DNA of 64,000 nt from Haliotis cracherodii. Lineage: Eukaryota. Every line of letters starts with the position of its first letter. Position 1 is the first letter of the stretch. Positions 1 to 64,000 of the stretch are shown in pieces. Location: assembly GCF_022045235.1 (NCBI RefSeq), contig NW_027266286.1:28830001-28894000 (forward strand), read 5' to 3'. The notes beneath the pieces were generated by a model. It was not told where the DNA came from, ran no database searches, and was given only the letters and a program-made list of their open reading frames with translations. Made by a program: the position numbers and the translations under genes.

Positions 1-1642
1 TCCGCCAAAAAGCCAGCACGGGTAGATAACTCCGTCAAACCTGGAGACTACAAATATATCATGGAGACATCGGCGTCAGACGTGTCGTCATCTCCATCAC
101 GCAAAGGTCTTCATGAATCTGTTGGAGCATCTGCTTCACCCTCTAGGAGCTCTCACAGCAGTCCTCGTGAATCTGACAGTGGATCTGACAAACCTGATGA
201 CAGATGCAACACTTCACCAACGGCATCTCCATTGCCACATCCAAGGTCTCTAACAGGGTCCAGCCAATCTGTCTTGTCGTCTGAAATTCTAAGCAGCGTC
301 TCCTCTGACTCTGAGAAAGTATTCGACCCCTTCGCAAAGGACCACCTTCAGCCCAGACTTTCCCCCAGGGAGCCATCTGTGGACGTTCATTTCCCAGTCG
401 CTGAAACAGTGTCCGAGATATCCCTGGCAAACAGGAGCGATGAATCGTGGTTTACCGACTCCAGGGAGTCGAACAGTTTCCACCAGGACGCACTACACAT
501 ACGTAAGCTGATGCTGGACCAGGCGTGGGTCTCTGACAGACATCAGCCGATGTCGGACTGGGTGTCCTCTGTTATCGTGTGGGATGATGACGGTAAGTGA
601 TGCCATCAGTAGTTGGAACATCATCAGAGAGTGAGTGAGTGAGTGTCGTTTAATATCAGAAATAGGCATCACACATTTTACCAACATTACATGATGAGCT
701 GAAACTTATATATGAATTATGACAGGTATATTCACATAAAAGTATTTTCTCTAAGTAGCTTTGTTATTATTTTTTTCATCTATGAAGCAAATTTGTTGTG
801 AAGTGACAGATATATATATGTATAAGATTCTTGTTTCTGTCTCAAAAGTTGCAAGCAACTTGGGTGTGGACTCTCTCCTGACCAGACTGAAGAACCGGTT
901 TCAGGTGAGTCCAGTGATGTCCGTGCTCTTGTCACTCAGCGACTCTCATTGCTTCAAGACATACAAGGCATCTTAAGGAAAAACGAAACAATTCTACGGA
1001 TCTATTATAGTGAACGCTCCAGTGAAGAATTTCATTTTTGAGGGGTAAAACTTGAAATTTCTATGCCTTTTCGCAAGACTCTGGGGAAACGTTTTTAGAA
1101 TACTCCCAGAAGAACCAATGGTCGGCCCCAACTAAGTGATATTTTCCTTGTTGTTTTCGTCATGATGATATCCGCTGAAATATCAACCTACTTTTCTTAC
1201 CAGAGCACGTGGTGGCGCCTGACAAGGGGGAGGGAGACTCGGGTCCAGATCCTCAAGAAATCCAGCTCAGCATCCGGAGGCTGCACCAGCGGTGAGTACA
1301 GAAGTATTTGTCGTGTTTGGTTAATGGTTTCACAAAGCAAAGAACGCCCTACTATTCTCTTTTACCGGAGAAAATTAAAATAATGGAGACCTGTCACCTC
1401 AGTAACATGTTCTTGCTGCAGCTTATTGTAGATCTCTTCAACTTGGTCTTGGTGGTACAACTGACATAACAGAAGCGAAACACCGTTACTGTCTTTGGTT
1501 GTCCGAGGTCCTTTGTCTGAAGCATTGTTTCCTGTTTGCAGGTGGAGACGTGGACAAGACACAACGCAGAGAGAAGCTGGAGAAGCGAGTGCAGAGGTTC
1601 ATGTCCCGGTTCTTCATTTGTGGAGGACCATCACAGGCCTAG
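1..1642 (+). CDS. Array gene copy 1 (5'-truncated), uncharacterised Ser-rich protein
   Basis: Exons <1-592, 849-904, 1204-1291, 1542-1642, with GT-AG introns of phase 1,0,1. The join reads ...WDDD-VASNLGVDSLLTRLKNRFQ-STWWRLTRGRETRVQILKKSSSASGGCTS-GGDVDKTQRREKLEKRVQRFMSRFFICGGPSQA*. Confidence 0.7.
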
Positions 1643-2490
1643 ACACAGTCTGTGTTAGGCCCAGACACAGTGCCAGTGTCTCTATCATGCCCAAACACAG
1701 TGCCGGTGTCTATGTCAGGCCCAGACACAGTGCAGGTGTCTCTGTCAGGCCCAGACACAGTGCAGGTGTCTATGTCAGGCCCAGACACAGTGCCAGTGTC
1801 TCTGTCAGGCCCAGACACAATGCAGGTGTCTATGTCAGGCCCAGACACAGTGCCGGTGTCTATGTCAGGCCCAGACACAATGCCGGTGTCTATGTCAGGC
1901 CCAGACACAGCGCCAGTGTCTCTGTCAGGCCCAGACACAGTGCAGGTGTCTATGTCAGGTCCAGACACAGTGCCGGTGTCTCTGTCAGGCCCAGACACAG
2001 TGCCGGTGTCTCTGTCAGGCCCAGACACAGTGCCGGTGTCTCTGTCAGGCCCAGACACAGTGCAGGTGTCTATGTCAGACCCAGACACAGTGCCAGTGTC
2101 TCTGTCAGGCCCAGACACAGTGCCGGTGTCTCTGTCAGGCCCAGACACAATGCAGGTGTCTATGTCAGGCCCAGACACAGTGCCGGTGTCTATGTCAGGC
2201 CCAGACACAGCGCCGGTGTCTATGTCAAGTCCAGACACAGTGCCAGTGTCTCTGTCAGGCCCAGACACAGTGCAGGTGTCTATGTCAGGTCCAGACACAG
2301 TGCCGGTGTCTCTGTTAGGCCCAGACACAGTGCCGGTGTCTATGTCAGACCCAGACACAGTGCCAGTGTCTCTGTCAGGCCCAGACACAGTGCCGGTGTC
2401 TATGTCAGGTCCAGACACAGTGCCAGTGTCTATGTCAGACCTAGACACAGAGCAGGTGTCTATGTCAGGCCAAGGTATTGTGTAGGCGTC
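1643..2490. repeat. 30-bp minisatellite, unit 1 (~28 repeats)
   Basis: Consensus TATGTCAGGCCCAGACACAGTGCCGGTGTC, visible as a two-per-line register. Confidence 0.97.
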
Positions 2491-2494
2491 ACTG

Positions 2495-3635
2495 TTAAAT
2501 GGGCGTGCCTTATCGTGTAGCCATATCCTGTGTATATTAAATGGGCGTGCTTAATAATGTAGCTACATCAAATGGCTATTTAATGGTCGTGTTTTATCAT
2601 GTAGCTACACACTGTGTATATTAAATGGGCGTGCCTTATCGTGTAGCTACATCCTGTGTATATTAAATGGGCGTGCCTTATCGTGTAGCTACATCCTGTG
2701 TATATTAAATGGGCGTGCCTTATCGTGTAGCTACATCCTGTGTATATTAAATGGGCGTGCCTTATCGTGTAGCTACATCCTGTGTAAGTTAATGGTCGCG
2801 CCTTGACATGTAGCCACATCCTGTGTATATTAATGGTCGTGCCTTATCATGTAGCTGTCGCTTGTGTTTATGAAATGTTATCTTGCAGCTGCATCCTGTG
2901 CCTTTTAAATGGGCGTGCCACATCATGTAGCTACATCCTGTGTATATTAAATGGGCGCGCCACATCATGTACTTACACACTGTGTATATTAAATGGGCGT
3001 GCCTTATCGTGTAGCTACATCCTGTGTGTATTAGATGGGAGTGCCTTATCATGTAACTACATCCTGTGTGTATTTATAGTCGTGTCATATCATGTAGCTA
3101 CATCCTGTGTATGTTAAATGGGCGTGCCTTATCCTGTAACTACATCCTGTGTATATTAAATGGGCGTGCCTTATCGTGTAGCTACACACTGTGTATATTA
3201 ATGGTCGTGTCTTATCATGTAGCTACATCCTGTGTATATTAAATGGTCGTGCCTTATCATGTAGCTACATCAAATGGTCATTTAATGGTCGTGCCTTATC
3301 ATGTGGCTACATCCTGTGTATATTAATGGTCGTGCCTTATCATGTAGCTACATCCTGTGTATATTAATGGTCGTGCCTTATCATGTGGCTACATCCTGTG
3401 TATATTAATGGTCGTGCCTTATCATGTAGCTACATCCGGTGTCTATTAAACGGTCGTGTCATATCATGTGGCTACATCCTGTGTATATTAATGGTCGTGC
3501 CTTTTCATGTAGCTGTAGCTGGTGTTTATCAAATGTTATCTTGTAGCTACATCCGATGCATGTTATTTGGGCGTGTCTCCTCATGTACCTACATCTCATG
3601 TATAGTTAATGGACGTCCGTCTTCATGTAGCCTGT
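2495..3635. repeat. 41/42-bp minisatellite, unit 1
   Basis: Consensus ATCCTGTGTATATTAAATGG(G/T)CGTGCCTTATC(A/G)TGTAGCTAC, containing the palindrome ATGTAGCTACAT. Confidence 0.95.
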
Positions 3636-4366
3636 GTATCGTGAATAGGGTAATCTATTTACCTTGAGGTAGTGTGCCTGATCCTGTTAATATCATATTA
3701 TCTGCTGTATTCTTAATGTATTACACATACATTAATTTGTTTTCTAAATGTACCTGTCACGTGGTTGCAAATGGTAATGAAGGGTCTGTTAAAAAGAGTT
3801 ATACAAAAACTTGATAATAATCAAAAGCGGAAAAAAAATAATTCATGGCTTTAAAAAAAAATCAAAATGAGTTTAAATGCTTATGAATATAAAACTGGAA
3901 AATATGAAAATATAGATAAAAAGAGGAATACAAAAGCTTCAAAACATAAATATACTGAAACAAGGGGGAAAAACTAATGCGTGGATAAAAAAATCAAATT
4001 GAGTTCAAATGCTTATAAAAATATAACTAAAATATGTGAAATTATTCATAAAAAACGCATCTTATTTATGAATAAAAAGACCAACAATATAGAATATATT
4101 GAAATATACCCTGAACGTATAGTAAGCATTTGGTCACCTAGACTTACTTGTAATCGGTTGTACACCCTATATGCATAGCTTAGAGTGATTTGTCTATCTT
4201 AGTTGTGGGAGAGATGTAATCCCAACAAAGTTAGTTGTAAGAGAGTTGTGAACCCTATATTTATAATTTGTTGTGAGAGACAATAAAAGTGCTAATGTAC
4301 AGACAGTGTTATTGTCTTAATTCTGTGATATTATTACACTGCAAGATTCGTTGTCTGCAGTACCAG

Positions 4367-4473
4367 GGCCGACTTGCACAAAGCGATCTTAGAACTAAGA
4401 TTATCATAACTCCCATTCTTTAACAGGGACTTACAATAGTCGTAGCCCTAAGATCGCTTTGTGCAAGTGGGCT
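4367..4473. mobile_element. ~107-bp MITE, possibly PIF/Harbinger-type, present in every unit
   Basis: TIRs GGCC(C/G)ACTTGCACAAAGCGATCTTAG ... CTAAGATCGCTTTGTGCAAGTGGGCT, flanked by CAG on both sides (candidate 3-bp TSD). Other copies: 12597-12693, 20480-20586, 29210-29245 (truncated), 37245-37344, 43960-44059, 50933-51039. Confidence 0.7.
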
Positions 4474-4591
4474 CAGACGTGACTATGAAGCAGGTGACAT
4501 TATTGTACACATCCGATGAGGGAGTTACACGTGTTTATTTGTTTTATGTTTGACGCCGCACTCAGCAATATTCCAGCTATATTCCAGCTAT

Positions 4592-5200
4592 GGGCCTGTG
4601 GGGGACCTGTCTGAAGGAGGCTGCAGGCCGCGGCTACACGTCGACGTTTTTGGCTACAAGGGAGTTCTGTACGATTCGGGCTGTATGGGGCTGGCGTTGT
4701 CGTGCTGATAAAGAACACCGCGTGGTAGCTGTTTTAGGAATGTTTGGACAATCGGACGCAGAATGTCATCCATGTAACGCCGTGCTGTCAAAGTTCCGTT
4801 AACGATGGCCAGTGGTGTTCTTTCCTGCCAGCAAATTCCTCCCCACATTGCATCCCCTCCACCATACTCCACCCTCTGACGACTATGTTGCTCTGTCAAT
4901 AACTGTCCTCTATAAGGACTGTAAGCCCTATATCCTTCAGATCCGAGTCGCCTGGTCACTGTCTGTTGACTTACCATACGCCCAAAGGTATTCGTCGCTG
5001 ATGACGTCACTGTCAAGAATCGATTCCAGAGATGCAAAGTACGCAAATACCGGTCTTCATTGGGCGTAGTTACTCTGTTGCCTGTCTGGTGTCTGTCCGG
5101 TCCATCTGTTGCGTTGCATCAGGTTAGTTACAGCAACACAGGAGCACCCCCAAAAGTTCTAGCAACGTAGGCCTTTGTGGCTCCCATCTGTACCATACTC
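4592..5200 (-). mobile_element. Tc1/mariner transposase remnant (unit 1)
   Basis: Minus-strand translation gives Tc1 motifs: HTH region (NRFLTVT..GRMVSQQTVTRRL), GGGDAMWGGI..RTPL.IVNGTLTARRYMDDILRP, and VLYQHDNA. An internal deletion removes the first catalytic Asp block; frameshifts and stops are present. Confidence 0.9.
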
Positions 5201-5201
5201 A

Positions 5202-5440
5202 GGGGACCCGTGAAGATCCGGGGTAGATTAGGTCTTTAGCAACCCGTGTTTGCTGCATAAGGCGATTATGCTTGTCGTAAGTGGCGACTAACGGGATCGG
5301 GTGGTCAGACTCGCTGACTTGGTTGATGCATGTCATTGTGTCTAAATTGCGTGGATCAATCTCTGGATTGTTTGGTCCAGACTCGATTATTTACAGACCG
5401 CCACACATATAAAGTGTGCTGTTAAACAACAAACAACAAC
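5202..5440 (+). mobile_element. SINE-like dispersed repeat abutting the Tc1 remnant (units 1-6)
   Basis: GACCCGTGAAGATCCGGGGTAGA...GCGACTAACGGGATCGGGTGGTCAG...GTTAAACAACAAAC tail. Other copies: 13433-13700, 21326-21593, 29984-30251, 38084-38351, 44799-45022. Independent diverged fragments outside the array show it is dispersed. Confidence 0.8.
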
Positions 5441-6128
5441 GACATACTAAGAGCCCTTCTCGCGTTGTTTGGGTCTGTTTACTTGAGCGCATGAATTGAA
5501 TGGAAATTAATGGTTAATACTTGTGAGTGAGAGAGTTACAACGGCAATGTATCAGCCATATGGGGATGAGAACAAATAAAACACTGCGCAGTAAAGAAAC
5601 AGGGTAAATATCACAGATTTGATATAAAACAAACCAGATTGATTAAAGTTAAAAATTATATAGATAAATAGATGAAACAGTTATTTTCGACACATGTTCA
5701 CAATCTATGATACAGACCAATACATGGTCATTTTTTTCCAGTATCGTCAGTGTCAATGATCGGAGTTTATGTTATTCCTTTTACTCCGACCGAACTTCAT
5801 GCAAATATAACGAAGACACCAACTTTCTTATTTACAAGCTCCACACACCCCTTACACATCGTTCTCTTGTTCCTAATATACCGGGAGGAAACGAAGGTGG
5901 CACGCGCTGAACTGGAGTTTGCTTGTTTTAATGTCGAACGAAGGGAGATAACTCTAATGGAACACGTTTTTCAAACATTTAGTTAAACACCAACAGAAGA
6001 TGACAGGGGGTCATTGATATTATCAATCAAAGGAACGTTGATCATGAACATCCAACAGCCATAAAAAATAAATTAGTATCAACATTGAAAACACCTTATT
6101 GTCAATTTTCATCTCTCATATGTTACAA

Positions 6129-6278
6129 TGACGTCATAGTATCCTGACGTCACAGGTCAAAGTTCATCACTTCGTAGTATTGTTCTGCGAGACCACTGGC
6201 ACAAAGGCAGCTCTCGTGTTTTAAGAAGTTTAATCAGTATATTACACCCCGTAGAGATCGGACACCTTCCAGGTAAGT
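6129..6278 (+). promoter_or_regulatory. Candidate promoter of array gene: two CRE palindromes, a DR1 element, and a non-coding first-exon donor
   Basis: TGACGTCA at 6129-6136 and 6145-6152; AGGTCA-A-AGTTCA at 6154-6166; CAG|GTAAGT at 6272/6273. Repeated at ~14451 (second CRE is TGACGTCT), 22345, 31002, 39102 and 45773. Confidence 0.5.
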
Positions 6279-7321
6279 ACCAGAGTATACTACTTTCTTT
6301 TCTAGACTTCCAGCGGTTGTATGTAATAGCTCCATATTGTTTCCCCAAAACACGACCGTGTCTGATGTGGCGTTGCGGTAAGAAAATGTTTGATGTGTAT
6401 TAGGATCAACGGTTTTATCAATTTCTGAGGCCACATCAGCTGAGAACCGATTAATCTGTTCTATCTTTAACATTTTGTCCTCGTGTTCCAACTGATTAAA
6501 TGGTTAATTTGCTTTAAACAGATCTTTTAAAAAGCTCTGTAAGCGCGATAGTTGGTTTTAACCCCACTTTTAAAAGGAGTCCAGTTATTTCACTGTGTGT
6601 CAGCTTACTGTGGGAGGAAAGGCCGGAGTGATGCAGTTCTCAGACGTTTACCACTTTGGGGAAACACACGAGCACGGGCATGATGCCGAAAAACCTAGAA
6701 ACATAATCGGGTCGAACCGGGATTCGAATCCACGATCATATACTATACTCCAATACCATAACACAGACTTACACATGCGCGGGTCCGGATATCTATTTGT
6801 AAGGTTTCTTCCGATGGTGGCAGTAAAAAAACTTTAAGATGGTAGAATGCCAGTGATAAGATAGTGTTTATTAAAGAAACTTATTTTTTATGACACTGTA
6901 CCTATTTTTCTAGCAAAGCAGGTACATTCGTAATTATAGTTACCTGTACATCAGAAAATGCGAAGACATATACACTCTGTAACAAATTAATATGCTCACG
7001 TATAGTTTTCGCACTTGATATGCATTGAACGTATGCATATACATGGTACTTGATATTGTGTAATCTTTTTTTCCGATTTTGCAACATGTAATTAACTTTT
7101 TTCGATTCTGATTTTCTTGGGCCAGGACTACACTATTTACTCACTGACGTAAACTTTGTTATGCAGATGACTTTTTATAAATCTATGGCCTGACTAAAAT
7201 CTATTAAAATATATTTTACGTAATACAGATTTAATTGCTTGATCAAACCGAGCCGAAAACTGAAGTTTTTTTTATTTCAAATACTATTTGTGAAAACAGT
7301 GTGACATCCTGGGATCCAACA

Positions 7322-8300
7322 ATGTCCTCTGTCGAACTTGCTGAAAGACAGAAGGGCGAAGATGCAGTAATTAATTCCGAGGACTACCGTTACATCATGT
7401 CAACATCGGCGTTTGACTTAAGTTCCTCTCCATCGTCATCCAAGACTAGTCCTCGGAGACCTGAAGCTTCCGCCAAAAAGCCAATACGGGTAGATAACTC
7501 CACCAAACATGGAGACTACAAATATATCATGGAGACATCGGCGTTAGACGTGTCGTCATCTCCATCACGCAAAGGTCTTCGTGAATCTGTTGGAGCATCT
7601 GCTTCACCCTCTAGGCGCTCTCACAGCAGTCCTCGTGAATCTGAAAGTCGATCTGATAAACCTGATGACAGGTGCTACACTTCACCAACGGCATCTCCAT
7701 TGCCACAACCAAGGTCTCTTACAGGGTCCAGCCAATCTGTCTTGTCGTCTGAAATTCTAAGCAGCGTCTCCTCTGACTCGGAGAAAGTATTCGACCCCTT
7801 CGCAAAGGACCACCTTCAGCCCAGACATTCCCCCAGGGAGCCATCTGTCGACGTTCATTTCCCAGTCGCTGAAACAGTGTCCGAGATATCCCTGGCAAAC
7901 AGGAGCGACGAATCGTGGTTTACTGACTCCAGGGAGTCGAACAGTTTCCACCAGGACGCACTACACATACGTAAGCTGATGCTGGACCAGGCGTGGGTCT
8001 CTGACAGACAGCAGCCGATGTCGGACTGGGTGTCCTCCGTTATCGTGTGGGATGATGACGGTAAGATATGCCATCAGTAGTTGGAACACCATCAGAGTAG
8101 TATAAAAAAAGAGTGAGTGAGTGAGTGAGTGAGTGAGTGTCGTTTTTAACAATATTCCTGCTACTTCACATCGTACCAACATAACATGATGAGCTGAAAC
8201 ATATATGAATTATGACAGGTGTATTTACATAAAAGTATTTTCTCTAAGTATTTTTGCTAAAAAAAATTCTATGAAGCAAATTTGCTGATAACGAAGTGAC

Positions 8301-8336
<36 letters not shown>

Positions 8337-9160
8337 TTCTTGTTTCTGTCTCAAAAGTTGCAAGCAACTTGGGTGTGGACTCTCTCCTGACCAGACTGAA
8401 GAACAGATTTCAGGTGAGTCCAGTGATATCCGTGCTCTTATCACTCAGCGACTCTCATTGCTTCAAGACATACAAGACTTCTTAAGGAAAAACGAAACAA
8501 TTCTAGGGATCCATTATAGTGAACGCTCAAGTGAAGAATTTCATTTTTGAGGGGTAAAACCCGAAACTTAATTATTTTTTTTGCCTTTTTCCAAGACTGG
8601 GGAAACGGTTTTTAGAATACTCCCAGAAGAACCAATGGTCGGCCCCAACTAAATGATATTTTCCTTGTTGTTTTCGTCATGATGATATCCGCTGAAATAT
8701 CAACCTACTTTTCTTACCAGAGCACGTGGTGGCGCCTGACAAGGGGGAGGGAGACTCGGGTCCAGATCCTCAAGAAATCCAGCACAGCCTCCGGAGGCGG
8801 CACCAGCGGTGAGTACAGGAGTATTTGTCGTGTTTGGTTAATGGTTTCACAAAGCAAAGAACGCCCTACTATTCTCTTTTACCGGAGAGAAATTAAAATA
8901 ATGGAGACCTGTCACCTCAGTAACATGTTCTTGCTGCAGCTTTTTGTAGATCTCTTCAACTTGGTCTGGATGGTAAAATTGACATAACAGAAGCGAAACA
9001 CTGTTACTGTCTTTGGTTGTCCGAGGTCCTTTGTCTGAAGCATTGTTTCCTGTTTGCAGGTGGAGACGAGGACAAGACACAACGCAGAGAGAAGCTGCAG
9101 AAGCGAGTGCAGAGGTTCATGTCCCGGTTCTTCATTTGTGGAGGACCATCACAGGCCTAG
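7322..9160 (+). CDS. Array gene copy 2, 327-aa uncharacterised Ser-rich protein
   Basis: ATG 7322 (ACAATGT) follows acceptor AACAG|7300. Exons 7322-8060, 8358-8413, 8721-8808, 9060-9160 total 984 nt with no internal stop. Synonymous differences among copies (TCT/TCG, GTG/GTC, GCA/GCG, CGG/AGA/AGG) support the frame. Confidence 0.75.
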
Positions 9161-10020
9161 ACACAGTCTGTGTTAGGCCAAGACACAGTGCCGGTGTCTA
9201 TGTTAGGCCCAGGCACAGTGCAGGTGACTATGTCAGGCCAAGACACAGTGCCGGTGTCTATGTTAGGCCCAGGCACAGTGCCGGTGTCTATGTCAGGCCA
9301 AGACACAGTGTCGGTGTCTATGTTAGGCCCAGACACAGTGCCAGTGTCTCTGTCAGGCCCAGACACAGAACAGGTATCTATGTCAGGCTCAGACACAGTG
9401 CAGGTGACTATGTCAGGCCCAGACACAGTGCAGGTGTCTATGTCAGGTCCAGACACAATGCAGGTGTCTATGTCAGGTCCAGACACAGAGCAGGTATCTA
9501 TGTCAGGCCCAGACACAGTGCAGGTGTCTATGCTAGACACAGTGCAGGTGTCTATGCCAGACACAGTGCCAGTGTCTCTGTCAGGCCCAGACACAGAGCA
9601 GGTATCTATGTCAGGCCCAGACACAGTGCAGGTGTCTATGTCAGGCCCAGACACAGTGCAGGTGTCTATGTCAGGTCCAGACACAATGCCGGTATCTATG
9701 TCAGGCCCAGACACAGTGCAGGTGTCTATGCCAGACACAGTGCAGGTGTCTATGTCAGGTCCAGACACAATGCCGGTGTCTATGTCAGGTCCAGACACAA
9801 TGCCGGTGTCTATGTCAGGTCCAGACATAGTGCCGGTGTCTCTGTCAGGCCCAGACACAGTGCCGGTGTCTCTATCAGGCCAAGACACAGTGCAGGTGTC
9901 TCTGTCAGGCCCAGACACAGTGCCGGTGTCTCTGTCAGACCCAGACACAGTGCCGGTGTCTCTGTCAGGCCAAGACACAGTGCAGGTGTCTATGTCAGGC
10001 CAAGGTATTGTGCAGGCGTC
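9161..10020. repeat. 30-bp minisatellite, unit 2 (~29 repeats, three shortened to 24 bp)
   Basis: Same consensus; 6-nt deletions near 9530, 9555 and 9730. Confidence 0.95.
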
Positions 10021-10024
10021 ACTG

Positions 10025-11670
10025 TTAAATGGTCGTGCTTTATCATTTAGCTGTATCCTGTGTATATTAAATGGCCGTGCCTTATCATGTAGCTACATCC
10101 TGTGTATGTTTAATGGGCGTGCCTTATCATGTAGCTACATCCTGTGTATATTAAATGGTCGTGCCTTATCATGTAGCTACATCCTGTGTATGTTAAATGG
10201 GCGTGCCTTATCATGTAGCTATATCCTGTGTATATTAAATGGTCGTGCTTTATCATGTAGCTACATCCTGTGTATATTAAATGGGCGTGCCTTATCATGC
10301 AGCTACATCCTGTGTATATTAAATGGTCGTGCCTTATCATGTAGCTACATCCTGTGTATGTTAAATGGGCGTGCCATATCATGTAGCTACATCCCGTGTA
10401 TATAAAATGGTCGTGCCCAATCATGTATCTATATATTGTGTATATCAAATGGGCTTGCTTTATCGTGTAGCTACGTCCAGTGTATATTACATGGGCGTGC
10501 CTTATCATGTAGCTGTATCCCGTGTATATGAAATGGTCGTGCCTTATCATGTAGCTACATCCTGTGTATAAAAATTGGTCTTGCGTTATGACGTAGCTAC
10601 ACACTGTGTATATAAAGTGGTCGTGCTTTATATTTTAGCTACATCAAATGGTGATTTAATGGTCATGTTTTATCATGTAGCTACACACTGTGTTTATTAA
10701 GTGGTCGTGCTTTATAATGTAGCTACATCAAATGGTTATTTAATATTTTATCATGTAGCTACACACTGTGAATATGACTTGGTCGTGCTTTATAATGTAG
10801 CTACACACTGTGTATATTAAATGGTCGTGCTTTATAATGTAGCTACATCAAATGGTTATTTAATGGTCGTGCCTTATTATGTAGCTACATCCTGTGTTTA
10901 TTAAATGGTCGTGCCTTATCGTGTAGCTACACTCTGTCTATATCAATGGTCGTGCCTTATCATGTAGCTTCACTCTGTCTATATTAATGGTCGTGCCTTA
11001 TCGTGTAGCTAAATCCTGTGTATATTAAATGGTCGTGCCTTATCATGTAGCTAAATCCTGTGTATATTAAATGGTCGTGCCTTATCATGTAGCTTCACTC
11101 TGTCTATATTAATGGTCGTGCCTTATCATGTAGCTTCACTCTGTCTATATTAATGGTCGTGCCTTATCGTGTAGCTACACACTGTGTATATTAAATGGTC
11201 GTACCTTATCATGTAGCTACATCCAGTGTATATTAGATGGGCGTGCTTTATCGTGTAGCTACATCCTGTGTGTATTTATGGTCGTGTCATATCATGTAGC
11301 TACATCCTGTGTCTATTAAATGTTCGTGCCTTATCATGTAGCTACATCCTGTGTCTATTAATGGTCGTGCCTTATCATGTAGCTACATCCTGTGTCTATT
11401 AAATGGTCGTGTCATATCATGTAGCTACATCCTGTGTATATTAATGGTCGTGCCTTATCATGTAGCTACATCCGGTGTCTATTAAATGGTCGTGCCTTAT
11501 CATGTAGCTACACCCTGTGTATATTAATGGTCGTGCCTTATCATGTAGCTGTAGCTGGTGTTTATCAAATGTTATCTTGTAGCTACATCCGATGCATGTT
11601 ATTTGGGCGTGTCTCCTCATGTACCTACATCTCATGTATATTTAGTGGACGTCCGTCTTCATGTAACCTG
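10025..11670. repeat. 41/42-bp minisatellite, unit 2
   Basis: Same consensus with variant units. Confidence 0.95.
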
Positions 11671-12823
11671 TGTATCGTGAATAGGGTAATCTATTTACCT
11701 TGAGGTAGTGTGCCTGATCCTGTTAATATCATATTACCTGCTGTATTCTTAATGTATTACACATACATTAATTTGTTTTCCAAATGTACCTGTCATGTGG
11801 TTGCAAATGGTAATGAAGGGTCTGTTAAAAAGAGTTATACAAAAACTTTACAATAATAAAAAGAGAAAAAAAATTAATTCATGTGTTTAATAAAAATCAA
11901 TTGAGTTTAAATGCTTATAAATATAAAACTGAAAAATATGAAAATATAGATAAAAAGAGGAATACAAAAGCTTCAAAACATAAATATACTGAAATAAAGG
12001 GGAAAAACTAATGCGTGGATAAAAAAATTAAGTTGAGTTGAAATGCTTATAAAAATATAACTAAAATATGTGAAATTATTCATAAAAACCCATCTTATTT
12101 ATGAATAAAAAGACCAACAATATAGAATATAGTGAAATATACCCTGAACGTATAGTAAGCATTTGGTCACCTAAACTTACTTGTAATCGGTTGTACACCC
12201 TATATGCATAGCTTAGAGTGATTTGTCTATCTTAGTTGTGGGAGAGATGTAATCCCAACAAAGTTAGTTGTAAGAGAGTTGTGAACCCTATTTTGTATAA
12301 TTTGTTGTGAGAGACATGTTCACCTCGGTTGTGAGAGAGTTGTCTATCTTAGCTGTGAGAGCGTTGTGCACCGTGGCTGATTATACTGTGAAGTAGTTAT
12401 ACTTCTATAATAGTTGTTAGAGGGAAAGGGAAACTTGGTCGAACTTTAGGGGTATTCGGCCACAATCTTTCTTAAGTTTCCAATTGCCAATACAAAATTC
12501 AATATGTAATAAAAATGCTAATGGGCAGACAGTGTTAGTGTCTTAATTCTGTGATATAATTGATAACACTGCAAGATTCGTTGTCTGCAGTACCAGGGCC
12601 CACTTGCACAAAGCGATCTTAGAACTATAGAACTCCTATACTATAACATAGGCTTATATTCGTAGCACTAAGATCGCTTGGTGCAAGTGGGCTCAGACCC
12701 TGAGGTACGAGCACGTGACTATGAAGCAGGTGACATTATTGTACACATCCGATGAGGGAGTTACACGTGTTTGTTTGTTGTTTGACGCCGCACTCAGCAA
12801 TATTTCAGCTGTTTTCGAGCTAT

Positions 12824-13431
12824 AGGTCTCTGGGGTACCTGTCTGGAGGAGGGTGCAGGTCATGGCTACACGTTGACGTTGCTGGCTACAAGGTGGTTCT
12901 GTACGATTCAGGCTGTATGGGGCTGGCGTTGTCGTGCTGATAAAGAACACCGCGTGGTAGCTGTTTTAGGAACGTTTGGTCAATCGGACGCAGAATGTCA
13001 TCCATGTAACGCTGAGCTGTTAACGATGACCAGTGGTGTTCTTTCCTGCCAGCAAATTCCTCCCCACATTGCATCCCCTCCACCATACTCCACCCTCTGA
13101 CGACGATGTTGCTCTGTCAATAACTGTCCTCTATAAGGACTGTAAGCCCTATATCCTTGAGATCCGAGTCGCCTGGTCACTGTCTGTTGACTTACCATAC
13201 GCCAAAAGGCATTCGTCGCTGATGACGTCACTGTCAAGAATCGATTCCAGAGATGCAAAGGTCGCAAACACCGGTCTTCATTGGGCGTAGTTACTCTGGG
13301 TCTGCGTGTTGCCTGTCTGGTGTCTGCCCAGTCCATCTGTAGCGCTGCATCAGGGTAGTTACAGCATCACCGGAGCAACCCCAAAAGTTCTAGCAACGTG
13401 GGCCTTGGTGGCTCCCATCTGTACCATACTC
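12824..13431 (-). mobile_element. Tc1 transposase remnant (unit 2)
   Basis: RPRVTTPNEDR...WGGI...RYMDDILRP...YQHDNA, frameshifted. Confidence 0.9.
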
Positions 13432-15654
13432 AGGGGACCCATGAAGATCCGGGGTAGAATAGGACTTCAGCAGTCCGTGTTTGCCGTTTAAGGCGATTAT
13501 GTTTGTCGGAAGAGGCGGCTAACGGGATCGGGTGGTCAGACTCGCTGACTTGGTTGATGCATGTCATTGTATCTAAATTGCGTGGATCAATGCTCATGAT
13601 ATCAAACATTGGATTGTCTGGTCCAGACTCGATTATTTACAGACCGCCGTCGTATAGCTGGAATATTGCCGAGTGTGGCGTTAAACAACAAACAACAACA
13701 ACTCAGGGCCTGCTCGCGTTGTCGGGTCTGTTTACTTGATCGAATGAGTGAGTGAGTTGGGTTTAACGCTACTTTTAACAGTATTCAAGTTATATCGCGG
13801 CGTCTTGGTCGCATGAATTGAATGGAAAGTAATAGTTAATACTTGTGAGTGAGTGAGTTGCAACGGCATTGTATCAGCCATATGGGGATGAGAACAAATT
13901 ATGTATTCATTAAAACACTGCACAGTAAGGAAACAAGGTAAATATCACAGATTTGATATAAAACAAACCAGATTGATAAAAGTTAAAAATCATATAGATA
14001 AATAAATGAAACAGTTATTTTCGACACATGTTCACAATCTATGATACAGACCAATACATGGTCATTTTTTTCCAGTATCGTCAGTGTCAATGATCGGGGT
14101 TTATGTTATTCCTTGTAGTCCGACTGAACTTCGTGCAAATATAACAAAGGATATCAACTTTCTTATTTACAAGCTCCATACATCCCAAACATCGTTCTCT
14201 TGTTCCTAATATACCGGGGGGAAACGAAGGTGGCACGCGCTGAACTGAAGTTTGCTTGTTTTAATGTCGAACGAAGGGAGATAACTCTAATGGAACACGT
14301 TTTTCAAACATTTTGTTAAACACCAACAGAAGCTGACAGGGGGTCATTGATACTATCAATCAAAGGAACGTTGATTATGAACACCCGACAGCCATCAACT
14401 AAATTAGTTTCAACATTGAAAACACCTTATTGTCGATTTTCACGTTACAATGACGTCATAGTATCATGACGTCTCAGGTCAAAGTTCATCACTTCGTTGT
14501 ATTGTTCTGCGAGCCAGCTGGCACAAAGGCAGCTCTCGTGTTTTAAGAAGTGTAATCAGTATATTACACCCCGTAGAGATCGGACACCTTCCAGGTAAGT
14601 ACCAGAGTATACTACTTTCTTTTCTAGACTTCCAGCGGTTGTATTTAATAGCTCCATATTGTTTCCCCAAAACACGGCTGATACTATGTGAGGTTGCGGT
14701 AAGAAAATGTTTGATGTGTATTAGGATCAACGGTTTTATCAATTTCTGAGGCCAAATCAGCTGAGAACCGATTAATCTGTTCTATCTTTAACATTTTGTC
14801 CTCGTGTTCCAACTGATTAAATGGTTAATTTGCTTTAAACAGATCTTTTAAAACGCTATATAAGCGCGATAGTTGGTTTTAACCCCACTTTTAAAAGGAT
14901 TCCAGTTATTTCACTGTGTGTCAGCTTACTGTGGGAGGAAAGGCCGGAGTGATACAGGTCTCAGACGTTTACCACTTTGGGGAAACACACGAGCACGGCC
15001 ATTGATGCCGAAAAACCCAGAAACATAATCGGGGCGAACCGGGATTCGAACCCAAGATCATATACTATACTCCAATACCATAACACAGACTTACACATGC
15101 GCGGGTCCGGATATCTATTTGTAGGGTTTCTTCCGATGGTGGCAGAAATAAATTTCAAACAAAGATGGTAGAATGTCAGTGATAAGTGCTAACATTAATG
15201 TACATATATTTTATGACACTACATCTATTTTTCTAGCAAAGCAGGTTCATTCTTAATTATAATTACCTGTTAATCAGAAAATACGAAGAAATATACACTC
15301 TTTAACATATTAATATGCTGACGTATAGTTTTCGGACTTGATATGCATTGAACGTATGCATACTACATGGTACTTGATTTTGTGTAATCTTTTTTTTCGA
15401 TTTTGCAACATGTAATTATACTAATTAACTTTTTGCGATTCTGATTTTCTTGGGCCAAGACTACACTTTTTACTCACTGACGTAAACATTATTATGCAGA
15501 TGACTTTTTATAAATCTATGGCCTAACGAAAATTTATTAAAATATATCTTACGTAATACAGATTTAATTGCTTGATCAAACCGAGCCGAAAACTGATGTT
15601 TTTTTAATTTCAAATACTATTTGTGAAAACAGTGTGACATCCAGGGATCCCACA

Positions 15655-17401
15655 ATGTCCTCTGTCGAACTTTCTGAAAGACAGAAGGGCGAAGATGCAG
15701 TAATTTATTCCGAGGACTACCGTTACATCATGTCAACATCGGCATCTGACTTAAGTTCCTCTCCATCGTCATCCAAGACTAGTCCTCGGAGACCCGAAGC
15801 TTCCGCCAAAAAGCCAGCAGGGGTAGATAACTCCATCAAACCTGGAGACTACAAATATATCATGGAGACATCGGCGTCAGACGTGTCGTCATCTCCATCA
15901 TGCAAGATTCTTCGTGAATCTGTTGGAGCATCTGCTTCACCCTCTAGGAGCTCTCACAGCAGTCCTCGTGAATCTGACAGTGGATCTGACAAACCTGATG
16001 ACAGATGCTACACTTCACCAACGTCATCTCCATTGCCACACCCAAGGTCTCTTACAGGGTCCAGCCAATCTGTCTTGTCGTCTGAAATTCTAAGCAGCGT
16101 CTCCTCTGACTCGGAGAAAGTATTCGACCCCTTCGCAAAGGACCACCTTCAGCCCAGACTTTCCCCCAGGGAGCCATCTGTCGACGTTCATTTCCCAGTC
16201 GCTGAAACAGTGTCCGAGGTATCCCTGGCAAACAGGAGCGATGAATCGTGGTTTACCGACTCCAGGGAGTCGAACAGTTTCCACCAGGACGCACTACACA
16301 TACGTAAGCTGATGCTGGACCAGGCGTGGGTCTCTGACAGACAGCAGCCGATGTCGGACTGGGTGTCCTCTGTTATCGTGTGGGATGATGACGGTAAGAT
16401 ATGCCATCAGTAGTTGGAACATCATCAGAGTAGTATCAAAAGAGAATGAGTGAGTGAGTGAGTGAGTGTTGTTTTTAACAATATTCCTGCTACTTCACAT
16501 CGTACCAACATAACATGATGAGCTGAAACATATATGAATTATGACAGGTGTATTTACATAAAATTTACATATATATATATATATAAGATTGTTGTTTCTG
16601 TCTCAAAAGTTGCAAGCAACTTGGGTGTGGACTCTCTCCTGACCAGACTGAAGAACAGATTTCAGGTGAGTCCAGTGATATCCGTGCTCTTATCACTCAG
16701 CGACTCTCATTGCTTCAAGACATACAATACATCTTACTTAAGGAAAAACCAAACAATTCTAGGGATCCATTATAGTGAACGCTCAAGTGAAGAATTTCAT
16801 TTTTGAGGGGTAAAACTTGAAACTTAATTATTTTTATGCCTTTTTCCAAGACTGGGGAAACGTTTTTAGAATACTCCCAGAAGAACCAATGGTCGGCCCC
16901 AACTAAGTGATATTTTCCTTGTTGTTTTCGTCATGATGATATCCGCTGAAATATCAACCTACTTTTCTTACCAGAGCACGTGGTGGCGCCTGACAAGGGG
17001 GAGGGAGACTCGGGTCCAGATCCTCAAGAAATACAGCTCAGCATCCGGAGGCGGCACCAGCGGTGAGTACAGGAGCATTTGTCGTGGTTTCACAAAACAA
17101 AGAACTCCCTACTATTCTCTTTTACCGGAGAAATTAAAATAATGGAGACCTGTCACCTCAGTAACATGTTCTTGCTGCAGCTTGTTGTAGATCTCTTCAA
17201 CTTGGTCTGGATGGTAAAATTGACATAACAGAAGCGAAACACTGTTACTGTCTTTGGTTGTCCGAGGTCCTTTGTCTGAAGTATTGTTTCCTGTCTGCAG
17301 GTGGAGACGGGGACAAGACACAACGCAGAGAGAAGCTGCAGAAGCGAGTGCAGAGGTTCATGTCCCGGTTCTTCATTTGTGGAGGACCATCACAGGCCTA
17401 G
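15655..17401 (+). CDS. Array gene copy 3, 327 aa
   Basis: Exons 15655-16393, 16610-16665, 16975-17062, 17301-17401; splice sites intact and frame open. Confidence 0.75.
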
Positions 17402-18040
17402 ACACAGTCTGTGTTAGGCCCAGACACAGTGCCGGTGTCTATGTCAGGCCCAGACACAGTGCCGGTGTCTCTGTCAGGCCAAGACACAATGCAGGTGTCT
17501 CTGTCAGGCCCAGACACAATGCAGGTGTCTCTGTCAGGCCAAGACACAGTGCCTGTGTCTATGTCAGGCCCAGACACAGAGCAGGTGTCTCTGTCAGCCC
17601 CAGACACAGTGCAGGTGTCTCTGTCAGGCCAAGACACAATGCTGGTGTCTATGTCAGGCCCAGACACAATGCAGGTGTCTCTGTCAGGCCAAGACACAGT
17701 GCCGGTGTCTATGTCAGGCCAAGACACAGTGCCGGTGTTTATGTCAGGCCCAGACACAGTGCAGGTGACTATGTCAGGCCAAGACACAGTGCCGGTGTTT
17801 ATGTCAGGCCCAGTCACAATGCCGGTGTCTATGTCAAGCCCAGATACAGTACCGGTGTCTATTTCAGGCCCAGACACAGTGCAGGTGTCTATGTCAGGTC
17901 CAGACACAGTGCAGGTGTCTATGTCAGGCCCAGACACAGTGCAGGTGTTTATGTCAGGCCCAGACACAATGCAGGTATCTATGTCAGGCCCAGACACAGA
18001 GCAGGTGTCTATGTCAGGCCAAGGTATTGTGCAGGCGTCA
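17402..18040. repeat. 30-bp minisatellite, unit 3 (~21 repeats)
   Basis: Same consensus. Confidence 0.95.
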
Positions 18041-18044
18041 CTGC

Positions 18045-19555
18045 TAAATGGGCGTGCCTTATCGTGTAGCCATATCCTGTGTATATTAAATTGGCGTGCC
18101 TTATCATATAGTTACATCCTGTGTATATTAAATGGTCGTGTTTTATAATGTAGCTACATCAAATGGTTATTTAATGGTCGTGTTGTATCATGTAGCTACA
18201 CACTGTGTATATTAAATGGGCGTGCCTTATCCTATAGCTACATCCTGTGTATATTAAATGGGCGTGCCTTATCGTGTAGCTACATCATGTGTATATTAAA
18301 TGGGCGTGCCTTATCCTGTAGCTACATCCTGTGTATATTAAATGGGCGTGCCTTATCCTATAGCTACATCCTGTGTATATTAAATGGGCGTGCCTTATCC
18401 TATAGCTACATCCTGTGTATATTAAATGGACGTGCCTTATCGTGTAGTTACACACTGTGTATATTAATGGTCGTGCCTTTTCATGTAGCTGTAGGAGGTG
18501 TTTATGAAATGTTACCTTGCAGCTGCATCCTGTGCCTTTTAAATGGGCGTACCACATCATGTAGTTACATCCTTTGTATATTAAATGGGCGCGCCACATC
18601 ATGTACTTACACACTGTGTATATTAAATGGTCGTGTTTTATCATGTAGCTACACACTGTGTATATTAAGTGGTCGTGCATTATAATTTAGCTACATCAAA
18701 TGGTTATTTAATGGTCATGTTTTATCATGTAGCTACACACTGTGTTTATTAAGTGGTCGTGCTTTATAATGAAGCTACATCAAATGGTTATTTAATATTT
18801 CATCATGTAGCTACACACTGTGTATATGACTTGGTCGTGCTTTATAATGTAGCGACACACTGTGTATATTAAATGGTCGTGCTTTATAATGTAGCTACAT
18901 CAAATGGTTATTTAATGGTCATGTTTTATCATGTAGCTACACACTGTGTTTATTAAATGGTCGTGCTTTATAATGTAGCTACATCAAATGGTTATTTAAT
19001 ATTTTATCATGTAGCTACACACAGTGTATATGACTTGGTCGTGCTTTATAATGTAGCTACACACTGTGTATATTAAATGGTGGTGCTTTATAATGTAGCT
19101 ACATCAAATGGTTATTTAATGGTCGTGCCTTATTATGTAGCTACATCCTGTGTATATTAAATGGTCGTGCCTTATCGTGTAGCTGCACTCTGTCTATATC
19201 AATGGTCGTGTCTTATCATGTAGCTACATCCTGTGTATATTAAATGGTCGTGCCTTATCATGTAGCTTCACTCTGTCTATATTAATGGTCGTGCCTTATC
19301 ATGTAGCTACATCCTGTGTATATTAAATGGTCGTGCCTTATCGTGTAGCTACATCAAATGGTCATTTAATGGTCGTGCCTTACCATGTAGCTACACCCTG
19401 TGTATATTAATGGTCGTGCCTTTTCATGTAGCTGTAGCTGGTGTTTATCAAATGTTATCTTGTAGCTACATCCGATGCATGTTATTTGGGCGTGTCTCCT
19501 CATGTACCTACATCTCATGTATAGTTAATGGACGTCCGTCTTCATGTAGCCTGTG
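18045..19555. repeat. 41/42-bp minisatellite, unit 3
   Basis: Same consensus. Confidence 0.95.
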
Positions 19556-20716
19556 TATCGTGAATAGGGTAATCTATTTACCTTGAGGTAGTGTGCCTGA
19601 TCCTGTTAATATCATATTATCTGCTGTATTCTTAATGTATTACACATACATTAATTTGTTTTCCAAATGTACCTTTCACGTGGTTGCAAATGGTAATGAA
19701 GGGTCTGTTAAAAAGAGTTATACAAAAACTTTACAATAATAAAAAGAGAAAAAAAATTAATTCATTGGTTTAAAAAAAATCAATTGAGTTTAAATGCTTA
19801 TAAATATAAAACTGAAAAATATGAAAATATAGATAAAAGGAGGAATACAAAAGCTTCAAAACATAAATATACTGAAATAAAGGGGAAAAACTAATGCGTG
19901 GATAAAAAAAATCAAATTGAGTTGAAATGCTTATAAAAATATAACTAAAATATGTGAAATTATTCATAAAAACCCATCTTATTTATGAATAAAAAGACCA
20001 ACAATATAGAATATATTGAAATATACCCTGAACGTATAGTAAGCATTGGGTCACCTAAACTTACTTGTAATCGGTTGTACACCCTATATGCATAGCTTAG
20101 AGTGATTTGTCCACCTTAGTTGTGGGAGAGATGTAATCCCAACAAAGTTAGTTGTAAGAGAGTTGTGAACCCTATTTTGTATAATTTGTTGTGAGAGACA
20201 TGTTCAACTCGGTTGTGAGAGAGTTGTCTATCTTAGCTGTGAGAGCGTTGTGCACCGTGGAAGATCATACTGTGAAGTAGTTATACTTCTATAATAGTTG
20301 TTAGAGGGAAAAGGAAACTTGGTCTAACTTTAGGGGTATTCGGCCACAATCTTTCTTAAGTTTCCAATTGTCAATAAAAATGCGATATGTAATAAAAATG
20401 CTAATGGGCAGACAGTGTTATTGTCTTAATTCTGTGATATAATTGATAACACTGCAAGATTCGTTGTCTGCAGTACCAGGGCCCACTTGCACAAAGCCAT
20501 CTTAGAACTAAGATTATCATAACACCCATACTTTAACATAGGCTTACAATAGTCGTAGCACTAAGATCGCTTTGTGCAAGTGGGCTCAGACCCTGAGGTA
20601 CGAGCACGTGACTATGAAGCAGGTGACATTATTGTACACATCCGATGAGGGAGTTACACGTGTTTGTTTGTTGTTTGACGCCGCACTCAGCAATATTTCA
20701 GCTGTATTCCAGCTAT

Positions 20717-21324
20717 AGGTCTCTGGGGTACCTGTCTGGAGGAGGGTGCAGGTCATGGCTACACGTTGACGTTGCTGGCTACAAGGTGGTTCTGTACGAT
20801 TCGGGCTGTATGGGGCTGGCGTTGTCGTGCTGATAAAGAACACCGCGTGGTAGCTGTTTTAGGAATGTTTGGTTAATCGGACGCAGAATGTCATCCATGT
20901 AACGCTGAGCTGTTAACGATGACCAGAGGTGTTCTTTCCTGCCAGCAAATTCCTCCCCACATTGCATCCCCTTCACCATACTCCACCCTCTGACGACGAT
21001 GTTGCTCGGTCAATAACTGTCCTCTATAAGGACTGTAAGCCCTATATCCTTGAGATCCGAGTCGCCTGGTCACTGTCTGTCGACTTACCATACGCCAAAA
21101 GGCGTTCGTCGCTGATGACGTCACTGTCAAGAATCGATTCCGGAGATGCAAAGTTCGCAAACACCGGTCTTCATTGGGCGTAGTTACTCTGGGTCTGCGT
21201 GTTGCCTGTCTGGTGTCTGCCCAGTCCATCTGTAACGTTGCATCAGGGTAGTTACAGCATCACGGGAGCAACCCCAAAAGCTCTAGCAACGTGGGCCTGG
21301 GTGGCTCCCATTTGTACCATACCC
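20717..21324 (-). mobile_element. Tc1 transposase remnant (unit 3)
   Basis: Same motifs as unit 2. Confidence 0.9.
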
Positions 21325-23549
21325 AGGGGACCCATGAAGATCCGGGGTAGAATAGGACTTCAGCAACCGATGCTTGTCGTAAAAGGTGACTATGCTTGTC
21401 GTAAGAGGCGACTAACGGGATCGGGTGGTCAGACTCGCTGACTTGGTTGATGCATGTCATTGTATCTAATTTGCGTGGATCAATGCTCATGATATCAAAC
21501 ATTGGATTGTCTGGTCCTGACTCGATTATTTACAGACCGCCGTCGTATAACTGGAATATTGCCGAGTGTGGCGTTAAACAACAAACAACAACAACTCAGG
21601 GCCTGCTCGCGTTGTTCGGGTCTGTTTACTTGATCGAATGAGTGAGTGAGTTGGGTTTAACGCTACTTTTAACAGTATTCAAGTTATATCGCGGCGTCTT
21701 GATCGCATGAATTGAATGGAAAGTAATAGTTAATACTTGTGAGTGAGAGAGTTACAACGGCAATGTATCAGCCATATGGGGATGAGAACAAATTATGTAA
21801 TCATTAAAACACTGCGCAGTAAGGAAACAAGCTAAATATCACAGATTTGATATTAAACAAACTAGATTGATAAAGGTTAAAAATCATATAGATAAATAAA
21901 TGAAACAGTTATTTTCGACACATATTCACAATCTATGATACAGACCAATTCATTGTCATTTTTTTCAAGAATCATCAGTGTCAATGATCGGGGTATATGT
22001 TATTCTTTTTAGTCCGACTGAACTTCGTGCAAATATAACAAAGGATACCAACTTTTTTATTTACAAGCTCCATACATCCCAAACATCGTTCTCTTGTTCC
22101 TAATATACCGGGAGGAAACGAAGGTGGCACGCGCTGAACTGGAGTTTGCTTGTTTTAATGTCGAACGAAGGGAGATAACTCTAATGGAACACGTTTTTCA
22201 AACATTTTGTTAAACACCAACAGAAGATGACAGGGGGTCATTGATATTATCAATCAAAGGAACGTTGATTATGAACACCCGACAGCCATCAACTAAATTA
22301 GTTTCACCATTGAAAACACCTTATTGTCGATTTTCATGTTATAATGACGTCATAGTATCCTGACGTCACAGGTCAAAGTTCATCACTTCGTAGTATTGTT
22401 CTGCGAGACCGCTAGCACAAAGGCAGCTATCGTGTTTTAAGAAGTTTAATCAGTATATTACCCCCCGTAGAGATCGGACACCTTCCAGGTAAGTACCAGA
22501 GTATACTACTTTCTTTTCTTGACTTCCAGCGGTTGTATTTAATAGCTCCATATTATTTACCCAAAACACGACCGTGTCTGATGTGAGGTTGCGGTAAGAA
22601 AATGTTTGATGTGTATTAGGATCAACGGTTTTATCAATTTCTGAGGCCACATCAGCTGAGAACCGATTAATCTGTTCTATCTTTAACATTTTGTCCTCGT
22701 GTTCCAACTGATTAAATGGTTAATTTGCTTTAAACAGATCTTTTAAAACGCTATATAAGCGCGATAGTTGGTTTTAACCCCACTTTTAAAAGGAGTCCAG
22801 TTATTTCACTGCGTGTCAGCTTACTGTGGGAGGAAAGGCCGGAGTGATACAGGTCTCAGACGTTTACCACTTTGGGGAAACACACGAGCACGGCCATTGA
22901 TGCCGAAAAACCCAGAAACATAATCGGGGCGAACCGGGATTCGAACCCAAGATCATATACTATACTCCAATACCATAACACAGACTTACACATGCGCGGG
23001 TCCGGATATCTATTTGTAAGGTTTCTTCCGATGGTGGCAGAAATAAATTTCAAACAAAGATGGTAGAATGTCAGTGATAAGTGCTAACATTAATGTACAT
23101 ATATTTTATGACACTACATCTATTTTTCTAGCAAAGCAGGTTCATTCTTAATTATAATTACCTGTTAATCAGAAAATACGAAGAAATATACTCTCTTTAA
23201 CATATTAATATGCTGACGTATAGTTTTCGCACTTGATATGCATTGAACGTATGCATACTACATGGTACTTGATTTTGTGTAATCTTTTTTTTCGATTTTG
23301 CAACATGTAATTATACTAATTAACTTTTTGCGATTCTGATTTTCTTGGGCCAAGACTACACATTTTACTCACTGACGTAAACATTGTTATGCAGATGACT
23401 TTTTATAAATCTATGGCCTAACGAAAATTTATTAAAATATATCTTACGTAATACAGATTTAATTGCTTGATCAAACCGAGCCGAAAACTGATGTTTTTTT
23501 AATTTCAAATACTATTTGTGAAAACAGTGTGACATCCAGGGATCCCACA

Positions 23550-25365
23550 ATGTCCTCTGTCGAACTTTCTGAAAGACAGAAGGGCGAAGATGCAGTAATT
23601 AATTCCGAGGACTACCGTTACATCATGTCAACATCGGCGTCTGACTTAAGTTCCTCTCCATCGTCATCCAAGACTAGTCCTCGAAGACCCGAAGCTTCCG
23701 TCAAAAAGCCAGCAGGGGTAGATAACTCCGTCAAACCTGGAGACTACAAATATATCATGGAGACATCGGCGTCAGACGTGTCGTCATCTCCATCACGCAA
23801 CGGTCTCCGTGAATCTGTTGGAGCATCTGCTTCACCCTCTAGGAGCTCTCACAGCAGTCCTCGTGAATCTGACAGTGGATCTGACAAACCTGATGACAGA
23901 TGCTACACTTCACCAACGTCATCTCCATTGCCACACCCAAGGTCTCTTACAGGTTCCATCCAATCTCTCTTGTCGTCTGAAATTCTAAGCAGCGTCTCCT
24001 CTGACTCGGAGAAAGTATTCGACCCCTTCGCGAAGGACCACCTTCAGCCCAGACTTTCCCCCAGGGAGCCATCTGTCGACGTTCATTTCCCAGTCGCTGA
24101 AACAGTGTCCGAGGTATCCCTGGCAAACAGGAGCGATGAATCGTAGTTTACCGACTCCAGGGAGTCGAACAGTTTCCACCAGGACGCACTACACATACGT
24201 AAGCTGATGCTGGACCAGGCCTGGGTGTCTGACAGACAGCAGCCGATGTCGGACTGGGTGTCCTCTGTTATCGTGTGGGATGATGACGGTAAGATATGCC
24301 ATCAGTAGTTGGAACATCATCAGAGTAGTATCAAAAGAGAATGAGTGAGTGAGTGAGTGTCGTTTTTAACAATATTCCTGCTACTTCACATCGTACCAAC
24401 ATAACATGATAAGCTGAAACATATATGAATTATGACAGGTGTATTTACATAAAAGAATTTTCTCTTAGTAGTTTTGCTAAAAAAAAATTCTATGAAGCAA
24501 ATTTGCTGATAACGAGGTGACAGATAGATATATATAAGATTGTTGTTTCTGTCTCAAAAGTTGCAAGCAACTTGGGTGTGGACTCTCTCCTGACCAGACT
24601 GAAGAACAGATTTCAGGTGAGTCCAGTGATGTCCGTGCTCTTGTCACTCAGCGACTCTCATTGCTTCAAGACATACAAGACATCTTACTTAAGGAAAAAC
24701 CAAACAATTCTAGGGATCCATTATAGTGAACGCTCAAGTGAAGAATTTCATTTTTGAGGGGTAAAACTTGAAACTTAATTATTTTTATGCCTTTTTCCAA
24801 GACTGGGGAAACGTTTTTAGAATACTCCCAGAAGAACCAATGGTCGGCCCCAACTAAGTGATATTTTCCTTGTTGTTTTCGTCATGATGATATCCGCTGA
24901 AATATCAACCTACTTTTCTTACCAGAGCACGTGGTGGCGCCTGACAAGGGGGAGAGAGACTCGGGTCCAGATCCTCAAGAAATACAGCACAGCATCCGGA
25001 GGCGGCACCAGTGGTGAGTACAGGAGTATTTGTCGTGTTTGGTTAATGGTTTCACAAAGCAAAGAACGCCCTACTATTCTCTTTTGCCGGAGAGAAATTA
25101 AAATAATGGAGACCTGTCACCTCAGTAACATGTTCTTTCTGCAGCTTGTTGTAGATCTCTTCAACTTGGTCTGGATGGTAAAATTGACATAACAGAAGCG
25201 AAACACTGTTACTGTCTTTGGTTGTCCGAGGTCCTTTGTCTGAAGTATTGTTTCCTGTCTGCAGGTGGAGACGAGGACAAGACACAACGCAGAGAGAAGC
25301 TGCAGAAGCGAGTGCAGAGGTTCATGTCCCGGTTCTTCATTTGTGGAGGACCATCACAGGCCTAG
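23550..25365 (+). pseudogene. Array gene copy 4 with premature stop (W199*)
   Basis: Exons 23550-24288, 24561-24616, 24926-25013, 25265-25365. TGG>TAG at 24144-24146, where all other copies have TGG. Confidence 0.7.
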
Positions 25366-26063
25366 ACACAGTCTGTGTTAGGCCCAGACACAGTGCCGGT
25401 GTCTATGTCAGGCCCAGACACAGTGCCGGTGTCTCTGTCAGGCCAAGACACAATGCAGGTATCTATGTCAGACCAAGACACAGTGCCGGTGTCTATGTCA
25501 GGCCAAGACACAGTGCCGTTGTTTATGTCAGGCCCAGACACAATGCCGGTGTCTATGTCAGGCCAAGACACAGTGCCGGTGTCTATACCAGGCCCGGACA
25601 CAGTGCCGGTGTCTATGTCAGGCCAAGACACAGTGCCGGTGTCTATGTCAGGCCCAGACACAGTGCCGGTGTCTATGTCAGGCCAAGACACAATGCATGT
25701 ATCTATGTCAGGCCAAGACACAGTGCCGGTGTCTATGTCAGGCCAAGACACAATGCCCGTGTTTATGTCAGGCCCAGACACAATGCAGGTGTCTATGTCA
25801 GGCCAAGACACAGTGCCGGTGTCTATACCAGGCCCAGACACAGTGCAGGTGTCTCTGTCAGGTCCAGACACAGTGCAGGTGTCTATGTCAGGCAAAGACA
25901 CAGTGCCGGTGTTTATGTCAGGCCCAGACACAGTACCGGTGTCTATGTCAGGCCCAGACACAGTGCAGGTGTCTATGTCAGGTCCAGACACAGTGCCGGT
26001 GTCTATGTCAGGCCCAGACACAGAGCAGGTGTCTATGTCAGGCCAAGGTATTGTGCAGGCGTC
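25366..26063. repeat. 30-bp minisatellite, unit 4 (~23 repeats)
   Basis: Same consensus. Confidence 0.95.
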
Positions 26064-26067
26064 ACTG

Positions 26068-28397
26068 CTAAATGGGCGTGCCTTTTCGTGTAGCCATATC
26101 CTGTGTATATTAAATTGGCGTGCCGTATCATATAGTTACATCCTGTGTATATTAAATGGTCGTGATTTATAATGTAGCTACATCAAATGGTTATTTAATG
26201 GTCGTGTTGTATCATGTAGCTACACACTGTGTATATTAGATGGGCGTGCCTTATCGTATAGTTACATCCTGTGTATATTAAATGGGTGTGCCTTATCGTG
26301 TAGCTACATCATGTGTATATTAAATGGGCGTGCCTTATCGTGTAGCTACATCCTGTGTATATTAAATGGGCGTGCCTTATCCTATAGCTACATCCTGTGT
26401 ATATTAAATGGGCGTGCCTTATCCTATAGCTACATCCTGTGTATATTAAATGGTCGTGCCTTATCGTGTAGCTACACACTGTGTATATTAATGGTCATGC
26501 CTTTTCATGTAGCTGTAGAAGGTGTTTATGAAATGTTACCTTGCAGCTGCATCCTGTGCCTTTTAAATGGGCGTACCACATCATGTAGTTACATCCTGTG
26601 TATATTAAATGGGCGCGCCACATCATGCACTTACACACTGTGTATATTAAATGGTCGTGACTTATAGTGTTGCTACACACTGTGTATATTAAATGGTCGT
26701 GTTTTATCATGTAGCTACACACTGTGTATATTAAGCGGTCGTGCATTATAATTTAGCTACATCAAATGGTTATTTAATGGTCATGTTTTATCATGTAGCT
26801 ACACACTGTGTTTATTAAGTGGTCGTGCTTTATAATGAAGCTACATCAAATGGTTATTTAATATTTTATCATGTAGCTACACACTGTGTATATGACTTGG
26901 TTGTGCTTTATAATGTAGCGACAAACTGTGTATATTAAATGGTCGTGCTTTATAATGTAGCTACATCAAATGGTTATTTAATGGTCATGTTTTATCATGT
27001 AGCTACACACTGTGTTTATTAAGTGGTCGTGCTTTATAATGTAGCTACATCAAATGGTTATTTAATATTTTATCATGTAGCTACACACAGTGTATATGAC
27101 TTGGTCGTGCTTTATAATGTAGCTACACACTGTGTATATTAAATGGTGGTGCTTTATAATGTAGCTACATCAAATGGTTATTTAATGGTCGTGCCTTATT
27201 ATGTAGCTACATCCTGTGTATATTAAATGGTCGTGACTTATCGTGTAGCTGCACTCTGTCTATATCAATGGTCGTGCCTTATTATGTAGCTACATCCTGT
27301 GTATATTAAATGGTCGTGACTTATCGTGTAGCTGCACTCTGTCTATATCAATGGTCGTGCCTTAACATGTAGCTACATCCTGTGTATATTAAATGGTCGT
27401 GCCTTATCGTGTAGCTATATCAAATGATGTCATTTAATGGTCGTGCCTTACCATGTAGCTACACCCTGTGTATATTTAATGGGCGTGTTTTATCATGTAG
27501 CTACATCCTGTGTATGTTAAATGGGCGTGCCATATCATGTAGCTACATCCTGTGTATATTAAATGGTCGTGCTTTATAATGTAGCTGCATCAAATGGTTA
27601 TTTAATATTTTATCATGTAGCTACACACTGTGTATATGACTTGGTCGTGCTTTATAATGTAGCTACACACTGTGTATATTAAATGGTGGTGCTTTATAAT
27701 GTAGCTACATCAAATGGTTATTTAATATTTTATCATGTAGCTACACACTGTGTATATGACTTGGTCGTGCTTTATAATGTAGCTACACACTGTGTATATT
27801 AAATGGTCGTGCTTTATAATGTAGCTACATCAAATGGTTATTTAATATTTTATCATGTAGCTACACACTGTGTATATGACTTGGTCGTGCTTTATAATGT
27901 AGCTACACACTGTGTATATTAAATGGTCGTGCTTTATAATGTAGCGACATCAAATGGTTATTTAATGGTCGTGCCTTATTATGTAGCTACATCCTGTGTA
28001 TATTAAATGGTCGTGCCTTATCGTGTAGCTACACTCTGTCTATATCAATGGTCGTGCCTTATCATGTAGCTGCATCCTGTGTATATTAAATGGTCGTGCC
28101 TTATCATGTAGCTTCACTCTGTCGATATTAATGGTCGTGCCTTATCATGTAGCTACATCCTGTGTATATTAAATGGTCGTGCCTTATCATGTAGCTACAT
28201 CAAATGGTCATTTAATGGTCGTGCCTTATCATGTAGCTACACCCTGTGTATATTAATGGTCGTGCCTTATCATGTAGCTGTAGCTGGTGTTTATCAAATG
28301 TTATCTTGTAGCTACATCCGATGCATGTTATTTGGGCGTGTCTCCTCATGTACCTACATCTCATGTATATTTAGTGGACGTCCGTCTTCATGTAGCA
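26068..28397. repeat. 41/42-bp minisatellite, unit 4 (longest; contains a 120-bp higher-order repeat)
   Basis: Same consensus; near-identical 120-bp blocks start at 27601, 27721 and 27841. Confidence 0.95.
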
Positions 28398-29375
28398 TGT
28401 ACCTGTCATGTGGGTGCAAATGGTAATGAAGGGTCTGTTAAAAAGAGTTATACAAAAACTTTACAATAATAAAAAGAGAAAAAAAATTAATTCATGGATT
28501 TAAAAAAAATCAATTGAGTTTAAATGCTTATAAATATAAAACTGAAAAATATGAAAATATAGATAAAAAGAGGAATACAAAAGCTTCAAAACATAAATAT
28601 ACTGAAACAAGGGGGAAAAACTAATGCGTGGATAAAAAAATCCAATTGAGTTGAAATGCTTATAAAATATAACTAAAATATCTGAAATTATTCATAAAAA
28701 ACCATCTTATTTATGAATAAAAAGACCAACAATATAGAATATAGTGAAATATACCCTGAACGTATAGTAAGCATTGGGTCACCTAAACTTGCTTGTAATC
28801 GGTTGTACACCCTATATGCATAGCTTAGAGTGATTTGTCTATCCTAGTTGTGGGAGAGATGTAATCCCAACAAAGTTAGTTGTAAGAGAGTTGTGAACCC
28901 TATTTTGTATTAACCTGTTGTGAGAGACATGTTCACCTCGGTTGTGAGAGAGTTGTCTTCCTTAGCTGTGAGAGCGTTGTGCACCGTGGATGATTATACT
29001 GTGAAGTAGTTATACTTCTATAATAGTTGTTAGAGGGAAAGGGAAACTTGGTCTAACTTTAGGGGTATTCGGCCACAATCTTTCATAAGTTTCCAATTGT
29101 CAATACAAAATTCAATATGTAATAAAAATGCTAATGGGCAGACAGTGTTATTGTCTTAATTCTGTGATATAATTGATAACACTGCAAGATTCGTTGTCTG
29201 CAGTACCAGGGCCCACTTGCACAAAGCGATCTTAGAACTAGGGCTCAGACCCTGAGTTACGAGCACGTGACTATGAAGCAGGTGACATTATTGTACACAT
29301 CCGATGAGGGAGTTACACGTGTTTGTTTGTTGTTTGACGCCGCACTCAGCAATATTTCAGCTGTATTCCAGCTAT

Positions 29376-29982
29376 AGGTCTCTGGGGTACCTGTCTGGAG
29401 GAGGGTGCAGGTCATGGCTACACGTTGACGTTGCTGGCTACAAGGTGGTTCTGTACGATTCGGGCTGTATGGAGCTGGCGTTGTCGTGCTGATAAAGAAC
29501 ACCGCGTGGTAGCTGTTTTAGGAATGTTTGGTCAATCGGACGCGGAATGTCATCCATGTAACGCTGAGCTGTTAACGATGACCAGTGGTGTTCTTCCTGC
29601 CAGCAAATTCCTCCCCACATTGCATCCCCTTCACCATACTCCACCCTCTGACGACGATGTTGCTCGGTCAATAACTGTCCACTATAAGGACTGTAAGCCC
29701 TATATCCTTGAGATCCGAGTCGCCTGGTCACTGTCTGTTGACTTACCATACGCCAAAAGGCATTCGTCGCTGATGACGTCACTGTCAAGAATCGATTCCA
29801 GAGATGCAAAGTTCGCAAACACCGGTCTTCATTGGGCGTAGTTACTCTGGGTCTGCGTGTTGCCTGTCTGGTGTCTGCCCAGTCCATCTGTAACGTTGCA
29901 TCAGGGTAGTTACAGCATCACGGGAGCAACCCCAAAAGTTCTAGCAACGTGGGCCTGGGTGGCTCCCATCTGTACCATACTC
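29376..29982 (-). mobile_element. Tc1 transposase remnant (unit 4)
   Basis: Same motifs (ORF 29438..29887). Confidence 0.9.
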
Positions 29983-32205
29983 AGGGGACCCGTGAAGATC
30001 CGGGGTAGAATAGGACTTCAGCAACCGATGCTTGTCGTAAAAGGTGACTATGCTTGTCGTAAGAGGCGACTAACGGGATCGGGTGGTCAGACTCGCTGAC
30101 TTGGTTGATGCATGACATTGTATCTAAATTGCGTGGATCAATGCTCATGATATCAAACATTGGATTGTCTGGTCCAGACTCGATTATTTACATACCGCCG
30201 TCGTATAGCTGGAATATTGCCGAGTGTGGCGTTAAACAACAAACAACAACAACCCAGGGCCTGCTCGCGTTGTCGGGTCTGTTTACTTGATCGAATGAGT
30301 GAGTGAGTTGGGTTTAACGCCGCTTTTAACAGTATTTAAGTTATATCGCGGCGTCTTGATCGCATGAATTGAATGGAAAGTAATAGTCAATACTTGTGAG
30401 TGAGTGAGTTGCAACGGCAATGTATCAGCCATATGGGGATGAGAACAAATTATGTATTCATTGAAACACTGCGCAGTAAGGAAACAAGCTAAATATCACA
30501 GATTTGATATAAAACAAACCAGATTGATAAAAGTTAAAAATCCTATAGATAAATAAATGAAACAGTTATTTTCGACACATATTCACAATTTATGATACAG
30601 ACCAATACATGGTCATTTTTTCCCAGAATCATCAGTGTCAATGATCGGGGTTTATGTTATTCCTTTTCGTCCGACTGAACTTCATGCAAATATAACAAAG
30701 GATACCAACTTTCTTATTTACAAGCTCCATACATCCCTTACATCGTTCTCTTGTTCCTAATATACCGAGAGGAAACGAAGGTGGCACGCGCTGAACTGGA
30801 GCTTGCTTGTTTTAATGTCGAACGAAGGGAGATAACTCTAATGGAACACGTTTTTCAAACATTTTGTTAAACACAAACAAAAGATGCCAGGGGGTCATTG
30901 ATACTATCAATCAAAGGAACGTTGATTATGAACACCCGACAGCCATCAACTAAATTAGTTTCAACATTGAAAACACCTTATTGTCGATTTTCATGTTACA
31001 ATGACGTCATAGTATCCTGACGTCACAGGTCAAAGTTCATCACTTCGTAGTATTGTTTTGCGAGACAGCTGGCACAAAGGCAGCTATCGTGTTTTAAGAA
31101 GTTTAATCAGTATATTACACCCCGTACAGATCGGACACCTTCCAGGTAAGTACCAGAGTATACTACTTTCTGTTCTAGACTTCCTGCGGTTGTATTTAAT
31201 AGCTCCATATTGTTTCCCCAAAACACGGCTGATACTATGTGAGGTTGCGGTAAGAAAATGTTTGATGTGTATTAGGATCAACGGTTTTATCAATTTCTGA
31301 GGCCACATCAGCTGAGAACCGATTAATCTGTTCTATCTTTAACATTTTGTCCTCGTGTTCCAACTGATTAAATGGTTAATTTGCTTTAAACAGATCTTTT
31401 AAAACGCTATATAAGCGCGATAGTTGGTTTTAACCCCACTTTTAAAAGGAGTCCAGTTATTTCACTGCGTGTCAGCTTACTGTGGGAGGAAAGGCCGGAG
31501 TGATACAGGTCTCAGACGTTTACCACTTTGGGGAAACACACGAGCACGGCCATTGATGCCGAAAAACCCAGAAACATAATCGGGGCGAACCGGGATTCGA
31601 ACCCAAGATCATATACTATACTACAATACCATAACACAGACTTACACATGCGCGGGTCCGGATATCTATTTGTAAGGCTTCTTCCGATGGTGGCAGAAAT
31701 AAATTTCAAACAAAGATGGTAGAATGTCAGTGATAAGTGCTAACATTAATGTACATATATTTTATGACACTACATCTATTTTTCTAGCAAAGCAGGTTCA
31801 TTCTTAATTATAATTACCTGTTAATCAGAAAATACGAAGAAATATACTCTCTTTAACATATTAATATGCTGATGTATAGTTTTCGCACTTGATATGCATT
31901 GAACGTATGCATACTACATGGAACTTGATTTTGTGTAATCTTTTTTTTCGATTTTGCAACATGTAATTATACTAATTAACTTTTTGCGATTCTGATTTTC
32001 TTGGGCCAAGACTACACTTTTTACTCACTGACGTAAACATTGTTATGCAGATGACTTTTTATAAATCTATGGCCTAACTTAAATTTATTAAAATATATCT
32101 TACGTAATACAGATTTAATTGCTTGATCAAACCGAGCCGAAAACTGATGTTTTTTTAATTTCAAATACTATTTGTGAAAACAGTGTGACATCCAGGGATC
32201 CCACA

Positions 32206-33954
32206 ATGTCCTCTGTCGAACTTTCTGAAAGACAGAAGGGCGAAGATGCAGTAATTAATTCCGAGGACTACAGTTACATCATGTCAACATCGGCATCTGA
32301 CTTAAGTTCCTCTCCATCGTCATCCAAGACTAGTCCTCGGAGACCCGAAGCTTCCGCCAAAAAGCCAGCAGGGGTAGATAACTCCATCAAACCTGGAGAC
32401 TACAAATATATCATGGAGACATCGGCGTCAGACGTGTCGTCATCTCCATCATGCAAGATTCTTCGTGAATCTGTTGGAGCATCTGCTTCACCCTCTAGGA
32501 GCTCTCACAGCAGTCCTCGTGAATCTGACAGTGGATCTGACAAACCTGATGACAGATGCTACACTTCACCAACGTCATCTCCATTGCCACACCCAAGGTC
32601 TCTTACAGGGTCCAGCCAATCTGTCTTGTCGTCTGAAATTCTAAGCAGCGTCTCCTCTGACTCGGAGAAAGTATTCGACCCCTTCGCGAAGGACCACCTT
32701 CAGCCCAGACTTTCCCCCAGGGAGCCATCTGTCGACGTTCATTTCCCAGTCGCTGAAACAGTGTCCGAGGTATCCCTGGCAAACAGGAGCGATGAATCGT
32801 GGTTTACCGACTCCAGGGAGTCGAACAGTTTCCACCAGGACGCACTACACATACGTAAGCTGATGCTGGACCAGGCGTGGGTCTCTGACAGACAGCAGCC
32901 GATGTCGGACTGGGTGTCCTCTGTTATCGTGTGGGATGATGACGGTAAGATATGCCATCAGTAGTTGGAACATCATCAGAGTAGTATCAAAAGAGAATGA
33001 GTGAGTGAGTGAGTGAGTGAGTGTTGTTTTTAACAATATTCCTGCTACTTCACATCGTACCAACATAACATGATGAGCTGAAACATATATGAATTATGAC
33101 AGGTGTATTTACATAAAATTTACATATATATATATATAAGATTCTTGTTTCTGTCTCAAAAGTTGCAAGCAACTTGGGTGTGGACTCTCTCCTGACCAGA
33201 CTGAAGAACAGATTTCAGGTGAGTCCAGTGATATCCGTGCTCTTATCACTCAGCGACTCTCATTGCTTCAAGACATACAATACATCTTACTTAAGGAAAA
33301 ACCAAACAATTCTAGGGATCCATTATAGTGAACGCTCAAGTGAAGAATTTCATTTTTGAGGGGTATAACTTGAAACTTAATTATTTTTATGCCTTTTTCC
33401 AAGACTGGGGAAACGTTTTTAGAATACTCCCAGAAGAACCAATGGTCGGCCCCAACTAAGTGATATTTTCCTTGTTGTTTTCGTCATGATGATATCCGCT
33501 GAAATATCAACCTACTTTTCTTACCAGAGCACGTGGTGGCGCCTGACACGGGGGAGGGAGACTCGGGTCCAGATCCCCAAGAAATACAGCTCAGCATCCG
33601 GAGGCGGCACCAGCGGTGAGTACAGGAGCATTTGTCGTGGTTTCACAAAGCAAAGAACGCCCTACTATTCTCTTTTACCGGAGAAATTAAAATAATGGAG
33701 ACCTGTCACCTCAGTAACATGTTCTTGCTGCAGCTTGTTGTAGATCTCTTCAACTTGGTCTGGATGGTAAAATTGACATAACAGAAGCGAAACACTGTTA
33801 CTGTCTTTGGTTGTCCGAGGTCCTTTGTCTGAAGTATTGTTTCCTGTCTGCAGGTGGAGACGAGGACAAGACACAACGCAGAGAGAAGCTGCAGAAGCGA
33901 GTGCAGAGGTTCATGTCCCGGTTCTTCATTTGTGGAGGACCATCACAGGCCTAG
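32206..33954 (+). CDS. Array gene copy 5, 327 aa
   Basis: Exons 32206-32944, 33163-33218, 33528-33615, 33854-33954; open frame, nearly identical to copy 3. Confidence 0.75.
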
Positions 33955-34802
33955 ACACAGTCTGTGTTAGGCCCAGACACAGTGCCGGTGTCTATGTCAG
34001 GCCCAGACACAGTGCCGGTGTCTCTGTCAGGCCAAGACACAATGCAGGTGTCTCTGTCAGGCCCAGACACAATGCAGGTGTCTCTGTCAGGCCAAGACAC
34101 AGTGCCGGTGTCTATGTCAGGCCCAGACACAGAGCAGGTGTCTATGTCAGGCCCAGACACAGTGCAGGTGTCTCTGTCAGGCCAAGACACAATGCCGGTG
34201 TCTATGTCAGGCCCAGACACAATGCAGGTGTCTCTGTCAGGCCAAGACACAGTGCCGGTGTCTATGTCAGGCCCAGACACAGTGCCGGTGTTTATGTCAG
34301 GCCCAGACACAATGCAGGTGACTATGTCAGGCCAAATCACAGTGCCGGTGTTTATGTCAGGCCCAGACATAATGCAGGTGTCTATGTCAGGCCAAGACAC
34401 AGTGCCGGTGTCTCTGTCAGGCCAAGACACAGTGCAGGTGTCTCTGTCAGGTCCAGACACAGTGCAGGTGTCTATGTCAAGCCCAGATACAGTGCCGGTG
34501 TCTATGTCAGGCCCAGTCACAATGCCGGTGTCTATGTCAAGCCCAGATACAGTACCGGTGTCTATTTCAGGCCCAGACACAGTGCAGGTGTCTATGTCAG
34601 GTCCAGACACAGTGCAGGTGTCTATTTCAGGCCCAGACACAGTGCAGGTGTCTATGTCAGGTCCAGACACAGTGCAGGTGTCTATGTCAGGCCCAGACAC
34701 AGTGCAGGTGTCTATGTCAGGCCCAGACACAATGCAGGTATCTATGTCAGGCCCAGACACAGAGCAGGTGTCTATGTCAGGCCAAGGTATTGTGCAGGCG
34801 TC
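33955..34802. repeat. 30-bp minisatellite, unit 5 (~28 repeats)
   Basis: Same consensus. Confidence 0.95.
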
Positions 34803-34806
34803 ACTG

Positions 34807-36320
34807 CTAAATGGGCGTGCCTTATCGTGTAGCCATATCCTGTGTATATTAAATTGGCTTGCCTTATCATATAGTTACATCCTGTGTATATTAAATGGTC
34901 GTGTTTTATAATGTAGCTACATCAAATGGTTATTTAATGGTCGTGTTGTATCATGTAGCTACACACTGTGTATATTAGATGGGCGTGCCTTATCCTATAG
35001 CTACATCCTGTGTATATTAAATGGGCGTGCCTTATCGTGTAGCTACATCATGTGTATATTAAATGGGCGTGCCTTATTCTGTAGCTACATCCTGTGTATA
35101 TTAAATGGGCGTGCCTTATCCCATAGCTACATCCTGTGTATATTAAATGGGCGTGCCTTATCCTATAGCTACATCCTGTGTATATTAAATGGACGTGCCT
35201 TATCGTGTAGTTACACACTGTGTATATTAATGGTCGTGCCTTTTCATGTAGCTGTAGAAGGTGTTTATGAAATGTTACCTTGCAGCTGCATCCTGTGCCT
35301 TTTAAATGGGCGTACCACATCATGTAGTTACATCCTTTGTATATTAAATGGGCGCGCCACATCATGTACTTACACACTGTGTATATTAAATGGTCGTGTT
35401 TTATCATGTAGCTACACACTGTGTATATTAAGCGGTCGTGCATTATAATTTAGCTACATCAAATGGTTATTTAATGGTCATGTTTTATCATGTAGCTACA
35501 CACTGTGTTTATTAAGTGGTCGTGCTTTATAATGAAGCTACATCAAATGGTTATTTAATATTTTATCATGTAGCTACACACTGTGTATATGACTTGGTCG
35601 TGCTTTATAATGTAGCGACACACTGTGTATATTAAATGGTCGTGCTTTATAATGTAGCTACATCAAATGGTTATTTAATGGTCATGTTTTATCATGTAGC
35701 TACACACTGTGTTTATTAAATGGTCGTGCTTTATAATGTAGCTACATCAAATGGTTATTTAATATTTTATCATGTAGCTACACACAGTGTATATGACTTG
35801 GTCGTGCTTTATAATGTAGCTACACACTGTGTATATTAAATGGTGGTGCTTTATAATGTAGCTACATCAAATGGTTATTTAATGGTCGTGCCTTATTATG
35901 TAGCTACATCCTGTGTATATTAAATGGTCGTGCCTTATCATGTAGCTTCACTCTGTCTATATTAATGGTCGTGCCTTAACATGTAGCTACATCCTGTGTA
36001 TATTAAATGGTCGTGCCTTATCGTGTAGCTATATCAAATGGTCATTTAATGGTCGTGCCTTACCATGTAGCTACACCCTGTGTATATTTAATGGGCGTGT
36101 TTTATCATGTAGCTACATCCTGTGTATGTTAAATGGGCGTGCCATATCATGTAGCTACATCCTGTGTATATTAATGGTCGTGCCTTTTCATGTAGCTGTA
36201 GCTGGTGTTTATCAAATGTTATCTTGTAGCTACATCCGATGCATGTTATTTGGGCGTGTCTCCTCATGTACCTACATCTCATGTATAGTTAATGGACGTC
36301 CGTCTTCATGTAGCCTGTGT
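34807..36320. repeat. 41/42-bp minisatellite, unit 5
   Basis: Same consensus. Confidence 0.95.
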
Positions 36321-37474
36321 ATCGTGAATAGGGTAATCTATTTACCTTGAGGTAGTGTGCCTGATCCTGTTAATATCATATTATCTGCTGTATTCTTAAT
36401 GTATTACACATACATTAATTTGTTTTCCAAATGTACCTGTCACGTGGTTGCAAATGGTAATGAAGGGTCTGTTAAAAAGAGTTATACAAAAACTTTACAA
36501 TAATAAAAAGAGAAAAAAAATTAATTCATGGGTTTAAAAAAAATCAATTGAGTTTAAATGCTTATAAATATAAAACTGAAAAATATGAAAATATAGATAA
36601 AAAGAGGAATACAAAAGCTTCAAAACATAAATATACTGAAATAAAGGGGGAAAATAATGCGTGGATAAAAAAAATCAAATTGAATTGAAATGCTTATGAA
36701 AATATAACTAAAATATCTGAAATTATTCATAAAAAACCCATCTTATTTATGAATAAAAAGACCAACAATATAGAATATATAGAAATATAACCTGAACGTA
36801 TAGTAAGCATAGGGTCACCTAAACTTACTTGTAATCGGTTGTACACCCTATATGCATAGCTTAGAGTGATTTGTCCACCTTAGTTGTGTGAGAGATGTAA
36901 TCCCAACAAAGTTAATTGTAAGAGAGTTATGAACCCTATTTTGTATAATTTGTTGTGAGAGACATGTTCAACTCGGTTGTGAGAGAGTTGTCTTCCTTAG
37001 CTGTGAGAGCGTTGTGCACCGTGAAAGATTGTACTGTGAAGTAGTTATACTTCTATAATAGTTATTAGAGGGAAAGGGAAACTTGGTCTAACTTTAGGGG
37101 TATTCGGCCACAATCTTTCTTAAGTTTCCGATTGTCAACACAAAATTCAATATGTAATAAAAATGCTAATGGGCAGACAGTGTTATTGTCTTAATTCTGT
37201 GATATAATTGATAACACTGCAAGATTCGTTGTCTGCAGTACCAGGGCCCACTTTCACAAAGCGATCTTAGAACTATAGAACTCCTATACTATAACATAGG
37301 CTTACAATAGTCGTAGCACTAAGATCACTTGGTGCAAGTGGGCTCAGACCCTGAGGTACGAGCACGTGACTATGAAGCAGGTGACATTATTGTACACATC
37401 CGATGAGGAAGTTACACGTGTTTGTTTGTTGTTTGACGCCGCACTCAGCAATATTTCAGCTGTATTCCAGCTAT

Positions 37475-38082
37475 AGGTCTCTGTGGTACCTGTCTGGAGG
37501 AGGGTGCAGGTCATGGCTACACGTTGACGTTGTTGGCTACAAGGAAGTTCTATACGATTCAGGCTGTATGGGGCTGGCGTTGTCGTGCTGATAAAGAACA
37601 CCGCGTGGTAGCTGTTTTAGGAATGTTTGGTCAATCGGACGCAGAATTTCATCCATGTAACGCTGAGCTGTTAACGATGACCAGTGGTGTTCTTTCCTGC
37701 CAGCAAATTCCTCCCCACATTGCATCCCCTCCACCATACTCCATCCTCTGACGACGATGTTGCTCGGTCAATAACTGTCCCCTGTAAGGACTGTAAGCCC
37801 TATATCCTTGAGATCCGAGTCACCTGGTCACTGTCTGTTGACTTACCATACGCCCAAAGGCATTCGTCGCTGATGATGTCACTGTCAAGAATCAATTCCA
37901 GAGATGCAAAGTTCGCAAACACCGGTCTTCATTGGGCGTAGTTACTCTGGGTCTGCGTGTTGCCTGTCTGGTGTCTGCCCAGTCCATCTGTAGCGTTGCA
38001 TCAGGGTAGTTACAGCATCACCTGAGCAACCCCAAAAGTTCTAGCAACGTGGGCCTGGGTGGCTCCCATCTGTACCATACTC
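37475..38082 (-). mobile_element. Tc1 transposase remnant (unit 5)
   Basis: Same motifs. Confidence 0.9.
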
Positions 38083-40276
38083 AGGGGACCCGTGAAGATC
38101 CGGGGTAGAATAGGACTTCAGCAGTCCGTGTTTGCCGTTTAAGGCGATTATGCTTGTCGTAAGAGGCGACTAACGGGATCGGGTGGTCAGACTCGCTGAC
38201 TTGGTTGATGCATGTCATTGTATCTAAATTGCGTGGATCAATGCTCATGATATCAAACATTGGATTGTCTGGTCCAGACTCGATTATTTACAGACCGCCG
38301 TCGTATAGCTGGAATATTGCCGAGTGTGGCGTTAAACAACAAACAACAACAACTCAGGGCCTGCTCGCGTTGTCGGGTCTGTTTACTTGATCGAATGAGT
38401 GAGTGAGTTGGGTTTAACGCTGCTTTTAACAGTATTCAAGTTATATCGCGGCGTCTTGATCGCATGAATTGAATGGAAAGTAATAGTTAATACTTGTGAG
38501 TGAGTGAGTTGCAACGGCAATGTATCAGCCATATGGGGATGAGAACAAATTATGTATTCATTGAAACACTGCGCAGTAAGGAAACAAGCTAAATATCACA
38601 GATTTGATATAAAACAAACCAGATTGATAAAAGTTAAAAATCCTATAGATAAATAGATGAAACAGTTATTTACGACACATGTTCACAATTTATGATACAG
38701 ACCAATTCATGGTCATTTTTTCCCAGAATCATCAGTGTCAATGATCGGGGTTTATGTTATTCCTTTTAGTCCGACTGAACTTCGTGCAAATATAACAAAG
38801 GATACCAACTTTCTTATTTACAAGCTCAATACATCCCAAACATCGTTCTCTTGTTCCTAATATACCGAGAGGAAACGAAGGTGGCACGCGCTAAACTGGA
38901 GCTTGCTTGTTTGAATGTCGAACGAAGGGAGATAACTCTAATGGAACACGTTTTTCAAACATTTTGTTAAACACAAACAGAAGCTGACAGGGGGTCATTG
39001 ATACTATCAATCAAAGGAACGTTGATTATGAACACCCGACAGCCATCAACTAAATTAGTTTCAACATTGAAAACACCTTATTGTCGATTTTCATGTTACA
39101 ATGACGTCATAGTATCCTGACGTCACAGGTCAAAGTTCATCACTTCGTAGTATTGTTTTGCGAGACAGCTGGCACAAAGGCAGCTATCGTGTTTTAAGAA
39201 GTTTAATCAGTATATTACACCCCGTACAGATCGGACACCTTCCAGGTAAGTACCAGAGTATACTACTTTCTGTTCTAGACTTCCTGCGGTTGTATTTAAT
39301 AGCTCCATATTGTTTCCCCAAAACACGGCTGATACTATGTGAGGTTGCGGTAAGAAAATGTTTGATGTGTATTAGGATCAACGGTTTTATCAATTTCTGA
39401 GGCCAAATCAGCTGAGAACCGATTAATCTGTTCTATCTTTAACATTTTGTCCTCGTGTTCCAACTGATTAAATGGTTAATTTGCTTTAAACAGATCTTTT
39501 AAAACGCTATATAAGCGCGATAGTTGGTTTTAACCCCACTTTAAAAAAGGATTCCAGTTATTTCACTGCGTGTCAGCTTACTGTGGGAGGAAAGTCCGAA
39601 GTGATGCAGGTCTCAGACGTTTACCACTTTGGGGAAACACACGAGCATGGGCATGATGCCGAAAAACCAAGAAACATAATCGGGACGATCATATACTATA
39701 CTCCAATACCATAACACAGACTTACACATGCGCGGGTCCAGATATCTATTTGTAAGGTTTCTTCCGAAGGTGGCAGTAATAAACTTCTAAGATGGTAGAA
39801 TGCCAGTGATAAGATAGTGTTTATTAAAGAAACTTATTTTTCATGACACTGTACCTATTTTTCTAGCAAAGCAGGTACATACGTAATTATAGGTACCTGT
39901 AAATCAGAAAATACGAAGACATATACACTCTGTAACAAATTAATATGCTGACGTATAGTTTTCGTACTTGATATGCATTGAACGTATGCATATACATGGT
40001 ACTTGATTTTGTGTAAAAGAAATGTCCGATTTTGCAACATGTAATTAACTTTTTTCGATTCTGATTTTCTTGGGCCAAGACTACACTTTTTACTCACTGA
40101 CGTAAACTTTGTTATGCAGATGGCTTTTTTAAAAATCTATGGCCTAACTAAAATTTATTAAAATATATCTTAAGTAATACAGATTAAATTGCTTGATCAA
40201 ACCGAGCCGAAAACTGATGGTTTTTTTAATTTCAAATACTATTTGTGAAAACAGTGTGACATCCAGGGATCCCACA

Positions 40277-41235
40277 ATGTCCTCTGTCGAACTTGCTGAA
40301 AGACAGAAGGGCAAAGATGCAGTAATTAATTCCGAGGACTACCGTTACATCATGTCAACATCGGCATCTGACTTAAGTTCCTCTCCATCGTCATCCAAGA
40401 CTAGTCCTCGGAGACCTGAAGCTTCCACCAAAAAGCCAGTACGGGTAGATAACTCCATCAAACCTGGAGACTACAAATATATCATGGAGACATCGGCGTC
40501 AGACGTGTCATCATCTCCATCACGCAAAGGTCTTCATGAATCTGTTGGAGCATCTGCTTCACCCTCTAGGAGCTCTCACGGCAGTCCTCGTGAATCTGAC
40601 AGTGGATCTGACAAACCTGATGACAGATGCTACACTTCACCAACGTCATCTCCATTGCCACACCCAAGGTCTCTTACAGGGTCCAGCCAATCTGTCTTGT
40701 CGTCTGAAATTCTAAGCAGCGTCTCCTCTGACTCTGAGAAAGTATTCGACCCCTTCGCAAAGGACCACCTTCAGCCCAGACTTTCCCCCAGGGAGCCATC
40801 TGTCGACGTTCATTTCCCAGTCGCTGAAACAGTGTCCGAGATATCCCTGGCAAATAGGAGCGATGAATCGTGGTTTACCGACTCCAGAGAGTCGAACAGT
40901 TTCCACCAGGACGCACTACACATACGTAAGCTGATGCTGGACCAGGCGTGGGTCTCTGACAGACAGCAGCCGATGTCGGACTGGGTGTCCTCTGTTATCG
41001 TGTGGGATGATGACGGTAAGTGATTCCATCAGTAGTTGGAACATCATCGAAAGTGAGTGAGTGAGTGTCGTTTAATATCAAAAATAGGCATCACACATTG
41101 TACCAACATTACATGATAAGCTGAAACATATATATGAATTATGACAGGTATATTCACATAAAAGTATTTTCTCTAAGTAGCTTTGCTATCATTTTTTTCT
41201 TCTATGATGCAAATTTGTTGATAAGGAAGTGACAG

Positions 41236-41272
<37 letters not shown>

Positions 41273-42104
41273 AGATTCTTGTTTCTGTCTCAAAAGTTGC
41301 AAGCAACTTGGGTGTGGACTCTCTCCTGACCAGACTGAGGAACAGGTTTCAGGTGAGTCCAGTGATGTCCGTGCTCTTGTCACACAGCGACTCTCATTGC
41401 TTCAAGACATACAAGACATCTTTCTTAACGACAAACGGAACAACTCTAGGGGTCAATTATTATAGTGAACGCTCAAGTGAAGAATTTCATTTTTGAGGGG
41501 TATAACTTGAAACTTAATTATTTTTATGCCTTTTCCCAAGACTCTGGGGAAAAGTTTTTAGAATACTCCCAGAAGAACCAATGGTCGGCCCCAACTAAGT
41601 GATATTTTCCTTGTTGTTTTCGTCATGATGATATCCGCTGAAATATCAACCTACTTTTCTTACCAGAGCACGTGGTGGCGCCTGACAAGGGGGAGGGCGA
41701 CTCGGGTCCAGATCCTCAAGAAATCCAGCTCAGTATCCGGAGGCGGCACCAGCGGTGAGTACAGGAGTATTTGTCGTGTTTGGTTAATGGTTTCACAAAG
41801 CAAAGAACGCCCTACTATTCTCTTTTGCCGGAGAAATTAAAATAATGGAGACCTGTCACCTCAGTAACATGTTCTTGCTGCACCTTGTTGTAGATCTCTT
41901 CAACTTGGTCTTGGTGGTAAAACTGACAAAACAGAAGCGAAACACTGTTACTGTCTTTGGTTGTCCGAGGTCCTTTGTCTGAAGTATTGTTTCCTGTCTG
42001 CAGGTGGAGACGAGGACAAGACACAACGCAGAGAGAAGCTGCAGAAGCGAGTGCAGAGGTTCATGTCCCGGTTCTTCATTTGTGGAGGACCATCACAGGC
42101 CTAG
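40277..42104 (+). CDS. Array gene copy 6, 327 aa
   Basis: Exons 40277-41015, 41297-41352, 41667-41754, 42004-42104; open frame. Confidence 0.75.
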
Positions 42105-42292
42105 ACACAGTCTGTGTTAGGCCCAGACACAGTGCCGGTGTCTCTGTCAGGCCCAGACACAGTGCAGGTGTCTCTATCAGGCCCAGACACGGAGCAGGTG
42201 TCTATGTTAGGCCCAGACACAGTGCAGGTGTCTATGTTAGGCTCAGACACAGAGCCGGTGTCTATGTCAGGACCAGGCAAAGCGCAGGTGTC
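42105..42292. repeat. 30-bp minisatellite, unit 6 (~6 repeats)
   Basis: Same consensus, short array. Confidence 0.93.
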
Positions 42293-42296
42293 ATTG

Positions 42297-43030
42297 TTAA
42301 ATGGGCGTGCCTTATCATGTAGCTGCATCCTGAGTATATTAAAAGGGTGTGTCTTATCATGTAGCTGCCCCCTTTGTATGTTGAATGGGTGTGCGATATC
42401 ATGTAGCTGCATCCTGTGTATATTAAATGGGCGTGCCTTATCGCGTGGCTACATCCTGTGCACATTAAATGGACGTGCCTTATCATGTAGCTACATCCTG
42501 TGCACATTAAATGGACGTGCCTTATCATGTCGCTGCATCCTGTGTATATTAAATGGACGTGCCTTATCGTGTAGCTACATCCTGTGTCTATTAAATGGTC
42601 GTACCTTATCATGTAGCTGCATCCTGTGTATATTAATGTTCGTGCCTTATCGTGTAGCTACATCCTGTGTATATTAATGGGCGTGCCTTATCATGTCGCT
42701 GCATCCTGTGTATATTAGATGGGCGTGCCTTATCGTGTAGCTACATCCTGTGTGTATTTATGGTCGTGTCATATCATGTAGCTACATCCTGTGTCTATTA
42801 AATGTTCGTGCCTTATCATGTAGCTACATCCGGTGTCTATTAAATGTTCGTGCCTTATCATGTAGCTACATCCGGTGTCTATTAATGGCCGTGCCTTATC
42901 ATGTAGCTGTAGCTGGTGTTTATCAAATGTTATCTTGTAGCTACATCCGATGCATGTTATTTGGGCGTGTCTCCTCATGTACCTACATCTCATGTATATT
43001 TAGTGGACGTCCGTCTTCATGTAGCCTGTG
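42297..43030. repeat. 41/42-bp minisatellite, unit 6
   Basis: Same consensus, shortest. Confidence 0.95.
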
Positions 43031-44189
43031 TATCGTGAATAGGGTAATCTATTTACCTTGAGGTTGTGTGCCTGATCCCGTAAATACTAGTATCATATTA
43101 CCTGCTTTATTCTGAATGTATTATACATACATTTATTTGTTTTCCAAATGTACCTGTCACGTGGTTGCAAATGGTAATGAAGGGTCTGTTAAAAAGAGTT
43201 ATAAAAAACTTAATAATAATAAAAGAGGAAAAACATTAATTCATGGGTTTAAAAAAAAATCAATTGAGTTTAAATGTTTATAAATATAAAACAGAAAAAT
43301 ATGAAAATATAGATAAAAAGAGGAATACAAAAGCTTCAAAACATAAATATACTGAAATAAAGAGGGAAAACTAATGCGTGGATAAAAAAATCAAATTGAA
43401 TTGAAATGCTTATAAATATATAACTTAAATATGTGAAATTATTCATAAAAAACCCATCTTATTTATGAATAAAAAGACCAACAATATAGAATATATTGAA
43501 ATATACCCTGAACGTATAGTAAGCATAGGGTCACCTAGACTTACTTGTAATCGGTTGTACACCCTATATGCATAGCTAAGAGTGATTTGTCCACCTTAGT
43601 TGTGGGAGAGATGTAATCCCAACAAAGTTAGTTGTAAGAGAGTTGTGAACCCTATTTTGTATAATTTGTTGTGAGAGACATGTTCAACTCGGTTGTGAGA
43701 GAGTTGTCTATCTTAGCTGTGAGAGCGTTGTGCACCGTGAAAGATTGTACTGTGAAGTAGTTATACTTCTATAATAGTTGTTAGAGGGAAAAGGAAACTT
43801 GGTCGAACTTTGGGGTATTCGGCCACAATCTTTCTTAAGTTTCCAATTGTCAATACAAAATTCAATATGTAATAAAAATGCTAATGGGCAGACAGTGTTA
43901 TTGTCTTAATTCTGTGATATAATTGATAACACTGCAAGATCCGTTGTCTGCAGTACCAGGGCCCACTTGCACAAAGCGATCTTAGACCTATAGAACTCCT
44001 ATACTATAACATAGGCTTACAATAGTCGTAGCACTAAGATCGCTTGGTGCAAGTGGGCTCAGACCCTGAGTTACGAACACGTGACTATGAAGCAGGTGAC
44101 ATTATTGTACACATCCGATGAGGAAGTTACACGTTTTTGTTTGTTGTTTGACGCCGCACTTAGCAATATTTCAGCTGTATTCCAGCTAT

Positions 44190-44797
44190 AGGTCTCTGGG
44201 GTACCTGTCTGGAGGAGGGTGCAGGTCATGGCTACACGTTGACGTTGCTGGCTACAAGGTGGTTCTGTACGATTCAGGCTGCATGGGGCTGGCGTTGTCG
44301 TGCTGATAAAGAACACCGCGTGGTAGCTGTTTTAGGAACGTTTGGTCAATCGGACGCAGAATGTCATCCATGTAACGCTGAGCTGTTAACGATGACCAGT
44401 GGTGTTCTTTCCTGCCAGCAAATTCCTCCCCACAGTGCACCCCCTCCACCATACTCCATCCTCTGACGACGATGTTGCTCTGTCAATAACTGTCCTCTAT
44501 AAGGACTGTAAGGCCTATATCCTTGAGATCCGAGTCGCCTGGTCACTGTCTGTTGACTTACCATACGCCAAAAGGCATTCGTCGCTGATGGCGTCACTGT
44601 CAAGAATCGATTCCAGAGATGCAAAGGTCGCAAACACCGGTCTCCATTGGGCGTAGTTACTCTGGGTCTGCGTGTTGCCTGTCTGGTGTATGCCCAGTCC
44701 ATCTGTAGCGTTGCATCAGGGTAGTTACAGCAACACGGGAGCACTCCCAAAAGTTCTAGCAACGTGGGCCTGGGTGGCTCCCATCTGTACCATACTC
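44190..44797 (-). mobile_element. Tc1 transposase remnant (unit 6)
   Basis: Same motifs. Confidence 0.9.
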
Positions 44798-46915
44798 AGG
44801 GGACCCGTGAAGATCCGGGGTAGAATAGGACTTCAGCAGTCCGTGTTTGCCGTTTAAGGCGATTATGCTTGTCGGCTTGGCGGCTAACGGGATCGGGTGG
44901 TCAGGCTCGCTGACTTGGTTGATGCATGTCATTGTATCTAAATTGCGTGGATCAATGTGATTATCTGGTCAAGACTCGATTATTTACAGACCGCCGTCGT
45001 ATAGCTGGAATATTGCCAACAACTCAGGGCCTGCTCGCGTTGTTCGGGTCTGTTTACTTGATCTCATGAGTGAGTGAGTTGGGTTTAACGCCGCTTTTAA
45101 CAGTATTCCAGTTATATCGCGGCGTCTTGATCGCATGAATTGAATGGAAAGTAATAGTTAATACTTGAGAGTGAGAGAGTTACAACGGCAATGTATCAGC
45201 CATATGGGGATGAGAACAAATTATGTATTCATTAAAACACTGCGCAGTAAGGAAACAAGCTAAATATCACATATTTGATATTAAACAAACCAGATTGATA
45301 AAGGTTAAAAATCATATAGATAAATAGATGAAACAGTTATTTTCGACACATATTCACAATCTATGATACAGACCAATACATGGTCATTTTTTCCCAGAAT
45401 CATCAGTGTCAATGATCGGGGTTTATGTTATTCCTTTTCGTCCGACTGAACTTCATGCAAATATAACAAAGGATACCAACTTTCTTATTTACAAGCTCCA
45501 TACATCCCTTACATCGTTCTCTTGTTCCTAATATACCGCAAGGAAACGAAGAAGGGTCGCGCTGAACTGGAGTTTGCTTGTTTGAATGTCGAACGAAGGG
45601 AGATAACTCTAATGGAACACGTTTTTCAAACATTTTGTTAAACACCAACAGAAGATGACAGGGGGTCATTGATACTATCAATCAAAGGAACGTTGATTAT
45701 GAGCATCCGACAGCCATCAACTAAATTAGTTTCAACATTGAAAACACCTTATTGTCGATTTTCATGTTACAATGACGTCATAGTATCATGACGTCACAGG
45801 TCAAAGTTCATCACTTCGTAGTATTGTTCTGCGAGACCGCTAGCACAAAGGCCGCTCTCGTGTTTTAAGAAGTTTAATCAGTATATTACACCCCGTACAG
45901 ATCGGACACCTTCCAGGTAAGTACCAGAGTATACTACTTTCTTTTCTAGACTTCCAGCGGTTGTATTTAATAGCTCCATATTGTTTCCCCAAAACACGAC
46001 CGTGTCTGATGTTAGGTTGCGGTAAGAAAATGTTTGATGTGTATTAGGATCAACGGTTTTATCAATTTCTGAGGCCACATCAGCCGAGTACAGATTAATC
46101 TGTTCTATCTTTAACATTTTGTCCTCGTGGTTCAACTGATTAAATGGTTAATTTTCTTTAAACAGATCTTTTAAAACGCTAAATAAGCGCGATAGTTGGT
46201 TTTAACCCCACTTTTAAAAGGATTCCAGTTATTTCACTGCGTGTCAGCTTACTGTGGAAGGAAAGGCCGGAGTGATACAGGTCTCAGACGTTTACCACTT
46301 TGGGGAAACACACGAGCATGGGTATGGTGCCAAAAAACCTAGAAACATAATCGGGTCGAACCGGGATTCGAACCCAAGATCATATACTATACTCCAATAC
46401 CATAACACAGACTTACACATGCGCGGGTCCTGATATCTATTTGTAAGTTTTCTTCCGATGGTGGTAGAAATAAATTTCAAACAAAGATGGTAGAATACCA
46501 GTGATAAGATAGTGTTTATATTAAGAAACATATTTTTTAGGACACTGCACCTATCACACCTAGACGTATACACTCTGTGACATATCAATATGCTGACGTA
46601 TAGTTTTCACACTTGATATGCATTGAATGTATACATATACATGGTACTTGATTTTGTGTTATCTTTTTTTCCGATTTTGCAACATGTAATTAACTTTTCT
46701 CGATTCTGATTTTCTTGGGCCAAGACTACACTTTTTACTCACTGACGTAAACTTTGTTATGCAGATGGCTTTTTAAAATCTTTAGCCTAACTAAAATTTG
46801 TTAAAATATGTCTTACGTAACACAGATTTAATTGCTTGATCAAACCTAGCCGAAAACTGATGTTTTTATAACAAATACTATTTGTGAAAACAGTGTGACA
46901 TCCAGGAAGCCCACA

Positions 46916-48739
46916 ATGTCCTCTGTCGAACTTGCTGAAAGAAAGAAGGGCAAAGATGCAGTAATTAATTCCGAGGACTACAGTTACACCATGTCAACAT
47001 CGGCATCTGACTTAAGTTCCTCTCCATCGTCGTCATCCAAGACTAGTCCTCGGAGACCTGAAGCTTCCGCCAAAAAGCCAGTATGGGTAGATAACTCCAT
47101 CAAACCTGGAGACTACAAATATATCATGGAGACATCGGCGTCAGACGTGTCGTCATCTCCATCACGCAAAGGTCTTCGTGAATCTGTTGGAGCATCTGCT
47201 TCGCTCTCTGGGAGCAGTCCTCGTGAATCTGAAAGTCGATCTGACAAACAAGATGACAGTTGCTACACTTCACCAACGTCATCTCCATTGCCACACCCAA
47301 GGTCTCTTACAGGGTCCAGCCAATCTGTCTTGTCGTCTGAAATTCTAAGCAGCGTCTCCTCTGACTCGGAGAAAGTATTCGACCCCTTCGCGAAGGACCA
47401 CCTTCAGCCCAGACTTTCCCCCAGGGAGCCATCTGTCGACGTTCATTTCCCAGTCGCTGAAACAGTGTCCGAGATATCCCTGGCAAACAGGAGCGATGAA
47501 TCGTGGTTTACCGACTCCAGGGAGTCGAACAGTTTTCACCAGGACGCACTACACATACGTAAGCTGATGCTGGACCAGGCGTGGGTCTCTGACAGACAGC
47601 AGCCGATGTCGGACTGGGTGTCCTCTGTTATCGTCTGGGATGATGACGGTAAGAGATTCCACCAGTAGTTGGAACATCATCAGAGATGTCAAAAGTGAGT
47701 GAGTGAGTGAGTGAGTGAGTGAGTGAGTGACTGTCGTTTTTAACAATATTCCTGCTACTTCACATTGTACCAACACAACATGATGAGCTGAAACATATAT
47801 GAATTATGACAGGTGTATTTACATAAAAGTATTTTCTCTAAGTAGTTTTGCAATTATTATTTTTCCTATGAAGCAAATTTGCTGATAACGAAGTGACAGA
47901 TATATATATATATAAGATTCTTGTTTCTGTCTCAAAAGTTGCAAGCAACTTGGGTGTGGACTCTCTCCTGACCAGACTGAGGAACCGGTTTCAGGTGAGT
48001 CCAGTGATGTCCGTGCTCTTATCACACAGCGACTCTCATTGCTTCAAGACATACAAGGCATCTTAAGGAAAAACGAAACAATTCTACGGATCCATTATAG
48101 TGAACGCTCAAGTGAAGAATTTCATTTTTGAGGGGTAAAACCCGAAACTTAATTATTTTTTTGCCTTTTTCCAAGACTGGGGAAACGTTTTTAGAATACT
48201 CCCAGAAGAACCAATGGTCGGCCCCAACTAAGTGATATTTTCCTTGTTGTTTTCGTCATGATGATATCCGCTGAAATATCAATCTACTTTTCTTACCAGA
48301 GCACGTGGTGGCGCCTGACAAGGGGGAGGGCGACTCGGGTCCAGATCCTCAAGAAATCCAGCTCAGCATCCGGAGGCTGCACCAGCGGTGAGTACAGGAG
48401 TATTTGTCGTGTTTGGTTAATGGTTTCACAAAGCAAAGAACGCCCTACTATTCTCTTTTGCCGGAGAGAAATCAAAATAATGGAGACCTGTCACCTCAGT
48501 AACATGTTCTTGCTGCACCTTGTTGTAGATTTCTTCAACTTGGTCTGGATGGTAAAATTGACATAACAGAAGCGAAACACTGTTACTGTCTTTGGTTGTC
48601 CGAGGTCCTTTGTCTGAAGTGTTGTTTCCTGTCTGCAGGTGGAGACGAGGACAAGACACAACGCAGAGAAAAGCGACAGAAGCGAGTGCAGAGGTTCATG
48701 TCCCGGTTCTTCATTTGTGGAGGACCATCACAGGCCTAG
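46916..48739 (+). CDS. Array gene copy 7, 325 aa
   Basis: Exons 46916-47648, 47939-47994, 48300-48387, 48639-48739. It carries +3 and -9 nt indels in exon 1, both frame-preserving. Confidence 0.75.
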
Positions 48740-49005
48740 ACACAGTCTGTGTTAGACCCAGACACAGTGCCGGTGTCTATGTCAGGCCCAGACACAGTGC
48801 CGGTGTCTCTGTCAGGCCCAGACACAGTACCAGTGTCTCTGTCAGGCCCAGACACAGTGCCGGTGTATATATCAGGCCCAGACACAGTGCAGGTGTCTAT
48901 GTCAGGCCCAGACACAGTGCAGGTGTCTATGTCAGGCCCAGACACAATGCAGGTATCTATGTCAGGCCAAGACAGTGCCGATGACTACAGGCACAGCGCA
49001 AGTGT
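48740..49005. repeat. 30-bp minisatellite, unit 7 (~8 repeats)
   Basis: Same consensus, short array. Confidence 0.93.
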
Positions 49006-49009
49006 CATT

Positions 49010-50038
49010 GTTAAATGGGTGTGTCTTATCATGTGCCTGCATCCTGTGTATATTAAATGGTCGTGCCTTATCATGTAGCTGCATCCTGTGTATATTAATG
49101 GTCGTGCCTTATCATGTCGCTGCATCCTGTGTATATTAAATGGGCGTGCCTTAACATGTAGCTACATCCTGTGTATATTCAATGGACGTGCCTTATCGTG
49201 TAGCTACATCCTGTGTATATTCAATGGACGTGCCTTATCGTGTAGCTACATCCTGTGTATATTAAATGGTCGTGCCTTATCATGTAGCTGCACACTGTGT
49301 ATATTAATGGTCGTGTCTTATCATGTAACTGCACACTGTGTATATTAATGGTCGTGTCTTATCATGTAACTGCACACTGTGTATATTAAATGGTCGTGCC
49401 TTATCATGTAGCTGCATTCTGTGTATATTAAATGGTCGTGCCTTATCATGTAACTGCACACTGTGTATATTAATGGTCGTGCGTTATCATGTCGCTGCAT
49501 CCTGTGTATATTAAATGGTCGTGCCTTATCATGTAGCTACATCCTGTGTATGTGAAATGGACGTGCCTTATCATGTAGCTACATCCTGTGTATGTTAAAT
49601 GGGCGTGCCTTATCATGAAGCTACATCCTGTGTATATTTAATGGGCGTGCTTTATCATGTAGCTACATCCTGTGTATGTTAAATGGGCGTGCCATATCAT
49701 GTAGCTACATCCTGTGTATATTAAATGGGCGTGCTTTATCATGTAGCTACATCCTGTGTGTATAAAACGGGCGTGGCTTATCATGTAGCTACATCCTGTG
49801 TATATTAAATGGTCGTGCCTTATCATGTAGCTACATCAAATGGTTATTTAATGGTCGTGCCTTATCATGTAGCTACATCCGGTGTCTATTAATGGTCGTG
49901 CCTTATCATGTAGCTGTAGCTGGTGTTTGTCAAACGTTATCTTGTAGCTACATCCGATGCATGTTATTTGGGCGTGTCTCCTCATGTACCTACATCTCAT
50001 GTATATTTAGTGGACGTCCGTCTTCATGTAGCCTGTGT
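49010..50038. repeat. 41/42-bp minisatellite, unit 7
   Basis: Same consensus. Confidence 0.95.
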
Positions 50039-51296
50039 ATCGTGAATAGGGTAATCTATTTACCTTGAGGTTGTGTGCCTGATCCTGTAAATATCATATT
50101 ACCTGCTTTGTTCTGAATGTATTACACATACATTTATTTGTTTTCCAAATGTACCTGTCACGTGGTTGCAAATGGTAATGAAGGGTCTGTTAAAAAGAGT
50201 TATACAAAAACTTAACAATAATAAAAAGAGAAAAAAAATTAATTCATGGGTTTAAAAAAAATCAATTGATTTTAAATGCTTATAAATATAAAACTGAAAA
50301 ATGTGAAAATATAGATTAAAAAGCTTCAAAAGAAACAAGGGGAAAAACGTAAATCGTTGATAAAAAAATCCAATTGAGTTGAAATGCTTATGAAAATATA
50401 ACTAAAATATCTGATATGATTAATAAAAAAACATCTTATTTATGAATAAAAAGACCAACAATATAGAATATAGTGAAATATATCCTGAACGTATACTAAG
50501 CATAGGGTCACCTAAACTTACTTGTAATCGGTTGTACACCCTATATGCATAGCTTAGAGTGATTTGTCCACCTTAGTTGTGTGAGAGATGTAATCCCAAC
50601 ATAATAAGTTGTAAGAGAGTTGTGAAACCTATATTTATAATTTGTTGTGAGAGACATGTTCAACTCGGTTGTGAGAGAGTTGTCTATCTTAGCTGTGAGA
50701 GCGTTGTGCACCGTGGATGATCATACTGTGAAGTAGTTATACATCTATAATAGTTGTTAAAGAAAAAAGGAAACTTGGTCTAACTTTAAAGGTATTCGGC
50801 CACAATCTTTCTTAAGTTCCCGATTGTCAACACAAAATTCAATATGCAATAAAAGTGCTGATGGGCAGACAGTGTTATTGTCTTAATTCTGTGATATTAT
50901 TACGCTGCAAGATTCGTTGTCTGCAGTACCAGGGCCCACTTGCACAAAGCGATCTTAGAACTAAGATGATCATAACTCCTATACTTTAACATAGGCTTAC
51001 AATAGTCGTAGCCCTAAGATCGCTTGGTGCAAGTGGGCTCAGACCCTGTGGGAAGTGAAGCACCTCAGTACAACGCGTGACTACGAAGCAGGTGATTGTA
51101 CACATCCGATGAGGGGGTTCCACGTCTTTGTTTGTTAGTTGTTTGACGCCGCACTCAGCAATATTCCAGCTATATATGGAGTAATTGACCGTACTTGAAG
51201 TTCAATGAATAGTCAACAAATTACTAGTTTACTGAAACACTCAGTTTTCAGTTATCAATTAAAAAAAACAGTCGTGTTGGAAATACTCACTTGGCA

Positions 51297-51566
51297 AGTT
51301 TGTTTGTTTGTTATTTAACGCCACACTTAGCAATATTCCAGCTCTTTGACGGCGGTCTGTAAATAATCGAGTCTGGACCCAACAATCCAGTGATTGATGT
51401 CATGAGCATCGATCCACACAATTGGGATACGATGACATGCATCAATCAAGTCAGCGAGCCTGACCACCCGATCCCGTTAGTCGCATCTTATGACAAGCAT
51501 AGTCACCTTTTACAGCAAGCACGGGTTGCTGAAGACCTATTCTACCCCGGATCTTCATGGGGCCCC
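51297..51566 (-). mobile_element. SINE, same family, reverse orientation
   Basis: TTTGTTTGTT..TTTAACGCCACACTTAGCAATATTCCAGCT...GACCACCCGATCCCGTTAGTCGC...TCTACCCCGGATCTTCA. Confidence 0.85.
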
Positions 51567-51775
51567 TGAGCATAGTACAGATGGGAGCCACCCAGGCCGT
51601 GGTTGCTGCCATTTTGGTGGTTGCTCCCGTGTTGCTGTAACTAACCTGATGCAACGTTACAGATGGACCCGGCAGGCACCAGACAGGTAACATGCAGACC
51701 CAGAGTAACTACGCCCAATGAAGACCGGTATTTGCGTACTTTGCATCTCCGGAATCGATTGTTGACAATGACGTA
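51567..51775 (+). mobile_element. Tc1 transposase N-terminal remnant, inverted relative to the array copies
   Basis: Reverse complement of the array Tc1 5' part (FGGCSRVAVTNLMQRYRWT..PDR; CCCAGAGTAACTACGCCCAATGAAGACCGG = PRVTTPNEDR), truncated near 51775. Confidence 0.88.
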
Positions 51776-52002
51776 ATCGAGTTTGACCACCCGATCCCGT
51801 AAGTCGCCTCTTAGTCGCTTTTTAAGGTAAGCATGGGTTGTTGTAGACGACTTGGCAACTAGATAAGACGCATGTCAGGTTTAAAAGGCCCGAGTCTCCC
51901 TCATGTCGCCCTTATTATATAGACACAGCCAACCTTCTAGAAACTGTCACATCGCGAGACGTCTCGAACCAAATCTGTCTCTGTCTGTCTGTCCGCCCCC
52001 CC

Positions 52003-52009
52003 CCTCTCT

Positions 52010-52065
<56 letters not shown>
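52003..52065. repeat. (CT)n microsatellite
   Basis: Direct inspection. Confidence 0.95.
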
Positions 52066-52069
<4 letters not shown>

Positions 52070-52896
52070 AACAACCAAGGGGGTAACTCTATATCACACT
52101 TCCTGTTTCAGTCTAGGAACAGAATTCGATGTTTTACGTGAGTTTCAGTTTCCTGCCACTGGCAAACACAACAAACAAATCTACATCGGTATTTCCTGCC
52201 ACATAACACAAGGCAGTTAATTCAGTTATTGTTTTCTTTAAAACGGCCTTCATAATAAATCATGCAAAATCACTACTCCATTGCTGCCCGAGTTATGCCA
52301 GCGGAATGAGCCGAGCGGATCCGAGTGGGGATATCCGCATACACATGAACACGCATGTCAAACTAATACTTCCGTTTATACCTCTATAGATTCGGTTGAC
52401 CTCTGTTATTCAAAATATCCTAAATATCACGGTGACACCGGCTCCACTGGTATCCTTCGTTGCATCATCGCTATTCGATATTGATTCATGAACGCATACT
52501 TATGACATAGCCAGAATCGTAAAATGCACTCTGCTTTTAGCTGAGATTTCTTATGATTATGGTATTGTCACTTTTATCTATTACAAAGCCTCTACTATAG
52601 CCAGATGGGGAGTATACTTCCTTGTCTTGATAAACAAGGAAAGGTCGAACAGATCGAACAACTCTTCCTGACATTCAACACAAGATTAGTGTTTATTTTA
52701 GGGGTGAAATGGTTCATAAAGACAAATGTTCAATAAATTACGTATATTTTTTGCATGATTTCAATTATCTTACACTAAACTCCATGGTGTCATTGAGGTA
52801 GCCTGGAGGAAGTTTCCGCATACAGTGTTATTTCACTCGAGTGAAATATCGATTTTGTATTTGGAGAGAACTTCATCGCCAAGCACCTTAAAAGGA

Positions 52897-52926
52897 ACAG
52901 ACAGACAGACAGACAGTCAGACAGTC

Positions 52927-52962
<36 letters not shown>
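52897..52962. repeat. (ACAG)n microsatellite
   Basis: Direct inspection. Confidence 0.95.
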
Positions 52963-53649
52963 GTGTTCATTCAGTATTTCGGCCTTGTGGCCCTGAGTAC
53001 AATTCAGAGAACAGAATAAAGTTGGTAGTCACGTGACTGACATGCCATTAGCTAGACTAACAACACTTTGAAATCTTATAGAAAATGTGTATGATAAAGG
53101 TGGCTACTGACTTAATAGAACATCATTTGAGTTGAGTAAATTGTACATGGTGATTTACGTATGTATTTTCTAAATGTGTCAAATATTTCATTCTTTGGGA
53201 AGCAGTGGCATCGCAGATAAACAGAACATCGTACTCGTCTTCAATGGACACAGATTTACAATATGAACAACTACTATCTGAACAGTCTATATGTCTTTAT
53301 TTTTCCTAATATCTTGTATTTGTAAACAATGTAAAGCGATTCTAAACTTACACATCGCTCGTAGAAGGGATTTAATCATTTAATGTTATATATTCCTCAG
53401 GTTCAAACACAGATTTAATGGAAGCATAATGTGAAAGAAAGTGAGAGGATCTAATACTTTCCGACCAATTTTGATATCAACGAGTCTTTGTTTAAAGGAA
53501 GAAACAAATGATAACTTATTCCAAACAGGAATACCACAAGAAAATATTGGTATTCTGACACCGGATGCCCATGCTTGGTTGCCATTGTTATCTAAAAATA
53601 CCAGCGACCGGTATCTCTGGTAAGGGTAACGACAATGTGGTATACGTAT

Positions 53650-54428
53650 ACGTTTAATCCGATATTTAATTACTTTTATCTGGGTTTGGACGAATATAGT
53701 CTTCCCTTGTTTAACTTTCTTTGCAGCAAACTTTCCAACAGCAAGAATTTTCTTTAAATTGACGCATCAACATTTTCATTTTCTTCAAATAGCCGGTGCC
53801 CCAAATCTCTGCACCATATACCAGAATTGATAATATATTTGTTTCAAAATGTGTTACTGGCTGTTGAAAGTGTAACATACTTGGGTTTTTTAATTAGTCC
53901 ATAGATTGGGAGTAGTGCTTTCTTGGCCTGAGCAGCAAGCGTTTTGCAGGCCATTGACTAATTTAACCGTTAGGGAAACATTAAACCTAAATATTTATAA
54001 TAGGAAGCAACTCTCATATTTGCATTACGAAACGACGATTTTCCTTTTGCGCAACTTTAACACCATTTCTAAATACAACTTTTTTTACTTGTTTAGGATA
54101 AGCTCTAGCCCCCAAGTGTCACAAAACTGCTGTAGAGCGTTCAGTTGCTTGTGTAGACCATTCACTGTATAAGACAGCACAACTATATCAGTAAAAGTAG
54201 ATAATTAATTTCTTGAGTTACAATCATCCCATTACTGCATTTCTCATAAATAGCATCACTAAGTTCATTCATAAAGAAAATGAAATGTAGGGGACTCAGG
54301 ATGCAGCCCTGTCGCACACCTGATGTGGTCTTAAACGTCTCTGTCGCGCCAGAGTTAGTTTTCACGCAGCCACTGACTCATACATGCTCTGTAAAATTAA
54401 ATACATTCTTCCATGACATCCTCAGTAT
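53650..54428 (-). mobile_element. Decayed non-LTR retrotransposon reverse transcriptase fragment (L2/CR1-group-like)
   Basis: Minus strand: ILQSMYES..VKTNSGATETFKTTSGVRQGCILSPLHFIFFMNEL...GLHKQLNALQQFCDTWGL...YKYLG...LAAQAKKAL...YGAEIWG, with stops and frameshifts. The (F/Y)ADD motif is disrupted. Confidence 0.88.
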
Positions 54429-54586
54429 AGGAACATTCACTCATTGAATGAGTGAATTACATCTTACCCAAGTTTGCATAGGACTATATAGTAATTGCAT
54501 TGTACGTTTAGGTTTGGATGCGTGCGTACGTACATATCATAACTGTAAGGACACAAGGGGTGCGTTTGCGATGGAGCCAATTTAGC

Positions 54587-54775
54587 ACTCGGCAAGTGTA
54601 CATGTAAACAAACAAGCAAGCAATATTTATTTCTCAAGAACATTTATTCCGTTTCGGTATATGTTTATGTGCCTGATTTTAATGAGATGAACTGTTAACA
54701 TATTCCGAAACTGAATAAATGTTCTTGACAAATAAACATTGTTTGTTTGTTTGTTTGTTGGTACACTTGCCGAGT
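54587..54775. repeat. Long imperfect inverted repeat (foldback/MITE-like)
   Basis: ACTCGGCAAGTGTAC..AAACAAACAA..TCAAGAACATTTATTC.GTTTCGG pairs with CCGAAAC.GAATAAATGTTCTTGA..TTGTTTGTTT..GTACACTTGCCGAGT; arms ~80 bp. Confidence 0.8.
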
Positions 54776-54926
54776 CCAAGGTCAAGGATATATGGAAGGA
54801 CAACTCTTGTCACAGCTCTGAAGCAGACGTCATCGGTACTAGAGTTCCCCCACAATGCACCGGTGATTATATTCCCTACACCTAGCACGACAGTGCCGAA
54901 GGTAATGTTCAAAGACTGTCCACTAG

Positions 54927-55125
54927 TGAGTTTGTCGGGGTTACTTTTCTTTCAGGCCGCACTCAGCAATGTTCCGGCTATATGACTAGACAATCAAGTG
55001 ACACCATGAGCATCGATCTGCGGAGTTTAGATACGATGTCGTGCATCAACCAGGTCACCGACCCTGACCACCTGATCCCGTTAGCAGCATGGGTTGCTGA
55101 AGACCGAATCTAACCTAGATCTTGG
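54927..55125 (-). mobile_element. Degraded SINE fragment
   Basis: GCCGCACTCAGCAAT...CATGAGCATCGATCTGCG...CTGACCACCTGATCCCGTTAG...GCATGGGTTGCTGAAGACC matches the array SINE. Confidence 0.75.
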
Positions 55126-55574
55126 AATATTGCTAAAAGCGTCGTAAAGTCCAACTCACTCATTTCGTGCCATATAATCAATACAAATACAAAACCGACG
55201 CAAAATTTAGAGGATTTTGTGCATTCTTGTGGCACTTGTGTGTTGTCACTGTGATAACAAAAGTGCAACAATGCATTAATGCGGGCTACCTGAGCAGGAA
55301 GTTACTCAGATGGTGACAGGTAACACTGCAACACATAGCTTACCAGTTTACGATGCTGTGTCAATATGGCTGTTATCGAGATAAAGTTTGTCATTGAAAC
55401 GTTTAATTCGTTGTTCAAAGTGATCAAAATATTCATTGAGCAAACATTTAATTATTTTAGTGGGAAATAATTTGAGATTTGACTTTTCCTTCCTTATTTA
55501 TATATAAAAGTTTGCAGAATATAATGAACACCACTCAATATTTCATTTACTATTTCTCATACTCTTAATTAACA

Positions 55575-55850
55575 AGGGGTACGGGTGACCCGGTCGTCTA
55601 TAAGGCGCCGCAATTCGCTGTGCAGAGTTACGTCCCTTTGGCACGCCTGAAACCTATAGTCGTGGGTTCCAATCCCGGTTCGCCTCGATTATGTTTCTAG
55701 GGTTGTCAGCACCAAACCCGTGGTTTTGGGTTTTACCAATATGCAAATGTCTGAGATCTGCATCACCTCGGACCTTCCTCCTTCATTAGGCTGACACGTC
55801 GTGTGTAATTAGAATACAGTTCAAAGCGGTGTTAAACCCAGTTCACACAC
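55575..55850 (+). mobile_element. tRNA-derived SINE-like element of a second family
   Basis: B-box-like GGTTCCAATCCC and tail GTTCAAAGCGGTGTTAAACCCAG. A diverged relative sits at ~60230-60425. Confidence 0.55.
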
Positions 55851-55857
55851 TTAATTG

Positions 55858-56005
55858 TCCCGTGAAGATACGGATAAGAGGCGACTCTGCATGCGCATGA
55901 GGCTACTAATGGGATGGGGTCATCAGGCTCGCTGACTTGTCATCGTTTGTCATCGTATCCCAATTGCGTAGATCGATGCTCATGATGTAATCACTGGATT
56001 GTCAA
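55858..56005 (+). mobile_element. Degraded SINE fragment
   Basis: CCCGTGAAGAT...CAGGCTCGCTGACTTG...TCATCGTATCCCAATTGCGTAGATCGATGCTCATG...CACTGGATTGTC. Confidence 0.7.
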
Positions 56006-56975
56006 GTGGTTTGCCAAAAACATACCTATGTTCATAGAATTCACCAACCTAGTAAATGTGTAAAGCTTGACTTTCCTCACACATAAAGCCGACATACTGT
56101 TTTACAGGGGTGTCAAACACAAGTCAACTCACTCACTCAAAACCAAGTAGAAAATACATTTTACGCATAACAATATCACGTCCAAACATTAACGCCAGCT
56201 AGGTAAAATATTAACTCTGTTATATACATGTATATAAAATATATTTCAATTTTCGATAGATATGTTTTTAATTTTTAATTTACATAGTGTATGCTTTATG
56301 TTATAGCATTTGACCAAAAATAAATCAGAGGAACGAGAAACTTATTTGTTATGGTATTGTGCGGGTTTCTTCGACACCATAATAAACATGATATGTGAAA
56401 TTGTAGATGGTTTACATGAATCCATACCTTCGATTTCCTAAAAACAATATTTCGCACTTATTCACTTGAATATTCGCCCATTTCGCTGCAATGTTTATTA
56501 TAAGAAATTGTGTCAAATGAACATGATTAATATTTACGTTACTACTGTATACATAGAAGTTAATATTTTGGATGAATTTATTATTTTTCCGTTTTGTGTA
56601 TTCATTTAAACAAATTCACTCATGACATAGAGGAATGTTTCATTCTGATTGGTCAAATTTAGGTATCATATGTCCATTTGATACCTCTAAAATAAAGCCT
56701 ATGCAGAATTCACATAATGGTACAAATATGCATTAAAGATATGACATAAATATCATAATTGTAACCGATATATGTGTATTTCACTCTTGATTCAGAAGAT
56801 ACTTTTAATTGAAAGCATATACTCTGTGTCACACATTCCTGACCAATATGCCACGTGTTCGAATTGTGACTGACACTCAAAATCGTTAATGCATGATGTA
56901 TTTTCCGAAACAGAAATGCGTCAATTTTTATTTTGGTCCCGATGAGTGAGATGAACATAAGTAAAGAACGACAAC

Positions 56976-57150
56976 TCTCGCGGAAGTTATTACAGTGTAT
57001 GCGCATGCGCTTGCGCCATTTTCATAGGATGATCAGGAAAATAATGTTTTGTGATAGAATTTTTCGATCCAGATTCAAACGAGTTACAAGACGAATGATT
57101 TAGTTACATTATATATGGAGGAAGAATATTATTTAATCAACTGTGCCAAG
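56976..57150 (+). promoter_or_regulatory. Candidate TAB2/3 promoter and non-coding first exon
   Basis: Clustered housekeeping-promoter motifs: TCTCGCG 56976, ETS CGGAAGT 56981-56987, NRF1 TGCGCATGCGC 57000-57010, YY1 CGCCATTTT 57014-57022. Donor AAG|GTAGGT at 57150. Confidence 0.55.
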
Positions 57151-58071
57151 GTAGGTGAAAATTGCAAAAGTGATTATTGTGTAAACGTCAACAAAGTGAC
57201 GACAGGCGAGACACCGTTCCTCCGTGGGGCAAGTGCCTGCCAAATATTTGCAAAACAAATTTCACTGTGCTTCAAGAAGTACGTTAATGACATTTCTGAC
57301 AGTAGTCGTAATAGGTCCTGCATGTGCTCGTCTAACACGAATACAGTAAAACGATTCAATGTATGTGATAGCACCGATATGCGGCTACTGTTATATATGC
57401 TATGACCTATATGATCAAAAGTAAACAGCTAATCTTACCCAATGTCCGATCAGACGGGAAATTATGACATCTTGTGTTTTCCGAATGTGGCATACATAGA
57501 CACTTATCAGAAACACTTTTCAAATAGTCAGAGTAATGCAAAGGAAGTTTTGACAGTTAACCTTTTCTTTGATGAGAGGTAGAGACACACCTTGTCGATC
57601 GGGAAGTCAACTGGTCATACATCTTTAGATTTGGGATCCATTTAAATTTTAACAACCATCCTAAATGATCGTACGGGTTGTTTAGATGTTTGAAGTCATG
57701 AGCCAATTTGATTTTCACATGCATAGAATGGAATTTACTTATATGAAATGTGAGAATTATTGAAACAGAAAAAGGTGAATTGATGATTTGGGTCGAATCA
57801 TAAGAATGAGGTCTAAGTTACAATATTGACACACCTTACAATGTAAAATACATGCTAATATTTCTATTCCTTCAGGATGTGCTGGAGGATAACAAGTGTA
57901 CAAACAACTGTTAACTTTGGTTGATAATTTAAGTACAAATTATGTTTATAAGTCAATACTTACAAATAACATTGATATAGGTTTTACATCAATACATGTT
58001 TTAGGGTCACATTCAAATACTAAATGTCTGTATCAGTAAAGGAACTTTATTTTAGTTATTGCAGAAATAAA

Positions 58072-58158
58072 ATGGCAGCAATACAAGTCATCTTTCATGA
58101 ATTAAAAGCACTGTATCCAGAAGTACCCGATGAGGTTGTCAACACAATAATGCAACAG
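58072..58158 (+). CDS. TAB2: TAK1-binding protein TAB2/TAB3 orthologue, first coding exon (N-terminal half of CUE domain)
   Basis: TTGCAG|AAATAAAATG start. MAAIQVIFHELKALYPEVPDEVVNTIMQQ resembles the TAB2 CUE N-half ([24 protein letters not shown], recalled from memory). Phase-0 donor CAG|GTGAGT. Confidence 0.85.
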
Positions 58159-60229
58159 GTGAGTAAACTTAGGGGTGTGATTGTTATTTTGATTGAATTA
58201 ACACTGATGATTGATCACTTATTGTTGATTGGGCATGTTTATTCTGTTAATTTGCAATCTGTATTGATTTGTCAACTGTTTCGTGACAACTGAGATGACG
58301 TTTGCTAACTTATCATAGTTGGATCTTGAAATTAAAACAGGACAGAATAATAAGCCATTCATTGTCTCCAGAGCCATCAGTGTTGGCCATATGTTGGTGT
58401 ATTGATGAAAATCAGATTGACTTCATGACAGTTGTAAATATTTGATAAAGATACATCAGTAAACATAAGGATTTTACGTGAGTTCGTATTCTTTACTCAC
58501 CAATTCACAATGAATTTATCTAATTTTACCTTTGTCTTTACTGTTGGACAAAATTAACCTTCTTAAGTTGTCTTTTTATATTATTTGATCTAATGGCTAT
58601 GTTATTGACATGTTAATTCCTTAGCGGTAAAATGCAGTACAGATACGCGTTCATTTGTTGTGTTGTCATTCGATTGGATTAGTGTGAAGAGTTTTTCTCA
58701 GTGAACATAGTGAATTTACAAGATGAAAGGTTGCAGTTGTAACAATAGCCTGTAGCAGTGCCACAAAATTTATGCATATATAGAATAGTCATCAATTAAT
58801 TAGTTTTCAGATATGATTCTAAATGCTTGTATAAAATAGTTGAGTAATTGGATGGCAAAAATATGACAAGATGACATGTAGAAAAGCGCTTCCTGATACT
58901 GAAGGTATTCTGAAATTGCTTTTGGACAGTGCTCCTCTGATTGGGATAATTACAGATTTGCAACTTGTGGTGTTTGACATTGATTCGGGTACTCTTAGCA
59001 AGCAAGTTTGGTTTTAATTCATTGCTTATTCAATAATGTTCAAGCAACGTGAATTTGGTGATATGGATATTGATTTTTCCAGTCTCTGAGAGATTTATTC
59101 TTTTACAACTTTTATAGATTTTTTTAGGGTCCAGGGTTTTACACGATGCAGAAATGTGTGTCCGCTACTCACAAATGTATAGAAGGGATGCAGAAAAATA
59201 AATATTTGCACCCTGAGGGACGCAGAATATTATTCATTGTACCAAATTCTTGACAAGGTATATAAAGTTCCTGTAATTAAAGTAATTATTAAATATTACA
59301 CTTAGTTAGTTACAGTACACTTCATCATTTCTTTACTTTACATGACTCACATATTTCCTGTAAGGACCCTTGAAATTAGTATTTGGGGGTCATTTGGACC
59401 CCTAGTTTTGTCAAGGTAAAGCTCTGAGATCTGGCATAAAAATAATTGACCTGTTGTTTGTTTTGGTGACAAAACTTATCACGTTTAGCAGATAATTATG
59501 ATTAGAAATGGAAGATTGCTTGACCTTGTTGTATTGACGTCCAAGTGAGTGTCCAAGTGAGAAATCAGTGAGAAATGTACTTACAATTAAATAATGCCAA
59601 CATTTTCCCAAAGGCAGTCTTTCTTTTTTGTTTTGGTCAGTGTAAACCTAAAACTTCAAAAGGTATTGCCTAAAAGGTTGAGAATTTGTTGGTGAGTCCC
59701 TAGATTTAGTACGGTCAGCAAATCTCAAGCATGTCCAAGTAATCTTCACCTCACTCACTGATATACTCCTATGCTCACTGACACTGCTGCATTCAACGTA
59801 TGTATTGCAGGGGAACTAACTCTTTTTTGTCAGCACCCTACTAATGATCTTATATAGAAAAAGTACAAAACGTAAGAAATAACATCTGAACATGCATGAA
59901 GCATACACAGTACAATATGCCGTGGGCTATAAGTTAAGTGCTTACTACAGTAACGCCATTAAAGTGGGCTCACATGTTTTAACACCTAATGTCATTTTAA
60001 GAAGAGTCTGGTCCATATTCTGTTAATTAATGTCAAGATTAAAGTAAAAATGATAATCATACATTAAAATATTTAATGTGAGTGTGAATATTCCGGTAAT
60101 TATGAACTATTCTGGTTGTTTGAAGTTGGCTAAAAAAGTAATTGTTGGTTTCTGTCCTCACCACCCTGAATGATTTTATCTAATTTTCTTACAAAACGAA
60201 ATACTGATTTTCTTCATCTGTATGCATGC

Positions 60230-60425
60230 AGAAACCTATGATAGTGGGTTTTGAATCCCATATTTGCCCTGATTGTCTCTAGGTTTGTCAGCCCCAGGCC
60301 CATGCTTGTTGGTTTATCCAAAGCAGTAAGAGTCTGAGAATGCACTGCAGGCTTTCCTGACGCATGAAGCCGATATGCTGCAATATAACCAAACCACTGT
60401 TCATAGTGGCTTTAAAACAAATCAC
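60230..60425 (+). mobile_element. SINE-like remnant in TAB2 intron
   Basis: GAAACCTAT..GTGGGTTTTGAATCCC..TCTAGGTTTGTCAGC..GTCTGAGA..TGCA..GTTCATAGTGGCTTTAAAAC is collinear with 55650-55845. Confidence 0.5.
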
Positions 60426-62296
60426 ATAGGGACCAGGACATATGAGGCAGGCAGAGATAAAAATCTAATTGAATATTTTGTTTTTATATTTGTACCAAAG
60501 TTTTCCGCATTTAACCATGTTAACAGTAACCAAATGCGTGTTTTTGTCTGTGGTCTCATTTTATTTACCTTTGTATTTGTACCTTGTTTATTTTCAGTCT
60601 TTTACCTATTTTGTTTCTTGTCTTTTTTTTTGTTAGTTAGTATTATCATAGTTATAGTTGTCCTGGCATGGTAGTTTGTAGTAGTAGTAGCTAGATTGTG
60701 CTGACATTCACAAGCATCATAATGCACACACATTTATTTTCATCACGTGTGAAACATTTTCTTAGGCTGCAGTTATGCATGAACAGTGATGAACAACTCC
60801 ACTCACAATTTCAACTATTAGTATAGGATTTCATAAAGTCTTGTCATTTATCTTTTCATAACACTTCCATCATGAAATCCCCCACCACCTAACCAATTCC
60901 TCGATCACTGCTGATGCCCTGTGACAAATCCTTGCTATCACACAAGACACCTTCCTGGCCTGTGTTTTGTTCTTTTTATCTGATTGATTTGATTTTGTCA
61001 TTCATCTGTGTCCTAATCTTTTGAAACACACTGTTTGTAGAATAAAACATAGTTAGAACTCCTATCTGTGTTCTTGCAGTTTTGAGTTTCACGTGTATGT
61101 TATCTGAATGAACTCTTCTATATGTGCATCCTGAATCAGTCATCATGTTGTTTACAGTTTCTATGTGTTTCTTCAGGGCTTATTTTGTCTTAATAACATT
61201 TCTGAAGGCTTTGTTTTAATTAGATTAAGAGATAGAAAAATCTTGAAAATATTGTCTAAAATTGGTTTAATATATGCTTGTCACTTAATTGTCTTGTTTC
61301 AAGAGGATAGTTCCAAGGTTAGAGGAACTGCTGGGATTTAATGTATAAGGGGATTTGCAAGTGTGTACCCCAGTCTTTCAGGGTATTATGTATACTTGTG
61401 TCTTCTTGTACTCTGAATATCTTACGGACATTTGTTGTGTAAACATGATTCATATCTCATCTAATTCCACAGTGGGTACATGGTTTAAACATTGTTAAAA
61501 GTTGTTTTCTGCTCTATGGTTCATAGACTCAGAACATCTTTTGACCTTGCCAAAAACGTTTCAATCCAATGGTCAGCCATTGTCACGTTTTTCTAGATAC
61601 ATTATTAATCATGTTAATGTTAAATTATACACGATATATTGAGTTTTATTAGCTTAGCTTACTGGACCAAAGTAAACTTTGCCAGACCCGGATGTGAGAC
61701 TAGTGGCAAGGGTCACAAGCTGTCTCATTATCATGATTGTGTTACATCAACATAGTTTCTGTAAGGCACATGTTTCGGTCAATAAATTAATTGTTCATTA
61801 TTATAAAAAATTCTAAACTTTTTTTAGTTGATATTGGGGTATTATGATAACTAACAAGTCATCAGACTTATTTCGTGTTATTATGGAATTAACTGGTACT
61901 GAGAACTAGCTGCAAACATATGAACCATTGTTGTCTTCCGATGAAGTAACACCCATATAATCTAGAGATTGTTCACAAACAAGTTTTTATGTTTGCAAAG
62001 TCTGATATTTCTGTTTAACTTTAAGGTTGCAATATTTGCAGAAAAATTTATTCACAGCACCGTTTGTGTGGTTATTTTTTGATGGGTCCATTTTAATCTG
62101 CACTCTCCGGGCCTCTAGACCTATCCAGGGTGTCATTTAGTGGTGAATCATGTTTACAGGACAATAGGCTGTCATTCATGGTATATTGAGGACACGCAGC
62201 GTATGCACTATCTTAAAGGATTGAGGCTGTGTGGTAAGGACCATTTTCTCTTTCTTGCTGTCAGTTGTAGGATAAGAGTCCTGTGTTATTTTGCAG

Positions 62297-63707
62297 AATG
62301 GCAACGATAAAGAAAAGTGTCTGCAAGCCCTACAGTCATACAGTGATAGTTATTTGTTTGGAGGTCGAGGACCGAATGACCAGGTTTCTCGTAGACCGCA
62401 AGAAGTGCATATCACACACGAAGAGACTACAATCCCTGGACCCAGTCAACACAGATTCATTTCTCGGAATCGGGACACAGGGGCAGACATTCACACAAGT
62501 ATATCATGGCCAAGTGACCTTACGAACAGTGTAAATATGGAACATGGGAGACAATCCCCTATTACTGCACCGGTATTGCCCCAAGACTTTGCCCCTTTCG
62601 TTCAGCAAAATGCGTCCCAATCCACCCGACAAATCCCTAATATCAATTGTACAACGTATGGAGGAACAGACAGTTCAGGTACTGCTTCCCCTCAGTCAAC
62701 GGGGAGTCCGTCAGAAGGGCGGCGTGCTGTGAGAGTGTATCATTACCCTTCTCGGTCCCCAACAACGCCCCCTGTCAGTTCCAATATCTCCCCCAACCCC
62801 AACCAACAACAGTATGTGTATAGGATTCAATTCGGTAAGGACAGTGGGGGGATGTGTACTGTTGCACCCCAGTCCTCTTCTATGCAGAATCTGCAATCTT
62901 TACCCACTGCTGTGAATCAACAAGGACAATATTCGCCTGAAGCAGGACCTCAATCCTATGCAGGCTCTACAGCACATGTATCTAATCAATACACACATTC
63001 TTCACAAGCTACAATCTTTATTAATAAGAACAATAATAACGGACAAATTAGCCCTGAAAGGCCTGGAAATAGGACTAACAATTACTCCGCCTTCTCGCGT
63101 GATCCGAGATTGGGTGTGCAGGTGCCCATGAATGCTACAGGGCCAACGTCCCCAGTGCCAGGATATGGGGGAGTTCATCAGATTCCACCAGGATATAACA
63201 AACCTTTATCTGTGACAATTCGAGCATCTGGACCAGAAGGGGCTGAAACAAAAGTGCGATATTTCCCATCAACACCTGAGCGCTCAGGGCCAGGATACCA
63301 GTTGTCCGGGGCTCACTCCCCAACCCGATATGGAGTAAGTGCTCATCCCTCCAACCACCTCCCAGGCCAGTATGCGACAGCTTCTCAGTCTCCTTTCCAT
63401 GTACAACAGGCGCCAAACCAAATATCTGTTGTCAACACAACTTCTTCAGCTTTCATAACCCCTACGCTACCACGCTTTCCTTCACCTAGTATAGCACAAC
63501 CGGTCATTCCACTGCTGGGAGCTCAGGCTAGTAGTGAACATGGTAACCTTATATTGCAGGAGACAGACACAGGGCATCATATGCCCAACTACCCTACTAT
63601 GTCACCTGCTTCTAGTCAAAGCAGCTTGAGTGATGAATCTTCTCGAAGTGATTACAACCATCGACAGAGGTCAGGAAGTCTTCAGGATGAGGTGGAATAC
63701 ACACAGG
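62297..63707 (+). CDS. TAB2: TAB2/TAB3 orthologue, large second coding exon (CUE C-half, Pro/Ser/Gln-rich region, start of coiled coil)
   Basis: Acceptor TTTTGCAG|. NGNDKEKCLQALQSYSDSYLFG completes the CUE domain. The exon ends DEVEYTQ+G|GTAAGG, matching the YTQALL that precedes the TAB2/3 coiled coil. Coiled-coil and NZF exons lie outside the window. Confidence 0.87.
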
Positions 63708-64000
63708 GTAAGGGATAGGATGTCTCGCTATGCCTCCACATGTATTGGCAAGCCTCAGGTTTTAATCTTTTAGCTATTCATGTTATATATTGGGTACAGA
63801 GACACTCGGGTGAGATTCTCCGTGTAGACTTTTTACATTTCACATCAGTCCTTTATTTCATGATCGAACTACAACTATAATTGCATCAAAATCTTTTGAC
63901 AACTATAATTGTTTAAAAAACTGAACTGTTTCTAAAAAACTTGATTTATGCCCGAAACAACCTGCATTGATGTTTTGATTAGATTAAACATTAATCTCAA

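What the first reader, a model, noticed from the sequence alone, without database searches (positions are those of the whole stretch)
1..51173. Ampliconic array of an unrecognised spliced gene hidden among satellites
Seen: at least 7 tandem units, each with four exons that join into one 325-327-aa frame through splice sites preserved in every copy. Indels fall in introns and spacers, or are multiples of 3 in exons. The protein has a Ser/Pro-rich, probably disordered N-terminal two thirds, a Trp-rich middle (SWFTD, QAWVSD, SDWVSS, VWDDD, STWWR) and a basic C-terminus. I recognise no domain. Inference: a lineage-restricted gene under recent copy-number expansion, organised like gene-bearing macrosatellites such as D4Z4/DUX4. 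Germline, immune or shell roles are only guesses.
Basis: partly seen in the sequence, partly recalled or inferred. Interest (0 to 1): 0.82.

Follow-up and report, generated by a model that had tools for sequence, protein, structure and literature searches.

The report
Abalone-only gene in seven tandem copies
This stretch of black abalone DNA holds seven head-to-tail copies of a real, spliced and expressed gene found only in abalones; it encodes a floppy serine-rich protein of unknown role, is already listed in public annotation as "uncharacterized protein", and is an ordinary tandem gene cluster, not a new kind of element.

Summary
The array has exactly seven units of 6.6-8.6 kb, at window 1-51175, and starts about 2.7 kb before the window. 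Each unit carries a four-exon, GT-AG coding sequence of 325-327 aa. Copy c4 has a premature TAG at codon 199.

- **Expression:** contigs of three RNA-like runs lack the introns. One 471-nt contig joins exons 1-2-3-4 exactly at the predicted junctions. A DNA-like run keeps the introns.
- **Selection:** exons carry only 3n indels. The C-terminal half is under purifying selection (dN/dS 0.23; p = 4e-6). The Ser-rich N-terminal half drifts among copies.
- **Relatives:** a profile search of 1.84 billion proteins finds only Haliotis proteins (H. rufescens at least 5 loci, H. rubra, H. asinina, H. cracherodii), all annotated "uncharacterized". Pfam, PDB and the Atlas give nothing. AlphaFold gives pLDDT 37.
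- **Other loci:** the genome also has one intact dispersed paralogue and one remnant.
- **Flanks:** all three loci are followed by the same 30-bp and 42-bp minisatellites, probably inside a long 3'UTR.

The gene is therefore not "unrecognised". The expansion is only partly recent: copies differ by 1.6-6.9 %. The D4Z4 analogy is loose. The scan had only first-reader notes on this window before. Function is unknown; my best guess is a phospho-regulated disordered adaptor.

The parts
1..1642 (+). Copy c1 coding region. Exon 1 is cut by the window start (ATG 147 nt upstream). Exons 1-592, 849-904, 1204-1291, 1542-1642.
7322..9160 (+). Copy c2 CDS, 327 aa, intact. Exons 7322-8060, 8358-8413, 8721-8808, 9060-9160.
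   Evidence: The spliced RNA contig and the joint 8413^8721 are.
15655..17401 (+). Copy c3 CDS, 327 aa, intact. Exons 15655-16393, 16610-16665, 16975-17062, 17301-17401.
23550..25365 (+). Copy c4 CDS with a premature TAG at codon 199 (Trp>stop). Exons 23550-24288, 24561-24616, 24926-25013, 25265-25365.
32206..33954 (+). Copy c5 CDS, 327 aa, intact. Exons 32206-32944, 33163-33218, 33528-33615, 33854-33954.
40277..42104 (+). Copy c6 CDS, 327 aa, intact. Exons 40277-41015, 41297-41352, 41667-41754, 42004-42104.
46916..48739 (+). Copy c7 CDS, 325 aa, intact. Exons 46916-47648, 47939-47994, 48300-48387, 48639-48739. Its exon 1 + exon 4 equal the annotated H. cracherodii protein XP_071114667.1.
9152..10001 (+). 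30-bp minisatellite after c2. It begins inside the last 9 nt of the CDS and holds no poly(A) hexamer. The same arrays lie at 1648-2471, 17407-18020, 25371-26044, 33960-34783, 42110-42292 and 48745-48974 (6-28 units).
   Evidence: An RNA contig runs 40 nt into it.
10025..11550 (+). 42-bp minisatellite after c2; each unit holds the 12-bp palindrome ATGTAGCTACAT, and many units hold ATTAAA (8-22 hexamers per array). The same arrays lie at 2495-3514, 18045-19433, 26069-28279, 34808-36197, 42297-42908 and 49011-49915 (15-54 units).
3520..4287 (+). A-rich spacer after the minisatellites, ending in a conserved AATAAA (4282-4287). It is expressed in the RNA-like runs. It is the probable end of the 3'UTR of the upstream copy. 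The same AATAAA lies at 12508, 20391, 29121, 37156, 43871 and 50848.
4283..5414 (.). Highly repeated SINE-like element (about 4283-4582) and a Tc1/mariner transposase remnant (ORF 4654-5046, minus strand). They are present in every unit. Both ends of the array map to this point of the unit.
50847..51175 (+). Right end of the array, matching unit positions 4281-4582 of c2. It is followed by an inverted copy of unit positions 5000-5402 at 51351-51778.

Best explanation
This is a tandem cluster of seven copies of a protein-coding gene restricted to the genus Haliotis, in the black abalone (H. cracherodii, chromosome record C23: 28.827-28.881 Mb).

**Unit layout.** Each 6.6-8.6 kb unit is one transcription unit, in this order:
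- SINE/Tc1 debris and the promoter region;
- four coding exons;
- a stop codon that lies in the first unit of a 30-bp minisatellite;
- a 42-bp minisatellite;
- an A-rich spacer ending in a conserved AATAAA.

**What is shown.**
- The gene is transcribed and spliced exactly as predicted.
- The acidic, Trp-rich core (about residues 130-246) and the basic C-terminal tail are under purifying selection and are conserved across four Haliotis species.
- The Ser-rich N-terminal part is built from DYxYIM...SSS modules. It evolves freely and changes its module number.

**What is inferred.**
- The cluster grew by unequal crossing-over of the whole unit and was later patched by gene conversion.
- The differences in unit length come from minisatellite copy number.
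- The 3'UTR runs 1.8-3.8 kb through both minisatellites.

**Protein.** It has no signal peptide, no membrane segment and no predicted fold. My low-confidence guess (about 0.25) is that it acts inside the cell as a phosphorylation-regulated, disordered adaptor. It would work through short linear motifs (DYxYI, DPF, Trp-acidic) and a basic amphipathic C-terminal helix. Extra copies would simply raise the dose.
For: **Structure**
- Seven co-linear exon sets, all introns GT-AG, one frame of 325-327 aa.

**Expression**
- In runs X1, X2 and X5 (three studies, two organism labels) exon bins have depth 20-220 and intron bins about 0-3.
- X2 contig 22 (471 nt) lies on 7880-8059, 8718-8807 and 9059-9165. 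The 54 letters between the first two pieces fit exon 2. The total of 431 nt is what the three predicted junctions give.
- The joint 8413^8721 (GT..AG) appears in X1, X2 and X5 but not in X10.
- X10 covers the introns evenly, and one of its contigs spans intron 3 (8752-9074).

**Selection**
- Exon indels are only 3 and 9 nt; introns have 25 indel events.
- dN/dS among copies is 0.52 overall, 1.04 for codons 1-150 and 0.23 for codons 151-327.
- In the C half, 15 of 36 unique variants are nonsynonymous against 77 % expected, p = 4e-6.
- Against the intact paralogue dN/dS is 0.28 at dS 0.13.
- The core is the least diverged part of the unit, 1.4-2.0 %.
- H. rubra and H. asinina proteins keep the core and the tail.

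**Restriction**
- hmmsearch of 1.84 billion representatives gives only two Haliotis clusters.
- Pfam, PDB and the Atlas give nothing.
- AlphaFold gives mean pLDDT 37.

**Cluster history**
- Pairwise distance between units is 1.6-6.9 %, and the nearest neighbour changes along the unit.
- Both ends of the array map to unit positions 4582/4600.

**Transcription unit**
- The minisatellites occur only at family loci and a few degenerate sites.
- There is no poly(A) hexamer in any 30-bp array.
- The AATAAA is conserved in all seven units.
- The spacer 3520-4282 is expressed.
Against: - No protein-level evidence (no proteomics or Ribo-seq).
- The runs are labelled RNA only by guess, although their intron-free coverage behaves like RNA.
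- Contigs give no strand, no start and no end. The transcription start, the poly(A) site and the continuity of the 3'UTR through the minisatellites are therefore inferred. The expressed spacer could be a separate transcript.
- Among the array copies the N-terminal half shows no constraint (dN/dS about 1), and one copy is broken.
- The functional guess rests only on composition and on motifs I recognised from memory.
- Disordered proteins lose detectable similarity quickly, so 'genus-restricted' may be a failure to detect homology.
Confidence: 0.85

Rival explanations
1. It is a true gene-bearing macrosatellite of the D4Z4/RS447/CT47 kind: a hypervariable, recently amplified, largely silenced array whose copy number itself is the functional variable.
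For: - The units are several kb long and head to tail, each with a complete gene and embedded shorter repeats. The layout resembles RNU2 or the TAF11-like array as described in PMC5687341.
- c3, c4 and c5 are young copies.
Against: - There are only seven units, and they differ by 1.6-6.9 %.
- H. rufescens proteins are as far from these copies as the copies are from each other.
- The gene has introns and is transcribed in three studies.
- No data on copy-number polymorphism or chromatin are available.
Confidence: 0.08
2. It is a transcribed but untranslated array: decaying pseudogenes or a long non-coding RNA locus whose open frame survives only because the copies are young.
For: - c4 carries a stop codon.
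- The N-terminal half has dN/dS about 1 among copies.
- Exon and intron 2/3 divergence are similar, about 3 %.
Against: - The C half has dN/dS 0.23, p = 4e-6.
- Exons have only 3n indels.
- The paralogue is intact at dS 0.13 with dN/dS 0.28.
- The core and the C-terminus are conserved in H. rubra and H. asinina.
Confidence: 0.05
3. It is an ORF that belongs to a transposable element or a satellite, or it is an assembly artefact.
For: Each unit contains SINE and Tc1 debris and two minisatellites.
Against: - The genome has only three loci, all on one chromosome record.
- No transposable-element domain is present in the protein.
- The Tc1 remnant lies on the other strand, outside the gene.
- The copies differ in sequence and in minisatellite length, so they are not collapsed or duplicated haplotigs.
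- An independent H. rufescens assembly also has at least 5 loci.
Confidence: 0.02

Closest known systems
Human gene-bearing macrosatellites (D4Z4/DUX4, RS447/USP17, TAF11-like, CT47; review PMC5687341)
   Same: The units are several kb long and head to tail. Each carries a whole gene plus transposon debris. As in RNU2, a shorter tandem repeat is embedded in every unit.
   Different: There are seven units, against tens to 150 in the human arrays. The units are 1.6-6.9 % diverged and mosaic. The gene has three introns, whereas D4Z4 carries an ORF within each unit. The gene is expressed in ordinary RNA runs. Copy-number polymorphism and heterochromatin state are unknown.
Ordinary tandemly arrayed gene clusters made by unequal crossing-over (for example yeast CUP1 arrays, PMC4232551)
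   Same: Whole transcription units are repeated. The array ends at the same point of the unit on both sides. Gene conversion has patched the copies. The likely effect is on dose.
   Different: The gene is a genus-restricted orphan without a known function. Each unit carries two family-specific minisatellites.
Taxonomically restricted (orphan) genes that encode disordered proteins
   Same: No homologue is found outside one genus. The protein has low complexity and low pLDDT. Its N-terminus evolves fast and its internal modules expand.
   Different: Here a core of about 120 aa and the C-terminal tail are clearly constrained across four species. The gene is therefore an established gene, not a newborn one.
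'Mirage' minisatellites that copy exon ends
   Same: The 30-bp array starts inside the last 9 nt of the coding sequence. The stop codon TAG sits where the repeat consensus has CAG.
   Different: The array is anchored at the stop codon and 3'UTR boundary and not at a splice junction. I did not read the primary literature on mirages.
'Platelet binding protein GspB-like', the name NCBI gives the H. asinina member (XP_067676225.1)
   Same: Only the serine-rich repeats.
   Different: No Pfam or PDB match to any adhesin. No signal peptide and no anchor. The name is a low-complexity artefact.

Membership tests
Gene-bearing macrosatellite (D4Z4/RS447/CT47 kind) | Head-to-tail repeat units of several kb | tested here: met
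   Stop-to-stop unit lengths are 7518, 8241, 7964, 8589, 8150 and 6635 nt. The definition is taken from PMC5687341.
Gene-bearing macrosatellite (D4Z4/RS447/CT47 kind) | Each unit holds a complete ORF or gene | tested here: met
   Seven four-exon genes, six of them intact.
Gene-bearing macrosatellite (D4Z4/RS447/CT47 kind) | Many nearly identical units (strong homogenisation) | tested here: not met
   Seven units with pairwise distance 1.6-6.9 %.
Gene-bearing macrosatellite (D4Z4/RS447/CT47 kind) | Copy number highly polymorphic between individuals, with heterochromatic marks | not testable with these tools
   No population long reads or chromatin data were available.
Taxonomically restricted gene family (Haliotis) | No detectable homologue outside the lineage | tested here: met
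   hmmsearch of 1.84 billion representatives found only P0002 and P0005, both Haliotis. The word search found 4 proteins, all Haliotis. Caveat: fast-evolving disordered sequence may escape detection.
Taxonomically restricted gene family (Haliotis) | Transcribed and correctly spliced | tested here: met
   an intron-free contig and the joint 8413^8721 in three runs of three studies.
Taxonomically restricted gene family (Haliotis) | Coding constraint | tested here: met
   dN/dS is 0.23 in the C half (p = 4e-6) and 0.28 against the paralogue. Exons carry only 3n indels.
Transposable-element ORF | Dispersed multi-copy distribution and transposable-element protein domains | tested here: not met
   Three loci on one chromosome record. 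No Pfam domain.
BNIP3 family (considered because of an 'SDWVS' word recalled from memory) | Match to the BNIP3 Pfam domain and a C-terminal transmembrane helix | tested here: not met
   No Pfam match for exon 1 even at E up to 10, or for the full-length relatives at E up to 0.01. The highest 19-residue hydropathy is 0.71, so there is no membrane segment.

The most novel reading that the evidence does not exclude
The two family-specific minisatellites, with periods of 30 and 42 nt (both multiples of 3), may be functional parts of the mRNA.

- **RNA element.** The 30-bp array would be a variable string of 6-28 GUGUCU/AGACAC hairpins in the 3'UTR. It could set the stability, localisation or translation of each copy's message.
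- **Readthrough.** The reading frame stays open for 112-414 codons past the single TAG in all seven copies. Stop-codon readthrough would add a (SMSGPDTVPV)n tail.

My tests gave no coding signature in the repeats, but they do not exclude the RNA-element reading.
Probability: 0.07. Interest if true: 0.6.

Novelty: new member of a known kind. Interest (0 to 1): 0.3.

Why it matters
- **Annotation.** In the H. cracherodii annotation I found only one model on this array, and it skips exons 2-3. The H. asinina member carries a misleading adhesin name. The full four-exon model is backed here by RNA contigs.
- **Material for study.** The family is a clean example of an orphan gene with a constrained core, a free-running repeat-module N-terminus and private minisatellites at its 3' end. 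It could serve studies of how young gene families expand in molluscs and of whether 3'UTR VNTRs affect expression.
- **Limits.** It opens no long-standing question and is not a new kind of genetic element.

Tried and rejected
**Searches that found nothing**
- Pfam on exon 1, exon 3 and exon 4, and on the full-length relatives: no domain.
- ESM Atlas, whole protein and residues 140-327: no usable hit.
- PDB profile search: none.
- AlphaFold2 on a three-sequence alignment: pLDDT 37. I therefore ran no fold search, since it would be meaningless.
- Rfam on the whole window: none.
- The LOC identifiers and 'Haliotis orphan genes tandem' in the paper library: nothing relevant.

I could not fetch H. 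rufescens or H. rubra DNA, so there is no orthologue dN/dS, no synteny and no copy number in the other species.
- The promoter scan is a bacterial consensus and says nothing here.

**Ideas tested and dropped**
- Coding signature in the 30-bp array. Two of the three plus-strand frames are open in every array. The most variable unit positions are nonsynonymous in the CDS frame. This gives no support for a translated VNTR.
- RNA fold of the 42-bp array: z = +0.1, no structure.
- The BNIP3 idea, recalled from memory: rejected (see the membership test).

- I sent no self-joined spliced protein to any search tool. Searches went exon by exon by reference, or used full-length proteins that the tools returned. 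The joined frame was checked only in local scripts.


Full report
**Organism and place.** The window is G000:C23:28830001-28894000. The contig length, 76,751,615 bp, equals that of the record that encodes XP_071114667.1 of Haliotis cracherodii. That protein is letter for letter exon 1 plus exon 4 of copy c7. The genome is therefore the black abalone, which agrees with earlier notes of this scan that call it an abalone.

**The observation.**
- Tandem Repeats Finder shows a recurring pair of minisatellites, 30 bp then 42 bp, seven times.
- BLAST of the four c2 exons finds seven co-linear sets.
- c1 starts 147 nt before the window, and its exon 1 is complete in the genome.
- c4 has TGG>TAG at codon 199.
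- Stop-to-stop unit lengths are 7518, 8241, 7964, 8589, 8150 and 6635 nt. The differences come mainly from the minisatellites: 6-28 units of 30 bp and 15-54 units of 42 bp.
- Unit-like sequence starts about 2.7 kb upstream of the window, at c2-equivalent position 4600, and ends at 51175, at c2-equivalent position 4582. The array is thus a whole number of units, bounded in the SINE/Tc1 debris.

**Is it expressed and spliced?** One read-laying run on 3520-9165 used three runs labelled 'RNA?' (X1, X2, X5; three studies, two organism labels) and one unlabelled run (X10).
- In X1, X2 and X5 exon bins have depth 20-220 and intron bins about 0-3.
- In X10 exons and introns are covered alike (18-69), and one contig spans intron 3 (8752-9074). 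X10 therefore behaves as DNA and the other three as RNA.
- X2 contig 22 (471 nt) lies on 7880-8059, 8718-8807 and 9059-9165. Adjacent pieces abut in the record, and 54 letters between the first two pieces fit exon 2. The 431 nt laid equal the length the predicted junctions 8060^8358, 8413^8721 and 8808^9060 require.
- The joint 8413^8721 is listed for X1, X2 and X5 and not for X10.
- This contig also runs 40 nt past 9165, into the 30-bp array.
- The refutation criterion 'no spliced transcripts' therefore fails. Contigs cannot give strand, ends or expression level.

**Is it coding?**
- Among the seven copies, exons have two indel events (3 and 9 nt). Introns have 25, of which 7 are multiples of three.
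- Pooled Nei-Gojobori dN/dS is 0.52: 1.04 for codons 1-150 and 0.23 for codons 151-327.
- I counted each variant once against the majority codon. The C half has 21 synonymous and 15 nonsynonymous changes where 77 % nonsynonymous is expected (binomial p = 4e-6). The N half has 13 and 39, which is exactly neutral.
- The least diverged 200 nt of the whole unit is the exon 1 core, 7807-8006, at 1.4-2.0 %.
- Raw exon divergence (about 3 %) is no lower than that of introns 2 and 3. The signal lies in the kind of change and not in its amount.

**Family and relatives.**
- The word search with exon 1 found four proteins, all Haliotis.
- A profile of three full-length relatives, searched by HMMER against 1.84 billion representatives, found only two clusters, both Haliotis.
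- The cluster look-up gives five H. rufescens loci (LOC124112385, LOC125373240, LOC124112933, LOC124112476, LOC125373238), one H. rubra locus, one H. asinina locus (misnamed 'platelet binding protein GspB-like') and the H. cracherodii model.
- The alignment of eight proteins shows three parts:
  - a variable N-terminus built from DYxYIM-TSASD-SSS modules (2 in the array copies, 7 in H. asinina);
  - a strongly conserved core, SEILSSVSSDSE.VFDPF..DHLQ...ESWFT..RESNSF...RKL.LD.AWV...MSDWVSSV.VW.DD;
  - a conserved basic tail, EKLQKR.Q.F.SR.F.CGG.S.A.
- Two annotated models (H. cracherodii c7 and H. asinina) skip exons 2-3. This keeps the frame (56 + 88 = 144 nt). It may be a real isoform; I did not test this.

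**Other loci in this genome.**
- A six-frame profile search and DNA searches find one intact paralogue about 690 kb downstream. It is L002, with exons 4714-6232, 6556-6611, 6998-7085 and 7263-7363, all GT-AG, 587 aa, and six near-identical 44-aa DYKYIM modules.
- They also find a remnant of exons 3-4 with a frameshift at C23:9.5176 Mb.
- dN/dS between the array copies and the paralogue is 0.28 at dS 0.13.
- Both extra loci are followed by the same two minisatellites. Outside these loci the minisatellites occur only at a few degenerate sites. The link between gene and minisatellites is therefore older than the array.

**The transcription unit (inferred).**
- The 30-bp array begins at 9152, inside the last 9 nt of the CDS.
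- No 30-bp array holds AATAAA or ATTAAA.
- The first ATTAAA lies in the first 42-bp units.
- An AATAAA followed by the same 10 nt is conserved 1.8-3.8 kb after each of the seven stop codons.
- The spacer just before it (3520-4282) is expressed at exon-like depth in the RNA runs. In the DNA run its depth is like that of the exons, so it is not a genome-wide repeat.
- Unit c2 has lost about 190 nt at 4282 that the other units keep. This explains why the contigs break there.
- c7 keeps this downstream region, and c1 has none upstream of it. This fits a 3'UTR and does not fit a 5' exon.
- I therefore read the mRNA as a short 5'UTR, 984 nt of CDS and a long 3'UTR with both VNTRs. A separate transcript from the spacer is not excluded.
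- RNA coverage starts near 7300 in X2 and X5. One X1 contig runs unspliced from 6836. The transcription start is not settled.

**History of the cluster.**
- Pairwise distance over 3.5 kb of unit is 1.6-2.4 % within c3/c4/c5 and 4.2-6.9 % for the other pairs. The nearest neighbour changes along the unit (for example c5-c6 at 0.2 % in one 500-nt block and c3-c5 at 0.2 % in another). This indicates gene conversion or unequal exchange.
- In a protein tree the H. rufescens proteins do not separate from the H. cracherodii copies. Only c3/c4/c5 group together.
- The cluster is thus about as old as the split between these two species, with one younger burst. It is not a fresh amplification.

**The protein.**
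- It is 327 aa, 19.6 % Ser, with GRAVY -0.85 and no hydrophobic segment.
- It has a neutral-to-basic Ser-rich N part, an acidic Trp-rich core and a very basic tail.
- AlphaFold2 gives pLDDT 37 throughout, with helix tendency at 208-226, 245-273 and 301-318.
- Pfam, PDB and the Atlas give nothing.
- From my own knowledge of motif classes, DYxYI, DPF and Trp-acidic words resemble short linear motifs used by adaptors. That is a lead and not a result.

**Comparison with known kinds.** By the definition in PMC5687341 the unit size qualifies as a macrosatellite, and gene-bearing examples exist (D4Z4/DUX4, RS447/USP17, TAF11-like, CT47, RNU2 with an embedded microsatellite). The low copy number, the 2-7 % divergence, the introns and the ordinary expression place this locus with common tandem gene clusters. 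Earlier notes of this scan report other, larger gene arrays in this genome, so such arrays are not rare here.

**Limits.**
- Only the one read-laying run returned contigs only.
- I sent no self-joined spliced model to any search tool.

**Verdict.** The locus is a real, expressed, constrained, genus-restricted gene in a seven-copy tandem cluster. It is already annotated as uncharacterized and its function is unknown. It is ordinary in kind, with a modestly interesting private pair of 3' minisatellites.

Noticed in passing
window 9152-9200 (and the same place in every copy): The 30-bp minisatellite starts inside the last three codons of the CDS. The stop codon TAG sits where the repeat consensus has CAG. 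The CDS frame then stays open for 112-414 codons past the stop in all seven copies. The variable positions of the repeat unit are nonsynonymous in that frame, so I see no coding signature.
   Followed up: partly
window 1648-2471 and the other 30-bp arrays: Each 30-bp unit holds the inverted repeat GTGTCT...AGACAC. As RNA, eight units fold better than shuffles (z = -3.3). The 42-bp array does not (z = +0.1), although each of its units holds the 12-bp palindrome ATGTAGCTACAT.
   Followed up: partly
L002 4714-6232 (G000:C23:29582714-29584232): Exon 1 of the dispersed paralogue has six near-identical 132-nt (44-aa) DYKYIM modules. The H. rufescens counterpart (455 aa) has fewer, and H. asinina has seven more diverged ones. 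This is a coding repeat that changes in number between close species.
   Followed up: partly
L003 6578-6977 (G000:C23:9517578-9517977) and C23:9.518-9.525 Mb: A remnant of exons 3-4 of the same family, with a frameshift. It is followed by about 7 kb of diverged 42-bp and 30-bp minisatellites (73-76 % identity). It is an old, dead family locus.
   Followed up: partly
window 4283-4582, 5221-5409, 6544-6732: Three short segments have enormous depth in all four runs (up to 10^5-10^6). Thousands of contigs join 4582 to about 5402 on opposite strands. These are very abundant SINE- or MITE-like repeats, one of them interrupted by a Tc1 remnant. Both ends of the array fall at this junction.
   Followed up: no
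window 62291-63718 (+): A 475-aa open frame rich in Ser, Pro and Gln with no Pfam match. It is probably a large exon of the neighbouring gene downstream of the array.
   Followed up: no
window 8100-8147 and 8293-8341 (intron 1): (GAGT)n and (TA)n microsatellites make intron 1 the most variable part of the gene: 216-297 nt long, 9.5 % mean distance.
   Followed up: no
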